The translations under genes were made by a program, and so were the position numbers. Below are positions 1 through 64,000 of a DNA stretch of 64,000 nucleotides, one piece after another. The notes under the pieces are model-generated. The model had not been told where the DNA came from. It made no database searches and saw only the letters and a program-made list of their open reading frames with translations. Each line of letters begins with the position of its first letter. Position 1 is the stretch's first letter. The DNA comes from Candidatus Omnitrophota bacterium. Its GTDB lineage: Bacteria > Omnitrophota > Gorgyraeia > Zapsychrales > Zapsychraceae. Where the stretch lies: positions 4,201 to 68,200 of the forward strand of contig JAGVNC010000084.1 in assembly GCA_020053475.1 (NCBI GenBank), written 5' to 3'.

Positions 1-931
1 TCTCCGACAACGCCCTCGAGATTTCATCAAATGGCGGTTGCCCCTGATAATACAAGGCTGAGGTTACCTTGTATTCTTGCTCATAAAGTTTTCTTAATTG
101 TTCATCTTTCAGCAAGAAAGCCTCTTGTTGGGCAATAGGAATTTTCTGATCTGCGGCAGGGAATCTTTTCTTTTTATGTTGCTGATATTTTTCTGTTCCT
201 ATAAATTCTTGAACGGTCTTATTCTTTAAAAGGCATGCGACATCATAATAATGCCTGATAAAGTTAGCAGGCATTATTCCCGTTTCTTGCTGTTTGCGAA
301 ACTTCGTTGCGATCGTTTGCAATTTTTCAACAAATGTATAACCCGGATGGTAGCACAAAACACCACGAGCTCTATTATCCTTAACCTTCAGTCCATTCTG
401 CAACGCAAAATCAAGCGCCCAAGAACTAATATCCATCGGACTGTTGGGTGTCACCTCATCAAATCCAACTTCGAACAATACGCCCTCTTTTATGCCCCCA
501 GCAACAGGAAAAGCGGATTTGTAAAAAAGTCGGATACCGCCGCTAAAATATTTCTCATTGTCAAATTCCGTGTCACGAACAATTCTTTGTATCCCGTCAA
601 TTTTAATTTTCTTCGCTAACCAATCATAATATTGCTTGCGGCTCGCGCAATGATCCGGTTTTATATGATTCGGGCCAGTTTTCACGTCCCTATCGTTGGG
701 TGGCTCGATACAAATATCAATATCTTCTGAAAACCGATGAACAATGTCATATCCTTTAGAAAGCGACGTACCGCCCTTGAGTTCAAATTTGAATCCCTCT
801 TGTTGAAGGCCATATAAGACATGCATCATCCAGTAATCTTTTTCAACCAAACTGCGTTCAATTTTTTTGTCACGCTCTACCGCCAGCAGAAGCTTTCTAA
901 ATTCTGGATGATTGTGAAGATAATCAGACAT
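1..931 (-). CDS. AbiEii/AbiGii-family nucleotidyltransferase toxin (type IV TA), C-terminus runs off window start
   Basis: Minus-strand translation from ATG at 931-929 reads MSDYLHNHPEFRKLLLAVE...ELKGGTSLSKGYDIVHRFSEDIDI, the GG-T...RFSEDID nucleotidyltransferase motif of DUF1814/AbiEii. The start overlaps the upstream AbiEi stop (ATGTCTGA). Not in the ORF track because no stop lies inside the window. Confidence 0.6.
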   Translation of the reverse strand, partial: MSDYLHNHPEFRKLLLAVERDKKIERSLVEKDYWMMHVLYGLQQEGFKFELKGGTSLSKGYDIVHRFSEDIDICIEPPNDRDVKTGPNHIKPDHCASRKQYYDWLAKKIKIDGIQRIVRDTEFDNEKYFSGGIRLFYKSAFPVAGGIKEGVLFEVGFDEVTPNSPMDISSWALDFALQNGLKVKDNRARGVLCYHPGYTFVEKLQTIATKFRKQQETGIMPANFIRHYYDVACLLKNKTVQEFIGTEKYQQHKKKRFPAADQKIPIAQQEAFLLKDEQLRKLYEQEYKVTSALYYQGQPPFDEISRALSE

Positions 932-1559
932 GAGCTAAAGATTCCCCTGAGATCCACTGATTAAATAAAGTTTTCGTTCTTTCACCTGCATACGCATTGA
1001 CCGCACGCTTCATTTGCGATTCTGGTTCCTTCAGCACTTTTTCTTTAACGCTTTGCAAAACATCTTCCCGATCTTCCGCTAATTCATTTAAATTATTCAA
1101 CAAATCAACCAATAAAAACGCTTCGGAAAGCTCTTTAGGAAATTTATGTTTTAAACGAAAATCAAACTCCTTGCCCCCAAGCACAAACAAACCATGCCGT
1201 TTATGATTATAAACAATCCGCTTGTTGTACAATTGCGTTGTTCCCACCCCTAATGAATTATAAAGATTAGGCGACGTTAAAAGAAAATCATCGCTTTTCA
1301 AGAAAGCCCGCACCAACTTTTCATCTTCCGGTGGCACAGGACCAAAAGAGGCTTTTGCGGGATAATAATACACCCCTTGCGCCATTTTTTGCAGAGTCCC
1401 CTCCTCAACCAGTTGCTTTAAATGCCGGTCAACCGCAGTCGACCATTGCTCAAGATCAACCCTACGGTAAACCTGCCCTGGTCTTAGATATTTTTTTAGC
1501 CCTTCAAGTGCGTTCATTTTGACCACCTCCCACACTTCAAGTATAAAAGATTTCCTCAA
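924..1559 (-). CDS. AbiEi-family antitoxin / transcriptional regulator (type IV TA)
   Basis: 211 aa protein immediately upstream of, and overlapping, the AbiEii-like gene. Size and position are typical of AbiEi; no strong motif check possible by eye. Confidence 0.5.
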   Translation of the reverse strand: MRKSFILEVWEVVKMNALEGLKKYLRPGQVYRRVDLEQWSTAVDRHLKQLVEEGTLQKMAQGVYYYPAKASFGPVPPEDEKLVRAFLKSDDFLLTSPNLYNSLGVGTTQLYNKRIVYNHKRHGLFVLGGKEFDFRLKHKFPKELSEAFLLVDLLNNLNELAEDREDVLQSVKEKVLKEPESQMKRAVNAYAGERTKTLFNQWISGESLAHV

Positions 1560-1732
1560 AATTGCAAGTATTTTTATTTAAATTTCATGCAAATTATGCG
1601 GAGAATATATGCTGTATTCTCCGCTTTTAATTTTGTATCCATGGTAATCTCCTCCCCTAAAAATAGAAGACCCGCTCTCTTCCCGTGGGGGATGAGAGCG
1701 GGTCCTATTTTCCTTATCCGGAAATAAGGAAT

Positions 1733-1809
<77 letters not shown>

Positions 1810-1817
1810 ATATTCAT

Positions 1818-1926
1818 TTAAACTCAAAACTCTAAACTCTAAATAAATTCAAAATTCAAAACCCAAATGTTTGAGTTTGATCCTTTGAGTTTATTTAGGA
1901 TTTTGGATTTAGGGTTTGGAGTTTTC
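1818..1926. repeat. Family-A intergenic hairpin repeat (degenerate YTAAA/CAAAA units, imperfect inverted repeat), copy 1
   Basis: aaactcaaaactctaaactctaaataaattcaaaattcaaaacccaaatg is followed by its approximate reverse complement tttgagttt...atttaggattttggatttagggtttggagtttt. The same architecture recurs at 3772, 6529 and 24736. Confidence 0.6.
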
Positions 1927-2187
1927 TGTGTTATCCATCTTCATGATCATCTCGCCTTCTTTGGCGAGGCCCATCTTTTCACGGGCGACCTTCTCTAAAT
2001 ACACAGGATCATCTTCTAAGCGACGCTTTTCTTCATGCAAGGCTAGATTCTCTTCTTTCAATTCAACGATCTTCTGCCTATATTCTTCGTTCCTGCGATT
2101 CAAGTCCCGCTTCTGGGAATACGACGGAACAAAAATGAACAACAAAAAAACTCCAAAGACAATCAGCCAGAAATATTGTTTGAACAT
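1909..2187 (-). CDS. ftsB: cell division protein FtsB/DivIC family (septum formation initiator)
   Basis: 92 aa with an N-terminal TM helix followed by a coiled coil (EEYRQKIVELKEENLALHEEKRRLEDDPVYLEKVAREKMGL), located directly downstream of eno as in many bacteria. Confidence 0.55.
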   Translation of the reverse strand: MFKQYFWLIVFGVFLLFIFVPSYSQKRDLNRRNEEYRQKIVELKEENLALHEEKRRLEDDPVYLEKVAREKMGLAKEGEMIMKMDNTENSKP

Positions 2188-2253
2188 GTTAAGTCTACAC
2201 CCTCACTCTGGTTCGGGTGTAAAATTTTTTGGTCTTTGACAGATCAAAAAATT

Positions 2254-3652
<1,399 letters not shown>

Positions 3653-3771
3653 TGCCAAATTATCACAGTTTGTTATCAAAGTCAAGCCCGCTATAGGCCC
3701 TGCAGATGGCCCGGGAATAGAGAATTCCTGCCTTTTGCGTTCCTGGGGTTTGTGGTATACTTAAGCAAATG

Positions 3772-3893
3772 AAATCCAAAATCCTAAACTCTAAATTCCA
3801 AATAAACTCAAAATTCAAAATACAAAACATCATTTGTCTTTTGGATTTTAGATTTATTTAGGATTTAATGTTTTGAGTTTAGGGTTTTATTAA
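3772..3893. repeat. Family-A intergenic hairpin repeat, copy 2 (divergent eno / ftsH-like spacer)
   Basis: aaatccaaaatcctaaactctaaattccaaataaactcaaaattcaaaatacaaaacatcatttg / tcttttggattttagatttatttaggatttaatgttttgagtttagggtttt. Confidence 0.6.
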
Positions 3894-3919
3894 ATATTTC
3901 TTTAGAAAGGCCACGGGAC

Positions 3920-5608
3920 ATGAAAAAATTCATCGTTTTTCTTAAACTGAACTGGTTAAAAATCATTCTAGGAATCCTCCTCCTCGCTACGATCGTCGGC
4001 TGTTTTTACTTCATCCGTTATTGTTTCATCAGTTTCTCCGGCCTCGAAAATTTCAGCAAAAAAACCATTGCCGGGCAAATGGCCCTTCTGTTGCCGATGT
4101 TTGCCCTTGTTCAGCTCATCACCCTGCCAATCATGTTGGGAATGCAATATTACTTTATGCAAGGCGGCGGATTAGGCAAAGTGGGCACCGAAAAACTTTC
4201 CAAAGCCGAAGTTAATGTGAAATGGGACGAAGTGATCGGGATGGAAGGCGCGAAACGTGAAGCCTGGGAAATCGTCAAACTTTTGAAGGATCGTTCGCTT
4301 CTCAAAGCCATTGGCGGAAAAATCGTCAAAGGGACGCTCATGATCGGCCCGCCGGGATGCGGGAAAACGTATCTGGCCAAGGCCATTGCTACCGAATGCG
4401 GGTTACCGATGATCTCCGCGGTGGGAAGCGAATTTGTCGGGATGTTCGTCGGCCAAGGCACGGCGCGCATGAAATCTCTTTTTAAACAAGCGCGCGGCAT
4501 GGCATCCCTGGAAGGCGGCTGCATTATTTTCATCGATGAGATTGATTCCTTTGCCAGGCCCCGTGGGGCCGATATGGGATTTGGCGGCGGACGCTTAGAC
4601 ATGAACGCCACAATCAATCAGTTCTTGACCGAAATGGATGGGTTACGCCGTCATGAAAACAACATCATCGTGATCGCAGCCACCAACGTCGCGGAAAATG
4701 AACTAGATTCCGCGATTACCCGCGCCGGACGCTTTGACCGCAAAATCCACATTTCCAAACCTAATCTTGAAGAGCGCAAAGATCTTTTCAAATTCTATTT
4801 ATCCCGCGTGAATGCCGACTCAAACTGTGATGCTGATTTGCTGGCGCGTAAGGCTTTGGGATTCTCCCCTTCCGATATCGACAGCATGGTCCGCGAATCC
4901 GGCTTGATCGCCCTGCGCGAAAAAACGGATAAAATTACGATGAAATTTTTAAACGAAGCGTATGACAGGGTGAGCTTTGGCCTGAAATCCAACATCACAT
5001 TAACCAAAGAAGAAAAAGTCTGGACCGCGTATCACGAAGCCGGCCATGCGGTGATTGCTTATCTCACGCATCCAACCAACGACGTCATCAAAGCCACCAT
5101 CATTCCGCATAAGGGAGCGTTGGGATTTGTATCACAGCGGCCCGTTGAAGAACTGCATTCGTCCAATCGTGAACACTTATTGGCCAACATCAAAGTGAAT
5201 GTGGCCAGTTACGTAGCTGAACAATTAAAATTTAATACAACATCGAGCGGTGTCGGCGGCGGACGCGGGAGTGACTTTGACAGCGCCATGCGCATCGCCC
5301 GCGCCATGGCCTACAGCTTTGGCATGGGAAAATCGGGATTGATCGGTGATTTTGCCGCAACCGCCGATGGGCATGGGAATTTACAAATTTCGGAAAAGAC
5401 CAAAGAAATGCTCGATAACGACGTGCAGGAAATCCTCCAAGATTGCATCAAAGAAGTCCGTCAAATCCTAACGGATAAAAAAGATTTACTAGAATACTTT
5501 GCCCAAGAACTATTACGCAAAGAAGAACTCGAATACGATGACATTGTCGCGATCTTCGATAAATTCAATCTTAAATCCGCCGCTCGTACGCAGATCAAAA
5601 TTTCATGA
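3920..5608 (+). CDS. FtsH-family ATP-dependent zinc metalloprotease paralog (AAA+ plus M41 peptidase) without a periplasmic domain
   Basis: Two N-terminal TM helices about 25 aa apart. Walker A GPPGCGKT, Walker B IIFIDEIDS, second region of homology ATN...RAGRFDR, and HEAGHA zinc motif followed by M41-type C-terminal blocks. 562 aa. Confidence 0.75.
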   Translation: MKKFIVFLKLNWLKIILGILLLATIVGCFYFIRYCFISFSGLENFSKKTIAGQMALLLPMFALVQLITLPIMLGMQYYFMQGGGLGKVGTEKLSKAEVNVKWDEVIGMEGAKREAWEIVKLLKDRSLLKAIGGKIVKGTLMIGPPGCGKTYLAKAIATECGLPMISAVGSEFVGMFVGQGTARMKSLFKQARGMASLEGGCIIFIDEIDSFARPRGADMGFGGGRLDMNATINQFLTEMDGLRRHENNIIVIAATNVAENELDSAITRAGRFDRKIHISKPNLEERKDLFKFYLSRVNADSNCDADLLARKALGFSPSDIDSMVRESGLIALREKTDKITMKFLNEAYDRVSFGLKSNITLTKEEKVWTAYHEAGHAVIAYLTHPTNDVIKATIIPHKGALGFVSQRPVEELHSSNREHLLANIKVNVASYVAEQLKFNTTSSGVGGGRGSDFDSAMRIARAMAYSFGMGKSGLIGDFAATADGHGNLQISEKTKEMLDNDVQEILQDCIKEVRQILTDKKDLLEYFAQELLRKEELEYDDIVAIFDKFNLKSAARTQIKIS

Positions 5609-6525
5609 ACGCCCGGACGTTCGTCTTAGCTCTCCTCGGCCTTAGTATTTTCATCACCGGCTGCGGCCCGTCTCCCGTAAACGAAAAGAAAATCGCTTCG
5701 TCCGAGGCTTACACAAAATTCCTGCAAATCGCTAAAGAAGACTACAATCTTGAGCCCGTCACTCACTGGGTGAAAAATACACTGTGGATTTATTTACCGA
5801 TCACGGAAAGTTTGTTCGATTTAAAAGCCAAGGATGCCTCTCCAACCAACGACCAACCATCGGAGAAATATAATATTCAATTTATTGATGGAGCCTATCA
5901 GGATCGACGGTTTGTGATTACTTACGACATTGCCAAAGCACGGGTTTATCCCAAAGATTACGGCTACGGCACATCCTATTCCCAAGAGTATCAGCATAAG
6001 CAGCGCAATCTCATGACAGCCATCACACGCGCTTTTGAAAATGCTCAAGAAAAACCGGAATTCCTTGTCATCGTCATCGCTGACATCAACAAAGGCATTG
6101 AGCTCAAAATGACCGTGGCTTATCAGGATTTAGACCGCGCGTCAAAAGATCAGACATTTTATGAAGAGTACGCTTATCGCGCTGTCTTGACGCCTCCTCA
6201 AGGCAACACGGCCATCATTGATGACAAGACAGGAACGCATCTTGATTACAAACCGGTGGCGTGGCCGGATTTTCTCGCCAAACAAATCGTCTATCGGATC
6301 CAGTTCAAATACCAGCAAAGCTCGTTCCCTCCGACGGATACGCCCGAGCAAACAATCCTCTCGGCCGTGGCCCAAACGCTTAAGGCGTACAATTTCACGG
6401 ATTATGCTGGGGTTGTCTTAAGAAATTTGGCTTCCGATGAGACGAAGGTCGTCGATCAAGCGGCCATCGCTGCGTTGCCTACCGAAGAATCAAAGGGAAG
6501 GTTGATTGAGATTAAATTTCGTTAA
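5605..6525 (+). CDS. lipoprotein of unknown function, co-translated with the FtsH-like protease
   Basis: ATGA start/stop overlap with the upstream gene. Signal peptide with lipobox LSIFITGCG. No recognisable catalytic motif. Confidence 0.5.
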   Translation: MNARTFVLALLGLSIFITGCGPSPVNEKKIASSEAYTKFLQIAKEDYNLEPVTHWVKNTLWIYLPITESLFDLKAKDASPTNDQPSEKYNIQFIDGAYQDRRFVITYDIAKARVYPKDYGYGTSYSQEYQHKQRNLMTAITRAFENAQEKPEFLVIVIADINKGIELKMTVAYQDLDRASKDQTFYEEYAYRAVLTPPQGNTAIIDDKTGTHLDYKPVAWPDFLAKQIVYRIQFKYQQSSFPPTDTPEQTILSAVAQTLKAYNFTDYAGVVLRNLASDETKVVDQAAIAALPTEESKGRLIEIKFR

Positions 6526-6528
6526 AGC

Positions 6529-6659
6529 AAACTCAAAACTCTAAATCCTAAACAAATCCAAAACTCAAAATCCTAAACCCAAAATAAACTCAAAACATAA
6601 AATCCAAAAAATTTGGATTTTGTATTTTGGGTTTGTTTAGAGTTTAGGATTTAGGGTTT
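6529..6659. repeat. Family-A intergenic hairpin repeat, copy 3 (convergent lipoprotein / purN spacer)
   Basis: aaactcaaaactctaaatcctaaacaaatccaaaactcaaaatcctaaacccaaaataaactcaaaacataaaatccaaaaaa / tttggattttgtattttgggtttgtttagagtttaggatttagggtttc. Confidence 0.6.
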
Positions 6660-7259
6660 CTCAACAATTTCCACCCTTCTCCCCTTCATTGTCAATCTTC
6701 CCTCGACAAAGAGCTGGATCGCTTTCGGATAGATGCGGTGTTCGATTTTGTGAATTTTTTCGGTAAGAGTTTCGATCGTATCGCTTTCAGCGATCTTGAT
6801 CGCGTCCTGCAGGATAATGGGGCCGTGGTCCATTTTCTCGTCGACAAAATGGACCGTTGCACCGGTCACTTTAGCGCCGTAGGTAAACGCATCTTTGATG
6901 CCGTCAAGGCCTTTAAATGATGGCAACAACGACGGATGGATGTTTAGGATTTTACGCGCATAAGTTTTTACAAAAAATGCCGATACTAACCGCATATACC
7001 CGGCCAGGACGATAAAATCAATCTGTTCCTGCTTCAAATGGATGGTGAGTTGCCGGTCATAGCTCGTCGGGGTCGCGTAGTCCTGGGGATTCAAAAACAA
7101 TGTTTTGATGCCGGCGTCTTGGGCCCGCTTAAGGGCAGGGGCTTTACGGTTGTTGGACACGACTAACGCCAATTCTCCGGTAATCGTTCCGGCCTTGACC
7201 GCATCGATAATGGCCTGCAGATTAGATCCATGCCCGGAAGCAAAGACTGCGAATTTCAT
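6651..7259 (-). CDS. purN: phosphoribosylglycinamide formyltransferase
   Basis: MKFAVFASGHGSNLQAIIDA...NIHPSLLPSFKGLD...HFVDEKMDHGPII, the classic PurN blocks; 202 aa. Confidence 0.85.
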   Translation of the reverse strand: MKFAVFASGHGSNLQAIIDAVKAGTITGELALVVSNNRKAPALKRAQDAGIKTLFLNPQDYATPTSYDRQLTIHLKQEQIDFIVLAGYMRLVSAFFVKTYARKILNIHPSLLPSFKGLDGIKDAFTYGAKVTGATVHFVDEKMDHGPIILQDAIKIAESDTIETLTEKIHKIEHRIYPKAIQLFVEGRLTMKGRRVEIVEKP

Positions 7260-7267
7260 TTTAAATT

Positions 7268-7316
7268 ATCCTTTTTTAAAAGTCACTCGTCGCTAGTCTC
7301 TCGTTGCTAGAGACGA
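7268..7316. repeat. Family-D palindromic repeat (tctcgtctct ... agagacgaga core)
   Basis: cactcgtcgctagtctctcgttgctagagacgagaggcgagc. A second copy with the same core lies at 53036-53088. Confidence 0.4.
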
Positions 7317-7356
7317 GAGGCGAGCACCGAGAGACTGATGACTCTTTACTCAACAA

Positions 7357-8643
7357 TTATGCCATGCCGACCCCAGCAACCGCAAGGGTCGATTTGCGGG
7401 TCTTCCATAATCCCACTCCTCCATACACAGCGCAACCCATCCCGACGACCGATAGAATCCAACCCTTGTCGACAAACTCCGACACCCAGGAACTAATGAG
7501 CATCGCCACCAGAAAAGCAAAATGGATGACAATTTCCATCGAGCTAAAGACCTTGCCGCGCATTTCCTCATTACTGACCAAATGGATAATTGTATTCGAC
7601 GCCACAAAGACCGGCCCGATCGTGAATCCCCAAACACAGGCTAAAATCATCCCTAAGAAAATATTGGGGTATTGATAGATCAACATCGCAAATGTCAGAA
7701 GCATCAATCCTCCGGCCATTAAACACGCGCCGATGGTCCTTTGCCAAGAGATATTTTTCCCCCACTTGCCATAGGCCATGACACCGCTAAAAAGGCCGAT
7801 CACCAAAAATACAGCCAAAATCCCCAAGTCTTTGGTGACGCTATGAAACCTCTCCTGGATAAAGACAATCATGACGACATAAATCGAACCCGCTGCGGCC
7901 AAAAGGACAAAAAATGTATTCATCACAAAACGAATTTCAGATTGTTTAAATAGATACATGACCCCTTCGCGCATTTCATCCCACAGGGACTTTTTGATGG
8001 TAACGGCAATTTCTTTAGTGCGCTGGAGAATCATGGTCCGCGTCGGCCGGTACGATAATAACCTCCAGGGAAGGCGCATATTAAATAAAAGGAACGCGGA
8101 AATAAAAAATGTAATGGAATCGATGAGAAAGCCGTTGCGGGCGCCAAAATATTCGATGAGGAAAGCCCCCACCATCCCCCCTAAGCCCGCGGCAATCATT
8201 CCCGTCGTGGTGACCAACGAATTGGCCTTCAATAAACTCTCCGAGCCAACAACGTCAGGGATGATCGACATTTTGGCCGGAACATAAAAACGGCTGCAAC
8301 AAAAACTTAAAAAAACCACAATATAAATAGGAATCATCGACTCCCAGAAAATAAAAACGAACGGAATGGTCAAGATCAACATCCCGCGGATCAAATCACA
8401 GATCAATAACGTTGTGCGTTTGTCCCAGCGGTCCACAAGCACCCCGGCAAACGGCTGCACCAAAAAAACAGGAATGATCGTAAACGCAAGCAGCTTGGCC
8501 AACCCAAGGGTGGATGATCCTGAAGAGCGTTCGGCAATGAGCCCGATCAGCGCCAATTGATGAACGCGGTCCCCAAACTGGGAAATCAATTGGGCCAACC
8601 ACAGATGTGAAAAATTACGATTTTTGATCAGAAATCCTATCAT
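7357..8643 (-). CDS. MFS transporter
   Basis: 428 aa, about 12 TM segments, and an N-terminal FGDR-type motif typical of major facilitator proteins. Confidence 0.7.
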   Translation of the reverse strand: MIGFLIKNRNFSHLWLAQLISQFGDRVHQLALIGLIAERSSGSSTLGLAKLLAFTIIPVFLVQPFAGVLVDRWDKRTTLLICDLIRGMLILTIPFVFIFWESMIPIYIVVFLSFCCSRFYVPAKMSIIPDVVGSESLLKANSLVTTTGMIAAGLGGMVGAFLIEYFGARNGFLIDSITFFISAFLLFNMRLPWRLLSYRPTRTMILQRTKEIAVTIKKSLWDEMREGVMYLFKQSEIRFVMNTFFVLLAAAGSIYVVMIVFIQERFHSVTKDLGILAVFLVIGLFSGVMAYGKWGKNISWQRTIGACLMAGGLMLLTFAMLIYQYPNIFLGMILACVWGFTIGPVFVASNTIIHLVSNEEMRGKVFSSMEIVIHFAFLVAMLISSWVSEFVDKGWILSVVGMGCAVYGGVGLWKTRKSTLAVAGVGMA

Positions 8644-10670
8644 AATCCTAACTTTGTTAAAGCCTGCCGGCCTTCTTGCGCCAAAGGATGAGTGGCATTG
8701 TGCGACAACACATAATCAAACATTTGCCTGGCTTTCCCGACGTCCCCTTTGCTCAAATACGCCCATCCTAACACGGCCTGCGCCTGGTCTTCCTGGACCA
8801 ATGATGGTTGATTTGTTTCAACCAAATAAATGGCCTGATCATAAAATCGATGGGCATAAAGCTCTTCGGCAAAAAACACCAAAATACGTTTCATATTATA
8901 CCGTTTCTTAAAAAGAGTATCCATCACTTGCTGATATTTATCCTTTTGATGGTCCAGAAGATAGCTCATGGCCAAATATTGCAGGATAGAAACGTCGAAG
9001 GGGCTTAGATAAACGGCCTTTTCAAGATATTGAATGGCTTTAGAGTATTCCCCCTGCCGATAATGGGCCTCGCCCAACAGCCGATATCCGTCGATGTTTT
9101 CAGGGTCGTGTGTGACGACGTCCTCAAGCCCCTTTAACCCTTCATCAATTTTGCCTGTTTCCAATTCACAAACAGCTAACTCAACACGCGCCTCGAAATT
9201 TTCGGGATTGAACTCCACTGCCTGTTCTAAATATTTGTTGGCTTGAATGTAATCGCCTTGGGCGTGATAAATATTCCCTAACCGTTTGATCCACAAACTC
9301 TTTTTAGCGGGTGATTGCTGACGATCAATCATGGATTGGACGGCGTCACGGTCGTCATTATATTTCATTAATAGCTGCTCGAAGGCGATGGATGGCCGGC
9401 TCTCTTTCTGGGCCACCCGGCCCAACAGATGCTGTTCCGTCGTCCAGTGGGCATTGCTCCATACGGTAGCACCGGTAAAATAAATCAGGAGTAAACTGAA
9501 AAATATTTTTTGCCAACGGGATTGCAGATGGACCAGAATGGTCGCTAGGATTAACACAAGCCCTAATGAAGAAAAATAAAGAAAATGCTCCGACAGATAG
9601 GGGCCGATCTTCATCAACATCCGTCGCGTAATGAATAAAGATAATGACCCAATCATTAACCACAGCCAGCCCAAGATTAACGCTTTTCTAGCATCCGTAA
9701 GTGTTGGCTTGATGGCCCACACCCGATAACTCCCGGCGCCCAAGAGTGTCAATCCGATCAAAATCAGAACATGATGGACCCCGGGTATTTGCCACGCGAG
9801 AGAGAACATTGTCCACGGGAAAAGAAATCGCATGTTATATTCGAGGCTTAAAAGAAGCCAATCGGCCAGGGCCTTCAAAGATAAATGGTGTAATTGCGGG
9901 TCACGGATGATCGGATAAAAATTTAAGCGAAAGAGATAATAACTCAATGCCAACAAAAAAAGAGCGATGAGCCCCAGCTTTATCCGCCGATGATTGATTG
10001 TTGCAGGATGAACCATGCTTAAACAACCTGCGAATAAAGGCAATAAAAGGCTCGCTTCTCTTGATAAAAGAGCGGCCGTGAATCCCAGGATGATGAATAG
10101 AAACCAGGCAGGATTAGTTCCTGCTGATCCATAGCGCCAGAATCCGATCAAGCAAGCTAAAGAAAAGAATGTTTGCAATAAATCGGCGCGGCCGGAGATG
10201 TAATTCACGGCCCATTCGTTAGTGGGCAGCACGCTAAATAATAAGCCTGCGATCAACGCTAACGAGCGTTGCTGAAATATCAGCCACAATAAATAATAAA
10301 TCAGCCAGGCATTCGCCGCGTGAATGAGCACATTGACCACTCGAAATCCCCAGGGGGCCAGCCCGGTCAATTGGGCATTGAGTGCCAAGGATAAATGCAC
10401 GAGCGGCCGGTAATATCCTAAATTTTCGGCGGTGGCACCCGATGCTGGGTCCGATCCTTTAGCGGCCGACGCTTTAAAAGCATCAAAAAAATCCCGCGAC
10501 CAAACGGTCTTGATTAATTCAGGCTGTTGAATGACAGGGTTTTGTTCGACCACCACATGCGCGTCGAGAATGTATTCACTGTTCAAGCCCAATGAGTAGA
10601 TGATGCAATTAAGCAAAACGAAAAAAACGAACGTGGCAGCAGGAGAAGACGTTAGGCGTGGGGGAATCAA
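8640..10670 (-). CDS. TMTC/PMT-like GT-C family membrane protein with C-terminal TPR repeats
   Basis: N-terminal polytopic region with a YYRPLVHLS loop motif shared with the adjacent paralog. C-terminal about 250 aa of TPR-like repeats. TTG start with a 4-nt overlap to the upstream gene. Confidence 0.55.
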   Translation of the reverse strand: MIPPRLTSSPAATFVFFVLLNCIIYSLGLNSEYILDAHVVVEQNPVIQQPELIKTVWSRDFFDAFKASAAKGSDPASGATAENLGYYRPLVHLSLALNAQLTGLAPWGFRVVNVLIHAANAWLIYYLLWLIFQQRSLALIAGLLFSVLPTNEWAVNYISGRADLLQTFFSLACLIGFWRYGSAGTNPAWFLFIILGFTAALLSREASLLLPLFAGCLSMVHPATINHRRIKLGLIALFLLALSYYLFRLNFYPIIRDPQLHHLSLKALADWLLLSLEYNMRFLFPWTMFSLAWQIPGVHHVLILIGLTLLGAGSYRVWAIKPTLTDARKALILGWLWLMIGSLSLFITRRMLMKIGPYLSEHFLYFSSLGLVLILATILVHLQSRWQKIFFSLLLIYFTGATVWSNAHWTTEQHLLGRVAQKESRPSIAFEQLLMKYNDDRDAVQSMIDRQQSPAKKSLWIKRLGNIYHAQGDYIQANKYLEQAVEFNPENFEARVELAVCELETGKIDEGLKGLEDVVTHDPENIDGYRLLGEAHYRQGEYSKAIQYLEKAVYLSPFDVSILQYLAMSYLLDHQKDKYQQVMDTLFKKRYNMKRILVFFAEELYAHRFYDQAIYLVETNQPSLVQEDQAQAVLGWAYLSKGDVGKARQMFDYVLSHNATHPLAQEGRQALTKLGL

Positions 10671-12493
10671 GGATGTTCCTCAAAAAATTTAAGCCGTTGG
10701 TGGGCGACGCGGTCTAATCTCTCGTCTGATCCGGCAGCCAACGAACGATCAAAGTACTCTTTGGCCAGCCCGTGCTTTTCTTGCATATCATAAATAACGG
10801 CCAAGTTGTGAAGGGCGCCTTTGTATTGCGGATTAAACTCAATGGCCCGTTGAAAGGCGGCGACGGCGTTGTCCCATTGTTCAATCATAAAATACATCAC
10901 CCCTAAGCTATAAAATAATTGGGCGTTTTGGGCGTCGGTTTGGGAACGGGTGTTGTAATAAGCGATGATCTTATTGCACAGGATTTTTAAATTGCCTTTA
11001 TAAAGTTCTTTTAAATTTCCCGGGTCTCTGACTTGAGCATATTGTTCAAAACTCTCCCACACTTTATCCTGGGCTGCCAATGCTGTTGCCAATCCGATCC
11101 TGTATTTGGCATTCCAGGGTTCTTCGTCGGCCAATTGCCTAAATTCCTTCTCCGCCTTTTCCGGAAGATTAGAGATCCCGTAAGCCGTGGCCAATGTTGA
11201 GCGCACCCTGTTATTGTTCGGATTGTGCTTCAATGATTCTTTGTACATCGCGAGTTGTTGGCGGTTATAAAAATTCTGCTGCAGCCCCATCAAAAAAATA
11301 AACAAATAAAAAGCCGCGCCTAAAATTTTGGCCGAAGATGATTGAAGGACTCCGCGCTGCTGCAGATGATGCATTGACCAGCGGAAAAACAACACAAACA
11401 CCGTAAACACGGCCAGAGAGGGAATATACATAAAATGGTCGGCGGCAGAGATGTAATCGCGGGACACGCGGATGGGAACAAATTGGGCAACCGGGAAAAA
11501 ATTAATCACAACCCAGCTCACAAGGAAAATATTTTTCCCGTCGCGCAGGGCTTCTTTGATCGGCCGGTAACATAAAGCCGCCGTGATGAACCCTGCCCAA
11601 ATCATCAATGTGATCCAAACACCCGGAGACATCAAATGCTCAAACACTCGAGCTGAACGATCATAGTAGAGCTCTAAAGGACAAAGCGCGTGCCACAGAT
11701 AAATCAGGAACTCTTGCAGGAATGTGAGAACGGCCAGGATATTTTCCGTCAACGGATACCACTGGAAAGCGCTGGTGAGGCCTAACTTCTGGCGGATCAC
11801 CGCATAGAGGACAAGGGCGGCATAATAAGGAACAATTTCTTTCGCCCCAAGACAGCGAATCAACGGCTTTTTCTCCACAAACAATAAATAACTGATCAAA
11901 ACAAACGGAAGCATCGCGCCCGATTCTTTGCTTAAGAGGCTAAGCACAAAGAACACAAGCGATCCTGCGTAGACTAACGTTTTCCGTTGATTCTCCTGAC
12001 GGGAAAGCAAAAACCAATAAAAACTCCAGAAGAAAAAGACGGCGCACAAAAGGATCGACCGGCCCGGGATATTCGCCACCGCTTCCGCGTGGATTGGATG
12101 AATGACAAAAAGGGCCGCGACACAAAGGGCCAACATTGTGTTGTTCCATAATTGGCGGATGACCCAATAGATGCCTAAGGCGGACAAGACATGCAACAGA
12201 AGATTGGTGAAATTGTAAACAAAGGGGTTAAGCCCGAAGAGATGATATTCGATCATGAAGCTAACAGCCACCAACGGCCGATAAAAGACGTTGGCGTCAA
12301 AGAAACATTTGGTAAAGATATTCTTAAGCCCGGAGAGGTGCCGAATGTCTTGGTTGTGAACGATGGAGACGTAATCATCCATTGTTTTAAAGGGCGTGAA
12401 TAGCGTCAAGCGATAAAGGGATAAGCCTAAAACGAATAAAAGAAGGAAAACGCACAAAGACGACTGATGGAATGGGACAGAATGTTTATTCAT
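10667..12493 (-). CDS. TMTC/PMT-like GT-C family membrane protein with C-terminal TPR repeats (tandem paralog)
   Basis: DD motif in the first loop (FKTMDDYVS), FYRPLVAVSF, HPIHAEAVANI, and a C-terminal TPR region. 608 aa. Confidence 0.55.
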   Translation of the reverse strand: MNKHSVPFHQSSLCVFLLLFVLGLSLYRLTLFTPFKTMDDYVSIVHNQDIRHLSGLKNIFTKCFFDANVFYRPLVAVSFMIEYHLFGLNPFVYNFTNLLLHVLSALGIYWVIRQLWNNTMLALCVAALFVIHPIHAEAVANIPGRSILLCAVFFFWSFYWFLLSRQENQRKTLVYAGSLVFFVLSLLSKESGAMLPFVLISYLLFVEKKPLIRCLGAKEIVPYYAALVLYAVIRQKLGLTSAFQWYPLTENILAVLTFLQEFLIYLWHALCPLELYYDRSARVFEHLMSPGVWITLMIWAGFITAALCYRPIKEALRDGKNIFLVSWVVINFFPVAQFVPIRVSRDYISAADHFMYIPSLAVFTVFVLFFRWSMHHLQQRGVLQSSSAKILGAAFYLFIFLMGLQQNFYNRQQLAMYKESLKHNPNNNRVRSTLATAYGISNLPEKAEKEFRQLADEEPWNAKYRIGLATALAAQDKVWESFEQYAQVRDPGNLKELYKGNLKILCNKIIAYYNTRSQTDAQNAQLFYSLGVMYFMIEQWDNAVAAFQRAIEFNPQYKGALHNLAVIYDMQEKHGLAKEYFDRSLAAGSDERLDRVAHQRLKFFEEHP

Positions 12494-12500
12494 GAGTAAA

Positions 12501-12573
12501 AGCTGGCGACCAGAGTTGAACTGGTGACCCGCGCATTACGAATGCGCTGCTCTACCAACTGAGCTACGCCAGC
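12501..12573 (-). tRNA. tRNA-Thr (CGT)
   Basis: Reverse complement GCTGGCGTAGCTCAGTTGGTAGAGCAGCGCATTCGTAATGCGCGGGTCACCAGTTCAACTCTGGTCGCCAGCT folds as a cloverleaf with anticodon loop TTCGTAA. No encoded CCA. Confidence 0.8.
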
Positions 12574-12751
12574 AAATTTCTTTAATGATCTAAGAAAGAT
12601 TTGCTGAAGTCCCTTTAGGGACGCCAGCAAAGATCATTCCCAAAAACTGAATTATTGTCCTACCTCCGCCAAACATCTTGGCGGACTCGCCACGCGTTGT
12701 GCCTGCCTGCCGGCAGGCAGGGCGGAAGCATGGCCTTTATTTTATTTCGAT

Positions 12752-13567
12752 TCAATTCTGTTGTACAGAAAAAACTGGAGAAGATATTTTTGCACGTAAG
12801 GTATCAAAAAGAATATTGGCGATGATTTGATGCCCCAGAATGGTGGGGTGAAAATAATCCATCAAGATATCCTCAGGCGGATATTTCTGTAAACCTGACA
12901 AATCAATTGCTCCTGGACGGACGTAATCGTCAGGCCCAAGATTCTTAATGATGGTTTGGTCCTTCCCTGCCAAAAATCGGACATCTTTGACATTCATCAA
13001 CAAATCCTGGGGGCGTTCATAATATCGGGAAAAGTCCGTGTAAAGAGGATTGATCGCCATAAATTCTCCCCCCTGTTCTTTAGTTATCCTTTCTATCTCT
13101 TGGATGTTGAATGCAAACTCATCCGGCAACACTCTCAATGTTTTCCCTTCGGCAGCGGACAACGCCTTAACCAAACGGACCATTTGAACAACCTGTGTCT
13201 TTTCTAAAAAAGAAACGGGCTGTTGAACGAAACGTTTCTTCTTATCCGTATCTCGCCAATAGTTTCCTTCATTCCAGCAGTCATTGGCCCCTAAATAAGT
13301 GATCACAAATGACGGATGGAGATTGTTGACGATTTGCTTAAAATAAAGCAATGCCTGATAACTGCTATAAGCCGGAACGCCTGCATTAACGACCCAGTAT
13401 CGGGCAGGATAAACTTCGTCCAACTTCGTTTGAAGCAAATGAGCAAACGTCTGTTCATCCGTGACACCCCATCCGTAAACCGTTGAATCTCCTAAAAGAA
13501 GAATAATTTCTCTTTGCTTGATATCGGGAGGGAATGTCGGACCTCTAAAACCCTGCATTGATACCAC
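12752..13567 (-). CDS. SGNH/GDSL-family hydrolase
   Basis: GDS block LLLGDSTVYGWG near the N-terminus and GANDCW further on; 271 aa. Confidence 0.65.
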   Translation of the reverse strand: MVSMQGFRGPTFPPDIKQREIILLLGDSTVYGWGVTDEQTFAHLLQTKLDEVYPARYWVVNAGVPAYSSYQALLYFKQIVNNLHPSFVITYLGANDCWNEGNYWRDTDKKKRFVQQPVSFLEKTQVVQMVRLVKALSAAEGKTLRVLPDEFAFNIQEIERITKEQGGEFMAINPLYTDFSRYYERPQDLLMNVKDVRFLAGKDQTIIKNLGPDDYVRPGAIDLSGLQKYPPEDILMDYFHPTILGHQIIANILFDTLRAKISSPVFSVQQN

Positions 13568-13766
13568 GATGGTTTCTTTTTAGACGCCAAAACAAATAAT
13601 GATCAGGTTCAGCTATGTCGGACAAATAGTCATGAACAAATCTTTCTGTCCAGAATACCTTCGGCTTTAAAAAAACGGTATTGAAGAAATAACATGTACT
13701 CTCAATGAAGACTAACAGCAGGCAAATGATCAAGACGGTAAAAATTTTTAAGAAAGAATCGTTCAT
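13545..13766 (-). CDS. small TM segment ORF upstream of and overlapping the SGNH hydrolase, possibly its frameshifted N-terminal anchor
   Basis: 73 aa with one hydrophobic helix. Ends 22 nt inside the SGNH ORF in another frame. Confidence 0.25.
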   Translation of the reverse strand: MNDSFLKIFTVLIICLLLVFIESTCYFFNTVFLKPKVFWTERFVHDYLSDIAEPDHYLFWRLKRNHRGINAGF

Positions 13767-13782
13767 GGGTCAAATGAAAGAG

Positions 13783-13855
13783 TGCCGAGGGCCAGAATTG
13801 AACTGGCGACACAAGGCTTTTCAGGCCTCTGCTCTACCGACTGAGCTACCTCGGC
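13783..13855 (-). tRNA. tRNA-Phe (GAA)
   Basis: Reverse complement GCCGAGGTAGCTCAGTCGGTAGAGCAGAGGCCTGAAAAGCCTTGTGTCGCCAGTTCAATTCTGGCCCTCGGCA, anticodon loop CTGAAAA, no encoded CCA. Confidence 0.85.
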
Positions 13856-13896
13856 ACAGATCAACAAAAATGAAACGCTATTTTAACCAAGAGTCG

Positions 13897-14012
13897 ACGT
13901 GTTGTCAACTCCTTCGCGGTGCTCAGGACTAGGCCATTCGACTTCGCTCAGTCCTTCGGCATTACGCAGGACTGAGCCCTGAGCAAAGTCGAATGGGCTC
14001 AGGGTTGACACT
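13897..14012. repeat. Family-E nested stem-loop element (ccattcgacttcgct / agcaaagtcgaatgg outer stem, ctcagtcc / ggactgag inner stem, gtgtcaac flanks)
   Basis: Read directly: about 115 nt with two nested inverted repeats and GTGTCAAC / GTTGACAC motifs at both ends and again at 14081. A condensed half-copy occurs at 25970-26003. Confidence 0.45.
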
Positions 14013-14106
14013 GTCCCTCGCTTTTTGCTCGGGATCCTGAGCGAACAGTGAAGGAAGCGGTCTAAACTTGTCGCCGAAGTGTCAACACCCCCCTGGACCG
14101 ACGAAA

Positions 14107-14559
14107 TCACTCCATCAAATTACTCATGATTTTAACGAAAATATCTTGGGCCAGAGAGATTTTGGGAAGAAAGGCCTTACGGGCCTTGACGGTGAGCTTA
14201 GTCGCGGAGTCATTGATCGGGACGATTTTGATGGTCACTTTAGCGCCGTTGACCTTAGCCAGGATAATCCCTCCCCCACTCGCCCCGCCTTCGGTGGGGC
14301 TCGCCTCTTCTTGAATCGTTCCCATCATCGAAATCACTTCATGGGCCATCTCCCACACAGCCTGTTCATCGCTGGAAGTGACCCCCTCAACAGTATCCGG
14401 GCTAACCACATATCCACCGACGGCCCCGAGGCCTCCGACCACCAAATAAACACACCCGGATAAAGGGAGCAACGCGATTAACATAAAGGAAAGGACGGAT
14501 GTTCTCATGATTGGCTTAATTTTATCATAGTCATTAATGATGTTAATCATTTTTTTCAT
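14107..14559 (-). CDS. small lipoprotein, unknown function
   Basis: Signal peptide with lipobox LPLSGC, a Gly-rich segment, 150 aa. 4-nt overlap with the hppA stop. Confidence 0.45.
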
Positions 14560-16661
14560 TTTCCTACCAACGTATATTGCAAGACAAAGGCAGCAAAAAC
14601 AATGGAAACCATGGACATGAGCTTAATCAGGATATTGATGCTGGGGCCGGCGGTATCTTTAAACGGGTCACCAACGGTGTCCCCGACCACGCTGGCTTTG
14701 TGAGCGACAGAGCCTTTGCCTCCGTAGGCTCCGGCTTCAATGTATTTTTTAGCATTGTCCCAAGCTCCCCCGGCATTGGCCATCATGACGGCTAAGGCAA
14801 ATCCCGAAGCGGTGGCGCCCACCAAAAAACCACCAACGCTATTCACCCCTAAACATAATCCGACGGCCACGGGTGTCACAATAGCGGACACGGCGGGCAA
14901 ACGCATTTCTCTTAACGCCGACGTGGTGACGATATCGACGCACCGCGCATAATCCGGCTTGGCCTTCCCTTCCATTAATCCTTGAATGTCTTTAAATTGC
15001 CTTCTTACCTCAATGACAACCTGGCTGGCCGTCCGGCCCACGGCGCTCATCGTCAACGCCGAAAATAAATACGGCATCATGGTCCCGATAAAAATCCCGA
15101 TTAAAACAAAGGGGTCCGTCAAATCTAAATCCAACAATCCCCCTTTGAGCATAATACGTTCTTTATACGCGGCAATCAACGCCAAGGCGGTAAGGGCCGC
15201 CGACCCGATCGCAAACCCCTTCCCTGTCGCGGCGGTTGTATTCCCCAACGAATCCAGCGCGTCCGTGCGTTCGCGCACATTAGGGTCCAGCCCCGACATC
15301 TGGGCGTTCCCGCCGGCATTATCAGCCACCGGCCCGTAAGCATCCGTTGCCAGCGTGATCCCCAGCGTGCTTAACATCCCGACGGCGGCGATCCCGATCC
15401 CATACAACCCGAGATTAAAATTCTGAAACCCTCCCGCAAACCCGAAGCTGGCGGCAATCGCCACACAAACAACAAAGATAGGAAAGAACGTCGATAACAT
15501 CCCGACAGCAATGCCTTCGATAATGATCGTCGCCGGCCCTGTCGGAGCGGCACCGGCAATTCTTTTGGTCGGGGGATACAAGGAAGACGTAAAGAATTCT
15601 GTTCCCAACCCAATCAATATCCCGGCGATTAAGCCGGCAATGATCGCCCACGCAATGCCGATATAAGAAGGCCCAAGGACAAAGCGAACCACACAATAAG
15701 AAGCGATAATAATAATCAACGATGAAACAAACACGCCTTTACGCAGGGCGAATAACAACGCCGCTTGCGACGCATCTTCTCGGGTACGCACAAAAAACAT
15801 GCCGATCATCGACGCCAAAATGCCGACCGCGGCGATCATCATCGGAACGGTTGTGCCTAAAACACCCAAGCCCGCCGCCACTCCCAACGCCCCGGCCGCG
15901 ACAATCGCGCCCACATAAGATTCATAAAGATCCGCCCCCATGCCCGCCACATCGCCGACGTTATCTCCCACATTATCCGCGATGACCGCCGGGTTACGGG
16001 CATCGTCTTCCGGGATCCCTGCTTCGACTTTCCCAACTAAATCGGCACCCACATCAGCGGCCTTGGTAAAAATCCCTCCGCCGACACGCGCAAAAAGAGC
16101 TTGAAAACTGGCGCCCATCCCGAATGTGAGCATTGTGCTCGTAATCGCGGTAATTTTATCCGTATCGGCAGGAAGAGGAAAATGATCGTAATACCAATCA
16201 AGGCTGTAATACCACATACTCAAATCTAAAAGACCTAATCCCACCACCAAAAATCCCATGACGGACCCGGAAGAAAAAGCCAAACGCAACCCCGCGTTAA
16301 GGCTTGTCCGGCAAGCGTTGGCTGTCCGCGCCGAAGATTGGGTGGCGATTTGCATCCCGCAATACCCCGTCAGCCCTGAGAAAAGCCCGCCTGTCAAAAA
16401 CGCAAACGGAACAAAGATGACAAGGTACCCTTGAGAGGCCAACCATAACAGCAACACAAAAATAAAAATAAAAAATCCTGCCACTCCTTTGTATTGGCGT
16501 TTCAAATAAGCTTGAGATCCTTCACGAACGGCTGCGGCCACCTCGCGCATTCTAGGCGTCCCTTCATCATGCTTGAGAATATAAAAAACCAACCATAAGC
16601 AAAATCCCAAAGCTACAATAGAGCTCAGCGGCACTAGAAAGAAAATATCAACCATAACCAT
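14556..16661 (-). CDS. hppA: membrane-bound proton/sodium-translocating pyrophosphatase
   Basis: [29 protein letters not shown], and the general polytopic layout of H+-PPases; 701 aa. Confidence 0.9.
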
Positions 16662-16871
16662 CCCCTCTTACGAACGATCCCATGTTAAATGACAAATTGG
16701 ATAACGATGATTATCCTCGGCCTGGTTTACGCCCTTTATTCGCTTTTTTTGAACGCCAGCTTAACTTTGCCCTTCTTTTTCTTTTCCCCATGAGTGTTTC
16801 CTTTCTTGAATGTGTTATGAAAACATACTATTTATACAGAAAATCCTCTTTGTTAGCAATAAAACAATTTC

Positions 16872-17528
16872 TTATTCTCCGAAGTCCTCGATGATCGGGA
16901 GAATATCCCTTATTTGAACAACGACGTTAAATGGCTTGAGCGCGGCCAATTCTTCCCGCGTACTCGAACCTGTTGCCACCGCGACGGTCCTGATGTTCGC
17001 CCGTTGCCCGGTTTCGACGTCAATGATCATATCTCCAACGTACAAGGCCTGCTGAGGCATTAACGATAATTGTCTTAAGATATGGTTCAACATATCCGGT
17101 TGTGGTTTAGGACGAGCCACTTGATCGGCACAAACCACTTGTGCGAAATAAGAACGAATCGCTAAATTGTCTAAAATGATTTCTGTAAATATCGATGGAC
17201 GGTTACTGGCAATGGCCATTAAAAAATTTTTGCGCTTAAGATCCCGCAGTAACTCCGGGACTCCCGGCAAAAATTTCGTCCCGGATTTTAAGGCCTGCCC
17301 GTGATGTCCCCGATAAATCGCCAGTGTCTGTTCGACTAAATTCGGCGGAGCAAATTGTTCGATCAGGTGACTGTCTCCCCAGCCCACATTTCGTTGCACC
17401 GTCATGTCATCAATCAGCGGAAGCCCCATTGTATTAAACGCATAATTGAGGCTCTTGGAGACAGCCCTGTACGCGTCTACCAGTGTTCCATCCAAATCGA
17501 AAATAATGAGTTTTAGGGGCTCAGTCAC
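16872..17528 (-). CDS. HAD-superfamily hydrolase (phosphoglycolate phosphatase-like)
   Basis: IIFDLDGTLVDA motif I, SN motif II, and a C-terminal GD..D block. Confidence 0.7.
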   Translation of the reverse strand: MTEPLKLIIFDLDGTLVDAYRAVSKSLNYAFNTMGLPLIDDMTVQRNVGWGDSHLIEQFAPPNLVEQTLAIYRGHHGQALKSGTKFLPGVPELLRDLKRKNFLMAIASNRPSIFTEIILDNLAIRSYFAQVVCADQVARPKPQPDMLNHILRQLSLMPQQALYVGDMIIDVETGQRANIRTVAVATGSSTREELAALKPFNVVVQIRDILPIIEDFGE

Positions 17529-17707
17529 TTTTTTAAGGAATAGAGGACAAATAATCCGGATAATGCCAAGCCTAAGCCAATAACACCTTTAAAAAACGTG
17601 ATGACATCCGGCCACCAAAGTAAAATCAATGTGATGCCTAAAATCAGCGTAAAACTGCCAACAACGTAAAGTAAAAAAGTGCGATAATCAGAAGAGGGAT
17701 TACTCAT
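17525..17707 (-). CDS. small two-TM membrane protein (ORF track reports a longer 17525-17821 frame; likely start is the ATG at 17707)
   Basis: MSNPSSDYRTFLLYVVGSFTLILGITLILLWWPDVITFFKGVIGLGLALSGLFVLYSLKK. Overlaps the acyltransferase stop by 8 nt. Confidence 0.3.
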   Translation of the reverse strand: MSNPSSDYRTFLLYVVGSFTLILGITLILLWWPDVITFFKGVIGLGLALSGLFVLYSLKK

Positions 17708-18662
17708 TGATGGCTCCTTCTGTTGATGGTGGTGCCACAACCGACGATTCCGTCGGACGGCTTTTCCAGCGTCGGTGCATCCATCCCCATTCTTGGGGAT
17801 AGCGGCGAATATATAATTCAATGAGTTGGGTCATTTTCGCTGTATTGATCAGGATTGTCTCCTGCTCATCGCGGCCTTCCTCCAGTATCAAGGGGGGCTC
17901 GACGATAATCTTATGGGTATCATCCGGTTGGCGGATCATAAACATCGGGACTAAAGGCGCCCCCGTTCGTTTGGCAAAAATGACGGGGCCCGTCGCGGTG
18001 GCCGCTTTTTGTCCGAAAAAATCAACAAACACGCCCCCCCGGCTTCCAAAATTTTGATCCAAAAGGACCAAAAGCAGTTCGTTATTACGCAACACTTTTA
18101 GAGACGTATCGACACATTCTTTGCGCGGCTGGCTATAAATTGTATTCAAGCCTAATTTTGTCCTCTGGGCGACAAAATATTTCTCGATATTTTCATCTCT
18201 GGCCGGGCGCATGATGGCGTTTGTTTGATAGCCTTCTTGAACGCAGCGTAACAGCATCAAGGGGAAATTGCCAAAGTGGCCGCTCACCGCGATGACGCCT
18301 TTCCCCTGCCGAAAAGCCTCATCTAAATAATGTTTTCCTTCAAAGGAGACTCGCTCTTTGATCATCGGTGTATGTTCCAAAAAATAAATCAATTCCACTA
18401 AGCCTTTGCCCACGTTCTGAAAACAGTTCCTGGCGACTTGGCGGATTTCTTCGTCCGATTTCTCCTTCCCAAAAGCAATGTGTAAACTTTCAAAGGCGAT
18501 TTTTCTTTGTCGAATGAGGAGGGGATAGGCCAAGGCCATCATTCCCTGGGAAATGGCTTGGACAACACGGTAGGGCAACATTGTAAAAATCCCCGTAAAG
18601 AAAAAAAGAGCGTTACGGGCTAACGCCCTTTTCATTTTTTTTATCTCATCGTTGATGTTCAT
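17700..18662 (-). CDS. lysophospholipid acyltransferase family protein (LpxL/HtrB-like lipid A late acyltransferase)
   Basis: N-terminal TM anchor, HFGNFP block, and overall LPLAT-like layout; 320 aa. Confidence 0.6.
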   Translation of the reverse strand: MNINDEIKKMKRALARNALFFFTGIFTMLPYRVVQAISQGMMALAYPLLIRQRKIAFESLHIAFGKEKSDEEIRQVARNCFQNVGKGLVELIYFLEHTPMIKERVSFEGKHYLDEAFRQGKGVIAVSGHFGNFPLMLLRCVQEGYQTNAIMRPARDENIEKYFVAQRTKLGLNTIYSQPRKECVDTSLKVLRNNELLLVLLDQNFGSRGGVFVDFFGQKAATATGPVIFAKRTGAPLVPMFMIRQPDDTHKIIVEPPLILEEGRDEQETILINTAKMTQLIELYIRRYPQEWGWMHRRWKSRPTESSVVAPPSTEGAINE

Positions 18663-18709
18663 GGCAAAACCAGAAACCTCGAAAGCAGATGCGGTGGGAA
18701 GAATTATAT

Positions 18710-19492
18710 TTATTTGTTGAAAACATCTCGTACCGTCGAAAGAAGCATCTTGGGATCAACGGGTTTTGTTAAATGGGCGATCGCCCCCATCGCGATTTCA
18801 GCATTAATATCGTCTGGCGAATCTTTGGCCGTCAAAAAAATGATGGGAATATGTTTTGTTTGGCTATTCTGCTTTAAATTTTTGCACACATCTCTCCCCT
18901 TAATCCCCGGTAAAATAACGTCCAGAATAATCAGATCCGGCAATTGCGATGTCGCCACCTGAATCCCATCTTCCCCGGATTCAGCTGTTAACACAGAATA
19001 ACCGCTTGAAATAAGAATAGGCCGCACAGTCTTTAAAAGCATTGCATCATCGTCAACAATTAAAATAGATTGCCGTTTCTGTTGTTCCATGCGCCCTCCC
19101 TGCCCCGCCTTGGCGGGGATTGTAAAAAAGATAACGCCTAATGTTATTCCTGTCGACAGCAACGCAGGGATCAAATCGACAAAGCTTGGTGTATTCTCTG
19201 AAGCAATCACATTCCCTACCCAAGCGATGGTCAAAATCCATGTTAATACGCTAGAGGCATACTGCAACACCGTCCCCAGCTTCTTTCCTAAAATAGAAAA
19301 GATGGCTGCTAAAAAATGAGCCCCGGCAATCACGGCCAGATAAAGGATCAACGTCGATGGATAACTCACGCTGGAGATTTGTTGTTCGGCATACGCACTA
19401 ATGATCACAGGCAGGGTAAAAAGCAAAACGCGGGCAGAAACAATCATTTGCACCCACAATAAAATCATTCGGCTGATCAATTTCTTCTCCAT
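18710..19492 (-). CDS. membrane-anchored receiver-domain protein (4 TM helices fused to a CheY-like REC domain; no output domain)
   Basis: C-terminal MEQQKRQSILIVDDD...LILDVILPG...FLTAKD is a canonical REC domain. The N-terminal 125 aa are four hydrophobic helices. A hairpin-plus-SD module sits exactly before the internal Met. Confidence 0.6.
   Translation of the reverse strand: MEKKLISRMILLWVQMIVSARVLLFTLPVIISAYAEQQISSVSYPSTLILYLAVIAGAHFLAAIFSILGKKLGTVLQYASSVLTWILTIAWVGNVIASENTPSFVDLIPALLSTGITLGVIFFTIPAKAGQGGRMEQQKRQSILIVDDDAMLLKTVRPILISSGYSVLTAESGEDGIQVATSQLPDLIILDVILPGIKGRDVCKNLKQNSQTKHIPIIFLTAKDSPDDINAEIAMGAIAHLTKPVDPKMLLSTVRDVFNK
19094..19118 (-). promoter_or_regulatory. Family-C hairpin-plus-SD module (CCCCGCCAAGGCGGGG-CA-GGGAGG) 4 nt upstream of the internal ATG at 19090
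   Basis: Seen directly. Same composite at 19500-19523 and 44552-44576, each time followed by ATG after 4-8 nt. Confidence 0.4.
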
Positions 19493-19499
19493 GCGGCAG

Positions 19500-19523
19500 C
19501 TCCCTGCCCCGCCCTGGCGGGGC
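19500..19523 (-). promoter_or_regulatory. Family-C hairpin-plus-SD module upstream of the receiver-protein start codon (19492)
   Basis: Minus strand reads GCCCCGCCAGGGCGGGGCAGGGAGCTGCCGC-ATG. Confidence 0.4.
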
Positions 19524-19564
19524 TTTTACTGAGTTGAGACTACATTATAGTAAAATTTAATCAG

Positions 19565-21154
19565 TTAACAAATCGAATTTTTTGTTCTTTTCCAAGACGT
19601 GAAGAACCCCCCTAAAATACAGAGAAAACATAGATAGATAAAAATATCCCCAAATGCCGTATAGAGGCTTTGGGAAGAATTCAACACCACATCTTCTTTT
19701 TTAAAGCCGGCCACATACGTCATTTTCCCTTGATTGTTTTGAACCCCGCTCGTCAGTCTTCCATACGGATCAATAAAAACACTGACGCCGGTATTGGCAG
19801 AACGGACAAAACTTCGGCGGTTTTCAACGCTCCGGAACACCGTCGACTGCACATGCATCCACGGCGCATTGGAATCCTTAAACCATCCGTCATTGGTGAT
19901 GTTCACTAAAAATTGAGCCCCCTTCTGAGTCAAGCGGCGGGAAAGTTCGGGGACCGCATCTTCAAAACAAATCAAAATCCCCATCACATAAGGGCTCCCC
20001 TGGGTCGATTTGACGGGATCTAGCGATAACGTGTTCAATTCAGCCCCACGGGTAAAATCATCTACCGGGATAATATTTTGCAGAGGCTTAGGGATGCCCC
20101 ATCGGCCCGGCAGATATTCTCCAAAAGGGACCAAATGCACCTTATCATAACGCTGCATGGTTTTCGCGTCGCTTAAAAAAAGAATCGCCGAATTATAATA
20201 TTGGCCCCCTTTTTGTGTCACAGAACCGAAAACAATAGGGATTTTGACCTTTTGCATCATCTGTTTAACCTTCATGAGCAAATTTAAATCCTGCGGCAAA
20301 AATCCCGGGAATGACGTTTCCGGCCAAATCATCAACATCGGCTTTTCTTGGGCCGCTGTTTTAGTCAACGCAATATGTTGATCCAAATTGTCTTCCCAGG
20401 ATTCCGGGCGCCATTTTGATTCCTGAGAAATGTTTGGCTGGATTGTTGTCACGCTGATAATCGGGTTAACGGACCGATCAGACAAACGATAAAATCCATA
20501 CATCAAGACCAGCCCAACAGCAATAACTGTAATCAACAAGCTCTTGAGCAATTCCCGATAAAAAACATTGTCCCGGCGCAAAATCTTCTGGACAATCTCC
20601 TTGAACACATAATTGACCATCACAATCAAAAAAGAGACTCCATACATCCCCGTCACATCGGCAACTTGAATCAACGCTAAATTCTGATATTGGGCATACG
20701 CCAACGATCCCCAATTAAATCCCGTTAAAAAATGTCCGCGAATAAATTCTAATGTCACCCATAAGCTGGGAATCATCATCAATTTGAACGAAATGGACCG
20801 ATGGCCCACCAACGCATAGGACAAACCGAATAAACCAAAATACAAAGACAAATAAAGGATGAATAAGACGACAGCAACGCCGGCCAAGAAAGAAAACCAT
20901 GTGGTCAGATGAAATAACCAATAAAAAACAATCGAACAGAACACAATCCCAAAAACGTATCCCGCTCCGAAAGCCTGGCGCAATGATCGTTCTTCCAAAA
21001 CCCAAAATAGAGGGGCAAGGCCGACCCATGTCAAAATCCACAATCGGGGGGAAAAAAACGGCAGGGCCATCAAGAGAGCCGAAGCGAAGATAAGGATAAT
21101 ATCCCTTCGTCTAAATCCATATCGATTCACGGCGTTTTTGATCGACAACAACAT
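19565..21154 (-). CDS. lnt: apolipoprotein N-acyltransferase
   Basis: Polytopic N-terminus plus C-terminal CN-hydrolase domain (VVFGSVTQ...YDKVHLVPFGEYLP); 529 aa. Confidence 0.8.
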   Translation of the reverse strand: MLLSIKNAVNRYGFRRRDIILIFASALLMALPFFSPRLWILTWVGLAPLFWVLEERSLRQAFGAGYVFGIVFCSIVFYWLFHLTTWFSFLAGVAVVLFILYLSLYFGLFGLSYALVGHRSISFKLMMIPSLWVTLEFIRGHFLTGFNWGSLAYAQYQNLALIQVADVTGMYGVSFLIVMVNYVFKEIVQKILRRDNVFYRELLKSLLITVIAVGLVLMYGFYRLSDRSVNPIISVTTIQPNISQESKWRPESWEDNLDQHIALTKTAAQEKPMLMIWPETSFPGFLPQDLNLLMKVKQMMQKVKIPIVFGSVTQKGGQYYNSAILFLSDAKTMQRYDKVHLVPFGEYLPGRWGIPKPLQNIIPVDDFTRGAELNTLSLDPVKSTQGSPYVMGILICFEDAVPELSRRLTQKGAQFLVNITNDGWFKDSNAPWMHVQSTVFRSVENRRSFVRSANTGVSVFIDPYGRLTSGVQNNQGKMTYVAGFKKEDVVLNSSQSLYTAFGDIFIYLCFLCILGGFFTSWKRTKNSIC

Positions 21155-21155
21155 T

Positions 21156-21713
21156 TTATTGAAAGGCCTCTTTAACCCGCGGGCGGGTAAAATAGAACAT
21201 AAGGGTTAAGGAAAAGACAATATCCAACCCTGTATAAAAAGCAAATGAGATCACCGGGAATAAAGGGAATTTTAACAAAGATGTCCCAATCTGTTCAGGA
21301 AACACTGGGTAAGAATTTTGATCAAATGTCGTGCCGGGGGGGAACATCGTCATGAAAAACTGTTGTTCCTGGAGAAGAGCGATATTTTGAAAAATAAAAA
21401 AAGGGTGTTTCCAGTAAAGGCCGATAAGCGACAAGGCGCACATCACCAATAGGGACTTGCGCGCAACTTCTAAATGCTTTAATAATCCGACAGCGATCGC
21501 GATCGCCATTAATCTCCAGAAGATGGAGATGGCGTAACGGAAAGGAATGATCGCGGCGGGCAATTGCTGAAACATAAATTGATAGTAAGGATAGTTCAAC
21601 AGGCCCAGCAACTTATATGCAGCCGCGAAGATCAGTAACGAGGCGAAAATGGTTATTCCTGAAAGTTTTTTCTTTTCTTCGATGGATGTTGGCCGTATCA
21701 TCGACCGCAACAT
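21156..21713 (-). CDS. membrane protein of unknown function, translationally coupled to secA (ATGA at 21698-21701)
   Basis: About 5 TM helices. Alternative ATG at 21701 overlaps the secA TGA. Confidence 0.4.
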   Translation of the reverse strand: MLRSMIRPTSIEEKKKLSGITIFASLLIFAAAYKLLGLLNYPYYQFMFQQLPAAIIPFRYAISIFWRLMAIAIAVGLLKHLEVARKSLLVMCALSLIGLYWKHPFFIFQNIALLQEQQFFMTMFPPGTTFDQNSYPVFPEQIGTSLLKFPLFPVISFAFYTGLDIVFSLTLMFYFTRPRVKEAFQ

Positions 21714-24697
21714 TTTTTATATTTCTTTCCACTGCCGCAAGGGCAAGGATCGTTACGCCCCACTTTAGGGCCGCTTTTATGGGAAGATGCGACATTCGCC
21801 GCTTCCAAAGAAGCGGCAGGCATCGGTGGCGGGCTTCCCATCTGGCGCTGCTCAGCCATTTGAGCGACTGCTTGCGATAATCCTGAAGCTTCATTGTGAA
21901 TTGTGTGCTGTGGGATGGAGCTAAAAACACCTTTCAACCGCATTGACCGTTGGGCCGGCTGAAGTTTAAAGACCATTTCGACGATTTCTTCATCCATCAT
22001 GTCGTACATGCGCTGGAACATGGCAAAGGCTTCTTTTTTATATTCAATAAGTGGGTCCCGTTGGCCGTAAGAACGTAACCCAATGCCTTCTTTAACTTGG
22101 TCCATCGTATACAGATGGTCTTTCCATTTCAAATCAATCGTGTGCAAAAAGAGCATCCTCTCCATTTGGCGTATTGATTCAGACGAAATCTCTTGCTCCT
22201 TGGCTTGATATTGCGCTTTTAATCCTTCAAGAATCGTGGTGCGAATTTCCTCTGCCGTTTTTTGTTGTAATGTTTCTTTGGATTCATTCAAGGCAAAATT
22301 CAATTTTGACTTAAGGTACAGGTCTAATCCCTCGGAATCAAATCCATCCCCGTGAATGGAAGAATACGTTGCGATGGCCCGATCAATGGTGATTGTCAAT
22401 GAATCAAAGATCAAGTTTTTGATATCCTGGCTGTCTAAAATAAACCGGCGCAGGCTATAAATCACTTCCCGCTGTTTATTCATGACATTGTCGTATTCCA
22501 ACAGATGCTTGCGGATCTCAAAATTGTGCGTTTCCACTTTCTTTTGGGCATTCTCGATGGCATTGGTGAGCCAAGGATGTTCCAGCACCTGGCCCTCTTC
22601 CATTCCTAATCGGTCCATAATGGACATAATCCTGTCCGAGGCGAACAGCCGCATCAAATCGTCCTGCAAAGAAATAAAAAAACGCGAGGATCCCGGATCT
22701 CCCTGACGGCCTTGGCGGCCGCGCAGCTGATTATCGATCCGGCGGGATTCGTGGCGTTCGGTGCCTAACACATGCAACCCTCCGACGCTGACAACTTGAT
22801 CATGCTCTTCTTTGACTTTATCGCGGAACTGCTCCACAAACTTCTTTAATAGTTCTTGTTTCTGTTGATCGCCTTCATCACCTTGTAATTTCTGGGCCAG
22901 CAAACTTTGCGCCAAATGTTCCGCGTTGCCTCCTAAGACAATGTCGGTCCCGCGCCCCGCCATGTTGGTGGCGATCGTGACGGCTTGATAACGTCCGGCC
23001 TGGGCGATAATGTGCGCTTCCATTTCATGAAATTTCGCGTTTAAGACCTGGTGGGCAATCCCCTTTTGCTTGAGCAGGCGGGAGAGCATTTCGGATTTTT
23101 CGATCGAGATGGTCCCGACCAACACCGGTTGGCCGCGCTGATGACAATCGTCGATTTCTTTCACAACGGCGTCGAATTTTTCCTTGAGTGTTTTATAAAC
23201 ACAATCGGAATGATTGACTCTTTGCAATTTTTTGTTGGTGGGGATCACAATAACATCCAAATCGTAGATCTCTTTAAACTCCATCGCTTCCGTATAAGCC
23301 GTCCCCGTCATCCCTGATAATTTTTCGTATAATCGAAAATAATTCTGAAACGTGATCGTCGCCAACGTCTGATTTTCCCGTTCAATTTTAATGCCTTCTT
23401 TGGCCTCGACCGCTTGATGCAACCCATCCGACCAGCGCCGGCCCGGCATCAAACGGCCGGTAAATTCATCGACAATAATGACTTGGCCGTCGCGCAGGAC
23501 ATAATCCACGTCCAAGGCGAAGAACTCTTTAGCCTTGAGCGCCTGAAGAACGTGATGCCGGTATTCGATCGTGTCCATGTCATGGATGTTAGCGACCCCA
23601 AACAATTGGGCCGCCTTTTCCTCTCCGATCTCAGTCAGGGAAATTGATTTCGCTTTTTCATCAGCCAAATACTCAAATCCTTCACCAAGGTTGATTTCTT
23701 GATGTTTAGCATCAATTTCATCTTTTTCCGTAATGCGCCGGCCTTTGAGCTGCTGAGTGATTTGAAAGGCTCTGTAATATTTATCCGTCGATTCCTCCGC
23801 CGGACCGGAAATGATGAGCGGTGTACGGGCCTCGTCAATCAAAATGCTGTCGACTTCGTCCACGATGGCGAAATGATGGCCGCGCTGGACCATCTCTTCC
23901 TTAAAATTGACCATGTTATCGCGCAGATAATCAAACCCAAATTCATTATTCGTTCCATACGTAATATCGCAATTGTAGGCTTGCTGACGGGAGCGCGGGT
24001 CAATATCGTGTTGAATGACCCCGACGGTCAGGCCGAGAAATTCATACAGCGGCCCCATCCACTCCCTGTCGCGTTTGGCCAAATAATCGTTAACGGTGAC
24101 GACGTGGACGCCTTCGCCGGTCAACGCGTTAAGATACGCCGCTAATGTGGCCACAAGCGTCTTTCCTTCCCCGGTCGTCATTTCCGCGATGCTCCCCTGA
24201 TGCAGGACCATCCCGCCGATCAATTGCACGTCGAAATGGCGCATCCGTAAAACGCGTTTGCCCGTCTCGCGCACAACGGCAAAGGCTTCCGGCAAAATTT
24301 CCTCAAGGATTTTCTTTTTCTCTTTGCGATAATCTTCATGGGCCTTATCAATCTGTAAATTTAAATCTTCTTTCTCTTCTTTGTCCGTGTTGCCTTGAAA
24401 ATCTTTTTCCAATTTTTCCAAGGCCTGACGCTTGCCTTGGATGGCCTGCCGGTATTGTTGTTTAAAAATTTGTGCCTTGGCTTTTAATTCGCCGTCACTT
24501 AATTTAGACATGGATTCTTCTAATCCATTGATTTTAGAGACCGTCACGCACATTTTCTTTAATAGGGAAATAGACGGCAGAGGGAGATCCTGATGCAAAA
24601 GCACTTGCACTTTAGGGTTTAAACCGTCAATAAACCGCTGAGTATTCTTTAAAGCAGATTTTTTAATAAAAAAATCAAACATAATATTTACCATCAA
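21698..24697 (-). CDS. secA: preprotein translocase ATPase SecA
   Basis: 999 aa with DEAD-motor blocks and a C-terminal zinc finger CPCGSGKKYKKCCG. The track start is TTG; ATG at 24694 or 24682 more likely. Confidence 0.95.
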   Translation of the reverse strand: MMVNIMFDFFIKKSALKNTQRFIDGLNPKVQVLLHQDLPLPSISLLKKMCVTVSKINGLEESMSKLSDGELKAKAQIFKQQYRQAIQGKRQALEKLEKDFQGNTDKEEKEDLNLQIDKAHEDYRKEKKKILEEILPEAFAVVRETGKRVLRMRHFDVQLIGGMVLHQGSIAEMTTGEGKTLVATLAAYLNALTGEGVHVVTVNDYLAKRDREWMGPLYEFLGLTVGVIQHDIDPRSRQQAYNCDITYGTNNEFGFDYLRDNMVNFKEEMVQRGHHFAIVDEVDSILIDEARTPLIISGPAEESTDKYYRAFQITQQLKGRRITEKDEIDAKHQEINLGEGFEYLADEKAKSISLTEIGEEKAAQLFGVANIHDMDTIEYRHHVLQALKAKEFFALDVDYVLRDGQVIIVDEFTGRLMPGRRWSDGLHQAVEAKEGIKIERENQTLATITFQNYFRLYEKLSGMTGTAYTEAMEFKEIYDLDVIVIPTNKKLQRVNHSDCVYKTLKEKFDAVVKEIDDCHQRGQPVLVGTISIEKSEMLSRLLKQKGIAHQVLNAKFHEMEAHIIAQAGRYQAVTIATNMAGRGTDIVLGGNAEHLAQSLLAQKLQGDEGDQQKQELLKKFVEQFRDKVKEEHDQVVSVGGLHVLGTERHESRRIDNQLRGRQGRQGDPGSSRFFISLQDDLMRLFASDRIMSIMDRLGMEEGQVLEHPWLTNAIENAQKKVETHNFEIRKHLLEYDNVMNKQREVIYSLRRFILDSQDIKNLIFDSLTITIDRAIATYSSIHGDGFDSEGLDLYLKSKLNFALNESKETLQQKTAEEIRTTILEGLKAQYQAKEQEISSESIRQMERMLFLHTIDLKWKDHLYTMDQVKEGIGLRSYGQRDPLIEYKKEAFAMFQRMYDMMDEEIVEMVFKLQPAQRSMRLKGVFSSIPQHTIHNEASGLSQAVAQMAEQRQMGSPPPMPAASLEAANVASSHKSGPKVGRNDPCPCGSGKKYKKCCGR

Positions 24698-24735
24698 ATC
24701 CTAAATCCCCCGTGCCGTCCCGGCAGGGACGGTGC

Positions 24736-24842
24736 AAAACTCTAAACTCTAAATAAATACAAAACTCAAAATCTAAAATATTTTGATCATTTGAATTTTG
24801 GGTTTACTTTGGATTTAGGATTTTGAGTTTAGAGTTTTATTT
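24736..24842. repeat. Family-A intergenic hairpin repeat, copy 4 (prfB / secA spacer)
   Basis: aaaactctaaactctaaataaatacaaaactcaaaatctaaaatatttt / gatcatttgaattttgggtttactttggatttaggattttgagtttagagtttt. Confidence 0.6.
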
Positions 24843-24850
24843 TAACGTTT

Positions 24851-25952
24851 TTACTCTTTCTTATTTGCCTTCATCCTCAAATACGCCTCAATAAACATAT
24901 CGATGTCCCCATCCATGACTTTCTGCACATTGCCTGTTTCGACATCGGTACGATGGTCTTTGACCATGGTGTAAGGATGCATGACGTACGAACGGATCTG
25001 GCTGCCCCATTCGATTTTTTGCTTTTCTCCTCGTTCCTTAGAGACCAGGGCTTCTTGATCTTTGATTTTTTGTTCATAAAGCCGGGCGCGTAAAATGCGC
25101 ATGGCCACCTGGCGGTTCTGCAACTGCGAGCGCTCGTTCTGGCATTGGACGATGATTCCCGTCGGAATATGTTTAATGCGTACCGCCGATTCCGTCGTAT
25201 TAACGCTCTGTCCACCCGGGCCTGACGAACGAAAAATATCAATCCTTAAATCTTCCGACTTGATCTCAATGTCGATGTCATCCTCAATTTCGGGAATGAT
25301 ATCCACGGATGCAAACGACGTGTGGCGGCGTTTATTGGAATCAAAAGGAGAGATCCGCACCAGCCGGTGGACCCCTTTTTCACTTTTCAGCAGGCCGTAG
25401 GCCATCGGCCCGGTGATCGATAACATGACATTTTTGATGCCCGCTTCTTCTCCCGCGAGAATGTCCAGCGCTTTTAGTTCAAATCCTTTATTCTGCGTCC
25501 ACCGTGTATACAACCGCAAAAGCATGTTGGCCCAATCACATGACTCTGTCCCCCCGGCCCCGGAATTAATGCTAAGGATCGCATTATTTTTATCAAATGG
25601 CCCGCCTAAAATCGTTTGGATTTCGGTCGCACTCGCTTCTTTCTCCAATGCCTGGAGTTCCGATTGGATTTGCGCCGTCATTGCCGCGTCCCCCTCGGCT
25701 AATGTCAGAAATTCTTTTAGATCACTGGCGCGCTTGACGCTATTCTCAAATGGCTCGACGCAACCTTTCAAATACTTTAATTCCCGCATCAATTTGTTGG
25801 CTTGCGCAGAATTGTCCCAGAAGTTCGGCTGGTTCATCTCCTGTTGAATAACGGCAATGGCTTGTTGCTTCTTAGGAAGGTCAAAGAAACCCCCTTAACG
25901 ATTGGAGTTTCCTTTCTAGCACATCAATTCTTTGCTTAATGTCGTCAATCAT
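24851..25952 (-). CDS. prfB: peptide chain release factor 2 with programmed +1 ribosomal frameshift
   Basis: Frame 0 starts ATG 25952 (MIDDIKQRIDVLERKLQSLRGFL) and ends at CTT TGA C (25886-25880), preceded by the internal SD AGGGGG. The +1 frame continues DLPKKQQAIAVIQQEMNQPNFWDN... into the 328-aa ORF 24851-25837, which contains SPFDS and GGQ (SGPGGQSVN) motifs. Confidence 0.85.
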
Positions 25953-25969
25953 TGGTTACAGGTTGCCCC

Positions 25970-26003
25970 TTCGTCAACCCATTCGACTTCGCTCCGTGTC
26001 AAC
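25970..26003. repeat. Family-E half-copy (gtcaacccattcgacttcgctc cgtgtcaac) upstream of prfB
   Basis: Matches the reverse complement of the right half of the 13897-14012 element, with a 6-nt deletion. Confidence 0.35.
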
Positions 26004-26063
26004 AAAAAGTTCATTATAACACAAGCCTTCATTCTCTCAATCAATAACAACTTTACAGCACTG

Positions 26064-27143
26064 TTATTGGAAACTATTCTTAAGCCCCTTCAGGGCCAAA
26101 TCAAATTCATCTTTACTGTCCGCCATGGCCCTCGCGGCCCCAGGATCGACAAACCCGTCTTTGACTAGCCGCACGAGCGATTGCTTGAAGGATTGCATGC
26201 CGAACAGCTCCCCCTCATCGATAAACCCCTGGATCTCCCGGATCCGCCCCTCACGGATCAAGCGCGCGATCATCGGTGTCACGACCATCGTTTCATAGGC
26301 AGGAATACGGCCTCGGCCATCTTTGCGCGGCAGAAGCCTCAACGAAATGGTCCCTCGTAAAATCAGCGATAGTTGGGTGCGCACCTCATCATGCAAATGC
26401 GGGGGGAAAAAATTCACAATGCGCATGATCGTTTGCACGGCATTAATCGTATGAAATGTCGTCATGACAAATGTCCCTAGCTCTGTCGCTGTAATGGCGG
26501 CCTGCATGGTTTCCTGGTCGCGGATATTGCCGATATAAATGATGTCCGGGCTTTGTTGGGTGACATATTTAAGCGCCTGCGGATAGGAGTGAACGTCTAA
26601 CCCCAATTCCCGCTGGTTAATCAGGCTCTTTTTATCAATAAATAAGAATTCAACCGGATCTTCAATCGTAATAATGTGTTTGTTGCAGAGATTATTGATG
26701 TATTCGATCATACTGGCGATCGTCGTGGATTTTCCGTTTCCCGCCGGGCCACAACAGAGAAACAAGCCCTTGCTTTCCTCGCAAAACAGCTTACACACCT
26801 TGGCAGGCAAATAAAGATCTTCAAAATCCTTGATATGGCTATGGACGTAGCGCGCGACCACAACAGGGGTCCCCCGCTGCATAAACACATTGACGCGAAA
26901 GCGGCCAACCCCGGGCTCTTCATGAATAAAGTCAATATCAAAATTCTCCTTGAATTGTTTACGGCGTTGCTCGTTAGACAATAGCAAATTGGTGGCGGCC
27001 AGCATCTCGTCCCGGCCGATCTCGTTATCGCCAACGAGCTGTAATTGGCCGTCGATCCGGACCCGGGGATAAGAACGTATCCGCAAGTAGAGGTCCGAGG
27101 CCCCTTTGTCCACCATCACTTGAAAAAGTTCCCGCAAATTCAT
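26064..27143 (-). CDS. pilT: type IV pilus retraction ATPase PilT/PilU family
   Basis: Walker A GPAGNGKST, Asp box, His box and overall PilT length (359 aa). Confidence 0.8.
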   Translation of the reverse strand: MNLRELFQVMVDKGASDLYLRIRSYPRVRIDGQLQLVGDNEIGRDEMLAATNLLLSNEQRRKQFKENFDIDFIHEEPGVGRFRVNVFMQRGTPVVVARYVHSHIKDFEDLYLPAKVCKLFCEESKGLFLCCGPAGNGKSTTIASMIEYINNLCNKHIITIEDPVEFLFIDKKSLINQRELGLDVHSYPQALKYVTQQSPDIIYIGNIRDQETMQAAITATELGTFVMTTFHTINAVQTIMRIVNFFPPHLHDEVRTQLSLILRGTISLRLLPRKDGRGRIPAYETMVVTPMIARLIREGRIREIQGFIDEGELFGMQSFKQSLVRLVKDGFVDPGAARAMADSKDEFDLALKGLKNSFQ

Positions 27144-27225
27144 GGCGTTGATCCTTTCAGGGGTTCAAAAGAGAATTATTCTAACACGATTTTTTCATCT
27201 TCCCAAGAGTTTCTCTCTCGACCGT

Positions 27226-27277
27226 GTTTTAGGGTTTAAGGTTTAAGGTTTAAGGTTTAAGGTTTAAGATTTAGGGG
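27226..27277. repeat. tandem heptamer array (GGTTTAA) x5 flanked by TTTAGGG-like units
   Basis: ttttagggtttaaggtttaaggtttaaggtttaaggtttaagatttagggg, read directly. Confidence 0.85.
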
Positions 27278-27575
27278 CGAGGATGACCATATATTTTAAA
27301 ACATACAAATACAAAATCATTAGAAATAAATACGTGATCAAAACCAGGCTAAAAGCCCGATTTAGAAAAAAGACGGATCCAAAGATCGAACAGATAAACA
27401 ACACAACCGCAAACCCTAATGCAAAAGGTACAGACAACCGGCCGGATGCAATCGCGCGCATTTTCTTCAAAGGATGATTTTTATCTTGTTCCCTATCGGG
27501 GATATCATTGAGGATATAAATACTGGAAGCCCCCAGGCAGAAAATAATAAACGCCTGACCAAACCTTACAACCAT
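27264..27575 (-). pseudogene. 3-prime-truncated UbiA-family prenyltransferase fragment (103 codons; stop supplied by the GGTTTAA array)
   Basis: GGAGG SD 5 nt before ATG 27575. YILNDIPDREQDKNHPLKKMRAIASGRLS is the UbiA/DPPR-synthase Asp-rich motif, followed by only two more TM helices where family members have about six. The ORF track's longer frame (to 27680) overlaps uvrC. Confidence 0.5.
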
Positions 27576-27603
27576 CTTCGCCTCCAAACCTTTGCCCCTG
27601 TTC

Positions 27604-29007
27604 CTATTTTGCTCTTCGTTTAAAAACATCTTTCCCTCGCAAAAGCCGATGATAGTTGACCGCAAACCGATGCGCCTCATTGCGAACCCTCTGAAGAAGC
27701 TGGAGGCCTAACGAATCTTCGTTAAGCCGCACCGGAATTCTGCGGTGAGGCAAGAAGATTTCTTCTTCTCTTTTGGCTAAGGCAATCATCGGGATATCGA
27801 TCCCTAATTTTTCTAAGGCCTGACAAGCGCTGGATAATTGCCCTTTCCCTCCGTCGATGACAATCAAATCAGGATAAGATGATCCTTCGTCGCGCAGTCG
27901 TCGGTAGCGTCGTGTCACAATCTCGGCAATCATTCCAAAATCGTCGATGCCCTCAACACTTTTGATGCGAAATCTTCGATAATGGTTCTTATCCGGCTTG
28001 CCGTTTAAAAACGACACCATCGACCCTGTGGCCTGTTGGCCCATGATGTTGGAGATGTCGAATGCTTCGATTCGTTCCGGTGGACGCGGGAGCCCCAAAA
28101 CCATTTTCAGCTGTTCCGCTTCTTTGGTATAATTGATGTCCTTTGTTCCCGAATAAAGAGCCCCGATCGCCCGCAATTGATCACGAATTTTAGCGGCTTT
28201 TTCATAGTGCTGTGCTTTGGTCATTGTTTCCATTTGTTGCCTAAGAGAACGATAAAGCTCATCTTTCTTCCCTTCCAAAATCAAACACACATTGTTGATG
28301 TTTCGACGATATTCTTCTTGAGACATTTTGCCTAAACAAGGCCCTTCACATAAACCGATATGAAAGTCCAAACATTCCTTCTCCGGCAAAGGATGACAAG
28401 TGCGGAAATTAAAAATTTTGCGGATGATCGTCAACGCCTCACGGACCAAACGCGGGGTCACATACGGGCCATAATAACGATTCCCTTCCTGTTTGACGCG
28501 GGGACGCTCAACACTAATGCGCGGGAACGGCTCGTTAGTGATCACAATGTAGGGATAACTTTTGTCATCCCGTAATTCCACATTGTATTTTGGTTTATAT
28601 TCCTTAACGAGGCTGGCCTCCAATAGGAGCGCTTCGGCTTCACTGGCGGTTTCCTGATAGTCAATATCATCGATCTCCCCGACAAGATGGTCGGTTTTGG
28701 TCAACGTTTTGGTCAGCCGAAAATAAGACTGGACACGCTTACGTAAAGAAATGGCCTTCCCTACGTAAATGACCCGGCCTTTAGCATTTTTCATTAAATA
28801 AACGCCGCTTGTCAGGGGAAGCATTCTAATTTTTTCTTTAAGGATCATCATAGAAGAAGTGAATCGTGAAGAGTGAATTGTCCCGTGGAAGGCAAAGCCT
28901 TCCCGGAATTTTAAATCCCCGAAATCGCGTTGCGATTTCAGGGGATATCTAGCAAGCCTCGAGATACTCTTCACTAGATACTCTTCACTCTTCGTATCCA
29001 TTCCCAA
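27604..29007 (-). CDS. uvrC: excinuclease ABC subunit C, short form lacking the C-terminal (HhH)2 domain
   Basis: GIY-YIG block (GVYLMKNAKGRVIYVGKA), UvrB-interacting region and RNase-H-like endonuclease domain (DGGKGQL...AKREEEIF). The protein ends after that. The 29007 start is TTG; ATG at 29001 or 28851 are alternatives. Confidence 0.7.
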   Translation of the reverse strand: MGMDTKSEEYLVKSISRLARYPLKSQRDFGDLKFREGFAFHGTIHSSRFTSSMMILKEKIRMLPLTSGVYLMKNAKGRVIYVGKAISLRKRVQSYFRLTKTLTKTDHLVGEIDDIDYQETASEAEALLLEASLVKEYKPKYNVELRDDKSYPYIVITNEPFPRISVERPRVKQEGNRYYGPYVTPRLVREALTIIRKIFNFRTCHPLPEKECLDFHIGLCEGPCLGKMSQEEYRRNINNVCLILEGKKDELYRSLRQQMETMTKAQHYEKAAKIRDQLRAIGALYSGTKDINYTKEAEQLKMVLGLPRPPERIEAFDISNIMGQQATGSMVSFLNGKPDKNHYRRFRIKSVEGIDDFGMIAEIVTRRYRRLRDEGSSYPDLIVIDGGKGQLSSACQALEKLGIDIPMIALAKREEEIFLPHRRIPVRLNEDSLGLQLLQRVRNEAHRFAVNYHRLLRGKDVFKRRAK

Positions 29008-30581
29008 ATCTTCTGGGCCTGCTCAACCTTAAGGCCTAAACAGATGATTTCATAGAGGACAAACCCTAATCCCCCGATACAAAACAGCTTAACAACTTCA
29101 TTGGAAAAAAACCAGTGATTCCAGCTCCAGAACTCAAACACGCCGATCAACCCGGCAGCGGAGGTGACTTTAAGAAAATAACTTAACAAGTCGGAATTCA
29201 ATCCCCCCAAGCGTTTTTCCATGATGTACAACAAAACCAAAAAATCAATGGTCCCGGCAATCGAACTGGCCAAGGCAATCCCCCCGACTTTTAATGGGAA
29301 CATTAAAACAAAATTTAACGCCACATTAATCAGAAGGCAGGCTCCCGCGACTTTCACCGGAGTCTTCGTATCTTGAAGCGCGTAAAAACTCGTGACTAAA
29401 ATTTTAATGCCGCCAAAACTAAACAATCCAATTGAATAAAATGCCAAGGCCGAAGCGGTGATCGTCGTCGAATGTAAATCAAATTCTCCGCGCTGAAACA
29501 AAACGCGGATGATCGGGTTCGATAAAAAAAGAATAATCACCGTTGTGGGGCACATGATAAAGAAAATATTCTCCAGCGAAAAAACAATCATCTTCTTGAG
29601 GGCAGCCATGTCTTTACGGCTGGCGAGCCCCGACAATGAAGGCAAAACCGCCGAGGCTAACGCAACGCTAAAAATGCCCATGGGAAATTGAATAATCCTG
29701 TTGGAATAATAAATGGCTGAAATCCCCCCCGGGCCAACGATAAACGCCAACGATGCGCAGAAAGAATCAATAAAAACCGTCAATTGATAAATCCCGCTGC
29801 CGAACATGCGGGGAATCAGCAATCTGCCGATTTGCATGGCCCCGGGATGCTTAAGGCTTTTCGGTTTCTTAAGCCGAAACCCTATCTTAAACATCGGGGG
29901 AATCTGGACAGCCAATTGCAATACTCCTCCGACAAGGACACTGATGGCCAACCAATAAACGGGTTCGAGAGAAGTATAAAAAGAAATGCAGGCGCCGGCA
30001 ATCATGGCTAAATTAAGAAGGCAAGGGCTAAAAGCGGAGATGGCGAATGATTTAAATGTAAACAAAATCCCGACGCTATACGCGGTCAATCCGATGAGAA
30101 TCACATAAGGGAACATCAATTTTGTCAATTGGATCGTCATGGACAGCTTCTGAGGTTCGGCAATAAATCCGGGAGCCATCACCCGAACGATCCAAGGAGC
30201 GAACAAAATTCCTATCAATGTCAAGACACTCAGAATCATTAAGGCCAGGATTAAAATAACGTTCATAAATTCCCAAAGAGCGTTTTTATCGTATTTCTGT
30301 TTATATTCTGAAAAAACCGGCACAATGGCGGCTTGAGTCGCCCCCTCTCCCACTAAATCCCTCAATAGATTGGGGATCTTCTGGGCCAAGAAAAACGCAT
30401 CGGCCTTCCAACCGGTTCCCAATAACTTGGCGAGGATAACATCTCGGATAAACCCCAAGACGCGGGAGGCCAGCGTCCCCGAAGAGATAATGGACGTTGA
30501 GTGGATGATGGAGCGATGGGAATCCCCAATATCTGGGGTTAAAGTTCGCTCTGGGGCAGGTTGTGATTTATTAGTTGACAT
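28974..30581 (-). CDS. murJ: lipid II flippase MurJ/MviN
   Basis: 535 aa, 14 TM helices, RDVILAKLLGTG...AFF...AQKIPN N-terminal signature. Confidence 0.85.
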   Translation of the reverse strand: MSTNKSQPAPERTLTPDIGDSHRSIIHSTSIISSGTLASRVLGFIRDVILAKLLGTGWKADAFFLAQKIPNLLRDLVGEGATQAAIVPVFSEYKQKYDKNALWEFMNVILILALMILSVLTLIGILFAPWIVRVMAPGFIAEPQKLSMTIQLTKLMFPYVILIGLTAYSVGILFTFKSFAISAFSPCLLNLAMIAGACISFYTSLEPVYWLAISVLVGGVLQLAVQIPPMFKIGFRLKKPKSLKHPGAMQIGRLLIPRMFGSGIYQLTVFIDSFCASLAFIVGPGGISAIYYSNRIIQFPMGIFSVALASAVLPSLSGLASRKDMAALKKMIVFSLENIFFIMCPTTVIILFLSNPIIRVLFQRGEFDLHSTTITASALAFYSIGLFSFGGIKILVTSFYALQDTKTPVKVAGACLLINVALNFVLMFPLKVGGIALASSIAGTIDFLVLLYIMEKRLGGLNSDLLSYFLKVTSAAGLIGVFEFWSWNHWFFSNEVVKLFCIGGLGFVLYEIICLGLKVEQAQKIWEWIRRVKSI

Positions 30582-30660
30582 CTGAAAACCTATTTGTTAA
30601 TATTAATCCTCTTTTGGAATCGGAATCGACAATCGTTATTCATTAAAGGAGTTTTAGGCT

Positions 30661-30924
30661 GTGCCACAACGTAGGACTCAAATCAAAGATTTGCGTAAAA
30701 GCCAGAAAAAGCATTTACATAATTTGGACATTAAAACGGATTTAAGAAAAACAATTAAACATTTTCTATCTTCCGTCAATACCAAAAACAAGCAAGAAGC
30801 TTCCGATCAATTAAAAATTGTTTATAAAAAATTAGACAAGGCCGTGAAACGCCGCATTCTCCCCTTCAATACCGCGTCCCGACGTAAATCAAAATTTACG
30901 AAGTTAATAGCGAACTTAGCTTAA
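30661..30924 (+). CDS. rpsT: 30S ribosomal protein S20
   Basis: 87 aa, basic, MPQRRTQIKDLRKSQKKHLHN... matching the S20 N-terminus. Divergent from murJ. Confidence 0.85.
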   Translation: MPQRRTQIKDLRKSQKKHLHNLDIKTDLRKTIKHFLSSVNTKNKQEASDQLKIVYKKLDKAVKRRILPFNTASRRKSKFTKLIANLA

Positions 30925-31549
30925 CAACAGCCACTTCTAGCGCATATTCCGGTTGAAGAAGACTGCGCTTAATCTGCAGGTCCGCTTCCTGTAAATGCTT
31001 CAATCCTTGATGAAATTTCTGTGCGGGCAATCGTTGCTTGGATTTGCCCCAAAACCAAACTAACCCTCCCATGATTTGCAACGGATGGTCCCCATTTTCC
31101 AAAAGGCCCGACAAAATTTTTAACGCGTCTTGGGGCTGCCGGCTGGCCATCGCCCGCGTCATGTCAAAAACGTTTTGCGACACTTCTTGAGTCGTTGTCC
31201 GCAGTACTTGGGCCTTGGCGGGAAGCATTTTCAAAAAACTTTGAGGAAAGCCCTCATCCGTGTCCAAAATCAAGACGGTCGTTGGATTCTGCATTGCTAA
31301 AGATTCCAGGATTAACTTGCGATGGTGATCCGTTAATTTGTGGGCTTCCCGGATCATCACAAGCCGTTGAGAAGCGACAGCCGGTAAAGCCAGGAGAGAT
31401 TTCTTTAATGTGGCGGGATCTAAATCGATGGCGTGAAGCACTTCATAATCAAAATCGGGTGATTCTAGCGGCTGAAAAACTTTTTTTTTAATCGCCGCAA
31501 TCTTTTCGTCTTTGGCTGATCTGTCTTCGCCGAGTAGGATATAAATCAT
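30896..31549 (-). CDS. holA: DNA polymerase III delta subunit-like protein (short)
   Basis: N-terminus MIYILLGEDRSAKDEKIAAI resembles HolA. Sits immediately downstream of an LptE-like gene, the conserved lptE-holA order. Only 217 aa versus about 330. Confidence 0.4.
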   Translation of the reverse strand: MIYILLGEDRSAKDEKIAAIKKKVFQPLESPDFDYEVLHAIDLDPATLKKSLLALPAVASQRLVMIREAHKLTDHHRKLILESLAMQNPTTVLILDTDEGFPQSFLKMLPAKAQVLRTTTQEVSQNVFDMTRAMASRQPQDALKILSGLLENGDHPLQIMGGLVWFWGKSKQRLPAQKFHQGLKHLQEADLQIKRSLLQPEYALEVAVVKLSSLLTS

Positions 31550-31616
31550 AACTAAAGTTACATGTCACAAGTAAAAGCATTTTCTTGTGATTTGTGTCGT
31601 GTGTCTTGTGACTCCT

Positions 31617-32147
31617 TTACCAATCCTCTAATGTCCGCTCGACAATGCGACGGCCCAAATCTTCCACCGCTTCTTCCAAGGCGTCTTGCTCTGAGATCGC
31701 GCCCGGCCCGGAAACCAAATAGGTAGCTTCTCCCGTAAACCCCGATTCCACCCAAGAAATTTCCTGTTTGGTTGCGTCCCACATTTCCAAATTAACACCA
31801 ACATGGACGCGGTATTCTTGCACATCGTCATTATCCGTAAAACGCAACGCGGTTTTGTCATAGCTGGCAAGCTCTCCTCGTAGGACGAGATCCGCTGTTT
31901 CAGGAGTCGTGATTTTCAAATACCCGTTAAATAAAAATCGGTCAATGATGGACTTGCGCACTTCGACTTCCAGCAAAGGAAAGTAAACGTTACGCTTGTT
32001 CTCTTTGGTATAATCAATTTTATTCTTAAAAGGCTCGATATAAATCGTTTTGATGTGGCTGGGGAGAGTCGATCTTGTCGTATACCCACAACTGAAAAAG
32101 ACAACGGGGGCAATAGCCAGAACTATTAAACAGAGATATTTTTTCAT
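31617..32147 (-). CDS. lptE: LptE/RlpB-like LPS-assembly lipoprotein
   Basis: Lipobox VFFSCG, 176 aa, and position upstream of holA as in E. coli. Confidence 0.45.
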   Translation of the reverse strand: MKKYLCLIVLAIAPVVFFSCGYTTRSTLPSHIKTIYIEPFKNKIDYTKENKRNVYFPLLEVEVRKSIIDRFLFNGYLKITTPETADLVLRGELASYDKTALRFTDNDDVQEYRVHVGVNLEMWDATKQEISWVESGFTGEATYLVSGPGAISEQDALEEAVEDLGRRIVERTLEDW

Positions 32148-33103
32148 TGAATTTTTTGATTAAGCTGTTGGATTTTTTCCAAAGCCTTGGCAGCCCAGAC
32201 TGTGTTCTCAAAGCCATCCACAACGGCTTGATAATAAACTTTGGCCGCTTGATAGGATTTTTGTTTTTCATAAAATTGGGCGATGAGAAAAGCGTTTTGG
32301 GCCTCTTTATCGTTGAGGTGCTGGATGTTGACCTTGGCTTCGTCTGAAAACTCGGCATCCGGATAAATCGACACAAACTCTTTAAATTCCTTTGCAGCTG
32401 CCTGAGTGACTTTCTGGTCGTATTGCGCGTCTGTAGACCGCTTCGCGTCGGCAACGGCAATTTGATATTTGGCGGCTTTGACCCATTCGCTATCCGGATA
32501 ATCGTTGATTAATTTTTCAAATTCGTCACGCGACTCCTGATACATCCCTTTTTCCAGGAAAAACAGACCAACCTTATATTGGGACGGTGCGGCCAATTCC
32601 CCGTACGGGGCATTTTTAATCACCGTTCGAAAGACATCGATGACATTATAATCGCCTCCGACAACGGCATTCACAAATTTATTTTGGCTGTTATTCCCCT
32701 CTAAAAGCTTAATGCCGATATCGTATTCTTTTTTGATAATATCCCGGGCACGCTCACTAAAGGGATACCGATCGATCACCAGTTGATATTGTTTAAAGGC
32801 CTGGGATAAATCACCTTGCTCCTCGGAAATAAGGGCAATGTAATATTGAGCTTCGGGGGCCTCGCGGGCGCGGGGATAATGCTTGATGAGCTTATTCAAT
32901 TCGCGGGTGGCCTCTTGATACTGCTTGGACTTATAAAAATCTAACGCCAACTCAAGCTGTTCGCCCGGGGTGTCCTTAACGGAGAATTTGGGGTTTTCCC
33001 ATTTATTGGTTTCCGGCGTCCACATCCAAAACGCGAAAACATTGTTTGTGGGGACCAATAAAAAGACTACTAATAAATATATAAATATTATCTTACGTAT
33101 CAT
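32144..33103 (-). CDS. secreted TPR-repeat protein (BamD/YbgF-like)
   Basis: Signal peptide, then repeated A..Y..A.....G....A...Y TPR-like units; 319 aa. Confidence 0.4.
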   Translation of the reverse strand: MIRKIIFIYLLVVFLLVPTNNVFAFWMWTPETNKWENPKFSVKDTPGEQLELALDFYKSKQYQEATRELNKLIKHYPRAREAPEAQYYIALISEEQGDLSQAFKQYQLVIDRYPFSERARDIIKKEYDIGIKLLEGNNSQNKFVNAVVGGDYNVIDVFRTVIKNAPYGELAAPSQYKVGLFFLEKGMYQESRDEFEKLINDYPDSEWVKAAKYQIAVADAKRSTDAQYDQKVTQAAAKEFKEFVSIYPDAEFSDEAKVNIQHLNDKEAQNAFLIAQFYEKQKSYQAAKVYYQAVVDGFENTVWAAKALEKIQQLNQKIQ

Positions 33104-33258
33104 TCCGCAAATTTAGCACACTCTCTTGGCTTTGTCAAATCCATAAAAAAGCTCCTATCCTCTTGCCATAGAATATTTAAGTTTAATTTACCCCACTTTA
33201 TTATGCGATCATCCCTGATCAATTAAATTTTCAGCCCCGGCTACCTACAACTGTAGAT

Positions 33259-33513
33259 CTACTCGACACGCTCGCAAGAAACCAAATCCCCACTCTCCCA
33301 TGGAGACAGGGGAGTGCCCTCCCCCAACTCTAACTTTTTTGCGGCCATATGAAACTCTTTTGTAGCCTTACAACGAGCTTCGGCTTCATTAGCGGCTTCC
33401 ACTTCATATATCCCTTTGTAACTGCTAGATCTCCAGTGAGGGGATTGTTCATCTATAGATTCTCCTTTTGCGAATTGCTGGAAGCGTTCCGAATATGCCA
33501 GCCTACCAATCAT
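33259..33513 (-). CDS. hypothetical small protein downstream of the giant gene (GC-shifted)
   Basis: 84-aa ORF in the GC-rich block; no recognisable motif. Confidence 0.2.
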   Translation of the reverse strand: MIGRLAYSERFQQFAKGESIDEQSPHWRSSSYKGIYEVEAANEAEARCKATKEFHMAAKKLELGEGTPLSPWESGDLVSCERVE

Positions 33514-33693
33514 TAGGTGTTACCATTCGGAACGCCTCCGAATTTCCCTCCGGATTTCCCAACCTCTCCCACAGGCACGGAACAGATCAGGTGAAGCAAC
33601 GTGGTGTCATCCAAGGGTTTGAAACAGATGGTAGTCTGCGGAACGCGAAACGGCTCATGGTTCTCAAGGTTAAAGGCGTTTCTGTTGCTTTCG

Positions 33694-36600
33694 TCACAGT
33701 CTGGTTTTCGTTGGGATGGGGGGGGACTTAGGCGTGATGGTGCTGGGTGTGACGGTGATGGGTGTGTCATGGGTATAATAGGGGGAAGCGGCTCCCACCG
33801 TATCGATGGCTCGGCAGCGGAGAAGCGCCTGGGCTTTCTCTGACAGGGTGTTCAAATTCCACACGACCGCCTCCCCTGCAGAATGCGTGCCAATGAGATT
33901 CCAGTCTCCTCCGTACACCTCGTACACCTCCTCCCCGATCTCGATGGCAGGAGGAACCGCAGCGGCCAGTGCGCGCTCAAATGCAGGAGCCGGCGTATCG
34001 AGTTGGAAGGTAGGGAAATCTTCGAGGAACAAGGTCAAGGTCTCTCCTGGCAACATGGTGATTGCCGTACTATTCGTTAAGGCATAGTTACAACTGCTCG
34101 CCGGGCCGCTCAGGCAGAACCCTTTCGCGGTGTGATCGAGCTTCGCCGCGGTATCTGGGCCGGGAAGAAAGAGGAGGGCTTCTCCGGTTGTCGAACTCCA
34201 ATACCCGCTCAACGGCGGCCATCCGACCTGCATCGTCGCGAAGCCTGGGATGAGAACAGAAGCGAGGGTTCCATCCATCGACGTGGAGATCCACGTATCG
34301 AAGGAAGGATTGTAGTAACGCGTGTCAAAGAAGCGTACTTCATTGAGCGTAATGGGCGGACCGGTCCGGATGATGCGCAGGAGCGGGCTCTTGGCATTCG
34401 ACCATGCGTGGATCTCGGCCGCCCATCCTGTCCCTTGCTTGGCCACGGCACGCCAGAACGCATAGGTGGCGCTACTCTCTTGGAGCGTGAAGTCGAAAGT
34501 ATGCCATCCGTCTGCGTAGAAGGAGAGCGCCACCGCTGGGCCAGCCGCCCCTGGATACGCAGTATTGAAGACATAGCCCGTGGGATACTGATGGTTGCAC
34601 GTGACTCGTCCAATCGAAGCTGAGAGTTCACAATTAAGACTGATGTCCGTCTGCGGAGCCCAGGACAGATAATTATCATTGGCGATGATGGATCCTGGGT
34701 ACGTTGGCAATGAAGCACCGCTGTTACCATAATAAATAGCATAGTTGGTTTTGCCTTGAATATCTGCAAGAAACGTGATGGTTCCCTGGAGAAGACTGGC
34801 ATAACTGGGCACTTCATTTCCACCCTGGCCACAGGGCGCATCGATGACGCGTATGGCATTGGCCTGACCACCAAACATCGATAAATCCAGGAACACCGGC
34901 GTGGCAGGCCGTGGAATCGGCTGAGGAAGTGGATCGGTGAATGTCACGGTTCGACACGACTGCCATGTCCCTAACGACGCCTCGACGTCATACATCAGCA
35001 AGTCACCTGGAGAATCGGAAGACCCGGAGCAGGCGAGCGCAACCGATTCAAAAAACGTGCCCTTGCAGACGGCACCATTGCAAGAGAGCGACGTGGGAAT
35101 CGTCGGGGGGGTGTTGAGCGTAAAGGTCACCGACGTGAAAGCGGGATGGCCCACCGCATCGTTGGCGAACAGGGTCAGCGAATGGGGGCCGGCAGTGACT
35201 TGCAGGGTGGTCGGCGCACAGGACGGCAGGGCCTGCGGCGGACTCTCGTCGAGCGTGTACCAACATGACGCGACCCCACTGAACGCATCCGTCACGGTAT
35301 AGCTGAGGGGAATCGGGAGCGCGGCATACGTGATGTCCTTTGGCGACTCCAAGGTGATGGCCGGCGGTGTGATATCGAGCGCGATGCTCGCGACCTGGAT
35401 GGTTTCGCTATTGTTCACGATGTCCTGGGAGTGGAATCTGAGGTAGTTCGTCCCCTCTGTCGAGATGAAAAACGGCGCAGAATACGTTAGGAACGGGACA
35501 CACGAATTGTTTTGATCAAGACAATAGAGAGTCGTCGCGCACCCGGCGCCCCCGGCATCGGTACACGTCAACGTCACCAGCGCATCCGTACTCTGCCAGC
35601 CTTGGGGCACGCTGGCGGAAGTCACGGGCGGCAGGTTATCAATGGTAAAGGCCACGGTGGTTGCGGTTTCATGCCCCAGGACATCGCTCGCCCCAATCGT
35701 CAGGTTATGGGGGCCGGGGGAGAGTTGTTGAAGGATGGTGTGCTCACACGCCGGGAGCGTCTGCGCCATGCCGTCATCCAGCGTGTACCAACAACTCTGG
35801 ATGCCACTCAATGCATCGGCCGCTTCGTAGACCACTGGAAGATCAGCCAGCGGGTAGACACTGTTGTTGGTGGGGGACTCGATGACAAGTGACGGGGGTG
35901 TTTTATCGAGCAAGACAATGTGCGACTGGATGGTTTCCAGATTACCGGCGTTATCTTTGGCTTGGATGCGGAGATAATGTGTTCCCTCATTGGAAATCAG
36001 CACGGGGGCTTGATACGGCGTCAGAGGAAGACAGGCATTCTCTTGATCGACGCAATAGTCTATCGTCGCGCACCCGGCACCCCCACTATCGGTACACGTC
36101 AAGGTCACCAGCGCATCCATACTCTGCCAACCTTGGGGAAAGACGCCGGAGGTCACGGGAGGAAGATTATCAATCGTCAGCGTGCCGGATGACACAAGCG
36201 GTTGGCTCTGCTGTCCTTCCGCAGACGCCACACAACGCAAATGCACATTCTCTATTGCATCAAATGCCGACGTATCCCAGAGCACGGAACCGCCAGCCGG
36301 GTGCGTACCGATCGGCGTCCAGGCCTTGAAGGTCGGCACGAGGGGCGCGACAAAGCGATCATACGCTTCCACACTTTGTGGCCCCATCGCCTGCTCCAAC
36401 GAGCCGGTCGTGAAGATCAGCCGCCAGGGATGGATGGTGCCAGACGGGAACGGCTGCACCGACAGCGGATACCAGGTGCCGCCAAAGCTCGGTTGGCCGC
36501 CATTGTTACTGACCCCCAGGGGGTGCGGCAGTTGCGAGGCATAGGTCATCGCGAGCACTTGTTCCAGAGAAAGATTAGATTCGGATTTCGAGATCGCCAC

Positions 36601-39600
36601 GCGCGTCCGCTCCTGGTCGCCAAAGGTAAGCACCGGCGCACTGGCCGAGGCCGTGTAGACACTGGGATTGCTGCCGTAACTGTAAGAGAACGGCGTGGGG
36701 CCGGTTGAGCCGCCGGTGTAGAAGGCCACCGTATCCCCCCACGCCGTGCCTCCATTAAAGGAGGAGCGTACATCAATCCAGGGGCTGCCACGGTAGAATC
36801 GGAACGCCTGCCACGCGAGCCCTCCGGGCTTGGCGCAAGTGACCTCCACGACGACTGGTCCACTGGCCGTCACCGAACAGGCGGCATCGGTGACGGTGCG
36901 ATCAAAGATGGCGGTGCCAGGCCCTGTCCATGTGGTATTGGTCAACATGCCCAGCGACCCATCCGAATCCGGAGCGTTTTCATAATCCCACCCGATGAGC
37001 CCTTGCGTGAGGGAAAACGGTTTGTACACGAGTTCGTGGATGACGCCGCCGGCATGGTCTAGCCAAGCTTTCACCACCGCATTTTCGATGGTACAGTCTG
37101 CGCTGACACAATCGCCGGTGTGCACCAGATCGGAACTGTACGTCGGGGCGCCTTGATCGGTGGTGGCGTAGTAGATCCCGTACGCCACCGGCGTGCCAGC
37201 GGGACGCGTGGCCAGGAAGACCAGGCGGGTGCTCTGATACGTCGTGCCGACCAGCGTCGACTCATACGTTTGCGAAGGAATTTCTTGGCCGCCGGCGCCA
37301 CAGGCCGCATCGACGACCCGTAAGGAATCTTTGAAGGGCGCCTCGGTCCAGACCGAGGCATCCAACATGAGGTCCACCGGTTCCGACTCATAGGCCAGGG
37401 GGGAGGCCGTATCTAATGTCACTGTGAAACACTTCGGAAACGCCGGATTCCACCAGCCGGGTTGTTGCACATCTTGTTCATCTTCATGCCATTCTTCGGC
37501 GGTATACACGAGCGGGTCCTGCTGTGCGTCCGTGGCGCCGCTGCAAACCACATCGATGGTCCCGGAAAACAGCCCGGTGCAATTGCCGTCATTACACTGC
37601 ATCGCGGTCGGCGGTGTCGGGGGGGTGTTCTGTTGGCACGCCAACGTACAGTCTTGCGTGCCGGCCATCACGCCTTCACAGGCAGGGTCAGCTGTACAAC
37701 CCGCAGCATACAGCGACGACCGACAGATCGGCGCGTTGTCTTCTCCGGTACAGATGGCGGAACACGTATCGCTAAAGTAGGTCTTCCCGACGGCGCATCC
37801 CGGAAGATCGCTGCCAGGAAACACCTGATCGCAGGACGCATCCGCACCGCACGCTGCGGCACAAATTTCCGCCACATCATCTCCGCTACCTCCCTGCCAG
37901 TCGCATTGGAAGATTGCAAGCGATGAGCACGCGTCCTGTTCTTTTTCATCACAGTATTGCGGAGCCCCACAGGTGCTCTCGGCCGACAGGACACAATCCG
38001 TACCGGTCACTTCGCAGGCCCGTTCGTTGAACGAGCCGCCGTGTTCACACGCATCTTCATGCGGCGTGGTTTCATCGCACGACGGGGGAGCCCCGAATGC
38101 CTCTTCGCAACTGCCGCCACCGCTACACGTCATCGTGGTGCCAGCACATTGCAGTGACGATTCGAGTTCGCCATTGCGGCAGGCTTCCCCATACGTGTTG
38201 CACGACCCATCCGAGCATGTCTGTCCTGTCGGAGATGCCTCCACGCAATTGCCACCATTGACAGAGCACGCGGCTCCGCAACAGAATCCATTTTTCGCAG
38301 GAACCCCAAGACCGCAGTCGCCGTCGTTGCAATCCACAAATCCATCACAATCATTGTCAACACCGTCGTTGCACAGTTCTGCTTGGAGACAGGAGACGCA
38401 CACGTTACTCAGCGGATTGCTGTCTGGTTTCTTGCAGTAATTGCCCGGGCCGCAGTCCGCGTCCGCCCCGCAGTTCAGCACCAGATAGTTCTCACTATGC
38501 TCGCCAACGTCGAACTGGCCGTTCTCGTTCGTGTCCCAGTACTCCCACAGCTTGCCCCCGTAGAACCCGTACCCGTAGGGATTCCCGGCCGGGTAATTGG
38601 AGAGGCACAGGATGTCGGGGAAGCCGATCTCGTTCACGGGGCCCGTGTACGTCTTCGTGACCGTCACCGCGTTCTCGACCTTCTCGTCGCAGTCCCCGTC
38701 GTAGCAGCCGTAGGACATGGTCTGGGCGAAGTTCACCATGTCGCTCACGAGGTAGCCTGATTTCACCTCGCAGCGGAACCACACCTTGTACGTGTCGCCT
38801 GCGAGCATGTAGTGCTCCAGATAGCCGTCGTTGTCCACGTCCGCATGCTTCCACTGGTAATTGTTCGCGCAGTACGGGCCGTACTTTATGGTGTCGACGT
38901 ACCCGGAGTATGGCGGCTCGTTTACGACGATCGTCCAGTTGTAGCATTCGTTCTCATCGCCGCCGCAGATGTTCTCGTCGGTCTGCCCGTCGCAGTTGTT
39001 ATCCACACCGTCGTGCGGACACACTTCCGTTGTTGGACCCTGCCCTCCGGTGCACGGGCCCCACTGGCCGCTTACGCATGTCTGCGTGCCGAAGGAGCAT
39101 GCTCCTACATCTGTTCCACAGGGCTTGGTCTGACCGTTCACACAACTGCACCCTTCATCCGTGATCCCGTCACAATTATCATCGATGCCGTTGCAGAGTT
39201 CCTGCGCGCCGGGGGTGCCGGTGCTGCAGCTGGATTTGCATTGGGACGTCGTCGGATTGCACCCGTAGGCGCAGTCTTGGACCAATGTTTCCTGAAGAAT
39301 CGTGTCCTGAAGGGCGCAAATACCTTCCATTGGAATGGTCGAGCTGCAGCCATACTGGTACTGGGTGGTGAGCACATAGACATCGTCATTTTTGCAGTAC
39401 GGTGATGAGGAAAAACTGTAGTTTTGCGCTTCACACACTGTTTCGCAAGGATAATAGCCGCATGGGTTCAGTTGGCATGCCAGCCATCCTCCACTGATTT
39501 CACCGATTGCAAGAGCAGAGCAAAAGCCACAATTCAGGAGATCAAAGAACACTTTTAATCCGATCCCTTCTAACAGCATCGTCCCGTAAATCTTAAACGC

Positions 39601-40608
39601 CTTGGCTTTGTTAAGAAGGTCCGGAATCTGCTTGACGAGTTCGCCCAGATCTGCGGCATTTTGAATGAGGCTGGCCGCATCATAAATGTCGGTCCCTTGC
39701 CCACACTTCCCTAAGATGTTTTGCTCGACGAAATCGCTTAGTGTTTGAGAAAAATCTGCAGCCGTGTCGTAATCAACCACCGCGTTGAGTTGATATTGAA
39801 AATTTTGTAACCCATTCAAAATATCCTGTTTACTTTCGCAGACTGTCAGTGCGGCATCTTGCACTAATCCAGTCATATCTCCGAGTAAATACGTAATCGT
39901 ATGCACGGCAGGATTATAGGAAGGATCGGCTTGACCGTTGAACCACTGCGTAAGTGAGATGAACAGATCATACAGTTCATTCGATCCGGCGCCGCACGCA
40001 AAGGAGCAGGGATTGTGGCTATTAAACCAGTCAACGAAATAGCCAAAACACACCGCGCTATTGCAGTCCACTTGGCTTTTCTGGGTGCCAGCATCGGGCG
40101 GGGGGGTAACAACCCGTCGGCTTTTGATGTCCACATCAACTCGTCCCTGTGGTGAATACAATCGCAACAGCAGCGTGCCCTTGTCATCTTTGACCACATC
40201 ACACAAGGCGACCCCTGAGGTGCCTTGCGCCTTATTGTGATGCTGGATCAGATACATGCCGGAGAGTTGTTCTGAAAAGAAGAGCGCGACCGTCATGGTT
40301 GCTTCTGGCGTGTCGAGCTGCACCGCGCGTTGGGTAGGGCGGAATCCTAACTCTTGGGCATAGCGATAGGCATCGCGAACTTGCGGATCTTCGCGAAGGA
40401 ACGTCGTCACTTCATCTGCCGTGAGATGACGAACTGTTGCACCAGAGAGTGTCTGTGATGGAAAGGCCGTGGTGCCGCGGGGTGCCGGTTCTGTGTCAGA
40501 AGCCGCGAGTCGAGGAGAGGCCATAAGAAAAATGGCCACGACGAGCGTCACTGCGAGACACCGTGTTGAGGTAGGACATCGTGCTCCAGCTTGACAAATG
40601 GGGAGCAT
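33694..40608 (-). CDS. giant secreted cysteine-rich repeat protein (2304 aa). It has tandem chitobiase-C/Ig-like modules plus MopE-type C-x-DG-x-DNDCDG repeats
   Basis: Uninterrupted 6.9 kb ORF with ATG at 40608 and an N-terminal signal peptide. Two or more tandem ~190-aa repeats (NLPPVTS..QGWQS.DALVTLTCTD.GGAGCAT..YC.DQ.N.C.P...Y.AP..IS.EGT.YLR). Repeated ELCNDGVDNDCDG / CNGIDDNCDGITDEGC / HDGVDNNCDGQTDEN motifs and dense Cys. GC and third-position GC are markedly higher than neighbouring genes. Confidence 0.8.
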   Translation of the reverse strand: MLPICQAGARCPTSTRCLAVTLVVAIFLMASPRLAASDTEPAPRGTTAFPSQTLSGATVRHLTADEVTTFLREDPQVRDAYRYAQELGFRPTQRAVQLDTPEATMTVALFFSEQLSGMYLIQHHNKAQGTSGVALCDVVKDDKGTLLLRLYSPQGRVDVDIKSRRVVTPPPDAGTQKSQVDCNSAVCFGYFVDWFNSHNPCSFACGAGSNELYDLFISLTQWFNGQADPSYNPAVHTITYLLGDMTGLVQDAALTVCESKQDILNGLQNFQYQLNAVVDYDTAADFSQTLSDFVEQNILGKCGQGTDIYDAASLIQNAADLGELVKQIPDLLNKAKAFKIYGTMLLEGIGLKVFFDLLNCGFCSALAIGEISGGWLACQLNPCGYYPCETVCEAQNYSFSSSPYCKNDDVYVLTTQYQYGCSSTIPMEGICALQDTILQETLVQDCAYGCNPTTSQCKSSCSTGTPGAQELCNGIDDNCDGITDEGCSCVNGQTKPCGTDVGACSFGTQTCVSGQWGPCTGGQGPTTEVCPHDGVDNNCDGQTDENICGGDENECYNWTIVVNEPPYSGYVDTIKYGPYCANNYQWKHADVDNDGYLEHYMLAGDTYKVWFRCEVKSGYLVSDMVNFAQTMSYGCYDGDCDEKVENAVTVTKTYTGPVNEIGFPDILCLSNYPAGNPYGYGFYGGKLWEYWDTNENGQFDVGEHSENYLVLNCGADADCGPGNYCKKPDSNPLSNVCVSCLQAELCNDGVDNDCDGFVDCNDGDCGLGVPAKNGFCCGAACSVNGGNCVEASPTGQTCSDGSCNTYGEACRNGELESSLQCAGTTMTCSGGGSCEEAFGAPPSCDETTPHEDACEHGGSFNERACEVTGTDCVLSAESTCGAPQYCDEKEQDACSSLAIFQCDWQGGSGDDVAEICAAACGADASCDQVFPGSDLPGCAVGKTYFSDTCSAICTGEDNAPICRSSLYAAGCTADPACEGVMAGTQDCTLACQQNTPPTPPTAMQCNDGNCTGLFSGTIDVVCSGATDAQQDPLVYTAEEWHEDEQDVQQPGWWNPAFPKCFTVTLDTASPLAYESEPVDLMLDASVWTEAPFKDSLRVVDAACGAGGQEIPSQTYESTLVGTTYQSTRLVFLATRPAGTPVAYGIYYATTDQGAPTYSSDLVHTGDCVSADCTIENAVVKAWLDHAGGVIHELVYKPFSLTQGLIGWDYENAPDSDGSLGMLTNTTWTGPGTAIFDRTVTDAACSVTASGPVVVEVTCAKPGGLAWQAFRFYRGSPWIDVRSSFNGGTAWGDTVAFYTGGSTGPTPFSYSYGSNPSVYTASASAPVLTFGDQERTRVAISKSESNLSLEQVLAMTYASQLPHPLGVSNNGGQPSFGGTWYPLSVQPFPSGTIHPWRLIFTTGSLEQAMGPQSVEAYDRFVAPLVPTFKAWTPIGTHPAGGSVLWDTSAFDAIENVHLRCVASAEGQQSQPLVSSGTLTIDNLPPVTSGVFPQGWQSMDALVTLTCTDSGGAGCATIDYCVDQENACLPLTPYQAPVLISNEGTHYLRIQAKDNAGNLETIQSHIVLLDKTPPSLVIESPTNNSVYPLADLPVVYEAADALSGIQSCWYTLDDGMAQTLPACEHTILQQLSPGPHNLTIGASDVLGHETATTVAFTIDNLPPVTSASVPQGWQSTDALVTLTCTDAGGAGCATTLYCLDQNNSCVPFLTYSAPFFISTEGTNYLRFHSQDIVNNSETIQVASIALDITPPAITLESPKDITYAALPIPLSYTVTDAFSGVASCWYTLDESPPQALPSCAPTTLQVTAGPHSLTLFANDAVGHPAFTSVTFTLNTPPTIPTSLSCNGAVCKGTFFESVALACSGSSDSPGDLLMYDVEASLGTWQSCRTVTFTDPLPQPIPRPATPVFLDLSMFGGQANAIRVIDAPCGQGGNEVPSYASLLQGTITFLADIQGKTNYAIYYGNSGASLPTYPGSIIANDNYLSWAPQTDISLNCELSASIGRVTCNHQYPTGYVFNTAYPGAAGPAVALSFYADGWHTFDFTLQESSATYAFWRAVAKQGTGWAAEIHAWSNAKSPLLRIIRTGPPITLNEVRFFDTRYYNPSFDTWISTSMDGTLASVLIPGFATMQVGWPPLSGYWSSTTGEALLFLPGPDTAAKLDHTAKGFCLSGPASSCNYALTNSTAITMLPGETLTLFLEDFPTFQLDTPAPAFERALAAAVPPAIEIGEEVYEVYGGDWNLIGTHSAGEAVVWNLNTLSEKAQALLRCRAIDTVGAASPYYTHDTPITVTPSTITPKSPPIPTKTRL

Positions 40609-40740
40609 TACAACGCCTCTAAATCTTTGGGGTTAATCCGCCACTTCCCAATCTTAGTAGCGCGGATGTGTTTTTCCCGAATAAGTTTACGAACTCTGTA
40701 TTCAGTTAACCCAATCTGTTTAGCAACCTGCTCTCTACAG
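40609..40740 (-). pseudogene. start-less excisionase/HTH_17-like DNA-binding ORF abutting the giant gene (TAATG stop/start overlap)
   Basis: Minus-strand translation between an in-frame TAG and TAA reads GIFNCREQVAKQIGLTEYRVRKLIREKHIRATKIGKWRINPKDLEAL. This has the Xis/MerR-type helix-turn-helix-wing pattern. There is no ATG/GTG/TTG in frame. Confidence 0.4.
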
Positions 40741-40970
40741 TTAAATATCCCCTAAGCAATATAATATAGCCTTTATTTTAGATTGTTTAACATGATTTCA
40801 CATCATACCACATTTAAAATTTTATTAACAATCAATTCTTCCCTGGCATCATGGAATGGTTTTTCTTTATTTCCTATCTACTCAATCCATTCCGGCTTAA
40901 TTTTCCAATCGCCTGTTGGGAAAACTTTTTCCGTTGTCAACCATATCATTTGGGGATCCTTTCGACAGCG

Positions 40971-41489
40971 CTATAGCCCTACTTTCAACCCATACATCTT
41001 AATCAATTCCAGAAAGGCTTCGGCGTTGCCCTTGGCGTCGTCAACCGGATTGTGTGTGTGCTTGGTTTTGCGTAAATGCTTAAAATTTTTGGAGGTATCC
41101 CTTACCAACCCTTTATAAAGCGAACCTAAATTCATCGATGAATGGCCAAAAGGGTTCTTGCCAAGAAAATGATGGAAATACCAATTAATAAACTGCCAGT
41201 CAAAACCATTATTGTCGGATATGAATATCGGCCGCCCTTTTATATTGTCAGCCAGCCATTTATCGAAAGATTCCATGACAGTTTTGGAGTTGTCGAAGTT
41301 CAATGTTTCTTCCCGGCTGAATCCCGAAACCTTTAATGCCTCCGGCTCCCATTTTCCCGAAATCGGTTTTAACTTTTTATAGAAAGTCCTTGATAGCGAC
41401 GGCTCAACAATAATTGCTCCAAAGCAAACCATCGAATAATCGCCCGGGATAGGGCCGTCGGCTTCAATATCGACAATGACGTAGCTCAT
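40971..41489 (-). CDS. stand-alone DEDDh 3-prime-5-prime exonuclease (DnaQ-like fold)
   Basis: Exo I VIVDIEADG, Exo II FISDNNGFDWQF, Exo III HTHNPVDDAKGNAEAF; 172 aa. Confidence 0.65.
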   Translation of the reverse strand: MSYVIVDIEADGPIPGDYSMVCFGAIIVEPSLSRTFYKKLKPISGKWEPEALKVSGFSREETLNFDNSKTVMESFDKWLADNIKGRPIFISDNNGFDWQFINWYFHHFLGKNPFGHSSMNLGSLYKGLVRDTSKNFKHLRKTKHTHNPVDDAKGNAEAFLELIKMYGLKVGL

Positions 41490-41595
41490 AATATCTCAGT
41501 TCAAGTTATGTAAGTTTCTTGTAGCCGTTACCATACATAAAAATGCACGAATGTTACAGAAAATGGAATGTTCATGCGTTGAAGGCTGTGTTTCC

Positions 41596-42534
41596 TTATC
41601 CCCACGGTCCCGGGGCTTTCCATTCGCCTGGTATGTTGGCTTTATCGTTGATGGCCAATATGACCGGCTCAAGAAACTCGTTTATTTTCTGCATGATCGC
41701 GGGAAAATGATCGGTGATCTTTTTTTCCCTGATTTTGCGCAGGTAGGCCTGCCATTGTTTCTGCCTGTTTTTATCTTCGAAAAACTCCCCCGTAAAAACC
41801 ACCGGATTTTCCGGCAATGGTGTTTCGCGCCTTGAAAACGCAGCCTGCACGGCCTTAAAGAGAACTTTCCCGGTGAAATTATCGGAAAGAGCAAGGGAAT
41901 AAATATCGTAGAAATCCTTCATGCGGCTGTTCACGAAACTTAATTTGATCATGGCCTCGAACTTTTCCGCGATCATGCTTTCCAGCGAGTAGACCTTTAA
42001 CCGGGGATGCCGGTCCTCCAGGATAGTCGGGAAATCCATCTCAAGCGGTTGAGGAACAATGTCGTCTCCGAAGCCCACATCGATTTGTAATATTTTTCGC
42101 GCCTTTCCTAGAGTTGCCTTGATTTTCAGCCTTATGCCATGATACTCTGCTCCTTCTTTTATGTCTTCTGAATGTACGGATCCGGGATCAAAGATTATCC
42201 CGTCAGCGTATTCAATGCGGGCGATGTCCTGAATGATCGCTTCCAGGCCACGGTGTGAATTCTTAATGCGCTGCGCCAGGAAATCAATGTCGATGGTGGG
42301 CCGTGAATGAGGAACGTCATGACAGACCAGCAGAAGCCCTCCTTTGAGCACAAAAGAGCCGGAATGCTTGCTGACAGACAGACGGTATAAAAACCTCTCC
42401 TGCATGTAGCGTAATAAAAGGGCATCAAAGTCGATGCCCTGGGATCTGGCCAGATTCAATAATTTTGCCTTTATGGAGGCCGGTTTATTTTTGATGTTTT
42501 CTATCATCGTTGTTAAATCATGGCGTTCAGCCAC
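41596..42534 (-). CDS. AbiEii/AbiGii-family nucleotidyltransferase toxin (type IV TA)
   Basis: FLYRLS...FVLKGGLLLVCHDVPHSRPTIDIDFL GG-NTase motif; 312 aa. Paralogous to the partial gene at 1-931. Confidence 0.7.
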   Translation of the reverse strand: MAERHDLTTMIENIKNKPASIKAKLLNLARSQGIDFDALLLRYMQERFLYRLSVSKHSGSFVLKGGLLLVCHDVPHSRPTIDIDFLAQRIKNSHRGLEAIIQDIARIEYADGIIFDPGSVHSEDIKEGAEYHGIRLKIKATLGKARKILQIDVGFGDDIVPQPLEMDFPTILEDRHPRLKVYSLESMIAEKFEAMIKLSFVNSRMKDFYDIYSLALSDNFTGKVLFKAVQAAFSRRETPLPENPVVFTGEFFEDKNRQKQWQAYLRKIREKKITDHFPAIMQKINEFLEPVILAINDKANIPGEWKAPGPWG

Positions 42535-43118
42535 GTCTGAAGCACCGGTTTGACGCGGCAGACGGCGGCAAGTTCCAGGAGTTTTTCAATATTGCGGTTC
42601 TTCCGTTTCAGGTATTCCGTCAGGGCCTCTTTGGCCGTGTCCACTCCAAGTTTGTTTCGATAGCGAAAGCAGTCGCAGATCGTTTTCTCCGGAGAATAAA
42701 TCCTGATCTTCTGATTTTTGACCATGATGGTCTCTACACCGGCATGAAACTGTTTTTCGGAAAAATAGTAGAATTCAACCGGCGGGTATTTAATTTTGGG
42801 ACGCCAGGCTTTCCGATGAATGGCCACAGAAACAACCGAAGGATTGAACGTTGTCAGCTGGTAATAGGAAAGCGCGGAAAGCAGGCAAATAACCCCTTCC
42901 GGAACGGCCTGTGCAATGTCAATAAAACTTTGGTGAGAAACAACAGAAACTTCACTCAGTCTGTAAAGTCCAGTTTTGACTTTATTGATAATCCCTTCGT
43001 CAACCATGGCTCGGATATCTCGCGGGTGCACTCCTTTGGCAAGAAGTTCGCCTGTTCGCGCGTAGCCTTTATGGGCATTGAATATTTGTCGGATTTTCTG
43101 ATATTTCTGATTTGTCAT
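42513..43118 (-). CDS. AbiEi-family antitoxin
   Basis: 201 aa, immediately upstream of and overlapping AbiEii by 22 nt. N-terminal wHTH-like region. Confidence 0.6.
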   Translation of the reverse strand: MTNQKYQKIRQIFNAHKGYARTGELLAKGVHPRDIRAMVDEGIINKVKTGLYRLSEVSVVSHQSFIDIAQAVPEGVICLLSALSYYQLTTFNPSVVSVAIHRKAWRPKIKYPPVEFYYFSEKQFHAGVETIMVKNQKIRIYSPEKTICDCFRYRNKLGVDTAKEALTEYLKRKNRNIEKLLELAAVCRVKPVLQTWLNAMI

Positions 43119-43221
43119 GACATTTTTATATGGATAAACTAATAGGCGGATTATAACATATGCCTATGAAACTATCCAGTGTAAATTTTTGTTTGGGGCC
43201 CGATAACGCAACCCTCTCTCT

Positions 43222-44547
43222 TTACTTAACCTCCCAAAGGTGTTTGCGGGTTTCTTCCACAACAACCCCGCTTAAGACAAGCAAGGAGATCAAATTGGGA
43301 ATGGCCATGCAGGCATTGGTAATATCCGCCAACGACCAGACAATCGGCAATGACAAAACCGATCCGGCCATGACCGCCCCCACCCAAAGATAGCGGTAAG
43401 GCTTAATGGCTTTGCTGCCAAAGAGATATTCACAGGCCTTTTCGCCGTAATACGACCATCCCAAAATCGTGGCAATCACAAACGTAAAAAGGCTCACGCT
43501 TAAGACAATAGGCCCGATGACAGGGATGTCATCAAACGCCGCTTTGGCCAAACCAGCCCCATTTAAGCCTAATGTCCAGGCCCCGGAATTCACATACACC
43601 AAACCTGTCAGGGCACACATGACGACCGTGTCCCAAAACGTCCCCGTCGATGAAACGAGCGCTTGACGCACAGGGTTTTTGGTCTGGGCCGCTGCCGCCA
43701 CAATCGCGCCACTTCCCATCCCTGATTCGTTGGAGAAAAGTCCACGGGCGACACCATAACGGACGGCTTCCTTCATCGTGGCCCCCAAAAATCCGCCGAT
43801 CGCGGCCTGGCCCGTAAAAGCGCTTTGAAAAATCAACACAATGGCTTGGGGAAGCGTATCAAATTTTAAAACCAAGAGAATCAGGCATCCTAAAATATTA
43901 AAGATGGCCATGAAAGGAACCAGCGTTTCACACGCTCGGGAAATCGATTTGATGCCTCCCAAAATCACAGCGCCCGTTAACACCATGATGACTAGGCCCG
44001 TGATCCAATGGGGGATATGAAACGTTTCATACACTAGCACAGCCGCCGAATTGGCTTGGACCATATTGCCGATGCCGATGGCTGTGATGGCCGTAAAAAC
44101 CGCAAACAAAACACCCAGCCATTTGCAATTCATCCCCTTCTCCAACACGTACATGGGGCCCCCGGCCATGGCTCCATCCTTGGTCTTTACGCGATATTTC
44201 GATGATAATAAAGCTTCGGCGTATTTCGTCGAGATGCCAAACACGCCTGTAATCCATAACCAAAAAATGGCACCCGGCCCGCCGGAAGCCACCGCAGTGG
44301 CCACACCGACAATATTCCCTGCGCCAATCGTCGCCGCCAACGCCGTCGTCAATGCCCCGAATTGGCTGACATCCCCTTCCCCTTCTTTGGATCGTTCGAA
44401 GGAAATCTTAATGGCCTTGCCGATGTAACGTTGAATAAATCTTAAACGAAATGTTAAAAAAAGATGTGTCCCGCATAAAATCGCCAACGTCCAGGGTCCC
44501 CAAACCCAATTGCTTAGTTCCCCTAGAAATTTTTCCAACTCATGCAT
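43222..44547 (-). CDS. alanine/glycine:cation symporter (AGCS family)
   Basis: ATG at 44547 is preceded by GGGAGG. MHELEKFLGELSNWVWGPWTLAILCGTHLFLTFRL is the family N-terminus. The ORF track's longer frame (to 44634) reads through the upstream hairpin module. Confidence 0.8.
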   Translation of the reverse strand: MHELEKFLGELSNWVWGPWTLAILCGTHLFLTFRLRFIQRYIGKAIKISFERSKEGEGDVSQFGALTTALAATIGAGNIVGVATAVASGGPGAIFWLWITGVFGISTKYAEALLSSKYRVKTKDGAMAGGPMYVLEKGMNCKWLGVLFAVFTAITAIGIGNMVQANSAAVLVYETFHIPHWITGLVIMVLTGAVILGGIKSISRACETLVPFMAIFNILGCLILLVLKFDTLPQAIVLIFQSAFTGQAAIGGFLGATMKEAVRYGVARGLFSNESGMGSGAIVAAAAQTKNPVRQALVSSTGTFWDTVVMCALTGLVYVNSGAWTLGLNGAGLAKAAFDDIPVIGPIVLSVSLFTFVIATILGWSYYGEKACEYLFGSKAIKPYRYLWVGAVMAGSVLSLPIVWSLADITNACMAIPNLISLLVLSGVVVEETRKHLWEVK

Positions 44548-46141
44548 AGGGCCTCCCTGTCCCGCCAAGGCGGGACTTAAATGATCCGTCATTGATCTTA
44601 AAAATGGATGCAGGTTTATTATACCAAGAGCCAAAAAATCTTTTGAGGAATAATATCAAAATTAATAGCCCTGTCCCACCCAGATAATAAATGACCACTT
44701 GCCAAAAATTGACACTCTTAATCAAGAAGTAGGCCCCGGGGAGTTGATCCATCAAATAGATGCTGGCGACAACCACGTTTAACAGTAATTTGAGGCAAAG
44801 GGCAAACATCTGAGCACAATATCCCGAGATAAAGGCGAACGCTAACAGTCCTAATCCTAACGCCACGACCGCACTCATCAGAGGAATCACAATTAAATTG
44901 GCCACAAAAATGATGGGAGTAACGATTTGAAAATAATAGGCAATGAATCCCGCTAACCCTAACCACACGGATAAAGAAATGCCCAAGGCATTGATCAGCC
45001 ATTTGGCATATTGACTGGAAAAGGAAGACGCAATCAATTCGAGCCGGGGCCCTACTAAAATAATAATCAGAACAGCCAAAAAAGATAACTGAAACCCAAT
45101 ATCAAACAAATGAAAAGGATTGATCAATAATAACAGCAGTCCGGCTAATCCTAATGTATTGAACGAATCCGTTGGCCTCTCTAGCAGAAACCCCAAGAGA
45201 AAAACAATGATCATGATTGTCGCCCGTACCACCGAAGGCGGCGATCCTGTTAAGACACAATAAACAATCAATAATCCAATGGCCAGCCAAAGCTGTGTTT
45301 TGCGGCCGATCGGGAATATTTTGAGAATCAACAGGAATAATCCCGCGACAATGCCGACATTAAATCCGCTGATGGCCAAGACATGCACGGTCCCTGTATG
45401 TTCAAACAAGTCCATAATATGCGTCGGGATGGCCGCCCTGTCTCCCAAAATCATCGCACTCATCAAGCCCGCCTCGGCAGGAGACAGATATTGGTCAAAA
45501 ACGCTTGTCAGATGATCCCTCCAGCGAAAAATAGCGGCCAGCCATTGATATTGATATCCCGTTTTCAAAATTTCGACCGACGCTTGGCGCCCGACGCTTA
45601 AAATCCAATAGACGCCCTTCATTTCCAAATAATCCGTGTAGGAAAAATTCCCATCGGAGAAATTATACGGGCGGTGCAACTTGCCTTCGATACGCAAAAG
45701 GTCACCGCAGTGAATCTCTTTGTCCTGAAACACATTGACCAACACTTTTCCGCTCTTTGGGCGCCAGCCCCAGGGCGTTTTAATTTCTTCAACCTGCAGC
45801 GTAAACACTTTTTTCTTCTTGTTAAAAAAAGACCGTGTTTCGACGTCCGTGGCCACCGTGCCTTTGAGCGTTGTTAATTTTCCTGAATAATATCGCGCCA
45901 CGTGATGAATATGGTCTCGCGGGAGAACCTCAACATTTTGTGCATAAAGAAAACTCACGCCGATCAAGGCTGCGCCCAGGCAAACATTCCAACAAATGGG
46001 CCGATGCCGGCCCAACATGGCAACGAAAAGAAACAAACAGCTTAACGCCACGACGCCGGAGAATGAGGCAGAAATGTAACGATGACAAATAATCCCAATC
46101 GCCCAAAACATAAAAATTCCGACAAAAGGCCGTTGGGTCAT
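44540..46141 (-). CDS. comEC: ComEC/Rec2-family DNA internalisation channel (competence domain only, no metallo-beta-lactamase domain)
   Basis: DUF4131-like N-terminus, then the competence domain with HVLAISGFNVGIV; 533 aa. ATGA overlap with comEA. Confidence 0.75.
   Translation of the reverse strand: MTQRPFVGIFMFWAIGIICHRYISASFSGVVALSCLFLFVAMLGRHRPICWNVCLGAALIGVSFLYAQNVEVLPRDHIHHVARYYSGKLTTLKGTVATDVETRSFFNKKKKVFTLQVEEIKTPWGWRPKSGKVLVNVFQDKEIHCGDLLRIEGKLHRPYNFSDGNFSYTDYLEMKGVYWILSVGRQASVEILKTGYQYQWLAAIFRWRDHLTSVFDQYLSPAEAGLMSAMILGDRAAIPTHIMDLFEHTGTVHVLAISGFNVGIVAGLFLLILKIFPIGRKTQLWLAIGLLIVYCVLTGSPPSVVRATIMIIVFLLGFLLERPTDSFNTLGLAGLLLLLINPFHLFDIGFQLSFLAVLIIILVGPRLELIASSFSSQYAKWLINALGISLSVWLGLAGFIAYYFQIVTPIIFVANLIVIPLMSAVVALGLGLLAFAFISGYCAQMFALCLKLLLNVVVASIYLMDQLPGAYFLIKSVNFWQVVIYYLGGTGLLILILFLKRFFGSWYNKPASIFKINDGSFKSRLGGTGRPYA
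44552..44576 (-). promoter_or_regulatory. Family-C hairpin-plus-SD module upstream of the AGCS symporter start
   Basis: Minus strand reads GTCCCGCCTTGGCGGGACAGGGAGGCCCT-ATG. Confidence 0.4.
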
Positions 46142-46494
46142 GGCACTTTCCTCTTTTGGGAAATTTTTAAATAGGGAGCGAATCGTTGAAAATTCTTAGA
46201 CTTGATTCCTTTGATCGATTTGAGTTCTTCTAAGGACGTTAACGGGCCGTGGTCTTGGCGGTAACGAATGATTTGTTGGGCGCTGGAATCCCCGATAAAG
46301 GGAAGCGCGACCAACTCTTCCTGGGTGGCGCGGTTAATATCCACTTTTGGGTACAGGTGGTTGCCTTCAATGACACTAACAATGTTGCTCAGAAAAGGGT
46401 ATTTCTGCAGGGCATAGTGGAAGACCGATCCCGCGAGAACCACGGAGAGGAAAATCAACAACACTTTCTTTTCTTGGGACGTTAAATGAAACAT
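46138..46494 (-). CDS. comEA: ComEA-like helix-hairpin-helix DNA-binding protein
   Basis: N-terminal TM, then VDINRATQEELVALPFIGDSSAQQIIRYRQDHGPLTSLEELKSIKGI (tandem HhH). Confidence 0.75.
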   Translation of the reverse strand: MFHLTSQEKKVLLIFLSVVLAGSVFHYALQKYPFLSNIVSVIEGNHLYPKVDINRATQEELVALPFIGDSSAQQIIRYRQDHGPLTSLEELKSIKGIKSKNFQRFAPYLKISQKRKVP

Positions 46495-46607
46495 TCGCTT
46501 AAAGGCGAATGGGGAATCGGGGGATTAACGCGAAAGCGTTACACGTAGTATATCCAAGATCAGAGAAAATGCAAAATATTTTATCGGCTGAGGGAATAGC
46601 TCCAAAC

Positions 46608-46700
46608 GTGTCCGGCCGGACACTTTTACACTACAATTGGGGCCGCGCGGCCCCAATTGTAGTGTAAACGTTGCCCGCCGGCGAGAATTGTAGTGTAAAT
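46608..46700. promoter_or_regulatory. operator-like palindrome cluster upstream of comEA: a 16-bp and a perfect 40-bp palindrome plus a third AATTGTAGTGTAAA half-site
   Basis: gtgtccggccggacac, then tacactacaattggggccgcgcggccccaattgtagtgta (perfect), then gagaattgtagtgtaaatt. Located 110-190 nt upstream of the comEA ATG. Confidence 0.4.
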
Positions 46701-46735
46701 TATTTTTCATATGCTCCTTAACTTGCATTGATTTT

Positions 46736-48376
46736 TCATCTCTCTCCATTTTTAAGGACGACAAGGCCTTCCTTATTGGTATAAGCAAGAAAATACTTTG
46801 AATCTTTCGCCTTAAGATATTTTCTGAAGAGGAACTCTTCTGCTAAGCCCTTCTTAATATTTTCATCTTTAGCCTGACCAATATAAATCTGCACGGGACG
46901 CTTAGCTTCATTTTCAACGATATCAAAGGAAAAATCCGGTTCCTTCTTATGCTGATTCTTAAAGCGTTCCAATTGGGAAACCAATTGTCCCCAAGAACGG
47001 TATTTTGCAGACATCTCACGATTAAACTGAAAACTCATCCAAGCATTTAAAATGATACTCATAAGTAAGATAGTAAAAAGAAGGCTTTTCTGATGATCAA
47101 ATCTCTTGATCTCTATATTTTTGTAGGAAGATGTAAAAGTGATTAAAAACATGGTTAAAAAAAGAGCTAAAGGATAAAAATGATGCAATTGATACGTCAA
47201 ATAAACGAAAGACCTATCAGATACTCTCCCCAATAAAACAAATAAAAGGTAACACCAAAAAAGGATAAAACTTAATGACCGAATGGGATAAAGAGGACCC
47301 TTCTTGAAGGTCTCTAATTCTGAATTCTTGTTGAGTAAACTAAAACGTACTATTCTATAAAGACCTATCAAACAAAGACAAACCAACAAAAGATTAAGGC
47401 TGCTCAAAAAAGGATTGGCAATCAGGTCATATACAAATTTTTCCCGCGTCGGCAAATAAAGCATTGGTTTGTCACCGGAATTGATTTGAATAAAAACAGG
47501 GAAAATAAGCGATTGAATAAAGAAATTTAACGTAGCGAATAGCTGCTTTATCAGAATAAACCCGTCAAACTTTATCGCCTTGCTAAAAATTTCAACACGC
47601 GAATGAACAAAATAATCCATAAAATTGGCAACAAAATAACTGACCGCAGGGATACAGAGTAGGGAAACGGATTTTCGCAGGCCATGCCCTCTACTCTCCT
47701 CTTTGCTTACACTTTTCAACAGAAACATGACAAACACAATGTTGACCAAAATAGAAAATTCATAAGTCAAACACCCCAATGTAAGGAATAAAACCGCTAA
47801 CGATAAATGCCGTTGAGCATTTTGGGGGAAGTGCAGAAAAGAAATAAAATGCTGCAAAGATTGAAGAATAAGAATCAAAGCCAGAAGATATCCGTTTACA
47901 TGATGCCAAATGACCATCTCTTGGCTTAGAGCCGTGACCGAAAAATTTAATAAAAATAGCACCAAGATAAGATTTGGAGCTATAGCCTTAAATAAACGTA
48001 ACAGCTGGCCAATCAAAATCAGATGAAAGATTATCCCCAGCATCTGCCAATAGATAAAGTTATAACCAAAAAATAATTCTTCAAGGCTTAACAACAAAAA
48101 GAAAATAGGCCGGAAAAGAAGTTGGTCACCACCCGACAAAAACATGTTGCGATTGTAGGAGAGACTGAAGGCAAGTTTATCGAAAAAATGATCGAAAGCT
48201 GACGTTTGGATAAGATAAGTAAGCTGATCTGCCCGAGCGACATGAAACAAAGAAGGGAAGTAAACCACGCAATTGGCTAACAGAAGAATTACAAGACCAA
48301 TCCAATATTTATTTTGGGACTCACTATTATCTTTGTCAGAATTTATTTGTATCTTATCTCCTCCCATAAGCTCCAT
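46736..48376 (-). CDS. polytopic membrane protein, third divergent TMTC/PMT-like GT-C paralog (no TPR tail), AT-rich
   Basis: 546 aa, about 12 TM helices, and loop motifs ARADQ and GGDQLLFRPIFFLL echoing the YRPL motif of the 8640 and 10667 paralogs. Codon usage is visibly more AT-rich than neighbours. Confidence 0.35.
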   Translation of the reverse strand: MELMGGDKIQINSDKDNSESQNKYWIGLVILLLANCVVYFPSLFHVARADQLTYLIQTSAFDHFFDKLAFSLSYNRNMFLSGGDQLLFRPIFFLLLSLEELFFGYNFIYWQMLGIIFHLILIGQLLRLFKAIAPNLILVLFLLNFSVTALSQEMVIWHHVNGYLLALILILQSLQHFISFLHFPQNAQRHLSLAVLFLTLGCLTYEFSILVNIVFVMFLLKSVSKEESRGHGLRKSVSLLCIPAVSYFVANFMDYFVHSRVEIFSKAIKFDGFILIKQLFATLNFFIQSLIFPVFIQINSGDKPMLYLPTREKFVYDLIANPFLSSLNLLLVCLCLIGLYRIVRFSLLNKNSELETFKKGPLYPIRSLSFILFWCYLLFVLLGRVSDRSFVYLTYQLHHFYPLALFLTMFLITFTSSYKNIEIKRFDHQKSLLFTILLMSIILNAWMSFQFNREMSAKYRSWGQLVSQLERFKNQHKKEPDFSFDIVENEAKRPVQIYIGQAKDENIKKGLAEEFLFRKYLKAKDSKYFLAYTNKEGLVVLKNGER

Positions 48377-48647
48377 ATGATGGTTATATTAGCCTTGATG
48401 ATATAGGGATTGCCGACAGTTGTCCAAGTGGTAGGCGTTGTAATATTCGTAGTAACATCGGTGGCGAGAGCTAATGGACAAAAGATAAAGAGAAAAAAGG
48501 TTAAAAGTCCGAAAACAATCTCGCGCTTTCGCTCAAAACCTTTTCTAATTGAATTAAGGAATGAATACATAGTTTTCCGCAAAAATAAAGCCAAAGAAAG
48601 GAATATTGTGGCTATATTCCGAAGAACCTGAATGGGGTAGTTTAAGT

Positions 48648-48760
48648 TTACCCTAGAATCACAAAGTTAATCAGCTTCCCGGGGACATAAATAAACTTTT
48701 TGACGGGCTTATGCTGAACAAATTCCTGGATCTTGGCATCCCCCAAGGCGAAATAAACGG
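48648..48760 (-). repeat. ghost copy of the leuS 3-prime end (direct repeat / att-like scar)
   Basis: Encodes [36 protein letters not shown] versus the LeuS C-terminus ...[32 protein letters not shown]. About 80 percent nucleotide identity with 49524-49636. Confidence 0.6.
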
Positions 48761-48842
48761 GTCAACTCCCTTTCCCTCGCTCTTCATTATACAATATACC
48801 CCAAGTCATGAGGGTTGGCAAAAAAATAAATGGGCCCCAGGC

Positions 48843-49358
48843 TTACGCATGGAACCCAATCCTGCCCTTGGGCTTCTCATCTTCAGCCATCAGCCGGCGG
48901 ATGGCGTCGAAGATACGCTGGACCTCTTCATCTTTTTCATCCATCCTTCTTTCGAGCTGGCCTAATTTCTTGGCCAAGGCATTGTGGCCGCTTAAAATCT
49001 TCCTTAATTTCACAAACGCCCTCATAATGGCGATGTTGACCTGCACCGCGCGCTCACTGTTCAAAACACTGGAAAGCATGAGGATCCCGTGTTCCGTGAA
49101 AGCGAAAGGATCTTTCCGCAACCCCATCTTCTCCTTATTGGATATAACAATTTGTGATATCCAATTTTGAGTCTCTGCCTTGGTGAGCTGGAACATAAAA
49201 TCACACGGGAACCTGTTCTTATTTCTTTTCACAGCCTGATTGAGCGCCCCTGTCTCCACCCCATACAATTCGGCCAGATCTCTATCAAGCATGACCTTTT
49301 GCCCACGGATCAGAAAGATCTTTTGCTGGATCACCTGTACGTCGACGCCTGTACGCAT
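48843..49358 (-). CDS. ORF6N/KilA-N-like domain protein (phage antirepressor-type)
   Basis: IRGQKVMLDRDLAELYGVETGALNQAVKRNKNRFPCDFMFQLTKAE is the ORF6N signature, followed by a coiled-coil tail; 171 aa. Confidence 0.6.
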   Translation of the reverse strand: MRTGVDVQVIQQKIFLIRGQKVMLDRDLAELYGVETGALNQAVKRNKNRFPCDFMFQLTKAETQNWISQIVISNKEKMGLRKDPFAFTEHGILMLSSVLNSERAVQVNIAIMRAFVKLRKILSGHNALAKKLGQLERRMDEKDEEVQRIFDAIRRLMAEDEKPKGRIGFHA

Positions 49359-49523
49359 AAAAAATCCCCCTTCAGTTTATAGAACTTAACCAAGGGGGAT
49401 GAAATTGAACGACGCTATCTTATGATTTAGCGATTAATTTGTCAACCGGAGAATCTTCCCGTGTCAAACCAAAATTAAAATGTCCTAATTTTTTAGAGGA
49501 GTTGGGACACGTAACTTTATTTA

Positions 49524-52010
49524 CTAAACAACCAGATTGATCAGCTTCCCTGGGACGTAGATGAATTTCTTGACGGGCTTATGCTGGACAAATTCCTGGA
49601 TTTTGGCGTCGTTGAGGGCGAGTGTTTTTAATTCTTCCTCTTGAATGTCGACGGAAACATCGAATTTTCCGCGCAGCTTCCCGTTGACCTGGACAACCAC
49701 CAGGATCTTGTCTTGCTTAAGGGCACTCTCTTCGTATGTCGGCCAGGCCGCGCGTACAATACTCTCCTCTTTCCCGCCGATTGTTTGCCACAATTCCTCG
49801 GCTAAATGCGGAGCGATCGGGGAAAGCAATCGAACAATGGTTTGAATGGTTCGATTGATCAAAATTTTCTTTTCTGTCCCTTTCTGATTCACGGCGCGGT
49901 ATCGGTCGGCGCTGTTCATCAAGATCATTAAGTTACTCACAACGGTATTGAATTTATAATTATCAAAATCTTCCGAAATCTTTTTAATCATCGAGTTACG
50001 TTCCCGCTCAATCGTTTTATCAGCCTCTGTTAACTGATAAGCGTGATCCAATTTTTCTCCAAGGGAAGGATTATATTCGCCGGTGAAATGAGAGACACGA
50101 TTTAAGAACCTCCACGCCCCATCAAGCCCATCGTCATTCCATTCCAATTGATCTTCCGGCGGTGCCGCAAACAAAATAAATAAACGCAACACATCCGCCC
50201 CATATTTCTCGATAATTTCATCCGGATCAACCGTGTTCCCCTTTGATTTCGACATGACTTCTCCATTTTTTAAGACCATGCCTTGGGTCAACAGCCGGAC
50301 AAACGGTTCGTCGACGTTGACCAATCCGATGTCTTTAAGAAATTTGGTAAAAAAGCGTGAATACAAAAGATGCAGGATCGCGTGCTCGATCCCGCCGACA
50401 TATTGATCGACGGGCATCCAATAGGCCGCTTCTTGTTTGTCGAAAATTTTGGCTGCATCCTTCGGCGAACAAAACCGCAAATAATACCACGAAGAATCAA
50501 AGAACGTGGCCATGGTGTCCGTTTCGCGCCGGGCTTTTCCTTTGCACTTAGGACAATTCACGTTGACGAATTCGGCGCAATGCTTAAGCGGGCTTCCTCC
50601 TTCACCGGTGATTTTGATCTTCTGCGGTAAAACGACCGGCAGATCTTTCTCGGGCACCGGCACTGTCCCGCATTTGGGGCAATCAATCATCGGGATCGGT
50701 GTTCCCCAATAACGTTGACGGGAAATCAACCAATCACGTAAACGCCAATAGGTTGTAATTTTGCCGATTGTTGTTTGTTCCATCCATTCGGCGATCTTTT
50801 GTTTGGCCTCTTCATTAGGCAAACCATTAAACTGGGCGGAATTAACCAGCGGCCCCTGATCTTCATATGCTCTTTGAAGATCCTCGACGCACAGATTAGG
50901 GGTTTGCGGATTTTGGATGACGATTCGCATCGGCAAATTGTTTTCTTTCGCAAAAAGAAAATCACGTTGATCGTGGGCCGGGACAGCCATAATAGCGCCC
51001 GTTCCGTAGTCCATCAGCACATAATCGGCGATCCAAATAGGAATCGTTTCCTTATTGACCGGATTGATCGCATATGCGCCGCTAAACATCCCTTCTTTCT
51101 TCAAATCGCCGGACATCCGTAAACTTTTAGGCCGCGCCATTGTCCTTTCAACAAACGCTCTCACTGTTTTTTCCTGCAGTGTCCCCTTGATGAGTTTTTC
51201 CACCAGAGGATGTTCCGGAGCCAACACTACATACGTCGCCCCAAAAATCGTGTCCGGCCTCGTTGTAAAAACCGTGATGACATCCTTAGAATTGTTGACG
51301 TTAAAATAAATTTCCGCGCCGAAACTTTTTCCGATCCAGTTTTCCTGCATCGCTTTGACGCGGCTCGGCCAGTGACTCAATGTTGTTAAGTCTTTCAATA
51401 ATGCGTCGTTGTAATGGGTGATCTTTAAATACCATTGATCCAAATCTTTTTGCACGACGGTCGTTTTGCACCGCCAGCATTCGCCTTGAATGACCTCTTC
51501 GTTGGCGAGTGTCGTTTCACAGTTGGGGCACCAATTCACCGATGAAATTTTTTTATAGGCCAGGCCTTTCTCGAACATCTTCAAAAAAATCCATTGGTTC
51601 CATTTGTAATATTCTTGGCCGCATGTGGCGATCTCGCGGCCCCAGTCGTAGGAAAACCCCATTCTCTTTAACCCTGTCCGCATTTCCTCAATACAAGCAT
51701 ACGTCCATTGGGCGGGATCGATGTCACGCTTGATGGCGGCATTTTCGGCGGGTTGGCCAAAGGCGTCATAGCCCATGGGATGAAGCACATTAAAGCCTTG
51801 CATCATTTTGAAACGGGCGATGACGTCGGCGATCGTGTAATTGCGGACATGCCCCATGTGAATTTTTCCGGAAGGATAAGGGAACATTTCCAAGACGTAA
51901 TATTTTTTCTTATCCTTGCGCATCGTGGCTTTAAAGATGTGCTTATTGTGCCAAATCTTCTGCCACTTCTCTTCGATCTCTTTGATATTTTCGATATGGT
52001 AGGCCATCAA
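49524..52010 (-). CDS. leuS: leucyl-tRNA synthetase
   Basis: 828 aa with HMGH, KMSKS (VMSKSKGN) and an editing domain. Confidence 0.95.
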
Positions 52011-52085
52011 GTTCCCCTAAAATTCAAAAGGGAATAACCTTGCGCTGCAGGTATTCCCTTTCGGTATTGTACTATAAAACGTTAT

Positions 52086-52580
52086 TTACGCGAGAAGCTT
52101 TTCTTTCTTGCGGATGACGACATCCGGCGCGTTTAAGGAACCTTGTTCCACCGTCATCGTGTGATAGGTCGTATCCAACTTGTAATAATCAGCACCTCGT
52201 TCAATATATTGAGCGTCGATGCGTTTGGGTCCGAAGAACCGGCGGCAGAAATTTTGGGCTTCTTGTGAGTCGAAACAACGGCAGCAATAAACATCGATTG
52301 TGATAAAATTCTTAGGAGAAAGCGTGTGAATGACAACCGAACTTTCAATCAATGGCACCCATCCGGAAAGGCCGGCTTTGTCGGGAAAACGAATTTCGTC
52401 GCTGCGGAAAATATTCGGTGGGGCCTGTTTTTCCATGCCTAACGCGTTGACAATCTCGTCGAGAAACTGGTAATTTAATGTCAGATCGTCACAGACGCCC
52501 GGCTTGCAATCATACAGGTCTAACAACAGTTGGTAACCAAAAACTTGCTTGGTTGGGGGTTTATACATTTTGTTTAGCAT
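52086..52580 (-). CDS. S-adenosylmethionine decarboxylase-family proenzyme (SpeH-like, pyruvoyl-dependent)
   Basis: GYQLLLDLYDC ... LIESSVVIHTLSPKN ... IDVYCC parallels the SpeH self-processing region. Confidence 0.45.
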   Translation of the reverse strand: MLNKMYKPPTKQVFGYQLLLDLYDCKPGVCDDLTLNYQFLDEIVNALGMEKQAPPNIFRSDEIRFPDKAGLSGWVPLIESSVVIHTLSPKNFITIDVYCCRCFDSQEAQNFCRRFFGPKRIDAQYIERGADYYKLDTTYHTMTVEQGSLNAPDVVIRKKEKLLA

Positions 52581-52822
52581 CCTTCGTTAAATTGTTAATT
52601 TTCCCTTTATACTACAAATTGTATAAGAAATCCACAAAATATTTTGCTCCCGGCACGGACCTCCCTGCCTACCGGCAGTCTTTTGAATGAATTATTACAT
52701 CAATATTTTTCGCAGTCAAAGTAAATATCATATATTTTCGTTAACGGATTTTGTTTCTAAATGATTATTTGCAAAAAAATGGGAAATATCCTAAAATGAA
52801 TGCCGAATCAGAAGGAAACACG

Positions 52823-53023
52823 ATGAACATTCTTGTCAATGGCCACCCAAAAGACTTCCCCGAAGCCCACAATTTAAAAAACATCATTGAACAATTGTGC
52901 GCCCAGACGTCGCGTGTCATGGCCGAGGTCAATGGAAAGATTATCCGTAGTCCGCAATGGGAATCAACGCCTCTTAAAGACGGCGATAAAATTGAATTAG
53001 TGAGCTTTGTGGGCGGGGGATGA
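52823..53023 (+). CDS. thiS: sulfur-carrier protein ThiS
   Basis: MNILVNG...IELVSFVGGG, C-terminal GG; 66 aa from the internal ATG (the track ORF starts earlier at 52751). Confidence 0.75.
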   Translation: MNILVNGHPKDFPEAHNLKNIIEQLCAQTSRVMAEVNGKIIRSPQWESTPLKDGDKIELVSFVGGG

Positions 53024-53035
53024 ATTAGTCGCTCA

Positions 53036-53088
53036 TCACTAGACTCTCGTCTCTCCAGCGACCAGAGACGAGAGACAAGCGACATTGA
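53036..53088. repeat. Family-D palindromic repeat, copy 2 (thiS / thiG spacer)
   Basis: catcactagactctcgtctctccagcgaccagagacgagagacaagcgac. Confidence 0.4.
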
Positions 53089-53092
53089 ATAT

Positions 53093-53905
53093 ATGTCAAC
53101 AACACAAACCGACCAATCTGAAACTCTTCAAGATACGCCTCTGGTGATCGCCAAGAAATCATTCACCAATCGCTTTCTTTTAGGCACAGGAAAATTCAAA
53201 AATAAGATCGACCTGCGCGACAGTATCTTGGCCTCACAGACACAGCTGGTAACCGTGGCCCTGCGCCGCATTGATCTCGAACGTCACGAAGAAAATATTC
53301 TGGAATATATCCCTGAAAATGTGACGCTCATGACCAATACATCCGGCGCGCGCAATGCCAAAGAGGCCATCCGCATCGCCCATTTAGCCCGCGAATCAGG
53401 TTGCGGATTGTGGATCAAAATCGAGGTGATTAACGACAGCAAATATCTTTTGCCCGATAACGAAGAAACCGTTAAAGCCACCGAAACCCTGGCCAAGGAG
53501 GGCTTTATTGTCCTTCCCTATATGTATCCTGACCTGTATGTCGCTCGGGCATTGGTCAAGGCCGGAGCCGCGGCCGTGATGCCATTAGGCTCGTTAATTG
53601 GCAGCAACCAGGGATTAAAAGCCAAAGAGTTTATCAAAATCCTCATTCAGGAAATTGACGAAGTCCCCATTATCGTGGACGCCGGGATCGGCGCCCCTTC
53701 GCAAGCTGCCGAAGCCATGGAAATGGGCGCCGATGCCATTCTAGCCAACACTGCTGTGGCGGCCGCTGGACATCCGGCCGAGTTGGCCCAAGCGTTCCAC
53801 TTAGCGGTCCAGGCAGGCCGTTTGGCTTATCTAAGCCAAATGCCTCTCCCCCAAGATATCGCCAGCGCTTCTTCTCCCCTCACGGGATTTTTATATGAGT
53901 CGTAA
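53093..53905 (+). CDS. thiG: thiazole synthase
   Basis: 270 aa ThiG TIM barrel with KIEVI and VMPLGS blocks. Confidence 0.9.
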
Positions 53906-53919
53906 CCCAAAAACAAAAG

Positions 53920-54055
53920 CTCGGGTGACGTCCCGAGAAATGTTGAACATTTCTCGGGATCAATCCCTGAAATCGTTTCACGATTTCAAGGGACCGGAGG
54001 CGAGGCCTCCGTTCGCCCGCAGTCAAACGAGGACGAACGGAGTGCCGCAGGCGGC
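53920..54055. repeat. array of five to six consecutive short GC-stem hairpins in the thiG / thiH spacer
   Basis: ctcgggtgacgtcccgag; gagaaatgttgaacatttctc (perfect 21-bp palindrome); ccctgaaatcgtttcacgatttcaaggg; ggaggcgaggcctcc; ccgttcgcccgcagtcaaacgaggacgaacgg; gccgcaggcggc. A CCCYGAAATCG...CGATTTCARGGG hairpin also occurs at 28915-28945. Confidence 0.4.
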
Positions 54056-54067
54056 AGGACCCGAGCG

Positions 54068-55090
54068 ATGATTACCTTATCTGAAATTAAAGGAATTCTC
54101 AACAATCCCAGCCCGGAATTCTTAGAAGATCTCGCGCAACAATCAAAACAGATCACCCAGCAATATTTCGGCCGGACGATTTCATTGTACGCCCCTTTAT
54201 ACTTATCCAATTTCTGTTCAAGCCACTGCACCTATTGCGGGTTCCACAGCCACAATCGAATTAAACGATTCAAATTAACCGACAAAGAAATGCATCAAGA
54301 AATGAAATTCGTGGCGGGCCAAGGAATCGAGAACATTTTGCTTTTAACTGGCGAATCATACAACGTCACTCCTCTTTCCTATTTAAAACAAGCCGCCGGG
54401 GCCGCGAAACATTACTTCCCTAGTATCGCCATTGAAGTGCACCCGATGGAAACACAAGAATACCAAGAGCTCTTTGAACACGGGGTCGACGGTGTGACCG
54501 TGTATCAGGAAACGTACGATCGTTCCCGTTACGCTCAAGTGCACTTAAGTGGAACCAAGGCTGATTACGATTATCGTTACGCCACGGCCCAACGCGCCGC
54601 ACAAGGAGGCATACGCAGTATTTCGTTAGGCATCCTATTGGGCCTCGCGGACGTGGCCGAAGATCTTTTGGCCCTTTATCAACACGTCCATGCCCTGGAG
54701 AAAAATTTCCCAGGAGTAGAATATAGCGTTTCGTTCCCGAGATTAAAACCGATCAAGGGCGAAAATTTTGCGAAATGCTACGTTGACGATCGGATATTCA
54801 TCAAAATTATTTGCCTCACCCGGATTTTATTCCCGCGTGTGGGCATCAATTTATCAACGCGCGAAAAACCGCAATTGCGGGATCGCGCCCTCGAGTTAGG
54901 CATTACACGCATGTCGGCCGGGTCCAACACATCGGTGGGCGGATATACGTTAAAATCAAGCGAAGAACAAGACCCTCAATTCGACATCGAAGATCACCGT
55001 TCGGTCAAAGACATTATTACGCTTCTCAAACAACGGAATTTCGATCCTGTCTTGACCGACTGGCGACGGATCGAGAATAAAATCCCATGA
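54068..55090 (+). CDS. thiH: 2-iminoacetate synthase (radical SAM)
   Basis: CSSHCTYCGF radical-SAM cysteine triad; 340 aa. Confidence 0.85.
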   Translation: MITLSEIKGILNNPSPEFLEDLAQQSKQITQQYFGRTISLYAPLYLSNFCSSHCTYCGFHSHNRIKRFKLTDKEMHQEMKFVAGQGIENILLLTGESYNVTPLSYLKQAAGAAKHYFPSIAIEVHPMETQEYQELFEHGVDGVTVYQETYDRSRYAQVHLSGTKADYDYRYATAQRAAQGGIRSISLGILLGLADVAEDLLALYQHVHALEKNFPGVEYSVSFPRLKPIKGENFAKCYVDDRIFIKIICLTRILFPRVGINLSTREKPQLRDRALELGITRMSAGSNTSVGGYTLKSSEEQDPQFDIEDHRSVKDIITLLKQRNFDPVLTDWRRIENKIP

Positions 55091-55719
55091 CCATTAAACA
55101 ATTAAATGCCCTCGAACAAGGGCTTTTACGTTACTTAAGCCAAGAGCAGCTCAAAAAAATCCAATCTGTTAACGTCGGTATTGGCGGGGCCGGTGGACTT
55201 GGCTCAAACGTGGCGATGATGCTCGTGCGGACAGGATTTAAACAGATTGAAATCATTGACCACGATGTGATCGAACCTTCCAATCTAAATCGTCAGCAAT
55301 ATTTCGCCGATGAAGTGGGATTCCCCAAAGTGGACGTTTTGCAGAAACGGCTGTTGGCGATTAATCCCGATGCGCAGATTACCATTCACCGTATTAAATG
55401 GGCGCCGCAAGAGGCACAAAAATATTTTCAAGGATGTGATTTTATTGTGGAAGCCTTTGATCAGGTGGACGGGAAACACACATTTGTGGATACTTATCAC
55501 GACAAAGTGAAATTTATGGTCAGCGGTGTCGGGATGGCCGGCTTGACGCAGAAAAAATCAATGACATTACGCAAAATCGGCAATGTCTATATCGCCGGCG
55601 ATACCCAAACCTGTTCCCACCAAGGCCACCCTCCGATGGCGCCGCGCGTGACCCAATGCGCTGCCATGATGGCCGAAGTCGTCCTCGATTTGACGCTAGG
55701 GATCAATCCCCTTAAATAA
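55087..55719 (+). CDS. thiF: ThiF/MoeB-family E1-like adenylyltransferase
   Basis: GIGGAGGLGSNVAMMLVRTG nucleotide-binding loop; 210 aa; ATGA overlap with thiH. Confidence 0.75.
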   Translation: MTIKQLNALEQGLLRYLSQEQLKKIQSVNVGIGGAGGLGSNVAMMLVRTGFKQIEIIDHDVIEPSNLNRQQYFADEVGFPKVDVLQKRLLAINPDAQITIHRIKWAPQEAQKYFQGCDFIVEAFDQVDGKHTFVDTYHDKVKFMVSGVGMAGLTQKKSMTLRKIGNVYIAGDTQTCSHQGHPPMAPRVTQCAAMMAEVVLDLTLGINPLK

Positions 55720-55721
55720 AT

Positions 55722-55770
55722 AGGGACAGACACTATTTTTCAGAAAAATAGTGTCTGTCCCTATTTTAAT
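55722..55770. terminator. bidirectional rho-independent terminator (19-bp perfect stem) between convergent thiF and cysK
   Basis: agggacagacactattttt cag aaaaatagtgtctgtccct, followed by attttaattt. Then the direct repeat tgtccctattttaatt x2. Confidence 0.7.
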
Positions 55771-55801
55771 TTGTCCCTATTTTAATTAAGATAAACCAAA
55801 A

Positions 55802-56764
55802 TTAACTACGATATTCGGCAAAAAGATCCGTGCTCAAATACCGTTCGCCGGTACTGGGGAGAATCACCACAATGAGCTTCCCCTTATTTTCCGGACGTTT
55901 GGCCACTTGCAGCGCGGCACAGACGGCGGCACCAGACGAAATCCCGCAAAGGATGCCTTCTTCACGAATCAGCCGTTTTGCATAGGTCATGGCCTCATCG
56001 TTATCGACTTGAATGATCTCATCGATCATTTTTGTATTTAATATTTTGGGAACAAAACCAGCGCCGATCCCTTGAATTTTATGCGGGCCGGGTTGGCCAC
56101 CGGAAAGAACCGGAGACCCTTTGGGTTCGACGGCAACACATTTGAATGACGGTTTTCGTTTCTTAATGACTTCTCCGACACCGGTAATAGTCCCGCCGGT
56201 CCCGACCCCTGAAATAAGAATATCCGCCTTGCCATCGGTATCGTTCCAGATCTCCTCGGCCGTTGTCTTACGATGGGTTTCCACATTAGCAGGATTCTCA
56301 AATTGCTGAGGAACAAAATAATTCGAATCAGAGGCCGCCAATTCTTGGGCCTTACGAATCGCGCCCTTCATGCCTTCGGCCCCCGGCGTCAATACTAAAT
56401 TCGCCCCCAACCCTCGTAACAACGCCCGGCGTTCCAAACTCATCGTTTCCGGCATCGTTAATGTGCATTTATATCCTTTGTAGGCGCAGACAAACGCTAA
56501 CGCAATCCCGGTGTTCCCGGATGTCGGCTCCAAAATCACCGTTTTGTCTTTATTGATTTTCCCCGCTTTCTCAGCCGCTTCAATCATGGCCAAACCGATG
56601 CGGTCTTTGACCGATCCTAGCGGGTTAAAAAATTCCAATTTTAAAACGATATCAGCCACGCAACCTTGGCTGACTTTATTGAGTCTGACGAGCGGCGTTC
56701 TTCCGACCAGTTCACCGATATTGTTGGCAATTTTCATTTTACTGTCTGTGGCTGTTGGTCCCAT
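55802..56764 (-). CDS. cysK: cysteine synthase A (O-acetylserine sulfhydrylase)
   Basis: PLP lysine block [14 protein letters not shown], and [10 protein letters not shown]; 320 aa. Confidence 0.9.
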
Positions 56765-56833
56765 AACGAAACCTCCGTCCTTATCAGGATTGATGGGTTA
56801 ATGATAAATAATGCGTGATTATAACACTCATCT

Positions 56834-58750
56834 CTAAAATGTGTCAACCGAATTTTCCGGCGGGGTGAGTTGTTGTGCGGCCTTCAACGCGTAATATTTC
56901 CTTAAATAGACCATCAAAATCGAAATGGCTGCGGGAGTGACCCCGGGAATGCGGTTCGCCTGGCCTAAATTGGCCGGAGAAAACCGCTTCAACTTTTGGC
57001 GGATTTCGGTCGAAAGGCTGTGAACCTGCTCATAGTCTAATTCTTGCGGGATTTTAATATTTTCAATATGCCGGAAACGCTCCACATCTTTACGCTGACG
57101 ATTGATAAAGCCTTCATATTTGATTTCATATTCAACCTGGTCGATGACCTCGGGCGGGAAACTCTTCAACAATCCGTCATAGTCCGCAATCATGGCATAA
57201 CGGACTTCCGGCCGTTTCAATAAATCGCTTAATAATATCGGCTGGCGCAGCGGAGAACTTCCTGCATCCCTTAAAATGTCGTTCAGAACTTTTTGGGGCG
57301 CAACGCGTGTTGAACGTAAATGCTTCACCTCTTGATCGATCAAGGCGTATTTGGTTCCAACGGCGCGATAATCATCTTCCTTTAAAAGCCCCAACGTGTA
57401 TCCATGATGCGCCAGGCGACGATCCGCATTATCTTCGCGGATAATCAATCGATATTCCACACGTGAAGTGAACATGCGATATGGTTCATCCGTTCCTTTG
57501 GTGGTTAAATCATCGATCAGGACGCCAATGTAGGCTTCGTGGCGGCCCAGGACAAAAGGATCTTTCTCTTTGGCTGATAAACCGGCATTGATGCCAGCGA
57601 TAATCCCTTGCGCGCCGGCTTCTTCGTAACCGGTTGTCCCATTAATCTGGCCGGCTAAAAATAGTCCCTTGATTTTTTTGGTTTCCAGCGTGTGGTTAAG
57701 TTCGGTGGCCGGGACAACGCCGTGTTCAATCGAATAGCCGGGGCGGTTGATGTTGACGTTTTCCAATCCGGGAATCGTGCGGACATATTGCTCCTGCACG
57801 TCCACCGGCAATCCCGTGGAAATGCCGTTAGGATAATATTCATCCGTATCCAGCCCTTCGGGCTCTAAGAAAATCTGATGGCTTTGTTTGTTGGCAAATT
57901 TTTTAATTTTATCTTCAATGGACGGACAATAACGCACACCCGTGGCCTGGATCTGCCCCGAATACATCGGCGAAAGATGCATATTCGCCCGGATGATCTC
58001 GTGGGTTTTTTCTGTCGTGTGTGTAATATGGCAGGGCAATAATTGTTGATCGGCCGGAATAAAAGGCGTACGAAACGAAAATGGGATCGGGCGTTCGTCG
58101 GAATGCTGCGGTTCTAAACGTGAAAAATCAATTGTTTTCCCATCGAGGCGGGGAGGCGTGCCTGTTTTGAACAACAATATTTCAAACCCTAGATCTTTAA
58201 TGTTATCCGCCAAACGCGTGGAATTAGGCTCACCGATTCTTCCGCCGGGAGTAATTTGCCGGCCGATATGGATGCGCCCTTTAAGAAATGTGCCGGTGGT
58301 GATCACAACACAACGGCAAGCGATATCCCTTCCTTCTTCAGTGCGAATCCCAACAATCCGGCCTTGCTTGACAAGAAGCTCACCGACTTTAGTTTCCAAG
58401 ACATCTAAATTTTCTTGGCGACGAACAACATCCTGCATGTAAAGTTTGTAGCGTTTGCGATCGGATTGACAGCGGGACGACCGCACCGCTTGCCCTTTGG
58501 AAGCATTTAATTGGCGGAATTGAATGGCTGTCCGGTCAGCGGCCAGCCCCATCTCGCCGCCTAAGGCATCGATCTCTTTGACGAGCTGGCCTTTGCCTAC
58601 GCCACCGATGGCCGGGTTACAGCTCATTTGACCAATCGTGTCAAAAAAAAGCGTGGCCATGAGGGTTTTGCAGCCCATCCTGGCGGAGGCTAAAGCCGCT
58701 TCACAGCCGGCATGACCGGCCCCAATGATAATACAATCATATATTTTCAT
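56834..58750 (-). CDS. mnmG: tRNA uridine 5-carboxymethylaminomethyl modification enzyme
   Basis: MKIYDCIIIGAGHAGCEAA FAD-binding start; 638 aa. Confidence 0.95.
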   Translation of the reverse strand: MKIYDCIIIGAGHAGCEAALASARMGCKTLMATLFFDTIGQMSCNPAIGGVGKGQLVKEIDALGGEMGLAADRTAIQFRQLNASKGQAVRSSRCQSDRKRYKLYMQDVVRRQENLDVLETKVGELLVKQGRIVGIRTEEGRDIACRCVVITTGTFLKGRIHIGRQITPGGRIGEPNSTRLADNIKDLGFEILLFKTGTPPRLDGKTIDFSRLEPQHSDERPIPFSFRTPFIPADQQLLPCHITHTTEKTHEIIRANMHLSPMYSGQIQATGVRYCPSIEDKIKKFANKQSHQIFLEPEGLDTDEYYPNGISTGLPVDVQEQYVRTIPGLENVNINRPGYSIEHGVVPATELNHTLETKKIKGLFLAGQINGTTGYEEAGAQGIIAGINAGLSAKEKDPFVLGRHEAYIGVLIDDLTTKGTDEPYRMFTSRVEYRLIIREDNADRRLAHHGYTLGLLKEDDYRAVGTKYALIDQEVKHLRSTRVAPQKVLNDILRDAGSSPLRQPILLSDLLKRPEVRYAMIADYDGLLKSFPPEVIDQVEYEIKYEGFINRQRKDVERFRHIENIKIPQELDYEQVHSLSTEIRQKLKRFSPANLGQANRIPGVTPAAISILMVYLRKYYALKAAQQLTPPENSVDTF

Positions 58751-58761
58751 AATAAGTTCTC

Positions 58762-58838
58762 AGTTCACGGTTCATAGTTCACGGTTCTATAACTTAATGT
58801 TTTTCTGCGAACTATGAACTCCGAACGATGAACTTCAT
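58762..58838. repeat. GTTCA-unit direct-repeat arrays in inverted orientation immediately upstream of mnmG
   Basis: agttcacggttcatagttcacggttc ... gaactatgaactccgaacgatgaac. Confidence 0.4.
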
Positions 58839-58888
58839 TATCGAGGAAATTGTCTTTTTGTCAAGACTTGCATTCGGAAGGGAAAACT

Positions 58889-59902
58889 CTACTTCTTCGG
58901 GGAGGCGCAAGATTCGCGGACAATCAACTCGGGCGTTAATAGCGACTTTTTGGCGGTGTCTGGTTTCCCATGCATAATTCCATTCACCACACGCACCGCT
59001 TCTTCCGCCATTTGAAAGAGAGGTTGTTTAATGGTCGTGAGCGCGACCGAGCTATACAAACAGGCAGGATTATCATCAAAACCAATCAAGGAAATATCTT
59101 CCGGGACATTGAGGCCTTTTTCAAATAACGCAGCCATGATTTCCAGGGCCATATCGTCGCTGGCCGCAAAGATCGCGGTGGGGCGTTTCTCCAACCCTAG
59201 GAATTGTTCGGTAGCGGTCCGCGCACAGCGTCGGGAATAATCGCCCTCGTAGACATATTCTTTGGGCAACTCGAGATTATTTTTTTCGATAATTTTTTTA
59301 AATCCCTGGTAACGATGCAACCCGGATTGTGTCGTCAGGTTCCCCGTAACGGTTGCGATCCTTTTGTGCCCTAAACTCACCAAATAATCGGCAGCAATTT
59401 CCCCGCCCAACACATTATCGACAGCGATATAATTGACCTCCAAGTCCGTTACCTTATTATTAATCACCAGGCAAGGCGTTCCGACCGCCAAGGCCGCTTC
59501 GACTTGTTTTCGATTTTCAATGATATCAGCAAAAATGATCCCGCCAACGTTATTGGAATTAAGAGGATTCGTCCCATTAGAAATATGAAACACTAAATCC
59601 AGGCGCAATGTTTCACAAGCATGCCCCACGCCGCGGATAATCTCCATGGCATAAAAGGAATGAAAAATACCCGGGTATCCGGGAATGACGAGGCCAATGG
59701 CATTGGTAAACCCTCGCGCCAATCGCTGGGCACTCACATTAGGCTTAAACTTAAGGGCCGCGACCGCTTCTTCAACTTTAGCGCGATTCTTGCTAGACAC
59801 GGTGGACACATTATTAATGACACGGGAAACCGTGGTAATCGAAACCTTCGCACGACGAGCGACATCCTCGATGCTCATTTTTTTATTGGATTTTTCGGCC
59901 AT
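58889..59902 (-). CDS. LacI-family transcriptional regulator
   Basis: N-terminal HTH SIEDVARRAKVSITTVSRVIN plus a periplasmic-binding-fold C-terminal domain; 337 aa. Confidence 0.8.
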   Translation of the reverse strand: MAEKSNKKMSIEDVARRAKVSITTVSRVINNVSTVSSKNRAKVEEAVAALKFKPNVSAQRLARGFTNAIGLVIPGYPGIFHSFYAMEIIRGVGHACETLRLDLVFHISNGTNPLNSNNVGGIIFADIIENRKQVEAALAVGTPCLVINNKVTDLEVNYIAVDNVLGGEIAADYLVSLGHKRIATVTGNLTTQSGLHRYQGFKKIIEKNNLELPKEYVYEGDYSRRCARTATEQFLGLEKRPTAIFAASDDMALEIMAALFEKGLNVPEDISLIGFDDNPACLYSSVALTTIKQPLFQMAEEAVRVVNGIMHGKPDTAKKSLLTPELIVRESCASPKK

Positions 59903-61167
59903 TACCGTACCACATCCCCTACTTTAATTTTGGACCATTGTTCTTTAATGTCAGCGGCAGAGATATCACTTCTGACTTGGATCACTTCGAGGCGGGCAAG
60001 ATATTGTGCATCGCGGTAAACGCTTAAGGCGTCTCCTAAACGGACCCCTTCCTGCTGTCCGATATCGACAATAATAAAATTATTTTCTTCATTGATACTG
60101 ACAACTTTCCCATTAAACCCGGGCTTCGACTTCATTGTCTCAACAGCCTCATTTTGTCCTTGCGAGGTGACAACAATCGGCGGCAATTCAATGTCTTTCC
60201 CGGGGGCAGATGCTGACTTCGCCCCTTCAAAACTTTTATCGACATTTTCCTTGATGTCCCAAATCTCGTCAATATTTGTCTGGACCATCGTCTCGGCTTC
60301 GTTGAGTTTTCTTTCAATGTTCGATTTATCTTCTTGCAAACGCACGTACGATTTTTCTAACGCACCCTTGGTTGTATTCAATTGTTTGAGCTGATCGCGT
60401 AATTGCGTATTTTCTTTGGATAACTTGTCGACATGATCAGAAACAAATTTACGATCATTTTTCGCACGGGCCAATTCTAACGAAAGATTATGAACCAACT
60501 CCTCTTTACTCTGGATTTCGCGGTCAACCGATTCCTTGTCTTGTTTAAGCCCATCTAATTCGATTTGTAAATTGGCGTTCGTTTGTTTAAGATTGACGAT
60601 CTCAACCGCATTCTTGGCCAAATCATCTTTCATGTTGGCCAACAGCACTTCTAATTCCGCTCGCTGACGCAAAACGGAAGCCCAATATTCTTCATCTCCC
60701 GCGGGAGCCATTTGAGATGGAACAGGAGCGGCAGGAGCTGCCGGTTGGGCAAAATTGGGGGGCGCTGGCTTTTCTTCCTCTGGCTGAGGCTCGGGACGCT
60801 CTTGTAACTTCACAACCAGCTCGTCACGTTCTCGCTGAATCGTCTCAACGCGGCGTTGCAATTCATTGCGTGAATCCGTCAGTTCGCCGACTTTGGCTTG
60901 AAGCTCTTCGGAGAGTTGTTCGGCTTTTTTAACTTTCTTTTCAATCTTATCTTTTTCGTCTTTGATTTGAACGCTTTCATCTTCGAGTTGTTTGATCTTC
61001 AGGAGGGATTTTTTTTCACGGTCTTGAGAGGCGAGTAATTCCTTGTCAACTTGCTGCTTAGCCTTTTCCAATTCTTGTTTTTGAAGCAACGTGTATCCGG
61101 CAAACCCAACGCTGGCAACTAATAGGACAGTCAGAATAAGAAGGCTTTGTTTTGCAGCTTTGGACAT
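59902..61167 (-). CDS. membrane-anchored long coiled-coil protein with a small C-terminal beta domain
   Basis: N-terminal TM, about 300 aa of heptad-rich E/K/Q sequence, a Pro/Ala linker, and C-terminus KVVSINEENNFIIVDIGQQEGVRLGD. Stop overlaps the lacI-family start. Confidence 0.4.
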   Translation of the reverse strand: MSKAAKQSLLILTVLLVASVGFAGYTLLQKQELEKAKQQVDKELLASQDREKKSLLKIKQLEDESVQIKDEKDKIEKKVKKAEQLSEELQAKVGELTDSRNELQRRVETIQRERDELVVKLQERPEPQPEEEKPAPPNFAQPAAPAAPVPSQMAPAGDEEYWASVLRQRAELEVLLANMKDDLAKNAVEIVNLKQTNANLQIELDGLKQDKESVDREIQSKEELVHNLSLELARAKNDRKFVSDHVDKLSKENTQLRDQLKQLNTTKGALEKSYVRLQEDKSNIERKLNEAETMVQTNIDEIWDIKENVDKSFEGAKSASAPGKDIELPPIVVTSQGQNEAVETMKSKPGFNGKVVSINEENNFIIVDIGQQEGVRLGDALSVYRDAQYLARLEVIQVRSDISAADIKEQWSKIKVGDVVR

Positions 61168-61299
61168 AAATTCTCCCTGTTGAGATATAAAGACTATAAT
61201 GAATATAACAAACTATTAATTTTTATACAAGAATAATTCAACAATTTTTAGCACAATCATGCCTCAGCGGTCAAATTTTTTCCTGGCCCGCGGCAGGGT

Positions 61300-61336
61300 G
61301 ACAAATAAAAACGGGACACCCAAAAGGATGTCCCGT
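61300..61336 (-). terminator. rho-independent terminator for the lipoprotein gene
   Basis: Minus strand reads acgggaca tccttttggg tgtcccgt ttttatttgt. Confidence 0.5.
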
Positions 61337-61371
61337 CCGCATTCGCTGAAATGTCAAGATACTATTAGATA

Positions 61372-62067
61372 CTATTCAAACCGGATATCGTCTAAGTAAA
61401 AAACATTTTGATCGGGGACCACATCCTCGCTGGTGGTCCAGGCAAATCCCCCGCTAATGTAAGAAAGATCTTTGCCTCTTAAATCTAGAGTGTATTGTTT
61501 CCATTCCGGAGAAAGAATCACGGGCCCCATCACCACAACGTCGGAATCAGGATAATTGCCCGTAATGCCCCCAATCGTAAATTCTTGGATTTGTTCGCCT
61601 CCCTTTTCGCCTTTGGCCCAGAACGTAAGTCTTTGAGCCCCTTCAAGATTAAACCCGCCTTTTCGTTGTCCCCAATTATTCGCCGGATTTAACCAATAAA
61701 TTCCAGCCCATTTTTGGTCTGTCCGAGAACATTGAGCGTCAAAAACGATCTTCATGCACGTCGACCCCTGGTAACAATTTTTTTGCCAAGTATCATCCAA
61801 CGAAACACACCGCACGCTGCCCATAAATCCTGACGGGACATAATGATTCTCACGCGCCCCTTTATTGGCATAAATATAAAATGGCTTGAAACCTGTTGGG
61901 GCACTTGGAGATTCGTCTTTGTTGAAAGAAACATCCGCCACAGGAATTTTTGTTTGCGTTAACGCGGATGCGTCCCTGGTTTCTTGATTTTTACAGCCAA
62001 CTAGACAACAAATTAATCCGATGAATAAAATCTTGGCCGGTCTCATGAATTCCTTTCTTCCGATCAT
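61372..62067 (-). CDS. lipoprotein, unknown function
   Basis: Lipobox CLVGCK; 231 aa; Cys-containing beta-rich sequence. Confidence 0.4.
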   Translation of the reverse strand: MIGRKEFMRPAKILFIGLICCLVGCKNQETRDASALTQTKIPVADVSFNKDESPSAPTGFKPFYIYANKGARENHYVPSGFMGSVRCVSLDDTWQKNCYQGSTCMKIVFDAQCSRTDQKWAGIYWLNPANNWGQRKGGFNLEGAQRLTFWAKGEKGGEQIQEFTIGGITGNYPDSDVVVMGPVILSPEWKQYTLDLRGKDLSYISGGFAWTTSEDVVPDQNVFYLDDIRFE

Positions 62068-62172
62068 TTCTTATCCAAAGACAATTATCGAAGGGTATGG
62101 TGAAGGTTGATGAGGAAAGTTGCAGGGATGCCTCGTTAAGAGACATCCCCGTAGACACACAAATTGAATGGA

Positions 62173-63048
62173 TTAAATTTCCCCTAATTCCATTAATGCT
62201 TCTTGAGCGGCTTCTTTAGGTTTCCAGAACCATCCCTGCGGGTCCCAGCACTGGGCATAAGAAAATTCATCCACCACTTGTTTATAAGCGGCTTGAGCTT
62301 CTTTGCTTTTCCCTTCTTTTTTCAACGCCTCTGCTTTGATAAAAAGGCCGGTCCCGACGTCATTCAGGGCCCAATAAGCAAATATTTTTTCTTTGGATTC
62401 CCACGGATACTCGGTCAATGCAGATTGCATTTCTTTGGCTCGATCACTGTAAAGCTCGACTAATTTGTCGACATACGCAACGGCGGACTTGCTATCATTG
62501 CCATTAAGTGCCGTCCAGGCTTTAGCAGTCAATGTCGAAGACGAATAATCACCAAAGTCGATGGTTGACCCTGTCGTGATCATCGCTATTTTTTCTTTGG
62601 CCGCGTCGGCGGGCTTCCAGAACCATCCCTGCGGATCCCAGCATTGCCCATAGCTATATTCATCGACAATCTTTTGATAAACCTGTTTGGCTTCATCTTG
62701 CATGTTCGCTTTACGATAAGCTTCACCCTGGATAAACAGAGCTGTCGCTACGTCATTAATCGCCCAATAAGCAAAAACTTCTTCTTTTTTCCCTTGAGGA
62801 TACGACGTTAACGCTGCCTGCATTTTTTGGGCTTCGCCGGTATACAACTCAAGGACTTTGTTCGTGTAGGCTAAAACAGCTTCCGTATCGCCGCGCGCTA
62901 AAGCTCCCCACGCTTTGGTCACCAATGTTTCCGAACGGAAATCGCCAAAATCATATTCGGCTGCCACCGGTGATGGGACCATGGCCCCTACACTGATTCC
63001 TAAGAATAAGACCGTTAATAAGACTCCGACTCTGTTGACTAAACGCAT
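62173..63048 (-). CDS. secreted protein made of two tandem ~135-aa repeats (internal duplication)
   Basis: DFGDFRSETLVTKAWGAL...YSYGQCWDPQGWFWKP is repeated as DFGDYSSSTLTAKAWTAL...FSYAQCWDPQGWFWKP. Signal peptide present. Confidence 0.45.
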   Translation of the reverse strand: MRLVNRVGVLLTVLFLGISVGAMVPSPVAAEYDFGDFRSETLVTKAWGALARGDTEAVLAYTNKVLELYTGEAQKMQAALTSYPQGKKEEVFAYWAINDVATALFIQGEAYRKANMQDEAKQVYQKIVDEYSYGQCWDPQGWFWKPADAAKEKIAMITTGSTIDFGDYSSSTLTAKAWTALNGNDSKSAVAYVDKLVELYSDRAKEMQSALTEYPWESKEKIFAYWALNDVGTGLFIKAEALKKEGKSKEAQAAYKQVVDEFSYAQCWDPQGWFWKPKEAAQEALMELGEI

Positions 63049-63156
63049 ACTTATCCTCCTACTTTTGTTGATTGAATGTTAGACTTTAATCCTAAAAAAT
63101 TGGGGACAAACACAAGTATACATCATTTTAACTATTTGTGCAATTTTATTCTAGGC

Positions 63157-63984
63157 CTATAAACCATTGTGCCACAAGTCTTTATAAAGAAAATAAACTT
63201 TTTTTAGCTGCCGCATAAAAGGACTTTGCTGGCCATTGCCTTGACTGGTGACCCCAAACCATTCTTCAAAATAGTACCCACCCGGGAAAGGCCCGATGGC
63301 ATCGGATTTACGGTCATGCATGTAAGGCTCATAATTTTTCCACCATTCATCCATCCACTCAAAGACAACGCCGCCCAACGCATTGCCCGTGCCCCGGGCA
63401 CGGCCTGCTAAATTTTCTTCAATATCCAACCAATTCCCAAAATGGTATTGCGCTTGGGCTTGCTCGCCTTCTTCCAATGTCAGATGCGGCGCATAGGCGG
63501 GGCATCCATACTCGGAGATCAACGCTGGTTTCCCCGTCGCCTCAAAGACCTGCTCCCAGAAAGACCCAAAGCCGTAATTGCCGCGATACACATTCGCCGA
63601 GAAGACATCAATATGCGCCGCATGTTTGGCAAAAATATCTAAATAAAGAGTGTCCCCATTACTGACGGCGACAGGATGTTTTTGATCGACGGATTTGATC
63701 CATTGGGCCACCTCATCGACAAATTCATAAAATGCTTCCGGCTTTTTATCCGCGTTGGAAGCTACCCCATAGTTGTTTTCATTTCCCAAAACCCACATCA
63801 ATATATAAGGCTCGTCCTTAAATTCCATCACCATCTTTTTGACCGAGGACAGCATGTTGTTCCGATGTTCGGGATTTTCATAATCCGTCCCTTGCGCCCA
63901 TGTCGCTCCTGAACCGGTCGCGTATTTCCCTAAAAAATCACCCATGATGACCCGGAAGCCATATTTGTTAAACATCTGGCGCAA
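63157..63984 (-). CDS. clan GH-A TIM-barrel glycoside hydrolase (GH2/GH5-like), N-terminus may extend beyond the window
   Basis: MWVLGNENNYG (acid/base NE) and ISEYGCPAY (nucleophile E) blocks. Confidence 0.45.
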   Translation of the reverse strand: MRQMFNKYGFRVIMGDFLGKYATGSGATWAQGTDYENPEHRNNMLSSVKKMVMEFKDEPYILMWVLGNENNYGVASNADKKPEAFYEFVDEVAQWIKSVDQKHPVAVSNGDTLYLDIFAKHAAHIDVFSANVYRGNYGFGSFWEQVFEATGKPALISEYGCPAYAPHLTLEEGEQAQAQYHFGNWLDIEENLAGRARGTGNALGGVVFEWMDEWWKNYEPYMHDRKSDAIGPFPGGYYFEEWFGVTSQGNGQQSPFMRQLKKVYFLYKDLWHNGL

Positions 63985-64000
63985 GAGTTCTTTATTAGGC

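Follow-up and report, generated by a model that had tools for sequence, protein, structure and literature searches.

Heptad-built intergenic palindromes in an Omnitrophota contig belong to an interspersed repeat family shared by many bacterial phyla and tailed phages

The 64-kb stretch of Omnitrophota DNA analyzed here (hereinafter the window) carries a small set of similar intergenic hairpins, raising the question of what kind of element they represent and how far it extends beyond this genome. Four copies had been proposed in a sequence-only reading of the window, and RNA folding, a pattern scan and an HMM of the arm bear them out at the positions given below. These imperfect hairpins are heptad-built palindromes of ~105-130 bp, whose folding z-scores range from -4.6 to -9.8, with 0 of 200 shuffles as stable. 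The pattern AAAYYCNAAAYAAAYNYAAA (≤2 mismatches) matched the 64 kb 9 times versus 0.53 expected, with all 9 matches inside the four elements, and the arm HMM recovered exactly 8 arms and a duplicate internal to copy 3, and a cutoff as loose as E<50 brought up nothing else in the 64 kb. As the matches of both kinds are confined to the four elements, the copy number in the window is four. These intergenic hairpins are genuine copies of one repeat, far above chance, and all lie within the first 25 kb of the window.

The repeat unit is the heptad AAA-Y-Y-C-K: TRF reports a period of 7 in all four copies, and the alignment shows an invariant AAA at every seventh column. What had been described as pentamer-like units (CTAAA, CAAAA) is the conserved 5-base core of YYC(T/A)AAA within this 7-base unit. 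Each element consists of two inverted arms of ~55-60 nt, in the order of usually four outer heptads AAA-Y-Y-C-(G/T), a 7-nt hinge AAA(C/T)AAA that moves the YYCNAAA register by 4 nt, 2-4 inner heptads YYCAAAA, and a short loop. In the window these parts are arranged as follows, no strand being given for the copies and their parts:

Copy 1, 1820-1924: z -4.65
Copy 1 left arm, 1820-1867: outer AAACTCA AAACTCT AAACTCT; hinge AAATAAA at 1841-1847; inner TTCAAAA TTCAAAA CCCAAA
Copy 1 loop, 1868-1869
Copy 1 right arm, 1870-1924: hinge TTTATTT at 1890-1896; outer AGGATTT TGGATTT AGGGTTT GGAGTTT
Copy 1 neighbors: tRNA-Met, 1733-1809, minus strand; ftsB/ftsL-like ORF, 1909-2187, minus strand
Copy 2, 3772-3887: z -7.0; the most regular copy, with 4 outer heptads per side
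Copy 2 left arm: outer AAATCCA AAATCCT AAACTCT AAATTCC; hinge AAATAAA at 3800-3806; inner CTCAAAA TTCAAAA TACAAAA
Copy 2 loop, ~3828-3832
Copy 2 right arm: mirrors the left; terminal units AGGATTT AATGTTT TGAGTTT AGGGTTT
Copy 2 neighbors (divergent spacer): eno, 2254-3525, minus strand; FtsH-like AAA protease gene, 3920-5608, plus strand
Copy 3, 6529-6659: z -9.84
Copy 3 left arm: partial tandem duplication with a 32-nt period; hinges AAACAAA at 6550-6556 and AAATAAA at 6582-6588
Copy 3 loop, 6610-6611
Copy 3 right arm, 6612-6659: 6-nt hinge TTGTTT at 6633-6638; three outer heptads
Copy 3 neighbors (convergent spacer, occupied entirely by the copy): ORF, 5605-6525, plus strand; purN, 6651-7259, minus strand
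Copy 4 core, 24737-24837: z -4.92
Copy 4 left arm: outer AAACTCT AAACTCT; hinge AAATAAA at 24751-24757; inner TACAAAA CTCAAAA TCTAAAA
Copy 4 loop, ~24779-24789
Copy 4 right arm: degenerate hinge TTACTT; outer TGGATTT AGGATTT TGAGTTT AGAGTTT
Copy 4 probable displaced outer part of the left arm, 24697-24736: heptads AAATCCT AAATCCC at 24697-24710
Nested GC-rich hairpin of 25 nt, 24711-24735: CCGTCCC-GGCA-GGGACGG, splitting the 24697-24710 heptads from the copy 4 left arm
Copy 4 neighbors: prfB (stop at 24851) and secA, both on the minus strand, to which copy 4 is also assigned in this context

Copy 4 probably starts at 24697, where its displaced heptads would give back four outer units; GC-palindrome insertions like the one that it carries are visible in loci L085, L088 and L093 of the wider collection described below. 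The characterization of the copies as strictly intergenic nearly holds, save for two small gene overlaps: the last five codons and TAA of the ftsB/ftsL-like ORF come from copy 1 (...NSKP*), and the last three codons and TAA stop of purN come from copy 3 (...VEKP*), versus relatives in which purN stops just past RRVEI/RRVEM. The gene contexts originally assigned are likewise correct, except for copy 1, which is flanked by tRNA-Met as well as by the ftsB-like gene. A hairpin at 3546-3652, taken earlier for a related GGGTTTA-type repeat, was rejected as a family member: its polarity is reversed, its period is ~8, its fold is weaker (z -3.3), and it shows no similarity to the arm HMM even at E<50. 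The window also holds (TTTAAGG)x6.6 at 27228-27273 and a GTTCAnn heptamer hairpin at 58754-58835.

The refuting condition set earlier, that no further copies would turn up, does not hold: a pattern scan recovered at least 120 loci in MAGs labeled as a dozen or more phyla, these being labels of MAG taxonomy that may be wrong on short contigs, together with 13 viral contigs matching the family pattern. The carriers are labeled Omnitrophota, Planctomycetota, Acidobacteriota/Aminicenantes, Patescibacteria, Desulfobacterota, Nitrospirota, Verrucomicrobia/Victivallales, Chloroflexota, Bacteroidales and others, and include the records OY787460.1 and CP070770.1 and the 2.59-Mb contig CAWDQE010000014.1. 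Tailed-phage contigs with portal and major capsid genes have 3-4 copies apiece. Hence, the family is not lineage-specific, as had been suggested, the same architecture and consensus recurring across MAGs of many phyla and tailed-phage contigs. Every carrier found is a MAG or a metagenome contig; PLSDB plasmids and GenBank phages gave no match, and the element was not found in Rfam or in the literature searched. Loci found by the seed pattern often hold additional copies, and copies from the same MAG have loop sequences in common (L064/L067, L088/L099, L070/L114). Nevertheless, identity within a genome is merely 82% versus 76% between genomes, which lends no support to a recent burst.

Complete copies in other genomes reach about 130-165 bp and retain the same plan. 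The number of outer heptads is exactly 4 in 128 of 192 arms, often with a variant unit AAGCACG or AATATCG at the second or third outer position, and the inner motif TGWYCAAAAC is conserved across phyla. Polarity is fixed, an A-rich arm preceding a T-rich arm in 67 of 67 close pairs (0 reversed), with gaps between paired arm hits mostly of 0-70 nt. Although the loci were collected with a pattern fixing the hinge region, and are to that extent subject to ascertainment bias, conservation stands at 94-100% in the A and C columns, even outside the seed pattern, whereas the Y columns are ~50/50 C/T; 5 of the 7 heptad positions are almost invariant in all copies and phyla, and the other 2 float between C and T regardless of the partner arm. 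The arms are A/C-rich and not self-complementary, with no GTAG in the consensus. The telomere-like CCCTAAA flavor noted in the window applies only to a TA-type subfamily, other genomes having AAATCCG or AAATTCG units. The arm is an ordered array, not a free microsatellite. Among the solo arms that could be assessed, about half (34 of 72) lack a detectable partner.

Copies sit at a median of 11 nt past the upstream stop and 37 nt ahead of the next start, and their spacers are codirectional, convergent and divergent in 40, 7 and 7 cases versus a background of 399, 82 and 85 (gene calls in the loci being crude longest-ORF calls). Comparison of orthologous spacers, at the level of the spacer rather than of exact junctions, since the relatives are distant (≤85% enolase identity), showed filled and empty states: two Omnitrophota relatives have about 5-15 nt between purN and the ORF, versus 125 nt, filled by copy 3, in the window; the purN/ORF, eno and ftsB spacers are empty in loci L121-L123; and rpsM and rpsK are separated by 128 nt in a locus with an element (L017) versus ~12 nt in one without it (L015). 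No arms were found in 49 kb from three relatives, and unselected eno loci gave 1 arm in 614 kb (80 loci) versus 8 arms in this 64 kb; genomes rich in the family have close relatives that lack it. Gain and loss of copies is rapid in intergenic spacers of every type, on chromosomes as well as phages. The element ends are sharp and the flanks unrelated; target-site duplications, proposed earlier as a check, were sought in the flanks of 50 delimited elements, where neither a direct repeat nor a common target motif was found, and this absence excludes ordinary DDE-type MITEs. Among the ORFs of the window no transposase or RAYT was found, and the genes beside or between elements in ~0.9 Mb of loci revealed neither of these nor an autonomous parent; where arms lie 1.5-5 kb apart in these loci, only housekeeping genes intervene, with no matching IS.

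The hairpin potential invites the explanation that the element is an RNA cis-element which, once transcribed, terminates or attenuates transcription, is processed by RNase III or stabilizes the 3′ end, as has been proposed for REP sequences and cyanobacterial STRR hairpins (PMC2670836). Folding far better than shuffles, the presence of copies in tight transcribed spacers (prfB-secA, ftsB-tRNA, an rpsM-rpsK spacer, phage structural operons) and a palindrome that reads identically from both strands speak for this. However, the conserved secondary structure put up for testing earlier does not emerge from the comparison of arms: their identity is 72% within an element versus 70% between unrelated loci, and pairing amounts to 81.3% with the true partner versus 80.0% with arms dealt from other elements. 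Pairs changed on both sides number 12 versus 14.9 in shuffles, and no compensatory changes were found beyond a subfamily-level T/G column. Mismatch is commoner than pairing at the Y/R positions (214 cells versus 178 Watson-Crick), where U·G and C·A are also balanced (111 vs 103, p=0.63), giving no sense-strand G·U bias, just as the minimum free energy favors the sense strand in 20 elements and the antisense in 21 (p=0.68). A search of Rfam with the window and 15 loci gave nothing at the gathering score, only sub-threshold matches to generic miRNA-precursor hairpins. The suggestion that the element doubles as a terminator fares no better: the stems are A/U-rich, with 40-50 pairs and periodic mismatches, 0 of 4 copies are reported as canonical intrinsic terminators, convergent spacers are not enriched and divergent ones not depleted, remaining at the background rate, and rpsM and rpsK could hardly be separated by a strong terminator without harm. 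Arm complementarity no better than that of unrelated arms, floating Y positions, the lack of G·U bias and the non-canonical terminators argue against a selected RNA stem, and we consider such a role distinctly improbable; the family has the look of a small mobile DNA, not of an RNA with a conserved fold.

If the sequence is read as DNA, the heptads may instead be bound cooperatively by a DNA-binding protein of the chromosome, with a dimer on each 7 bp, making the element a structural or regulatory host array that does not move. The nucleoid-protein binding suggested earlier may likewise apply. The five fixed and two degenerate positions per heptad in all copies and phyla are typical of protein recognition, and arm conservation independent of pairing, fixed polarity and unit number, and within-genome copies that are not burst-like would fit equally well. 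Nonetheless, we regard it as unlikely, given that orthologous spacers are empty in relatives and most related genomes are without the family, that the promoter-containing divergent spacers are not preferred, that copies overlap gene 3′ ends and give them stop codons, that genuine half-elements exist, that copies occur within phage structural modules, and that no candidate binding protein was identified. A purely mutational origin, with STRR-like heptanucleotide microsatellites arising by replication slippage and palindrome formation, free of recognition or function, draws on the over-representation in the same loci of period-7 arrays of many unrelated units (167 vs 21 hexamer and 72 octamer), the two other heptamer repeats of the window, the 32-nt internal duplication in copy 3 and the variable number of inner heptads; indeed, bacterial heptamer over-representation has been ascribed to polymerase slippage (PMC4679880, PMC4692102). 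It is already disfavored and seems to us quite improbable: the outer-heptad number, the ordered variant units, the hinge and the inner TGWYCAAAAC are conserved across phyla at ~76% identity, and the same ordered 60-nt arm cannot arise anew by independent slippage. An assembly or binning artefact common to short-read MAGs would account for the restriction of carriers to MAGs and metagenome contigs, but is scarcely credible, as copies are flanked by ordinary genes within closed chromosomes and very long contigs (records of 8.6, 3.4, 2.59 and 0.5 Mb, the first two deposited as chromosomes), differ in sequence and have ORFs running in frame into them.

The reading that we favor, at about even chances, is that of a REPIN/MITE-like non-autonomous interspersed palindrome whose heptads are read by a putative trans-acting protein. 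The fixed architecture and polarity, position-specific conservation, pairing-independent arms, filled and empty spacers, solo arms, background-like context and phage copies all point this way. The conserved feature would be the sequence itself, read heptad by heptad with one protein subunit per 7 bp; by analogy with RAYT for REPINs, this protein would be an enzyme of the transposase or recombinase type whose gene lies elsewhere in the genome. The hairpin would then be a by-product of the inverted arrangement, which could have a role as a single-stranded DNA intermediate but would not be a selected RNA stem. For the host, the predicted side effects are TAA stops supplied by the TA-type subfamily in all three frames and either direction, and a long A/U-rich hairpin inside transcripts. 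Some points run counter to this reading: target-site duplications are absent, copies within a genome are not burst-like, each position is conserved so strictly that purifying selection acting copy by copy is a better match than selfish-DNA decay, and no transposase, RAYT or parent was seen in the window or the ~0.9 Mb of loci. Moreover, ~76% non-coding identity across phyla needs either a very conserved mobilizing protein along with horizontal transfer, or a host function.

The earlier placement of this dispersed, hairpin-capable intergenic family alongside REP/BIME and MITEs is supported, REPINs, ERIC and MITEs being the nearest analogs. Like REP/REPIN (BIME) elements (PMC3337134, PMC3116915), it is a short, non-coding, intergenic, multi-copy, hairpin-capable inverted doublet of two arms with a short spacer, without target-site duplication, with decayed singlets beside doublets and a mosaic association with other small repeats, and no transposase lies adjacent to it in the loci examined, as is the case for most REP copies. 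In contrast, the REP is a 20-40 nt imperfect self-palindrome with a GTAG head, its families are limited to a genus or species, its copies are far less diverged within a genome and its genomes have a RAYT (Y1/HUH) gene, typically with the repeats on either side, whereas no RAYT was seen in the window or the loci here. With bacterial MITEs and ERIC/IRU-type palindromes (Correia, RUP, Nezha, ERIC; PMC10969869, PMC3184786) it shares a small, non-coding, intergenic imperfect palindrome of 100-150 bp with sharp ends and terminal inverted repeats, presence/absence variation between relatives, possible co-transcription and the extension or termination of ORFs; unlike MITEs, it has no target-site duplication and, in the ~0.9 Mb of loci, no parent IS with matching terminal repeats, is heptad-periodic throughout and ranges across phyla. 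STRRs and other heptamer repeats (Beggiatoaceae TAACTGA, Xanthomonas GGGAATC) similarly have intergenic, multi-copy 7-nt units, some in inverted arrays able to form hairpins between genes (e.g., hupS-hupL), with a patchy phylogenetic spread suggestive of horizontal transfer and a function that is not established (PMC2670836, PMC4679880, PMC4692102). However, STRRs are mostly simple direct arrays of one unit in variable copy number, as against degenerate ordered units in two arms with a hinge and fixed polarity, and differ in unit sequence and host range (cyanobacteria versus Omnitrophota here); HIP1 was sought and is not enriched.

The omega (ribbon-helix-helix) repressor of pSM19035/inc18 plasmids binds direct and inverted runs of 7-bp heptads, one dimer per heptad, and is to our knowledge the only well-studied precedent for protein recognition in a 7-bp register. 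The shared contiguous units make this an analogy of mechanism only: the omega consensus WATCACW occurs at few plasmid promoters, whereas the element here has another consensus, is dispersed in chromosomes and has no identified RHH partner. More tentatively, and with some doubt on our part, the family may constitute a previously undescribed class of bacterial repeat: a palindrome of ordered degenerate heptads (AAAYYCK x4, hinge, YYCAAAA x2-4) with a consensus common to carriers labeled as a dozen or so, mostly uncultured, phyla and to their tailed phages, kept copy by copy by a putative protein that recognizes DNA, or single-stranded nucleic acid, seven nucleotides at a time and that could be a new type of trans-mobilizing enzyme or a host factor of wide conservation. 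REP/REPIN, ERIC and MITEs have so far been treated as genus- or family-level phenomena, and heptanucleotide repeats such as the cyanobacterial STRRs have gone unexplained since about 1990; the element joins both themes in a heptad-built palindrome of fixed architecture, with ~76% identity across phyla whose non-coding sequences otherwise have little in common, and occurs even within phage structural operons. Were a dedicated heptad-reading protein to exist, it would represent a new DNA-recognition or mobilization system in the uncultured majority of bacteria and would help to track horizontal exchange between lineages that live together in sediment and groundwater; such a repeat class would also offer a tractable way into why heptanucleotide repeats abound in bacterial intergenic DNA. 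At the level of annotation, the element alters gene ends, as at the purN and ftsB-like stops, and such regions are best masked or modeled in MAGs.

Four copies of a palindrome built from heptads were found in the window, each of which reads the same way: a run rich in A and C, then a short loop, then a run rich in T and G that approximates the reverse complement of the first.

Copies of the heptad palindrome in the window and their gene contexts
1820-1924: copy 1, between an ftsB/ftsL-like ORF and tRNA-Met
3772-3887: copy 2, in the divergent spacer between eno and an FtsH-like gene
6529-6659: copy 3, between a convergent ORF and purN
24737-24837: copy 4, between prfB and secA

A repeat finder put their arms at 25-48 nt with 71-83% complementarity, and single-strand folding gave -27 to -46 kcal/mol, with z-scores of -4.65, -7.00, -9.84, and -4.92 for copies 1-4 and no dinucleotide shuffle folding as well. 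A degenerate mid-arm pattern (AAAYYCNAAAYAAAYNYAAA, up to two mismatches) matched the window nine times against 0.53 expected, every match lying inside one of the four copies, and a profile of the arm recovered the eight arms and an internal duplicate in copy 3, with no further match at E<50. As neither search found anything else, the window holds four copies, all within its first 25 kb, and the hairpin family proposed by the sequence-only reading is real. Its units, which had been described as pentamer-like, are heptamers: Tandem Repeats Finder reports period 7 in each copy, and when the four copies are aligned, each in both orientations, an invariant AAA appears every seven columns. In the heptad YYC(T/A)AAA, the supposed pentamers CTAAA and CAAAA form the conserved core.

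The gene contexts given in that reading agree with the gene calls for all four copies. Its description of the copies as strictly intergenic holds to the extent that they sit in spacers, but copies 1 and 3 overlap gene ends: copy 1 contains the end of the ftsB-like ORF (...NSKP, then the stop) and copy 3 that of purN (...VEKP, then the stop), whose product in two relatives stops just past a conserved RRVEI/RRVEM. Heptads ending in T (TA-type), as in the window, place a TAA every 7 nt and thereby a stop in all three frames; since the element is palindromic, ribosomes would meet these stops from either side, as can be read directly from the sequence. In copy 4, a 25-nt GC hairpin (24711-24735) seems to interrupt the left arm, with two further heptads on its far side (24697-24710). 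The hairpin at 3546-3652, earlier taken for a related GGGTTTA-type repeat, was rejected as a member of the family: its polarity is opposite, the G/T-rich arm preceding the other, its period is about 8 (TAAAAGGG / CCCTTTAA), its folding z-score is only -3.3, and it gives no arm-profile match even at E<50. It is a separate imperfect inverted repeat just 5' of the eno start.

The anatomy of the arm was drawn from about 200 arms, summarized in a profile of 72 columns. Each arm comprises outer heptads of the form AAA-Y-Y-C-(G/T), exactly four in number in 128 of 192 arms, a hinge AAA(C/T)AAA, and 2-4 inner heptads YYCAAAA. In all 67 close arm pairs the A-rich arm lies 5' of the T-rich arm with the inner ends facing, the reverse order never occurring. 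Distances from hinge to hinge fall into clusters near 75, 90-97, and 110 nt. In AAA-Y-Y-C-K, conservation is 94-100% at the A and C columns, also outside the discovery pattern, and C and T share both Y columns at close to 50/50. When the heptad is taken as YYCNAAA, inner and outer units become one and the same, with N being A inside and G or T outside; in this common register, the "hinge" is a 4-nt phase shift. The outer ends of the element are sharp and the flanks unrelated, with neither a target-site duplication nor a common target motif in them. Globally, no asymmetry between the arms gives the element an orientation, beyond a single dinucleotide adjoining the hinge. The middle Y of the hinge-adjacent heptad (profile column 33) is anti-correlated between the two arms (CC 12, CT 23, TC 22, TT 3; p=5e-5), and no other column behaves alike.

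Using a 27-nt degenerate pattern that fixes the hinge region, we scanned GTDB with one genome per species and recovered at least 120 further loci with the ordered arm architecture. In other genomes, for instance, an arm runs AAATCCG AAGCACG AAATTCG AAATCCG AAACAAA TTCAAAA TTCAAAT GTTCAAAAC, followed by the loop and the mirror image. Two subfamilies were seen, CG-type, with units ending in G, and TA-type, with units ending in T. Going by the MAG labels in record titles, the carriers among the listed matches include Omnitrophota, Planctomycetota (many orders), Aminicenantes/Acidobacteriota, many Patescibacteria groups, Desulfobacterota including Syntrophia-type lineages, Nitrospirota, Verrucomicrobia/Victivallales, WOR-3, Chloroflexota, Bacteroidales, Gammaproteobacteria, and Clostridia. 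Several matches lie on very long contigs or closed chromosomes (8.6 Mb, 3.4 Mb, 2.59 Mb, and 0.5 Mb), which places this breadth beyond mis-binning or mis-assembly. The pattern matched only 13 of 2.9 million viral contigs. Several of the 13 derive from genuine tailed phages, as their portal, major capsid, and adaptor genes show; three of these (L130, 8759-11392; L133, 159-4079; and L136) carry 3-4 copies in the short spacers of the structural module. The supposition that the repeat is lineage-specific is thus contradicted by carriers labelled as many phyla, together with tailed phages. BLAST against PLSDB plasmids and GenBank phages gave no match to the full element, a search in which the low-complexity filter may mask the query. 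Rfam returned no comparable family at gathering score for the window and 15 loci, only tRNAs, to which E-value thresholds added nothing beyond meaningless sub-threshold miRNA-hairpin matches. Literature searches by sequence strings and by topic found no description of the heptad element.

The element shows no preference for a particular gene arrangement: with crude longest-ORF gene calls, spacers holding it are codirectional, convergent, and divergent in 40, 7, and 7 cases against 399, 82, and 85 for all spacers of the same loci. It typically fills its spacer: the median gap is 11 nt to the upstream stop and 37 nt to the next start. The rpsM-rpsK spacer of one Patescibacteria MAG holds a copy, and the homologous spacer of another MAG measures about 12 nt. 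The window itself contains ordinary housekeeping genes, with no transposase found among them, and its enolase is 79-85% identical to enolases named Candidatus Omnitrophota. The best enolase identity was 85% among database proteins and 82% among metagenome contigs. A cyanobacterial origin was rejected, as HIP1 is not enriched and the enolase assigns the window to Omnitrophota. In three Omnitrophota relatives that keep the purN-ORF-FtsH-like-eno-ftsB order, none of the sites of copies 1-3 is occupied, a comparison made at the level of gene ends with the closest relative at 85% enolase identity; the purN/ORF spacer measures about 5-15 nt in these relatives as against 125 nt in the window, and no arms occur in their 49 kb. 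Among 80 metagenome eno loci chosen regardless of the repeat (614 kb), we found one solo arm, whereas loci found via one element often hold a second. The otherwise variable loop can visibly be shared by copies of one MAG (L064/L067, L088/L099, and L070/L114); a loop-similarity statistic within versus between genomes was set aside, since the conserved inner motif confounds it and a single MAG dominates it. Among the assessable solo arms, about half (34 of 72) have no detectable partner. Arm identity within a genome (82%) is only slightly above that between genomes (76%) and gives no sign of a recent burst. In the seeded loci, that is, those found by the heptad-element pattern (about 0.9 Mb), no transposase, RAYT, or other recurrent gene was found beside or between elements. 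A search for an autonomous parent or transposase between distant arm pairs, between close elements, or among recurrent neighbors yielded only housekeeping genes (thioredoxin, QueC, CoaE, glycosyltransferases, NTP-transferases, S13/S11, and others).

The hairpin potential would be the functional feature were the element an RNA cis-element, a reading in keeping with the folding of the window copies beyond their shuffles. Comparison of the arms argues that the hairpin itself is not under selection, or at most weakly so. Compared as reverse complements, the arms of an element share 72% identity, against 70% for arms of unrelated loci. In a set of 20 elements with equal geometry, drawn from eight taxon labels, 81.3% of cells paired with the true partner arm against 80.0% with partners dealt among elements, and pairs changed on both sides numbered 12, below the shuffled mean of 14.9. 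Co-variation is limited to the last base of the heptad (T·A versus G·C) and the hinge base, where it is the difference between the CG-type and TA-type subfamilies; in mixed elements, agreement was only 0.82 for matching columns and 0.69 for non-matching ones. Of the cells at Y/R positions, 178 form Watson-Crick pairs and 214 do not. Selection at the RNA level was likewise not borne out: among 41 elements whose flanking genes lie on one strand, the sense fold was the more stable in 20 and the antisense in 21 (Wilcoxon p=0.68), and U·G wobbles were not above C·A mismatches (111 versus 103). The near-equal pairing with true and dealt partners and the null sense bias make the hairpin potential a side effect of a conserved sequence being present in two inverted copies, and we consider an RNA cis-element rather improbable.

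We favor, at about even confidence, a REPIN-like element whose heptads are read by a putative trans-acting protein. The patchy but copy-rich distribution, the empty orthologous sites, and the indifference to orientation agree with a REPIN- or MITE-like mobile repeat that is non-autonomous, as do its tolerance in operons and phage modules, the half-elements, and the loops shared within a genome. The likeness to REP/BIME or MITE elements suggested earlier thus stands as to mobile-repeat traits; the absence of a target-site duplication and of a linked transposase disfavors a DDE-type MITE and points towards trans-mobilized elements such as REPINs, which the heptad element resembles in both respects (PMC3337134; PMC3116915). 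The element is unusual in being built of heptads, in being conserved position by position with two positions of each heptad left free, and in having a consensus shared across phyla; this is the trace expected of sequence-specific protein recognition in a 7-nt register. A sequence-specific trans-acting protein would read the heptads in this register, and the element would be mobilized in trans, as for REPINs. The best-studied precedent for a 7-bp register is the omega ribbon-helix-helix repressor, which acts on 7-bp heptads; cold-shock proteins, each binding one heptanucleotide, provide another 7-nt register precedent (discussed in PMC4679880). Such recognition would equally suit a non-mobile host binding array, which we regard as unlikely given the empty sites and the phage-borne copies. 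Pure slippage is more doubtful still beside the ordered arm and its cross-phylum conservation, even with tandem arrays of period 7 numbering 167 in the seeded loci and window, against 21 of hexamers and 72 of octamers. An artefact is scarcely credible, as mis-assembly cannot account for the breadth of matches on very long contigs and closed chromosomes.

The period-7 arrays have many unrelated unit sequences, their excess holds outside the heptad elements too, and 98 of 166 are intergenic by crude ORF calls. They recall the STRRs of cyanobacteria, 7-bp repeats of which some form intergenic hairpins, as well as TAACTGA in Beggiatoaceae and GGGAATC in Xanthomonas (PMC2670836; PMC4679880; PMC4692102). 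Within this loose class of heptamer repeats, we found no member more structured or more widely shared than the heptad element. The window has other heptamer repeats as well. One, (TTTAAGG)x6.6 at 27228-27273, is a nearly perfect tandem array that lacks an inverted partner and overlaps the 3' end of a short UbiA-like ORF (27264-27680, 138 aa); this ORF matches only positions 22-114 of the 250-position UbiA profile and is possibly a truncated gene. At 58754-58835, between the mnmG/gidA start and a LacI-family gene, lies a GTTCAnn-heptamer hairpin (AAGTTCT CAGTTCA CGGTTCA TAGTTCA ... and the mirror image; folding z-score -6.45).

Small GC-rich palindromes of the form CCTGCC...GGCAGG or CCGTCCC...GGGACGG (window 12689-12734 and 24711-24735; seeded loci L022, L080, L085, L088, L093, and L099) sit beside or within heptad elements in several genomes and may form another family of small repeats, either targeting the heptad elements or accompanying them. 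In two further loci (L038, ~3007-3220; L110, ~6353-6560), a solo arm is followed by a second hairpin of GCGCAGAT/ATCAGCG-type units; this composite is conserved over ~140 nt between MAGs labelled Aminicenantes and Deferrimicrobium, reflecting either its horizontal transfer or a binning error. One Omnitrophota relative (L121, 1-712) has an IS110-family transposase gene directly upstream of eno, where copy 2 sits in the window. Elsewhere in the window, a near-perfect GC-rich palindrome of 35+35 nt with no spacer (46612-46681; -52 kcal/mol, z-score -8.3) lies between an HHH_3 (helix-hairpin-helix) ORF (46138-46494), which adjoins a competence-protein gene (Pfam Competence domain), and an ORF at 46736-48376. 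A single 2304-aa ORF occupies 33694-40608 at 55-60% G+C, compared to ~46% elsewhere in the window, and an ORF pair at 41596-43118 matches the AbiEii toxin and AbiEi antitoxin families (type IV toxin-antitoxin/abortive infection).

Follow-up and report, generated by a model that had tools for sequence, protein, structure and literature searches.

Descriptions of small palindromic repeats usually place them downstream of genes and treat them as terminator-like or as junk. Several described elements come closest to the repeat reported here. The proposed mobile form of REP sequences is a single-strand hairpin that bears a short unpaired tag at one foot (PMC3733652). MIRUs are small repeats at start codons in operons, where the downstream gene stays translated, and orthologous sites have been described both with and without the repeat (PMC12548453, PMC3184786). 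Neisseria REP2 and Borrelia IR repeats lie immediately upstream of ORFs, to which they supply expression signals, among them a ribosome-binding site (PMC3184786), while Rickettsia palindromic elements (RPE) are, according to work cited in PMC3184786, tolerated in frame within protein-coding genes. At the RNA level, a review lists the ompA and papA 5′ stem-loops, the B. subtilis aprE leader and STAB-SD as 5′ stabilisers, in which a stem-loop near the 5′ end and a strong Shine-Dalgarno sequence (SD) together guard the mRNA against 5′-end-dependent decay (PMC3997798).

The hairpin family described here is a new variety of small palindromic repeat, placed in the SD. A composite of hairpin and SD had been predicted before an ATG at three places, and all three were found. 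In the window (the whole 64-kb stretch of DNA analysed), the 22-nt composite CCCGCC-NN-GGCGGG-N-CAGGGAG, searched with up to three mismatches tolerated, had exactly three matches, vs. 0.01 expected from shuffles (Table 1). All lie on the minus strand, which is the coding strand of their genes, with ATG 5–7 nt past each copy, and they are separated by 0.4 and 25 kb. Window copies are all-or-nothing: an unfiltered covariance-model search of the 64 kb turned up no others, not even degenerate ones.

Table 1. Features of the three hairpin sites and their genes in the window.
Feature	Position	Strand	Details
Site 1 module	19096..19123	-	Inside 260-aa ORF; motif match, covariance model 42.2 bits
Site 1 layout		-	5′ flank ACAAT; 6–7 bp stem + tetraloop 19103-19118; CAGGGAG 19102-19096
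Site 1 spacer and start		-	GGCGC, then ATG 19090-19088
Site 2 module	19500..19527	-	Lnt/membrane-REC intergenic spacer; covariance model 46.9 bits
Site 2 layout		-	AAAAG; 7-bp stem + tetraloop 19506-19523; CAGGGAG 19506-19500
Site 2 spacer and start		-	CTGCCGC, then ATG 19492-19490
Sigma-70-like promoter match	19544..19571	-	TTGTTA-16-TATAAT, 10/12 vs. consensus; predicted from consensus alone
Site 3 module	44553..44580	-	Motif match; covariance model 45.3 bits
Site 3 layout		-	TTAAG; 7-bp stem + tetraloop 44559-44576; CAGGGAG 44559-44553
Site 3 spacer and start		-	GCCCT, then ATG 44547-44545
Membrane-REC fusion gene	18710..19492	-	260 aa; Response_reg residues 143-254 (Pfam)
Candidate internal cistron	18710..19090	-	Predicted 126-aa stand-alone REC from Met135 (MEQQKRQSILIVDDD...)
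AGCS sodium:alanine symporter gene	43222..44547	-	Pfam Na_Ala_symp
ComEC gene	44540..46141	-	Last 13 codons (...KSRLGGTGRPYA, then stop) run through site 3 module

Site 1 (tCCCCGCCAAGGCGGGGCAGGGAGggcgcATG; predicted hairpin −12.9 kcal/mol) is identical in an independent contig (L070, 99% identity), where it lies in the same ORF. Site 2 (aGCCCCGCCAGGGCGGGGCAGGGAGctgccgcATG; −16 kcal/mol predicted) follows the Lnt stop (19565) and precedes the start of the 260-aa ORF, and the −10 box of the predicted promoter ends 20 nt upstream of its hairpin. Site 3 (gTCCCGCCTTGGCGGGACAGGGAGgccctATG; −13.9 kcal/mol predicted) has U-A instead of C-G as the second stem pair and is identical in GCA_030648475.1 (L088). 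Here the ComEC stop overlaps the AGCS start (ATGCATGA). The AGCS start after this module coincides with the conserved N-terminus: orthologues begin MEGLEKL, MENVENF or MEALEKF at this point, and in a MAG with 97.5% identity the protein as annotated by NCBI begins MHELEKF.

Together with 22 copies from related low-GC MAGs and metagenome contigs, the three window copies make a family of 25 distinct members. Every member had an ATG 5–12 nt downstream, opening an ORF of 75 codons or more in 21 cases and one that reached the contig end first in the other four. As a control, ATG occurred 3–12 nt downstream of 8/51 matches in unrelated high-GC genomes, the chance level for a nearby ATG, vs. 15/15 in Omnitrophota-like MAGs. 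The portability expected in the original prediction is supported, in that the module stands ahead of unrelated genes in several related genomes. Pfam searches with ten downstream ORFs gave a domain match in seven, five of which start at residues 1–4 (Iso_dh, Pro_isomerase, SSB, NTP_transferase) or at a conserved N-terminus (AGCS). The genes served are functionally unrelated (DnaK, SSB, RecA, ACP, L15, PPIase and others), and one ribosomal-protein operon carries three hairpin positions.

All copies are single and co-oriented with the downstream gene. The conserved unit spans 26–28 nt with an 18-nt palindromic core; nested copies and loop-length variants are also present. The search pattern itself fixed the inner six stem pairs and CAGGGAG, so their lack of variation is no independent evidence, and the 5′ flank AAG (wAAG) is conserved although the pattern left it free. 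Between the arms, 9 different dinucleotides occur in the 25 copies. The unit has no internal start or stop; the SD, which serves the downstream gene, is the only expression signal belonging to it, and spacer and ATG context differ among copies.

In folding predictions, the transcribed unit would form a hairpin with a 7-bp stem and a tetraloop (−13 to −16 kcal/mol), which adjoins the SD and leaves it outside the stem. In the stem alignment, 96% of cells were paired and two C-G to U-A double changes occurred, a thin covariation seen at one pair with two compensated and two uncompensated changes. The original prediction had proposed that the hairpin might occlude the SD. The stem formed with a probability of about 1.0 (0.93–1.0 in 24 contexts), and the mean unpaired probability of the SD was 0.53, vs. 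0.59 after in silico destruction of the 5′ arm, with no systematic change, so this proposal is not supported. A thermometer or switch whose hairpin by turns occludes and presents the SD is largely refuted by these folds and is hardly credible: hairpin and SD do adjoin, and single contexts offer weak alternative SD pairings (site 1 with an upstream UCUUU, site 3 as GGG/CCC), but the perfect palindrome is self-contained, the flanks vary without a conserved alternative pairing partner, and no Rfam family matches. In the Rfam scan of the window, only three tRNAs reached gathering score and the sites had no significant match. A CRISPR repeat was also considered and rejected, as there is no array and the CRISPR-DR10 match (E = 2.9) is far below gathering score.

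The sequence beyond the hairpin likewise speaks against an intrinsic terminator, since the coding strand continues with AGGGAG and has no U-tract; a weak terminator-like match occurs only at site 2, and there on the other strand. A related proposal is that an intercistronic hairpin serves to end or stabilise the transcript upstream, its place near the SD being incidental. GC-rich hairpins at 3′ ends do shield upstream mRNA, as in REP sequences, and the site 2 match and the several copies at gene junctions would fit. We consider this proposal quite unlikely, however, given the missing U-tract, the many copies that lie past promoter-like boxes with no co-directional gene upstream, and a spacing fixed to the downstream ATG rather than to the upstream stop.

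About half of the copies have a −10-like box 11–47 nt upstream, by consensus match and at varying distance, and the rest have none. About half are intercistronic and not 5′-terminal, and copies occur at operon junctions or in upstream ORFs (S5/L15, ComEC/AGCS, the REC linker). Because the unit contains no T outside the loop, it is nearly always open in the three forward frames, which accounts for its ability to overlap upstream genes at their 3′ ends. At ComEC and S5, hairpin copies are read in frame as C-terminal extensions. A dimeric transcription factor binding the 16-bp palindrome as a DNA operator for the downstream genes would suit an inverted repeat that is perfect and whose 2-bp centre is free, as is typical of dimer sites, and some copies do lie 11–30 bp downstream of −10-like boxes. 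It is nevertheless very improbable, in that the distance to these boxes is not fixed, the box is missing at about half of the copies, many copies lie between cistrons or, in operons, within the ORF upstream, and orientation and spacing follow the SD and ATG instead of promoters.

We compared the same genes between relatives. AGCS orthologues at 80–87% identity lack the hairpin and have an uninterrupted AAGGAGG or AAGGAGA, and one at 78% identity has a GTG start after AAAGGA. L066 and L082 provide an empty/filled pair with flanks 93% and 90% identical; the sequence without the hairpin is CCGGCGAAGGAGGGCA. With both flanks as anchors, the difference is a 20–22 nt indel within the SD, AAG^GAGG → AAG[CCCCGCCnnGGCGGGGCAGG]GAG; this is the one pair anchored in this way, the bases beside the indel differ so that its boundaries hold to within about 2 nt, and it may be a gain or a loss. 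At a NarH-like gene, L066 has TAAGGAGG, and L082 has a duplicated segment of about 385 nt that ends in the hairpin and is joined inside that SD. [quoted passage not shown] No gene retains the hairpin across the relatives compared. Judged from these alignments, the hairpin, which close relatives lack at the same genes, is an indel within an SD that was already there, and this makes a repeat element likelier than a dedicated regulatory cassette.

The same comparison bears on the idea of a selected RNA operator, in which the SD-adjacent hairpin is bound by a protein or RNA acting in trans, as a repressor or activator of translation for a gene set. Phage coat-protein and ribosomal-protein operators are the model for such a hairpin. 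The strongly conserved stem, its fixed orientation and juxtaposition to the SD, and the presence of several abundant housekeeping genes among the targets (DnaK, SSB, RecA, ACP, L15, L16, L18) are consistent with an operator. Yet most hairpin-binding proteins read loop bases and the loop is unconstrained here, the gene set is functionally incoherent, the element is not kept across relatives in any gene, and nested and duplicated copies suit a repeat better. We therefore regard an operator as unlikely.

A repeat of this kind differs from those described before. Like REP sequences (20–40 bp), it is a short GC-rich palindrome, dispersed, transcribed with its neighbours and occasionally found in genes. 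REP sequences, however, carry a GTAG or CGTC tag, lie mostly downstream of genes, in either orientation and often as inverted pairs, whereas our repeat has neither tag on either strand, is flanked by AAG...CAGG and stands singly in gene orientation before the ATG, inside the SD. With MIRUs it shares the position at start codons and the occurrence of empty and filled orthologous sites. MIRUs are 40–100 bp direct repeats, often in tandem, with a small internal ORF whose ends overlap the flanking stop and start, coupled at −4 nt; the hairpin repeat is 20–28 nt, has no ORF and rebuilds the SD. The Neisseria and Borrelia elements (120–150 bp) bring promoter, ribosome-binding site and ATG together, in contrast to a common unit of about 20–28 nt that bears just the SD-restoring end. 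A 115-nt 5′ block that takes in the ATG and ends at ATGAAAA is common to two unrelated genes of one relative's genome. In-frame copies at site 1 (in the REC linker) and at the ComEC and S5 C-termini recall RPE, which at 100–150 bp add a folded peptide segment and have no tie to ribosome-binding sites or internal starts. Finally, 5′ stabilisers are leaders of single genes, as opposed to a family with about half of its copies away from the 5′ end.

We consider it rather probable that all three sites belong to a short interspersed palindromic repeat that lives inside SD sequences and is restricted to one Omnitrophota lineage. The unit of about 20–22 nt, CCCCGCC-NN-GGCGGGGCAGG, would sit between AAG and GAGG of the canonical AAGGAGG, and its 3′ end (...CAGG) would restore a strong SD, AGGGAG(G), with its usual spacing to the start codon. 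Since the hairpin abuts the SD and excludes it, the downstream gene would still be translated and the insertion would be tolerated or mildly useful. By analogy with the known leaders, a 5′-stabiliser effect, that is, a barrier to 5′-end-dependent decay, is the most likely RNA-level benefit; alternatively, the hairpin may act as an insulator that keeps upstream RNA from pairing with the SD. Our best guess for its spread is a single-strand DNA mechanism that recognises the hairpin and inserts or excises it without duplications, as in REP/RAYT or IS200/IS605, and larger 5′ blocks are copied as well. No mobilising enzyme, such as a RAYT (a Y1 HUH transposase), was found by tblastn in about 290 kb with an IS608 TnpA query, a weak test. 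Selection alone, rather than target choice, could be the source of the perfect association with start codons.

Somewhat doubtful is a stronger version, in which an active miniature element targets the SD (AAG^GAGG), enters and leaves seamlessly and creates internal starts, so that the membrane-REC gene is caught in the course of fission. Such an element would always leave a working ribosome-binding site, landing or copying into coding sequence would create starts, and the one membrane-REC ORF would give its receiver domain in two forms, tethered and free.

The evidence at site 1 is compatible with an internal start under the preferred reading, that of a tolerated repeat. The membrane-REC architecture is kept in many Omnitrophota homologues of 240–260 aa. 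Its N-terminal part had been described as four transmembrane segments, which is plausible and less than certain, as three hydrophobic segments exceed the Kyte-Doolittle threshold of 1.6 and the fourth is weaker. As foreseen, the palindrome is translated in the linker before the receiver domain, reading PAKAGQGGRM, with its Met at residue 135 and the Response_reg match starting at residue 143. Twenty homologues have neither Met135 nor the 5–7 extra linker residues, and by this comparison the site 1 copy and its Met are a lineage-specific addition to the linker. A 20-nt unit alone shifts the reading frame, so site 1 requires an additional event or a larger copied block. The module and its 5-nt spacing are as at other starts, and separate translation of the REC domain from Met135 is plausible by analogy with the remaining 24 copies, each of which stands ahead of an ORF start (seven of them Pfam-verified). 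The internal copy and the lineage-specific ATG 5 nt on would then form a second initiation site, giving a free 126-aa REC protein beside the full-length one.

If the repeat reading is true, selfish DNA would have colonised the most constrained intergenic bases without cost, by rebuilding ribosome-binding sites, and ready-made translation starts would be movable within the genome. The hairpin is an easy marker for true start codons in the poorly annotated genomes of uncultured Omnitrophota, and the unit of hairpin and SD a naturally tested, compact 5′ UTR part. The internal copy offers a concrete and testable case in which one ORF may yield two signalling proteins.

The original prediction placed a composite of a CCCGCC-NN-GGCGGG hairpin, a CAGGGAG Shine-Dalgarno (SD) sequence and an ATG at three places, and all three are present, on the minus strand, which encodes the genes in question. 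Across the 64 kb there are exactly three occurrences of CCCGCCNNGGCGGG, against 0.01 expected from shuffles, and the 22-nt composite CCCGCCNNGGCGGGNCAGGGAG returns the same three matches exclusively, even with three mismatches allowed. A covariance model run with filters off recovered these perfect copies only and no degenerate ones in the window. No hairpin with another stem followed by an SD and ATG was found, either in the window or across 30 kb from element-free relatives. Aligned copies give the consensus wAAG-C-CCCGCC-NN-GGCGGG-G-C-AGGGAG, with a 7-bp stem, a 4-nt loop and a strong SD immediately after. The module had no match among Rfam or known RNA families, and exact-protein look-ups of window proteins returned none. 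Site 3 falls within the final 13 codons of ComEC. The ComEC stop and the AGCS start overlap, an arrangement that suits translational coupling on top of the module's own SD.

Coordinates of the module copies and associated features (L-numbers are loci from other MAGs or metagenome contigs)
Feature	Sequence	Positions	Strand	Content
Module, site 1	window	19096-19123	minus	5 nt to ATG; 126-aa C-terminal part of 260-aa membrane-REC protein
Module, site 2	window	19500-19527	minus	7 nt to ATG; full 260-aa membrane-REC protein
Module, site 3	window	44553-44580	minus	5 nt to ATG; AGCS sodium:alanine symporter
ComEC stop/AGCS start overlap	window	44540-44547		ATGCATGA, 8 nt
Nested/duplicated hairpins	L030 (CAYING01)	5378-5427		AGGGAG, then ATG 5-6 nt on
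Nested/duplicated hairpins	L022 (CAYING01)	790-834		AGGGAG, then ATG 5-6 nt on
115-nt upstream block	L042	6735-6880	minus	
115-nt upstream block	L045	6790-6925	plus	
Second hairpin	window	12701-12721		between gene 3' end and tRNA
Second hairpin	window	52661-52680		
Second hairpin	L045	3827-3854		
Second hairpin	L067	about 3430-3450		
Pattern match	L016	4777-4798		Candidatus Falkowbacteria MAG
Small gene, two copies	L082	3860-4140 and 8817-9152		about 111 aa
Variable segment	window	33139-43233		AbiEi/AbiEii toxin-antitoxin pair, RNase_T-like exonuclease, 2304-aa ORF
2304-aa ORF	window	33694-40608		MopE and bacterial-Ig matches; 55-60% GC vs about 46% elsewhere
Variable segment	window	46669-49523		

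The window derives from an uncultured Candidatus Omnitrophota bacterium. A MAG contig from GCA_030648475.1 (L088) is 97.5% identical over ComEA-ComEC-AGCS and has the same site 3, and a Logan contig, 99% identical over Lnt/4TM-REC, carries sites 1 and 2. The collinear L088 lacks the two variable segments, which look like strain-variable islands. Scanning one genome per GTDB species for the exact pattern gave 69 loci, most of them chance-like matches in genomes above 54% GC. Fifteen came from low-GC MAGs (12 from CAYING01, one from CAZCLW01 and two from Omnitrophica WOR_2 MAGs), and a metagenome scan added nine further low-GC instances. An ATG lies 3-12 nt downstream in 15/15 matches from Omnitrophota-like MAGs vs 8/51 high-GC matches (chance level); the shuffles and this high-GC control rule out a chance origin of the module. 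Viral contigs yielded 0 pattern matches, and a phage origin was rejected.

After deduplication there were 25 distinct copies, and the enrichment upstream of start codons that the original prediction had named as its check was found: every copy has an ATG 5-12 nt downstream. In 21 of the 25 cases the ORF starting at this ATG has 75 codons or more, and in the other four it runs off the contig. Seven of the ten downstream ORFs submitted matched a Pfam family, with the domain beginning at residues 1-4 in four (Iso_dh, Pro_isomerase, SSB and NTP_transferase), and the AGCS start coincides with the N-terminus conserved among its orthologues. The downstream genes are unrelated to one another (DnaK, SSB, RecA, ACP, cyclophilin, IDH/IPMDH, RmlA-like, AdoMet decarboxylase, a NarH-like subunit and AbrB-like proteins). 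One ribosomal-protein operon has copies before L16, L18 and L15, the last sitting within the 3' end of the S5 gene; the S5 product has the C-terminus ...SPATAGQGV*. The related sequence consists of 2-14 kb fragments chosen for containing the pattern, so copy number per genome and SD-less copies are poorly sampled. CAYING01 is labelled ‘uncultured Planctomycetales’ (loci L001, L019, L022 and others); because its locus L042 shares synteny and 70-86% amino-acid identity with window 52-56 kb, the deposited label is probably incorrect.

We next consider whether the hairpin governs access to the SD, as the original prediction proposed for a hairpin that occludes or presents it. Isolated modules have predicted folding energies of −13 to −16 kcal/mol and leave the SD single-stranded, and across 24 natural contexts the predicted probability of hairpin formation is 0.93-1.0. 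The mean unpaired probability of the six SD bases in these contexts is 0.53 when intact vs 0.59 with the 5' arm mutated in silico, and the direction of the change is inconsistent from context to context. In MFE folds of the three window sites, only weak, context-specific pairings touch the SD. Thus, partition-function folding revealed no effect, and occlusion or presentation is not supported; the models directly support a hairpin that forms and an SD that stays free. In 18 aligned copies, 96% of stem cells are paired, and site 3 has U-A where sites 1 and 2 have C-G. Covariation support is weak, since a single stem pair shows two double changes against two unpaired cases, and the invariance of the inner six pairs is not evidence, being fixed by the search pattern. 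The loop is unconstrained, with nine different dinucleotides across 25 copies.

The element shows no conservation at any particular gene: its presence varies among orthologues of AGCS, thiS and AdoMet decarboxylase. AGCS orthologues at 80-87% identity read AAGGAGGggatATG, AAGGAGAacgcATG or AAGGAGAatctATG, all without the hairpin, and no hairpin copies were found in the 30 kb around them; the five orthologous loci without it rule out a conserved AGCS regulatory element. Conversely, window thiS and AdoMet decarboxylase have ordinary SDs, and their CAYING01 orthologues have the hairpin. A -10-like ‘tagtataaagg’ is conserved upstream of the hairpin position in these two genes, which places the hairpin in the transcribed leader. 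In the cleanest pair, L066 and L082 (flanks 93% and 90% identical), the hairpin-less site in L082 is ccggCGAAGGAGGGcaagATG and its L066 counterpart is ccggTACAAG[CCCCGCCGTGGCGGGGCAGG]GAGCggtaaaATG; this pair gives the only empty site with anchors on both flanks. Before the NarH-like gene, L066 reads TAAGGAGGaacaccATG; in L082 a duplicated segment of ~385 nt, with the hairpin at its end, has its junction within the same SD. Of the two small-gene copies in L082, only the second, before the NarH-like gene, ends in a hairpin; the first has a plain SD, and its L066 orthologue carries the hairpin. A recombination breakpoint at the module between L066 and L082 was considered and replaced by small-gene duplication in L082.

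From these comparisons, the most fitting description of the module is an AAG^GAGG interrupted by a palindrome of 20-22 nt, with AGGGAG(G) regenerated by the palindrome's 3' ...CAGG. This description accounts for the conserved 5' AAG (which the search pattern did not demand) and for the constancy of both the SD and its distance from the ATG. Whether the hairpin was gained or lost was inferred by parsimony for AGCS and the REC linker only. A protein operator, a DNA operator, a terminator or processing hairpin, or a riboswitch-like occluder would each leave unexplained the block-wise presence and absence of the hairpin inside the SDs of unrelated genes.

At site 1 the palindrome is translated in the REC linker, as originally noted, and reads PAKAGQGGRM. 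The fusion is ancestral, since Omnitrophota commonly have membrane-REC proteins of 240-260 aa. Relative to 20 full-length homologues, the window protein and its 98%-identical relative are longer by 5-7 residues, precisely at AKAGQGG, and the Met that follows is absent from all 20. The Pfam REC match begins eight residues after this Met, as is usual at the N-terminus of CheY-like proteins. By a rough estimate, chance would place an in-frame ATG at SD spacing in about 5% of cases. It is reasonable to suppose that REC may be initiated internally. After the module, sites 1 and 2 share CGCATGGA and both products begin ME, which hints at intragenic copying, start codon included. Because a 20-nt unit alone breaks the reading frame, the history of site 1 is not simple. 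Outside its loop the unit contains no T, and it is stop-free in three frames in the cases seen (readthrough peptides PAKAGQGG, KSRLGGTGRPYA and APPWRGRER). An assembly artefact was ruled out by the same 260-aa ORF in an independent 99%-identical contig. A stand-alone REC next to AGCS in L071 shares only 34% identity with the window's REC domain, and the two were not taken as orthologues.

In CAYING01 loci, the covariance model also picked up copies that are nested or duplicated and others that differ in loop length, each just before an ATG; in L030 and L022 one copy apparently lies inside the loop or arm of another. Blocks larger than the hairpin also move: in CAYING01 a nearly identical upstream block of about 115 nt, with a 3-nt-loop hairpin variant and inverted TCCCAATT/AATTGGGA repeats, is common to two unrelated genes, those for thiS and ribosomal protein L18, and ends exactly at ATGAAAA. 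Other palindromes resemble the module. A second recurring hairpin, GCCTGCC-N4-GGCAGGC, has the same AGGG(AG) 3' flank as the main module; it is not beside a start codon and may have diverged from the SD-embedded family. A longer perfect palindrome, CTCCCTGnAGTCCCGCCnnGGCGGGACAGGGAG, includes the entire module in L003, L006, L048, L077 and L078 (Nitrospirota/Deltaproteobacteria MAGs and contigs); there CAGGGAG is an outer stem arm, not an SD, and no ATG follows. The L016 match lies between tRNA-5'-half-like stretches (GGGCTTATAGCTCAACTGGTTA... and ...GGGTAATTAGCTCAGTTGG), a context unrelated to the Omnitrophota family.

We found no description in the literature of an SD-linked hairpin repeat in Omnitrophota. 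REPs are of similar size, are likewise GC-rich and palindromic, and are sometimes found within genes, but have GTAG or CGTC tags and lack the position and orientation of the SD-embedded repeat (PMC3733652). MIRUs also sit at start codons with expression kept, although they preserve it through a coupled mini-ORF (PMC12548453, PMC3184786), and Neisseria REP2 and Borrelia IR supply an RBS, but as 120-150 bp units that include promoter and ATG (PMC3184786). RPEs likewise reside in frame within genes. With an indel that lacks target duplication and a short 5' tag that is conserved, the element is reminiscent of REP/RAYT and IS200/IS605 and may have spread through a hairpin-specific single-strand DNA mechanism; an approximate IS608 TnpA query of about 290 kb, a weak test, gave no Y1 transposase match.

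Finally, -10-like boxes lie 11-47 nt upstream of about half of the copies and are absent from the rest, so the hairpin is sometimes 5'-proximal and sometimes intercistronic; the box scan found no fixed promoter distance. The sequences directly support a lineage-restricted repeat family that always lies in the SD, 5-12 nt before the start, and is present or absent as a block. Translation would continue from the rebuilt SD, and the hairpin could shield the mRNA or act as an insulator of the SD, in the manner of stabilisers that combine a 5' stem-loop with an SD (PMC3997798).

Follow-up and report, generated by a model that had tools for sequence, protein, structure and literature searches.

The minus-strand UbiA-family ORF at positions 27264..27575 of the window (the whole 64-kb stretch of DNA analysed here) is very probably a recent deletional pseudogene, left behind when an accessory cassette suffered two deletions between short repeats; this reading is drawn from sequence comparison with a closely related strain. 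It is an ordinary pseudogene produced by an already known kind of event, and the heptamer array in which it ends only happens to supply its stop codon.

We refer to the truncated ORF as the stump. Its ATG is at 27575-27573 on the minus strand, and 103 sense codons are followed by a TAA at 27266-27264, within the first of five perfect CTTAAAC units on the coding strand. A Shine-Dalgarno sequence, GGAGG, lies at 27585-27581 (minus strand), 5 nt before the ATG. An initial annotation, made from the letters alone, had described this Shine-Dalgarno sequence, a 103-codon ORF with an Asp-rich motif and a stop supplied by the array, all of which hold with these coordinates. The public gene call for the same ORF is a 4-hydroxybenzoate polyprenyltransferase of 121 aa. 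The stump matches the Pfam UbiA profile PF01040 at 62.6 bits (cutoff 34.2), over profile positions 22-114 of 250 only, and the NCBIfam DPPRT models NF008977 and NF008978 at 76.3 and 88.0 bits, below their equivalog cutoffs of 234 and 207 respectively. The Asp-rich motif NDIPDREQDKNHPLKKMRAIASGRLS is present, and the loop-II motif NDxxDxxxD is kept as NDIPDREQD, with a change of L to P relative to the sister strain described below. Among 73 full-length homologues L, V, A and I are commonest in that column, and Pro falls outside the eight commonest residues.

An exhaustive phmmer search of 1.84 billion representatives with the stump returns 7665 hits, the family aligning at 40-52% identity, with no hit above 52% identity and none reaching E = 1e-30. 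Stump residues 7-99 align to approximately residues 40-132 of homologues of about 290 aa, so the stump is truncated at both ends; neither the truncation on the N-terminal side nor the 123-bp in-frame deletion near the 5' end had been noticed in the initial annotation. The stump has neither the second conserved cytoplasmic loop nor the other helices of the C-terminal half, everything from TM5 onwards being gone, and a search of all frames and of the rest of the 64-kb window reveals no remnant of the UbiA C-terminus. The initial annotation had suggested searching the downstream frames for this missing part; beyond the array there is only the roughly 120 bp non-coding leader of pilT. Nor does the 64-kb window contain a second UbiA, HAD or PMT_2 copy.

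An intact allele is present in a sister strain, the Candidatus Omnitrophota MAG GCA_030648475.1, which was reached through a UvrC at 97% aa identity (P0152) and whose flanks are 97-99.5% identical to the window in nucleotide sequence. The allele is known from two contigs of 3.8 kb each, both ending inside the cassette. The first, JAUSHM010000073.1 (L081), has the order murJ-uvrC-UbiA, then a further partial gene. The second, JAUSHM010000253.1 (L082), has the order PMT_2-HAD-pilT-prfB; its pilT product (P0272) is 100% identical to that of the window and is preceded by a divergent PMT_2 (GT-C) gene (PF13231, 34.9 bits against a cutoff of 26.1) and a HAD-IB phosphatase gene (TIGR01490, 122.5 bits). 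The UbiA gene of L081 is called at 316 aa, of which 299 codons follow the Shine-Dalgarno sequence and ATG shared with the window; NCBI names it decaprenyl-phosphate phosphoribosyltransferase, and it passes both equivalog cutoffs (NF008977, 261.8 against 234; NF008978, 212.5 against 207). The partial ORF after it (L081 3573-3784, 70 aa) has no Pfam or NCBIfam match, and its ELACGWG stretch is reminiscent of a SAM-methyltransferase motif I.

Alignment of the two strains by blastn places both losses. L081 1-1314 corresponds to window 30308-28995 (99.5% identity), L081 1395-2695 to window 28848-27548 (97.4%) and L081 2808-3088 to window 27558-27278 (97.9%), with a 123-bp gap between the last two and homology lost after L081 3088; on the other side, L082 1621-3752 corresponds to window 27262-25131 (98.4%). 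The stump thus joins codons 1-7 to codons 49-140 of the 299 in the intact orthologue and adds four out-of-frame codons (APKS); homology ceases at its codon 99, equivalent to codon 140 of the intact gene. Pseudogenisation, one of two possibilities offered in the initial annotation, is what the orthologous locus demonstrates, through the comparison that the annotation had itself proposed as a check. The comparison is with one sister strain, and its polarity rests on conservation within the family rather than on an outgroup carrying the cassette: the deleted segments hold columns conserved in the 73 full-length homologues, namely RPxQWxKN, D..IA.GFVLR..AG and KRR.E. Stump and intact allele differ at 6 of 281 nt, two of the differences being non-synonymous; because this is no higher than the divergence of uvrC, relaxed selection is not demonstrable.

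The smaller deletion removed 123 bp in frame, and with it 41 codons (EFREAWISMRPHQWTKNLLIFIGLIFSGKGTRLEDVATSTQ). In the intact allele two imperfect copies of a repeat, TCAGGAATTTA (L081 2685) and TCAGGCATTTA (L081 2808), lie 123 bp apart and match at 10 of 11 positions as TCAGG(A/C)ATTTA; one copy, TCAGGCGTTTA, is left in the window at 27548..27558 (minus strand). This deletion took TM1 together with the family-wide RPxQWxKN motif, and the stump lacks both.

The larger deletion has the same form. An exact 10-bp sequence, GTCATCCTCG, occurs twice in the intact allele: at L081 3079-3088, within the sister ubiA (codons ..M V I L D), and at L082 1610-1619, among the final codons of HAD (..S H P R P stop). 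The window has a single copy, at 27278..27287 (minus strand). On either side of the window's copy the sequence is that of ubiA upstream and of the HAD tail, GCCCCTAA, downstream, followed by the array. The 3' end of the HAD-phosphatase gene survives as a remnant at 27271..27287 (minus strand; ..S H P R P stop, GTCATCCTCGCCCCTAA), and its own TAA is kept at 27273-27271, now read out of frame, so that the ubiA-HAD fusion reads MVIL-APKS-stop. Starting at codon 140 of ubiA, the deletion stops 8 nt short of the HAD stop codon. It cost ubiA its 3' 476 bp and took at least three further genes: the one that follows ubiA, PMT_2, and almost the whole of HAD. Its size is at least 2305 bp, the sum of 696 bp seen on L081 and 1609 bp on L082, and probably exceeds 3 kb, as both sister contigs break off within genes.

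Because of these two junctions, we propose that an ancestor carried, between uvrC and pilT, an accessory cassette reaching from a full-length DPPRT-type gene to the GT-C (PMT_2) and HAD-IB genes, the middle of which we infer from the two incomplete contigs, and that it was destroyed by two deletions between short direct repeats. These may have arisen in either order, by replication slippage or by RecA-independent short-homology recombination. The 123-bp loss took TM1 and RPxQWxKN; the larger one joined what was left of ubiA to the tail of HAD in the wrong frame, which runs through four codons (APKS) to the first TAA of the array, already in place after HAD. With its native Shine-Dalgarno sequence and ATG retained, the stump may still be transcribed together with uvrC, but it cannot be an active phosphoribosyltransferase.

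The array itself, CCTAAAT (CTTAAAC)x5 CCTAAAA, occupies 27228..27275 on the minus strand. On the plus strand its five exact GGTTTAA units start at 27233, 27240, 27247, 27254 and 27261 and span 27233-27267; TRF reports 27228-27273 with a period of 7, 6.6 copies and 94% matches. In the sister strain an array of four units, CCTAAAC CTTAAAC CCTAAAC TCTAAAC, lies between the HAD stop and the pilT leader. After the HAD stop codon L082 reads AC CTTAAAC CCTAAAC TCTAAAC CCCCCAAT ACGGTCGAGAG, and the window reads AT (CTTAAAC)x5 CCTAAAAC ACGGTCGAGAG, that is, with four extra CTTAAAC units and without the TCTAAACCCCCCAAT segment. Because L082 has the array after HAD, we regard it as a pre-existing intergenic element, and the suggestion of the initial annotation that it had replaced the 3' part of the gene gives way to a deletion between the two exact copies of GTCATCCTCG. 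Between these two genomes, with flanks 98.4% identical, the number of CTTAAAC units is five in the window and one in L082 (in its degenerate four-unit array).

A candidate sigma-70-like promoter for pilT (TTGGGA, 17 nt, TAGAAT with TG), a match to consensus only, lies at 27178..27206 (minus strand), beginning 22 bp downstream of the array. The same promoter candidate is conserved in the sister strain. It is conceivable, if quite unlikely, that the heptamer tract is a hypermutable element whose length would tune transcription of pilT (type IV pilus retraction), for instance as a variable A/T-rich upstream element; were this so, loss of the cassette and expansion of the tract would together be marks of diversifying selection on the surface structures of Omnitrophota.

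The kinship between the array and other intergenic repeats, also noted initially, is confirmed: the pattern (YYTAAAY)2 occurs 11 times in the window where 0.1 would be expected, every time either in this array or in one of four AT-rich intergenic hairpin elements. These lie at 1812-1930, 3765-3895, 6522-6665 and 24730-24848, with RNA fold z values of -4.2, -6.1, -9.7 and -6.7 respectively, and are built of degenerate heptamers, (YYTAAAY)n, followed by a complementary arm. Since one of them sits between divergent gene starts, a role as terminators alone does not account for them. The window has a hairpin element between prfB and secA, genes that are separated by no more than about 30 bp in relatives such as L001; for this reason the four elements look lineage-specific. 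The heptamer array does not fold (z +0.83) and is ruled out as a terminator hairpin; a possible inverted partner arm at 27287-27316 (70% match) is likewise ruled out, being AT-rich coding sequence conserved in the intact gene. Elsewhere in the window, at 3544-3645, TRF output includes a palindromic pair of 8-mer arrays, (TAAAAGGG)n then (CCCTTTAA)n, adjoining the start of a minus-strand ORF at 2254-3525.

Three other explanations of the stump can be weighed against a deletional pseudogene. In the first, the ORF would encode a small membrane protein of 103 aa that functions and is under selection, either a neofunctionalised stump or a member of a stand-alone family. Its Shine-Dalgarno sequence and ATG are perfect, the ORF stayed open through the 123-bp deletion, which is in frame, and it could be co-transcribed with uvrC. 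However, the Shine-Dalgarno sequence and ATG are no evidence of function, because they are simply those of the intact gene, inherited unchanged and identical in L081; the last four residues and the stop are accidents of the fusion, and without TM1 the topology of the rest is doubtful. A conserved stand-alone family, which the initial annotation had named as a possible outcome, is not seen among the 1.84 billion representatives, where the best other matches are at most 52% identical and the full-length ones are about 290 aa. A word-indexed protein search with the 103-aa stump finds the self-match only, and among 15 billion proteins the stump's cluster has one member from one contig. We consider a functional product very improbable.

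About equally improbable is an assembly artefact, in which a collapsed or mis-joined contig would hide a gene and cassette that are intact in the real genome. The contig does derive from a metagenome, and the sister contigs break inside the cassette, as can happen where strain heterogeneity affects assembly graphs. Against this, the sequence shared at the junctions amounts to 10 bp and 5-11 bp, far below assembler k-mers, so that graph collapse is not expected; there are two independent scars in one gene, and the 77.9-kb contig is colinear with 16 relatives on both sides. The last explanation, the other possibility raised in the initial annotation, is that of a contingency locus in which the number of 7-bp units would shift the frame and switch a full-length UbiA on and off, and despite a perfect five-unit tract at the end of the ORF and a unit number that differs between two 98%-identical strains we give it next to no weight: the stop lies in the first unit, so that unit number cannot alter the frame upstream, TAA falls in all three frames of the tract (7 mod 3 = 1) with no sequence resembling a UbiA C-terminus after it in any frame, the 159 codons that the gene lacks occur nowhere in the 64-kb window, the tract of the sister strain is intergenic and downstream of a different gene, HAD, and the window's tract is placed upstream of the candidate pilT -35 rather than between -35 and -10.

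The deletional pseudogene sits in a slot between two intact genes, uvrC (27604..28848, minus strand), which ends where the uvrC of all relatives ends, and pilT (26064..27143, minus strand). The order murJ-uvrC-slot-pilT-prfB-secA is conserved in relatives with UvrC 60-71% identical, and the content of the slot varies (L001, L004, L006, L008, L009, L012, L014, L015, L028, L002 and L005). In a scan of genome contigs, no UbiA gene lies within 8 kb of uvrC in any of 16 relatives (UvrC at most 71% identical). In nine of the 16 the gene next after uvrC is ogt/MGMT (PF01035), with pilT seen beyond it in five of the nine, and two other relatives have a membrane protein of about 400 aa and a TPR protein in the slot; the sister strain has the DPPRT cassette (DPPRT, HAD and GT-C) there. 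The slot of relatives usually holds ogt, but polarity is not established from them, and no ogt homologue is found in the 64-kb window.

Both flanks of the slot have features of their own. UvrC proteins of the clade (L001-L015, L028, L081) are about 410-420 aa long, lack the C-terminal (HhH)2 domain and end about 17 residues past the RNase H-like endonuclease domain; as all clade members end at one point, a 3' truncation of the window's uvrC with loss of its HhH domain is ruled out. A 55-aa member of the UvrC cluster, P0393, proved to be unrelated. The 467-aa uvrC ORF starting at TTG 29007 is probably over-extended at its 5' end, because homologues start near residue 54. On the other side, prfB (ORF 24851-25837, minus strand) has a classical programmed +1 frameshift site, CTT TGA C, at about 25886; the frame-0 leader MIDDIKQRIDVLERKLQSLRGFL stops at this site, and the +1 frame runs into the 328-aa ORF.

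What the lost cassette did can be considered from its sister copy. Its GC content is 38-43%, against 44-50% for the flanks, and this, together with its absence from more distant relatives, suggests an accessory island. In a known three-component system for extracytoplasmic pentofuranose glycosylation, a PPPRS and its HAD phosphoribose phosphatase act together with a GT-C glycosyltransferase and a MATE flippase; the PPPRS is a UbiA-family protein of nine TM helices in which motifs of loops II and IV are essential (PMC11127046). Of this pathway the sister strain has the DPPRT, HAD-IB and PMT_2/GT-C genes; no flippase is seen, both of its contigs breaking off within the cassette. Nothing closer than 47% identity to the intact UbiA is found among metagenome contigs, and no complete cassette was recovered from them. 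A HAD-IB gene, its product 39-44% identical to that of the sister strain, lies directly upstream of a UbiA/DPPRT homologue in three unrelated metagenome contigs (L090 9372-10753, L093 1204-2669 and L094 1-1088), which supports a conserved functional pair of HAD and DPPRT, as in the fused PPPRS of PMC11127046. By analogy, lipid-linked pentose glycosylation is the probable function of the cassette, with a role, we infer, in surface-glycan pentofuranosylation.

In practice, the ORF should be flagged as a pseudogene and left out of prenyltransferase counts in metabolic reconstructions of this uncultivated Omnitrophota lineage. The locus is an example of strain-level presence and absence of a probable lipid-linked pentose glycosylation cassette in the variable slot between uvrC and pilT, and a clean natural example, in near-identical environmental strains, of two deletions at microhomologies, to which we would attribute them, together with a change in length of a heptamer tract.

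Among known systems, the closest to the gene itself are the DPPRS/PPPRS enzymes of the UbiA superfamily, M. tuberculosis Rv3806c and C. youngae ORF15, with which the stump shares the loop-II motif NDxxDxxxD. The intact sister gene passes the cutoffs of this family (NF008977/NF008978) and is accompanied by a HAD phosphatase and a GT-C as in PMC11127046. In contrast, the window copy lacks TM1, RPxQWxKN and everything from TM5 onwards, including the second of the conserved loops in the nine-TM fold known from Rv3806c and ORF15 (PMC11127046), and is a remnant rather than a member enzyme. The tract may be compared with the 7-bp repeats upstream of Haemophilus influenzae hmw1A and hmw2A, which are heptanucleotide contingency loci (PMC8262952, PMC2424069). 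As there, a 7-bp tract lies upstream of a surface-organelle-related gene (pilT) and its unit number differs between strains, one against five; however, the window tract has only five perfect units, lies 22 bp upstream of the candidate -35 and is situated neither inside a promoter spacer nor inside an ORF, and it is not a UbiA frame switch. With REP/BIME-like palindromic elements the comparison is partial. The array shares YYTAAAY units with the four long intergenic hairpin elements, although it consists of a single arm and, at z +0.83 against -4.2 to -9.7 for those elements, does not fold, and the window's elements are built from degenerate 7-mers rather than from a fixed REP consensus. Replication slippage or short-homology illegitimate recombination between short direct repeats is a textbook source of deletional pseudogenes. 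The stump is alike in having direct repeats (10 of 10 bp and 10 of 11 bp) at the endpoints with one copy left at each, and it is particular only in that two such events hit one gene.

Follow-up and report, generated by a model that had tools for sequence, protein, structure and literature searches.

A cysteine-rich, compositionally shifted large protein in a variable Omnitrophota locus has DPANN archaeal homologues and may be a surface adhesin

Results

The comEC–bamD island

The window, by which we mean the whole 64,000-nucleotide stretch of DNA analysed here, comes from an Omnitrophota host (BamD has up to 66% identity to MAGs), and the gene order LeuS-ComEC-BamD-LptE-HolA-MurJ-UvrC is conserved at the locus. 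Inserted between ComEC and BamD is an island whose genes were identified by Pfam searches as an alanine symporter, an AbiEi/AbiEii pair, an RNase T-like exonuclease, an HTH_17 frame, a 6.9 kb ORF that we term BIG, and an 84-aa ORF. The features needed to describe the locus are:

Accessory island, 33104-44539, no strand assigned; 11.4 kb between ComEC (44540-46141) and BamD (32144-33103)
HTH_17 (excisionase-type DNA-binding) frame, 40611-40751, minus strand; 47 aa, PF12728 at 34.9 bits against a cut-off of 27
Whole ORF (BIG), 33694-40608, minus strand; 2,304 codons plus stop in an uninterrupted single frame

The HTH_17 frame lacks a canonical start codon and is absent from the ORF list, which holds frames of at least 20 aa with ATG, GTG or TTG starts; its TAA overlaps the ATG of BIG, which has a Shine–Dalgarno-like GAGG 7 nt upstream. 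In related Omnitrophota, most contigs with both ComEC and BamD have them side by side, usually about 150-300 bp apart, and in L020 and L052 the junction is occupied by different cargo. No island gene was found at this locus in 55 related genomes, which agrees with the first-pass annotation of the gene as encoding a secreted, Cys-rich, multi-domain accessory protein. A search around the island for att-like direct or inverted repeats gave only short repeats at chance level and no flanking direct repeats, Pfam searches found no integrase that would define a mobile element, and terminator and promoter scans were likewise at chance level.

Nucleotide composition

BIG has a GC content of 0.574, against 0.465±0.028 for the 43 other ORFs (z 3.8), a GC3 of 0.655 against 0.523±0.052 (z 2.5; highest other ORF 0.622) and a GC2 of 0.506 against 0.361 (z 3.8). 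The gene had been described as sharply different from every other in the window on the strength of its GC3; it does lie above all 43 others, but the shift is not uniform, with a host-like GC3 of 0.49-0.55 in the first 450 codons, and much of the GC shift stems from amino-acid composition (GC2). In the 150-codon bin that spans aa 461-550, GC3 amounts to 0.75, its peak being 0.87 in the insert domain (aa 551-735), and GC steps sharply at both edges of the gene. Relative synonymous codon usage of BIG correlates at 0.74 with genes of an Aenigmarchaeota contig versus 0.55 with host genes, the correlation between the host and that contig being 0.21. Judged by its composition, BIG appears to have been acquired recently.

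Export signal and overall protein features

The previously described uninterrupted frame holds, and a hydrophobic signal segment is present at the N-terminus. The 2,304-aa product is strongly acidic (247 D+E versus 91 K+R) and contains 110 Cys (4.8%), 107 of them after the signal segment; disulfide and calcium stabilization is probable. Its sole hydrophobic segment on a Kyte–Doolittle plot lies at aa 11-37, other TM-like segments being absent, and the position of signal-peptide cleavage given below is a prediction. The homologues P0069 and P0067 also have hydrophobic segments at the N-terminus, and in L001 such a segment lies in frame upstream of the called start of the homologue P0002.

Searches for a means of anchoring were negative. 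No Cys follows the signal h-region as part of a lipobox, no C-terminal sorting signal was recognized and no hydrophobic segment was present at the C-terminus on the Kyte–Doolittle plot, and Pfam and NCBIfam searches gave no match to sortase, LPXTG or PEP-CTERM families. A role as a T9SS or sortase substrate was rejected, the only match being a meaningless one to the T9SS sortase PorU (11.1 bits against a cut-off of 420). As Pfam, NCBIfam and hydrophobicity together gave no outer-membrane export or anchoring signal, the product could remain periplasmic or be released. About 75% of the protein has no Pfam family match, and a PDB sequence search with the full protein returned only two spurious short matches.

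Domain architecture

From N- to C-terminus, we divide BIG as follows:

Sec-type signal peptide, 40501-40608, minus strand; aa 1-36 (MLPICQAGARCPTSTRCLAVTLVVAIFLMASPRLAAS followed by D), cleavage position predicted
N-terminal 'head', 39229-40500, minus strand; aa 37-460, no family match
Two MopE-type motifs, C-x-DG-x-DNDCDG-x-(T/V)DE, 38959-39228, minus strand; aa 461-550, with motifs at about 466-485 and 526-546
Insert domain, 38404-38958, minus strand; aa 551-735, two DxDxDG / DxNxNG calcium-loop-like motifs, no family match
Cys-rich region, 37606-38403, minus strand; aa 736-1001, 35 Cys
Third MopE / acidic double-disulfide motif, 38311-38382, minus strand; aa 743-766, opening the Cys-rich region
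Module A, 36163-37605, minus strand; aa 1002-1482
Tandem module 1, 35632-36162, minus strand; aa 1483-1659, OmpL47-type beta-barrel domain plus Big_7 Ig domain
Tandem module 2, 35101-35631, minus strand; aa 1660-1836, copy of tandem module 1
Module A', 33739-35100, minus strand; aa 1837-2290, old paralogue of module A
C-terminal tail, 33694-33738, minus strand; aa 2291-2304 plus stop, short and Pro/Thr/Lys-rich

The N-terminal region without recognizable motifs, put at about 700 aa in the first-pass annotation, is about 460 aa long. Its head is predicted to consist of a small alpha/beta part followed by a helical part and a Cys-rich end. PF11617, the MopE-type motif family, matches BIG at 43.6 bits against a cut-off of 27 in three stretches, the best at aa 466-485, and a Cys-rich hairpin region separates the first two motifs. 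All three motifs lie between aa 466 and 766 and make up less than 3% of the protein. Neither a MopE-type label for the whole protein nor the reported packing of the C-terminal third with such repeats can therefore be upheld: that third holds Ig-type modules and a 450-aa module without a Pfam match, and the earlier reading seems to have mixed plus-strand order with protein order. The NCBIfam model acid_disulf_rpt stays below threshold on BIG (25.5 bits against 41), only sub-threshold EF-hand matches were obtained with Pfam in the insert domain, and Pfam has no match for aa 769-1003. Five unassigned segments searched against Pfam at E<=10 gave nothing usable, and no fold could be assigned to the head, insert domain or Cys-rich region.

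Two tandem modules carrying the motif TLTCTD.GGAGCAT..YC.DQ are present as had been described, together with a proposed chitobiase-C/Ig-like identity that comes close to what we find, an OmpL47-type beta-barrel domain with Big_7 behind it. Big_7 (PF17957) is a marginal pass at aa 1572-1637 (25.2 bits against 24.1). No CHB_HEX_C-type family was among the Pfam matches for the full protein at E<=1, and the motif is explained by the match to an OmpL47-type barrel model, NCBIfam NF047446, which scores 101.7 bits against a cut-off of 40 over four stretches (best aa 1499-1562). The modules, each of 177 aa, had been called near-identical and their DNA repeats about 85% identical. We find 53% amino-acid identity over 185 aa (E 2e-67) and 71% DNA identity over 252 nt (35395-35646 versus 35926-36177, at a spacing of 531 nt), with 74% at the DNA coordinates first proposed and a maximum of 80% in any 150-nt window. 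Since the copies are not near-identical, the recent module duplication suggested on this basis is rejected.

Modules A and A', which the first-pass annotation missed, are two diverged modules of about 450 aa with 26-28% identity to each other. Profile search and structure modelling indicate that each consists of a DUF2341/DUF4861-like beta-sandwich and a galactose-mutarotase-like supersandwich; in module A, these are preceded by a small Cys-containing lead-in and followed by an Ig-like end. The AF2 model of the A/A' module (pTM 0.71) matches solved members of the galactose-mutarotase-like supersandwich fold at sequence identities of 7-12%, too low for functional residues to be carried over. 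With a module profile, P0072 (DUF2341, 6e-47 to Pfam) and the DUF4861 proteins P0073 and P0147 were recovered over profile positions of about 45-165, and direct searches of A and A' with the PF10102 and PF16153 models gave no match at E<=10. Remote sequence relatives of the modules carry DUF2341, DUF4861, Laminin_G_3, GH31, CARDB and dockerin domains.

Homologues of BIG

Strong matches to BIG comprised four other sequences among 1.84 billion cluster representatives, and its close homologues number just four or five. Those with a named organism are all DPANN, a link that the first-pass annotation did not make, as it also missed the Omnitrophota host; the closest are from Aenigmarchaeota (P0069) and Diapherotrites (P0067). 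Nine organism-named profile matches, comprising two close homologues and seven remote relatives, include eight from DPANN and one from Patescibacteria; the DPANN matches listed are from Aenigmarchaeota (two), Diapherotrites, Micrarchaeota (two), Pacearchaeota and Nanoarchaeota. Among the named matches, the head, insert, A and A' have no bacterial relatives except the one Patescibacteria protein, and scans of metagenome contigs with the head and with A' gave no matches.

P0069 (MBI4020735.1, Candidatus Aenigmarchaeota archaeon, 1,686 aa) is collinear with BIG over aa 57-1169 and 1832-2297. Common to both proteins are a signal-type N-terminus, the head, the insert with two MopE motifs before it, the Cys-rich region and an A'-type module. 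P0069 has neither an A-type module nor an OmpL47/Big_7 tandem, and He_PIG/Big_9 Ig domains form its end. The two are 55% identical over aa 57-1169, rising to 77-78% over aa 461-735, the most GC3-rich part of BIG (78% for aa 461-550, 77% for the insert domain). Its contig carries genes for the ribosomal proteins L24e, S28e and L7Ae, and its GC3 of 0.83 matches that of its surroundings (0.76-0.93). At the DNA level, P0069 and BIG are 71% identical, which indicates that the sampled Aenigmarchaeota lineage is not the direct donor, and direct transfer from it is rejected.

P0067 (MBI4043233.1, S8 family serine peptidase, Candidatus Diapherotrites archaeon, 2,249 aa) is collinear with BIG over modules A (61% identity) and A' (59%), which form its C-terminus in the same order as in BIG. 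Unlike BIG, it has an N-terminal part consisting of a subtilisin-like protease with CARDB domains and no MopE stalk, and its A and A' adjoin without OmpL47/Ig spacers. The gene has a GC content of 0.509, matching its contig (0.485). The closest homologue over several regions of BIG is P0002/P0068 (JGI 3300038466), which lies in a low-GC contig and is itself GC-shifted (0.51 versus 0.385 in the rest of the contig). P0002 is collinear with BIG over aa 73-1680 and has 55% identity in the insert domain; the Cys-rich region is 69-71% identical to those of P0069 and P0002, and A' is 58% identical to P0068 and 42-43% to the P0069 module. Every internal domain junction of BIG is seen in at least one independent homologue, which argues against a chimeric ORF.

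Discussion

Nano-sized, uncultured and abundant, Omnitrophota, DPANN archaea and CPR bacteria are thought to live attached to other cells, and to our knowledge their attachment molecules are largely unknown and poorly conserved. The only close organism-named relatives of BIG are DPANN surface proteins, and BIG therefore looks like a cell-attachment protein that has passed between domains. On balance, we think it probable that BIG is a glycan-binding surface adhesin of DPANN type gained by horizontal transfer, a function to which the modelled folds point and which accords with the adhesin role offered as one candidate in the first-pass annotation. An Omnitrophota lineage would have acquired the gene horizontally as cargo of the variable comEC–bamD island. 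The product would be a Sec-exported, very acidic extracellular protein of a rare family that, where the organism has been named, comes from DPANN archaea and whose architecture appears to be modular: a variable N-terminal head (helical and Cys-rich in BIG, a subtilisin-like protease in the Diapherotrites relative), behind it a Cys-rich MopE-type stalk with Ig-/OmpL47-type spacers, and one or two A/A' modules. A and A' may bind glycans on the envelope of another cell, such as an S-layer glycoprotein, an exopolysaccharide or a wall polymer, with the stalk and spacers projecting the head so that it could act at that surface. BIG would then help a nano-sized bacterium, itself probably dependent on a host, to attach or to interact with that host.

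The supersandwich of A and A' is a sugar-handling fold, and its resemblance to solved members suggests glycan binding; the same fold is also known from catalytic domains (PL4, GH174) and from a non-sugar setting (the YidC P1 domain). A different function, which we regard as unlikely, is that BIG is an extracellular glycan-degrading enzyme (a polysaccharide lyase or glycosidase) and not an adhesin. Either A and A' would be catalytic supersandwich domains or the head would be a new glycan-active enzyme, and the protein would serve to break down the envelopes of prey or hosts, or polymers in the environment.

The origin of the gene is a separate matter. MopE, OmpL47 and Big domains occur chiefly in bacteria, and an archaeal-to-bacterial direction of transfer is a tentative reading. 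About as unlikely as an enzymatic role, in our estimation, is that the family is bacterial, that the donor of BIG was a different bacterium or some third, unsampled organism, and that the DPANN homologues are themselves bacterial imports. Such an origin would accord with OmpL47 and Big as classic bacterial surface domains, with the MopE-motif proteins in the first homolog search, which were mostly from Myxococcales, Nitrospirae and Proteobacteria, with the Patescibacteria protein among the remote relatives and with the GC shift of P0002/P0068 in its low-GC contig. It sits less well with the host-identified close homologues, which are all DPANN and match their genomes in composition, with the near absence of named bacterial relatives for the head, insert, A and A', and with a codon usage that leans to the Aenigmarchaeota contig.

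It is improbable that BIG is a structural, S-layer-like coat of the Omnitrophota cell that binds no other cells. A large, acidic, secreted protein rich in beta-sandwiches might suit that role, but conservation would be expected of a core component of the envelope, whereas BIG is absent at this locus in the 55 related genomes, has so few strong matches and no anchoring motif that we could find, and has a composition that points to recent acquisition. Least probable by far is an assembly artefact in which an archaeal fragment was misjoined into a bacterial contig: the sharp GC step at the edges of BIG, its archaeal closest named relatives and the lack of a record of the exact protein in the contig index could be taken that way, but both flanks lie in one conserved Omnitrophota syntenic block, so that misjoining would have had to happen twice independently, codons 1-450 are host-like in composition, the start overlaps the stop of the AT-rich HTH_17 frame and has a Shine–Dalgarno-like sequence, the same 77,850-bp contig is listed in JGI and NCBI sources, and independent homologues reproduce all internal junctions.

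Returning to the adhesin interpretation, we tentatively raise a further possibility, that a DPANN host-attachment protein was captured by an Omnitrophota nanobacterium and that unrelated ultra-small episymbionts of two domains share and exchange one modular toolkit for gripping other cells, made up of a head, a Cys-rich stalk and a glycan-binding A/A' module. If this is true, the A/A' supersandwich modules would represent a previously undescribed class of envelope-glycan receptor, and the head, of 424 aa, would be a new type of effector domain. BIG would be a case in which transfer between an archaeal and a bacterial nano-organism can be seen from composition. It defines a small, tractable family (about 2,000 aa as opposed to tens of thousands) that is clearly modular in its logic and includes a candidate glycan-binding module that can be folded. 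If the adhesin interpretation is right, host-interaction genes would cross the domain boundary among episymbionts that share a habitat, and BIG would be a specific protein whose binding to envelopes could be assayed after expression.

Comparison with known systems

MopE of Methylococcus binds copper, and no such inference is possible from the motif in BIG; a copper-binding MopE function was rejected for a protein with just three short motifs. The likeness of BIG to MopE-related (PF11617) proteins, which are abundant in Myxococcota, consists of those three above-threshold copies in its N-terminal third and is confined to the motifs. Similarly, BIG shares a domain with Leptospira OmpL47 and other NF047446 proteins but fails the full-length equivalog model (NF047441, 49.5 bits against a cut-off of 250), and was rejected as an OmpL47 orthologue. 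DUF2341 (PF10102) and DUF4861 (PF16153) proteins appear, from sequence, to have the strand motif '..IYYGN..A..P.Y' in common with A and A'.

The giant ORFs of Omnitrophota exceed 20 kb, encode many TM helices and in many cases have type II secretion or PilZ neighbours (PMC10066038; 10.1101/2023.11.21.568195). BIG is not one of these: it is 6.9 kb long, encodes one hydrophobic segment and adjoins no type II secretion locus, its neighbours being the HTH_17 frame, the exonuclease, AbiE and BamD. Large adhesin-like surface proteins have been proposed as attachment factors in Omnitrophota (PMC10066038; 10.1101/2023.11.21.568195), as have SPEARE proteins in DPANN (PMC6642349). SPEARE proteins are defined by serine protease, laminin-G/adhesion and type III restriction domains and a TM anchor, and their extracytoplasmic parts resemble bacterial adhesins (PMC6642349). 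None of the defining features (serine protease, laminin-G/adhesion, type III restriction, TM anchor) was found in BIG by Pfam, NCBIfam or hydrophobicity; a protease head is present in the family member P0067. The likeness of BIG to the SPEARE proteins of Nanohaloarchaeota and to the Omnitrophota giant ORFs is one of concept, that of a very large, mostly extracytoplasmic, multi-domain protein of adhesion type in an ultra-small organism.

The ComEC-BamD island

The large gene lies in an island (33104-44539) between ComEC and BamD. The flanking genes are bacterial and of diderm type (BamD, LptE, HolA, MurJ, UvrC, SecA, Lnt and LeuS), and a BamD query retrieved 55 loci, nearly all labelled Omnitrophota, with identities of up to 66%. 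Comparison of these loci with the window proteins by tblastn revealed a conserved order, MnmG ... LeuS-ComEC-BamD-LptE-HolA-MurJ-UvrC, in which the ComEC-BamD gap is usually 150-300 bp, as against 11.4 kb in the window. The island comprises an alanine symporter, an AbiEi/AbiEii pair, an RNase T-like exonuclease, a 47-aa HTH_17 frame, the large gene and an 84-aa ORF, and tblastn found none of these in any of the 55 loci. Two other Omnitrophota contigs carry different small cargo at this junction, namely a beta-lactamase-family gene (L052, 8684-9930) and an HTH_3/MqsA-like gene with a further ORF (L020, 9016-9792), which suggests that the junction is a recurrent integration or variable site. An integrase (Pfam search of the window proteins) and repeats flanking the island were not found.

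Features of the island and its surroundings
33694-40608, minus strand: large gene, 2,304 aa
40611-40751, minus strand: HTH_17 (excisionase-type) frame, 47 aa, without an ATG, GTG or TTG start
40971-41489: RNase T-like exonuclease, next to the AbiE pair
41596-43118, minus strand: AbiEii toxin/AbiEi antitoxin pair of host-like GC, inside the island
46736-48376, minus strand: 546-aa ORF of very low GC (0.358), without a Pfam match, second insertion
48843-49358, minus strand: ORF6N (KilA-N-like) gene, second insertion
52086-52580, minus strand: small AdoMet_dc (S-adenosylmethionine decarboxylase-like) gene beside LeuS

The HTH_17 frame ends in a TAA that shares bases with the large gene's ATG (TAATG), and GAGG precedes this ATG by 7 nt; the frame is possibly the decayed remnant of a mobile-element gene, or else a small regulator with a non-canonical start. 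As listed, the symporter ORF (43222-44634, TTG start) and the ComEC ORF (44540-46141) overlap by 95 nt (44540-44634), and the symporter probably starts further downstream. Another insertion (46736-49358, minus strand) separates LeuS from ComEC and is unmatched in any of the 55 loci. The AdoMet_dc gene was matched in about a dozen of them; neofunctionalised SpeD homologues of bacteria and archaea are reportedly treated in one paper.

Composition of the large gene

As the first-pass annotation had proposed, the gene is a single unbroken ORF of 2,304 codons. Among the island genes, the GC shift is confined to it. Its GC is 0.574 versus 0.465±0.028 for the 43 other ORFs of at least 150 aa (z 3.8) and its GC3 0.655 versus 0.523±0.052 (z 2.5; next-highest ORF 0.622). 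The GC3 shift claimed earlier is therefore real but uneven, with codons 1-450 host-like (0.49-0.55) and codons 451-750 at 0.75-0.87. GC2 is as deviant as GC (0.506 versus 0.361 elsewhere), which reflects a high content of Thr, Ala, Gly, Ser, Pro and Cys in the protein; amino-acid composition thus accounts for part of the shift. Codon usage correlates more strongly with genes of the Aenigmarchaeota contig L057 (r 0.74) than with host genes (0.55), these two gene sets correlating with each other at 0.21; nt 1384-2766 are most deviant (RSCU distance 0.69 versus 0.335±0.074 for host genes).

Protein architecture

Apart from a single hydrophobic stretch at aa 11-37, nothing in the protein resembles a TM segment; it contains 110 Cys, and 247 acidic versus 91 basic residues.

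Order of parts in the large protein
1: signal peptide
2: head, aa 37-460
3: two MopE motifs, about aa 466-485 and 526-546
4: insert, aa 551-735, with two calcium-loop-like DxDxDG motifs
5: third MopE motif (about aa 743-766) and a region with 35 Cys
6: module A, aa 1002-1482
7: OmpL47 barrel plus Ig, two copies of 177 aa each, aa 1483-1659 and 1660-1836
8: module A', aa 1837-2290
9: short Pro/Thr/Lys tail

Pfam located only three MopE-type stretches, all in the N-terminal third, where a C-terminal third packed with such repeats had been described; the layout had apparently been read in plus-strand order. We therefore rejected a repeat-dominated MopE protein. The TLTCTD.GGAGCAT motif, previously assigned to a chitobiase-C/Ig-like pattern, falls within the OmpL47-type beta-barrel domain of NCBIfam (101.7 bits versus a 40-bit cut-off); the adjacent Ig domain (Big_7) was borne out, and no chitobiase-C match was found in the protein. 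An OmpL47 orthologue was rejected (equivalog score 49.5 bits versus 250 required), and the protein falls outside the Omnitrophota giant ORF and SPEARE protein classes as defined. The tandem modules, reported as near-identical units of about 190 aa arising by recent duplication, share 53% protein identity and 71% DNA identity over 252 nt, and their duplication is therefore old; DNA repeats of about 150 bp put at about 85% identity proved to be 74% identical at the same coordinates, rising to 80% over the best 150 nt.

The head, the Cys-rich region (aa 769-1003), aa 1002-1482 and aa 1842-2304 had no family match (Pfam, E<=10), the insert gave only EF-hand matches, all sub-threshold, and a PDB sequence search yielded nothing useful. 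By self-comparison A and A' are 26-28% identical and are old paralogues. An AF2 model of module A from a 25-sequence alignment (pLDDT 69.7, pTM 0.71) is well determined at residues 50-200 and 240-285.

Fold matches of the module A model, with scores
GH38 alpha-mannosidase (310 residues aligned): 17.4
BDI_1685: 13.5
PL26 rhamnogalacturonan lyase: 13.4
PL4 rhamnogalacturonan lyase: 13.3
YidC P1 domain: 12-13
Aldose-1-epimerases: 11-12.6
GH174 fucanases: 11.5-12.3

These matches, with which Foldseek concurs, identify the modelled module as a beta-sandwich joined to a galactose-mutarotase-like supersandwich. The first beta-sandwich of A/A' connects by sequence to DUF2341 and DUF4861 proteins. Remote relatives occur as fusions with Laminin_G_3, GH31, CARDB and dockerin domains, a signature of carbohydrate-directed extracellular proteins.

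Homologues and their hosts

A word-indexed protein search returned only the protein itself (P0001; JGI, 77,850-bp contig) and P0002, 56% identical and collinear over aa 73-1680; the remaining matches had MopE or Ig domains alone in common with it. This search missed P0069 (55% identical over 1,100 aa) and, with the head alone, did not return the query's own entry, so that an empty result is not absence for this protein. HMMER with an A/A' alignment profile against 1.84 billion cluster representatives gave 192 matches, five below 1e-30: the window protein, P0002, P0067, P0068 and P0069.

P0069 (MBI4020735.1, Candidatus Aenigmarchaeota archaeon) matches the window protein in head, MopE motifs, insert and Cys-rich region and carries one A'-type module; identity is 55% across aa 57-1169 and reaches 77-78% across aa 461-735. 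Genes for ribosomal proteins L24e, S28e and L7Ae lie on the same contig (L057), which is thus archaeal, and the GC3 of the P0069 gene (0.83) matches that of its neighbours (0.76-0.93). Two further genes there are large and of surface type: one for a 1,002-aa FG-GAP/PQQ protein (6871-9879), adjoining the P0069 gene in divergent orientation, and one at the end of the contig (22209-24498) for a protein of 762 aa or more with TSP_3 and a MopE motif. P0067 (MBI4043233.1, Candidatus Diapherotrites archaeon; gene GC 0.509, GC3 0.511, matching contig GC 0.485) carries A (61%) and A' (59%) downstream of Peptidase_S8 and CARDB domains, and the head is therefore exchangeable, being an enzyme in one relative.

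P0002 ends just inside the start of A', 85 nt before the end of its contig (L001, 5,312 bp), and P0068, an A' fragment, runs off the start of L060 (3,360 bp); both come from JGI metagenome 3300038466, which makes it probable that assembly split a single gene in two. The family gene on L060 has a GC of 0.511 versus 0.385 for the remaining contig, and the family is thus GC-shifted in that host too. The called P0002 start leaves out an in-frame upstream signal-peptide-like segment (L001, 125-373; RRLILLLFFFLPSLVLAAPD), and translation probably begins at a GTG or TTG further upstream.

Function and origin

The best-supported reading, drawn from folds, domain company and the lifestyles proposed for Omnitrophota and DPANN (PMC10066038; 10.1101/2023.11.21.568195; PMC6642349), is a putative glycan-binding, head-presenting exported protein. 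It would be exported via Sec, and numerous disulfides, together with calcium in the MopE and DxDxDG loops, which are acidic, would probably stabilise it outside the cytoplasm; A and A' would bind glycans on the envelope of another cell, while the Cys-rich stalk and Ig/OmpL47 spacers would present the head. Outer-membrane crossing or attachment is putative, no sorting signal having been found by Pfam, NCBIfam or a hydrophobicity scan. As to function, the leading alternative is a glycan-degrading enzyme.

Organism names were available for nine profile matches (P0069, P0067 and seven remote relatives), of which eight were counted as DPANN (Aenigmarchaeota twice, Diapherotrites, Micrarchaeota twice, Pacearchaeota and Nanoarchaeota) and one as Patescibacteria. 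The large gene is mosaic, aa 181-460 being closer to P0002 (55% versus 43%) and aa 461-735 closer to P0069. It shares 71% DNA identity with the Aenigmarchaeota gene over 1,877 nt, and we therefore rejected the sampled lineage as direct donor and regard it as related to the donor. As to origin, the leading alternative is transfer from a bacterium or a third party. An assembly chimera is unlikely, since the two flanks form one syntenic block and the 5' end of the gene is host-like and translationally coupled to the AT-rich upstream frame, and every domain junction recurs in independent sequences, so the ORF is not internally chimeric.

Large adhesin-like surface proteins gained by horizontal transfer are already known from nano-sized symbionts. 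The family defined by the head, the Cys-rich region and A/A' is undescribed and rare, and what is new here is this specific modular family, its A/A' module and an apparent link between DPANN and Omnitrophota.
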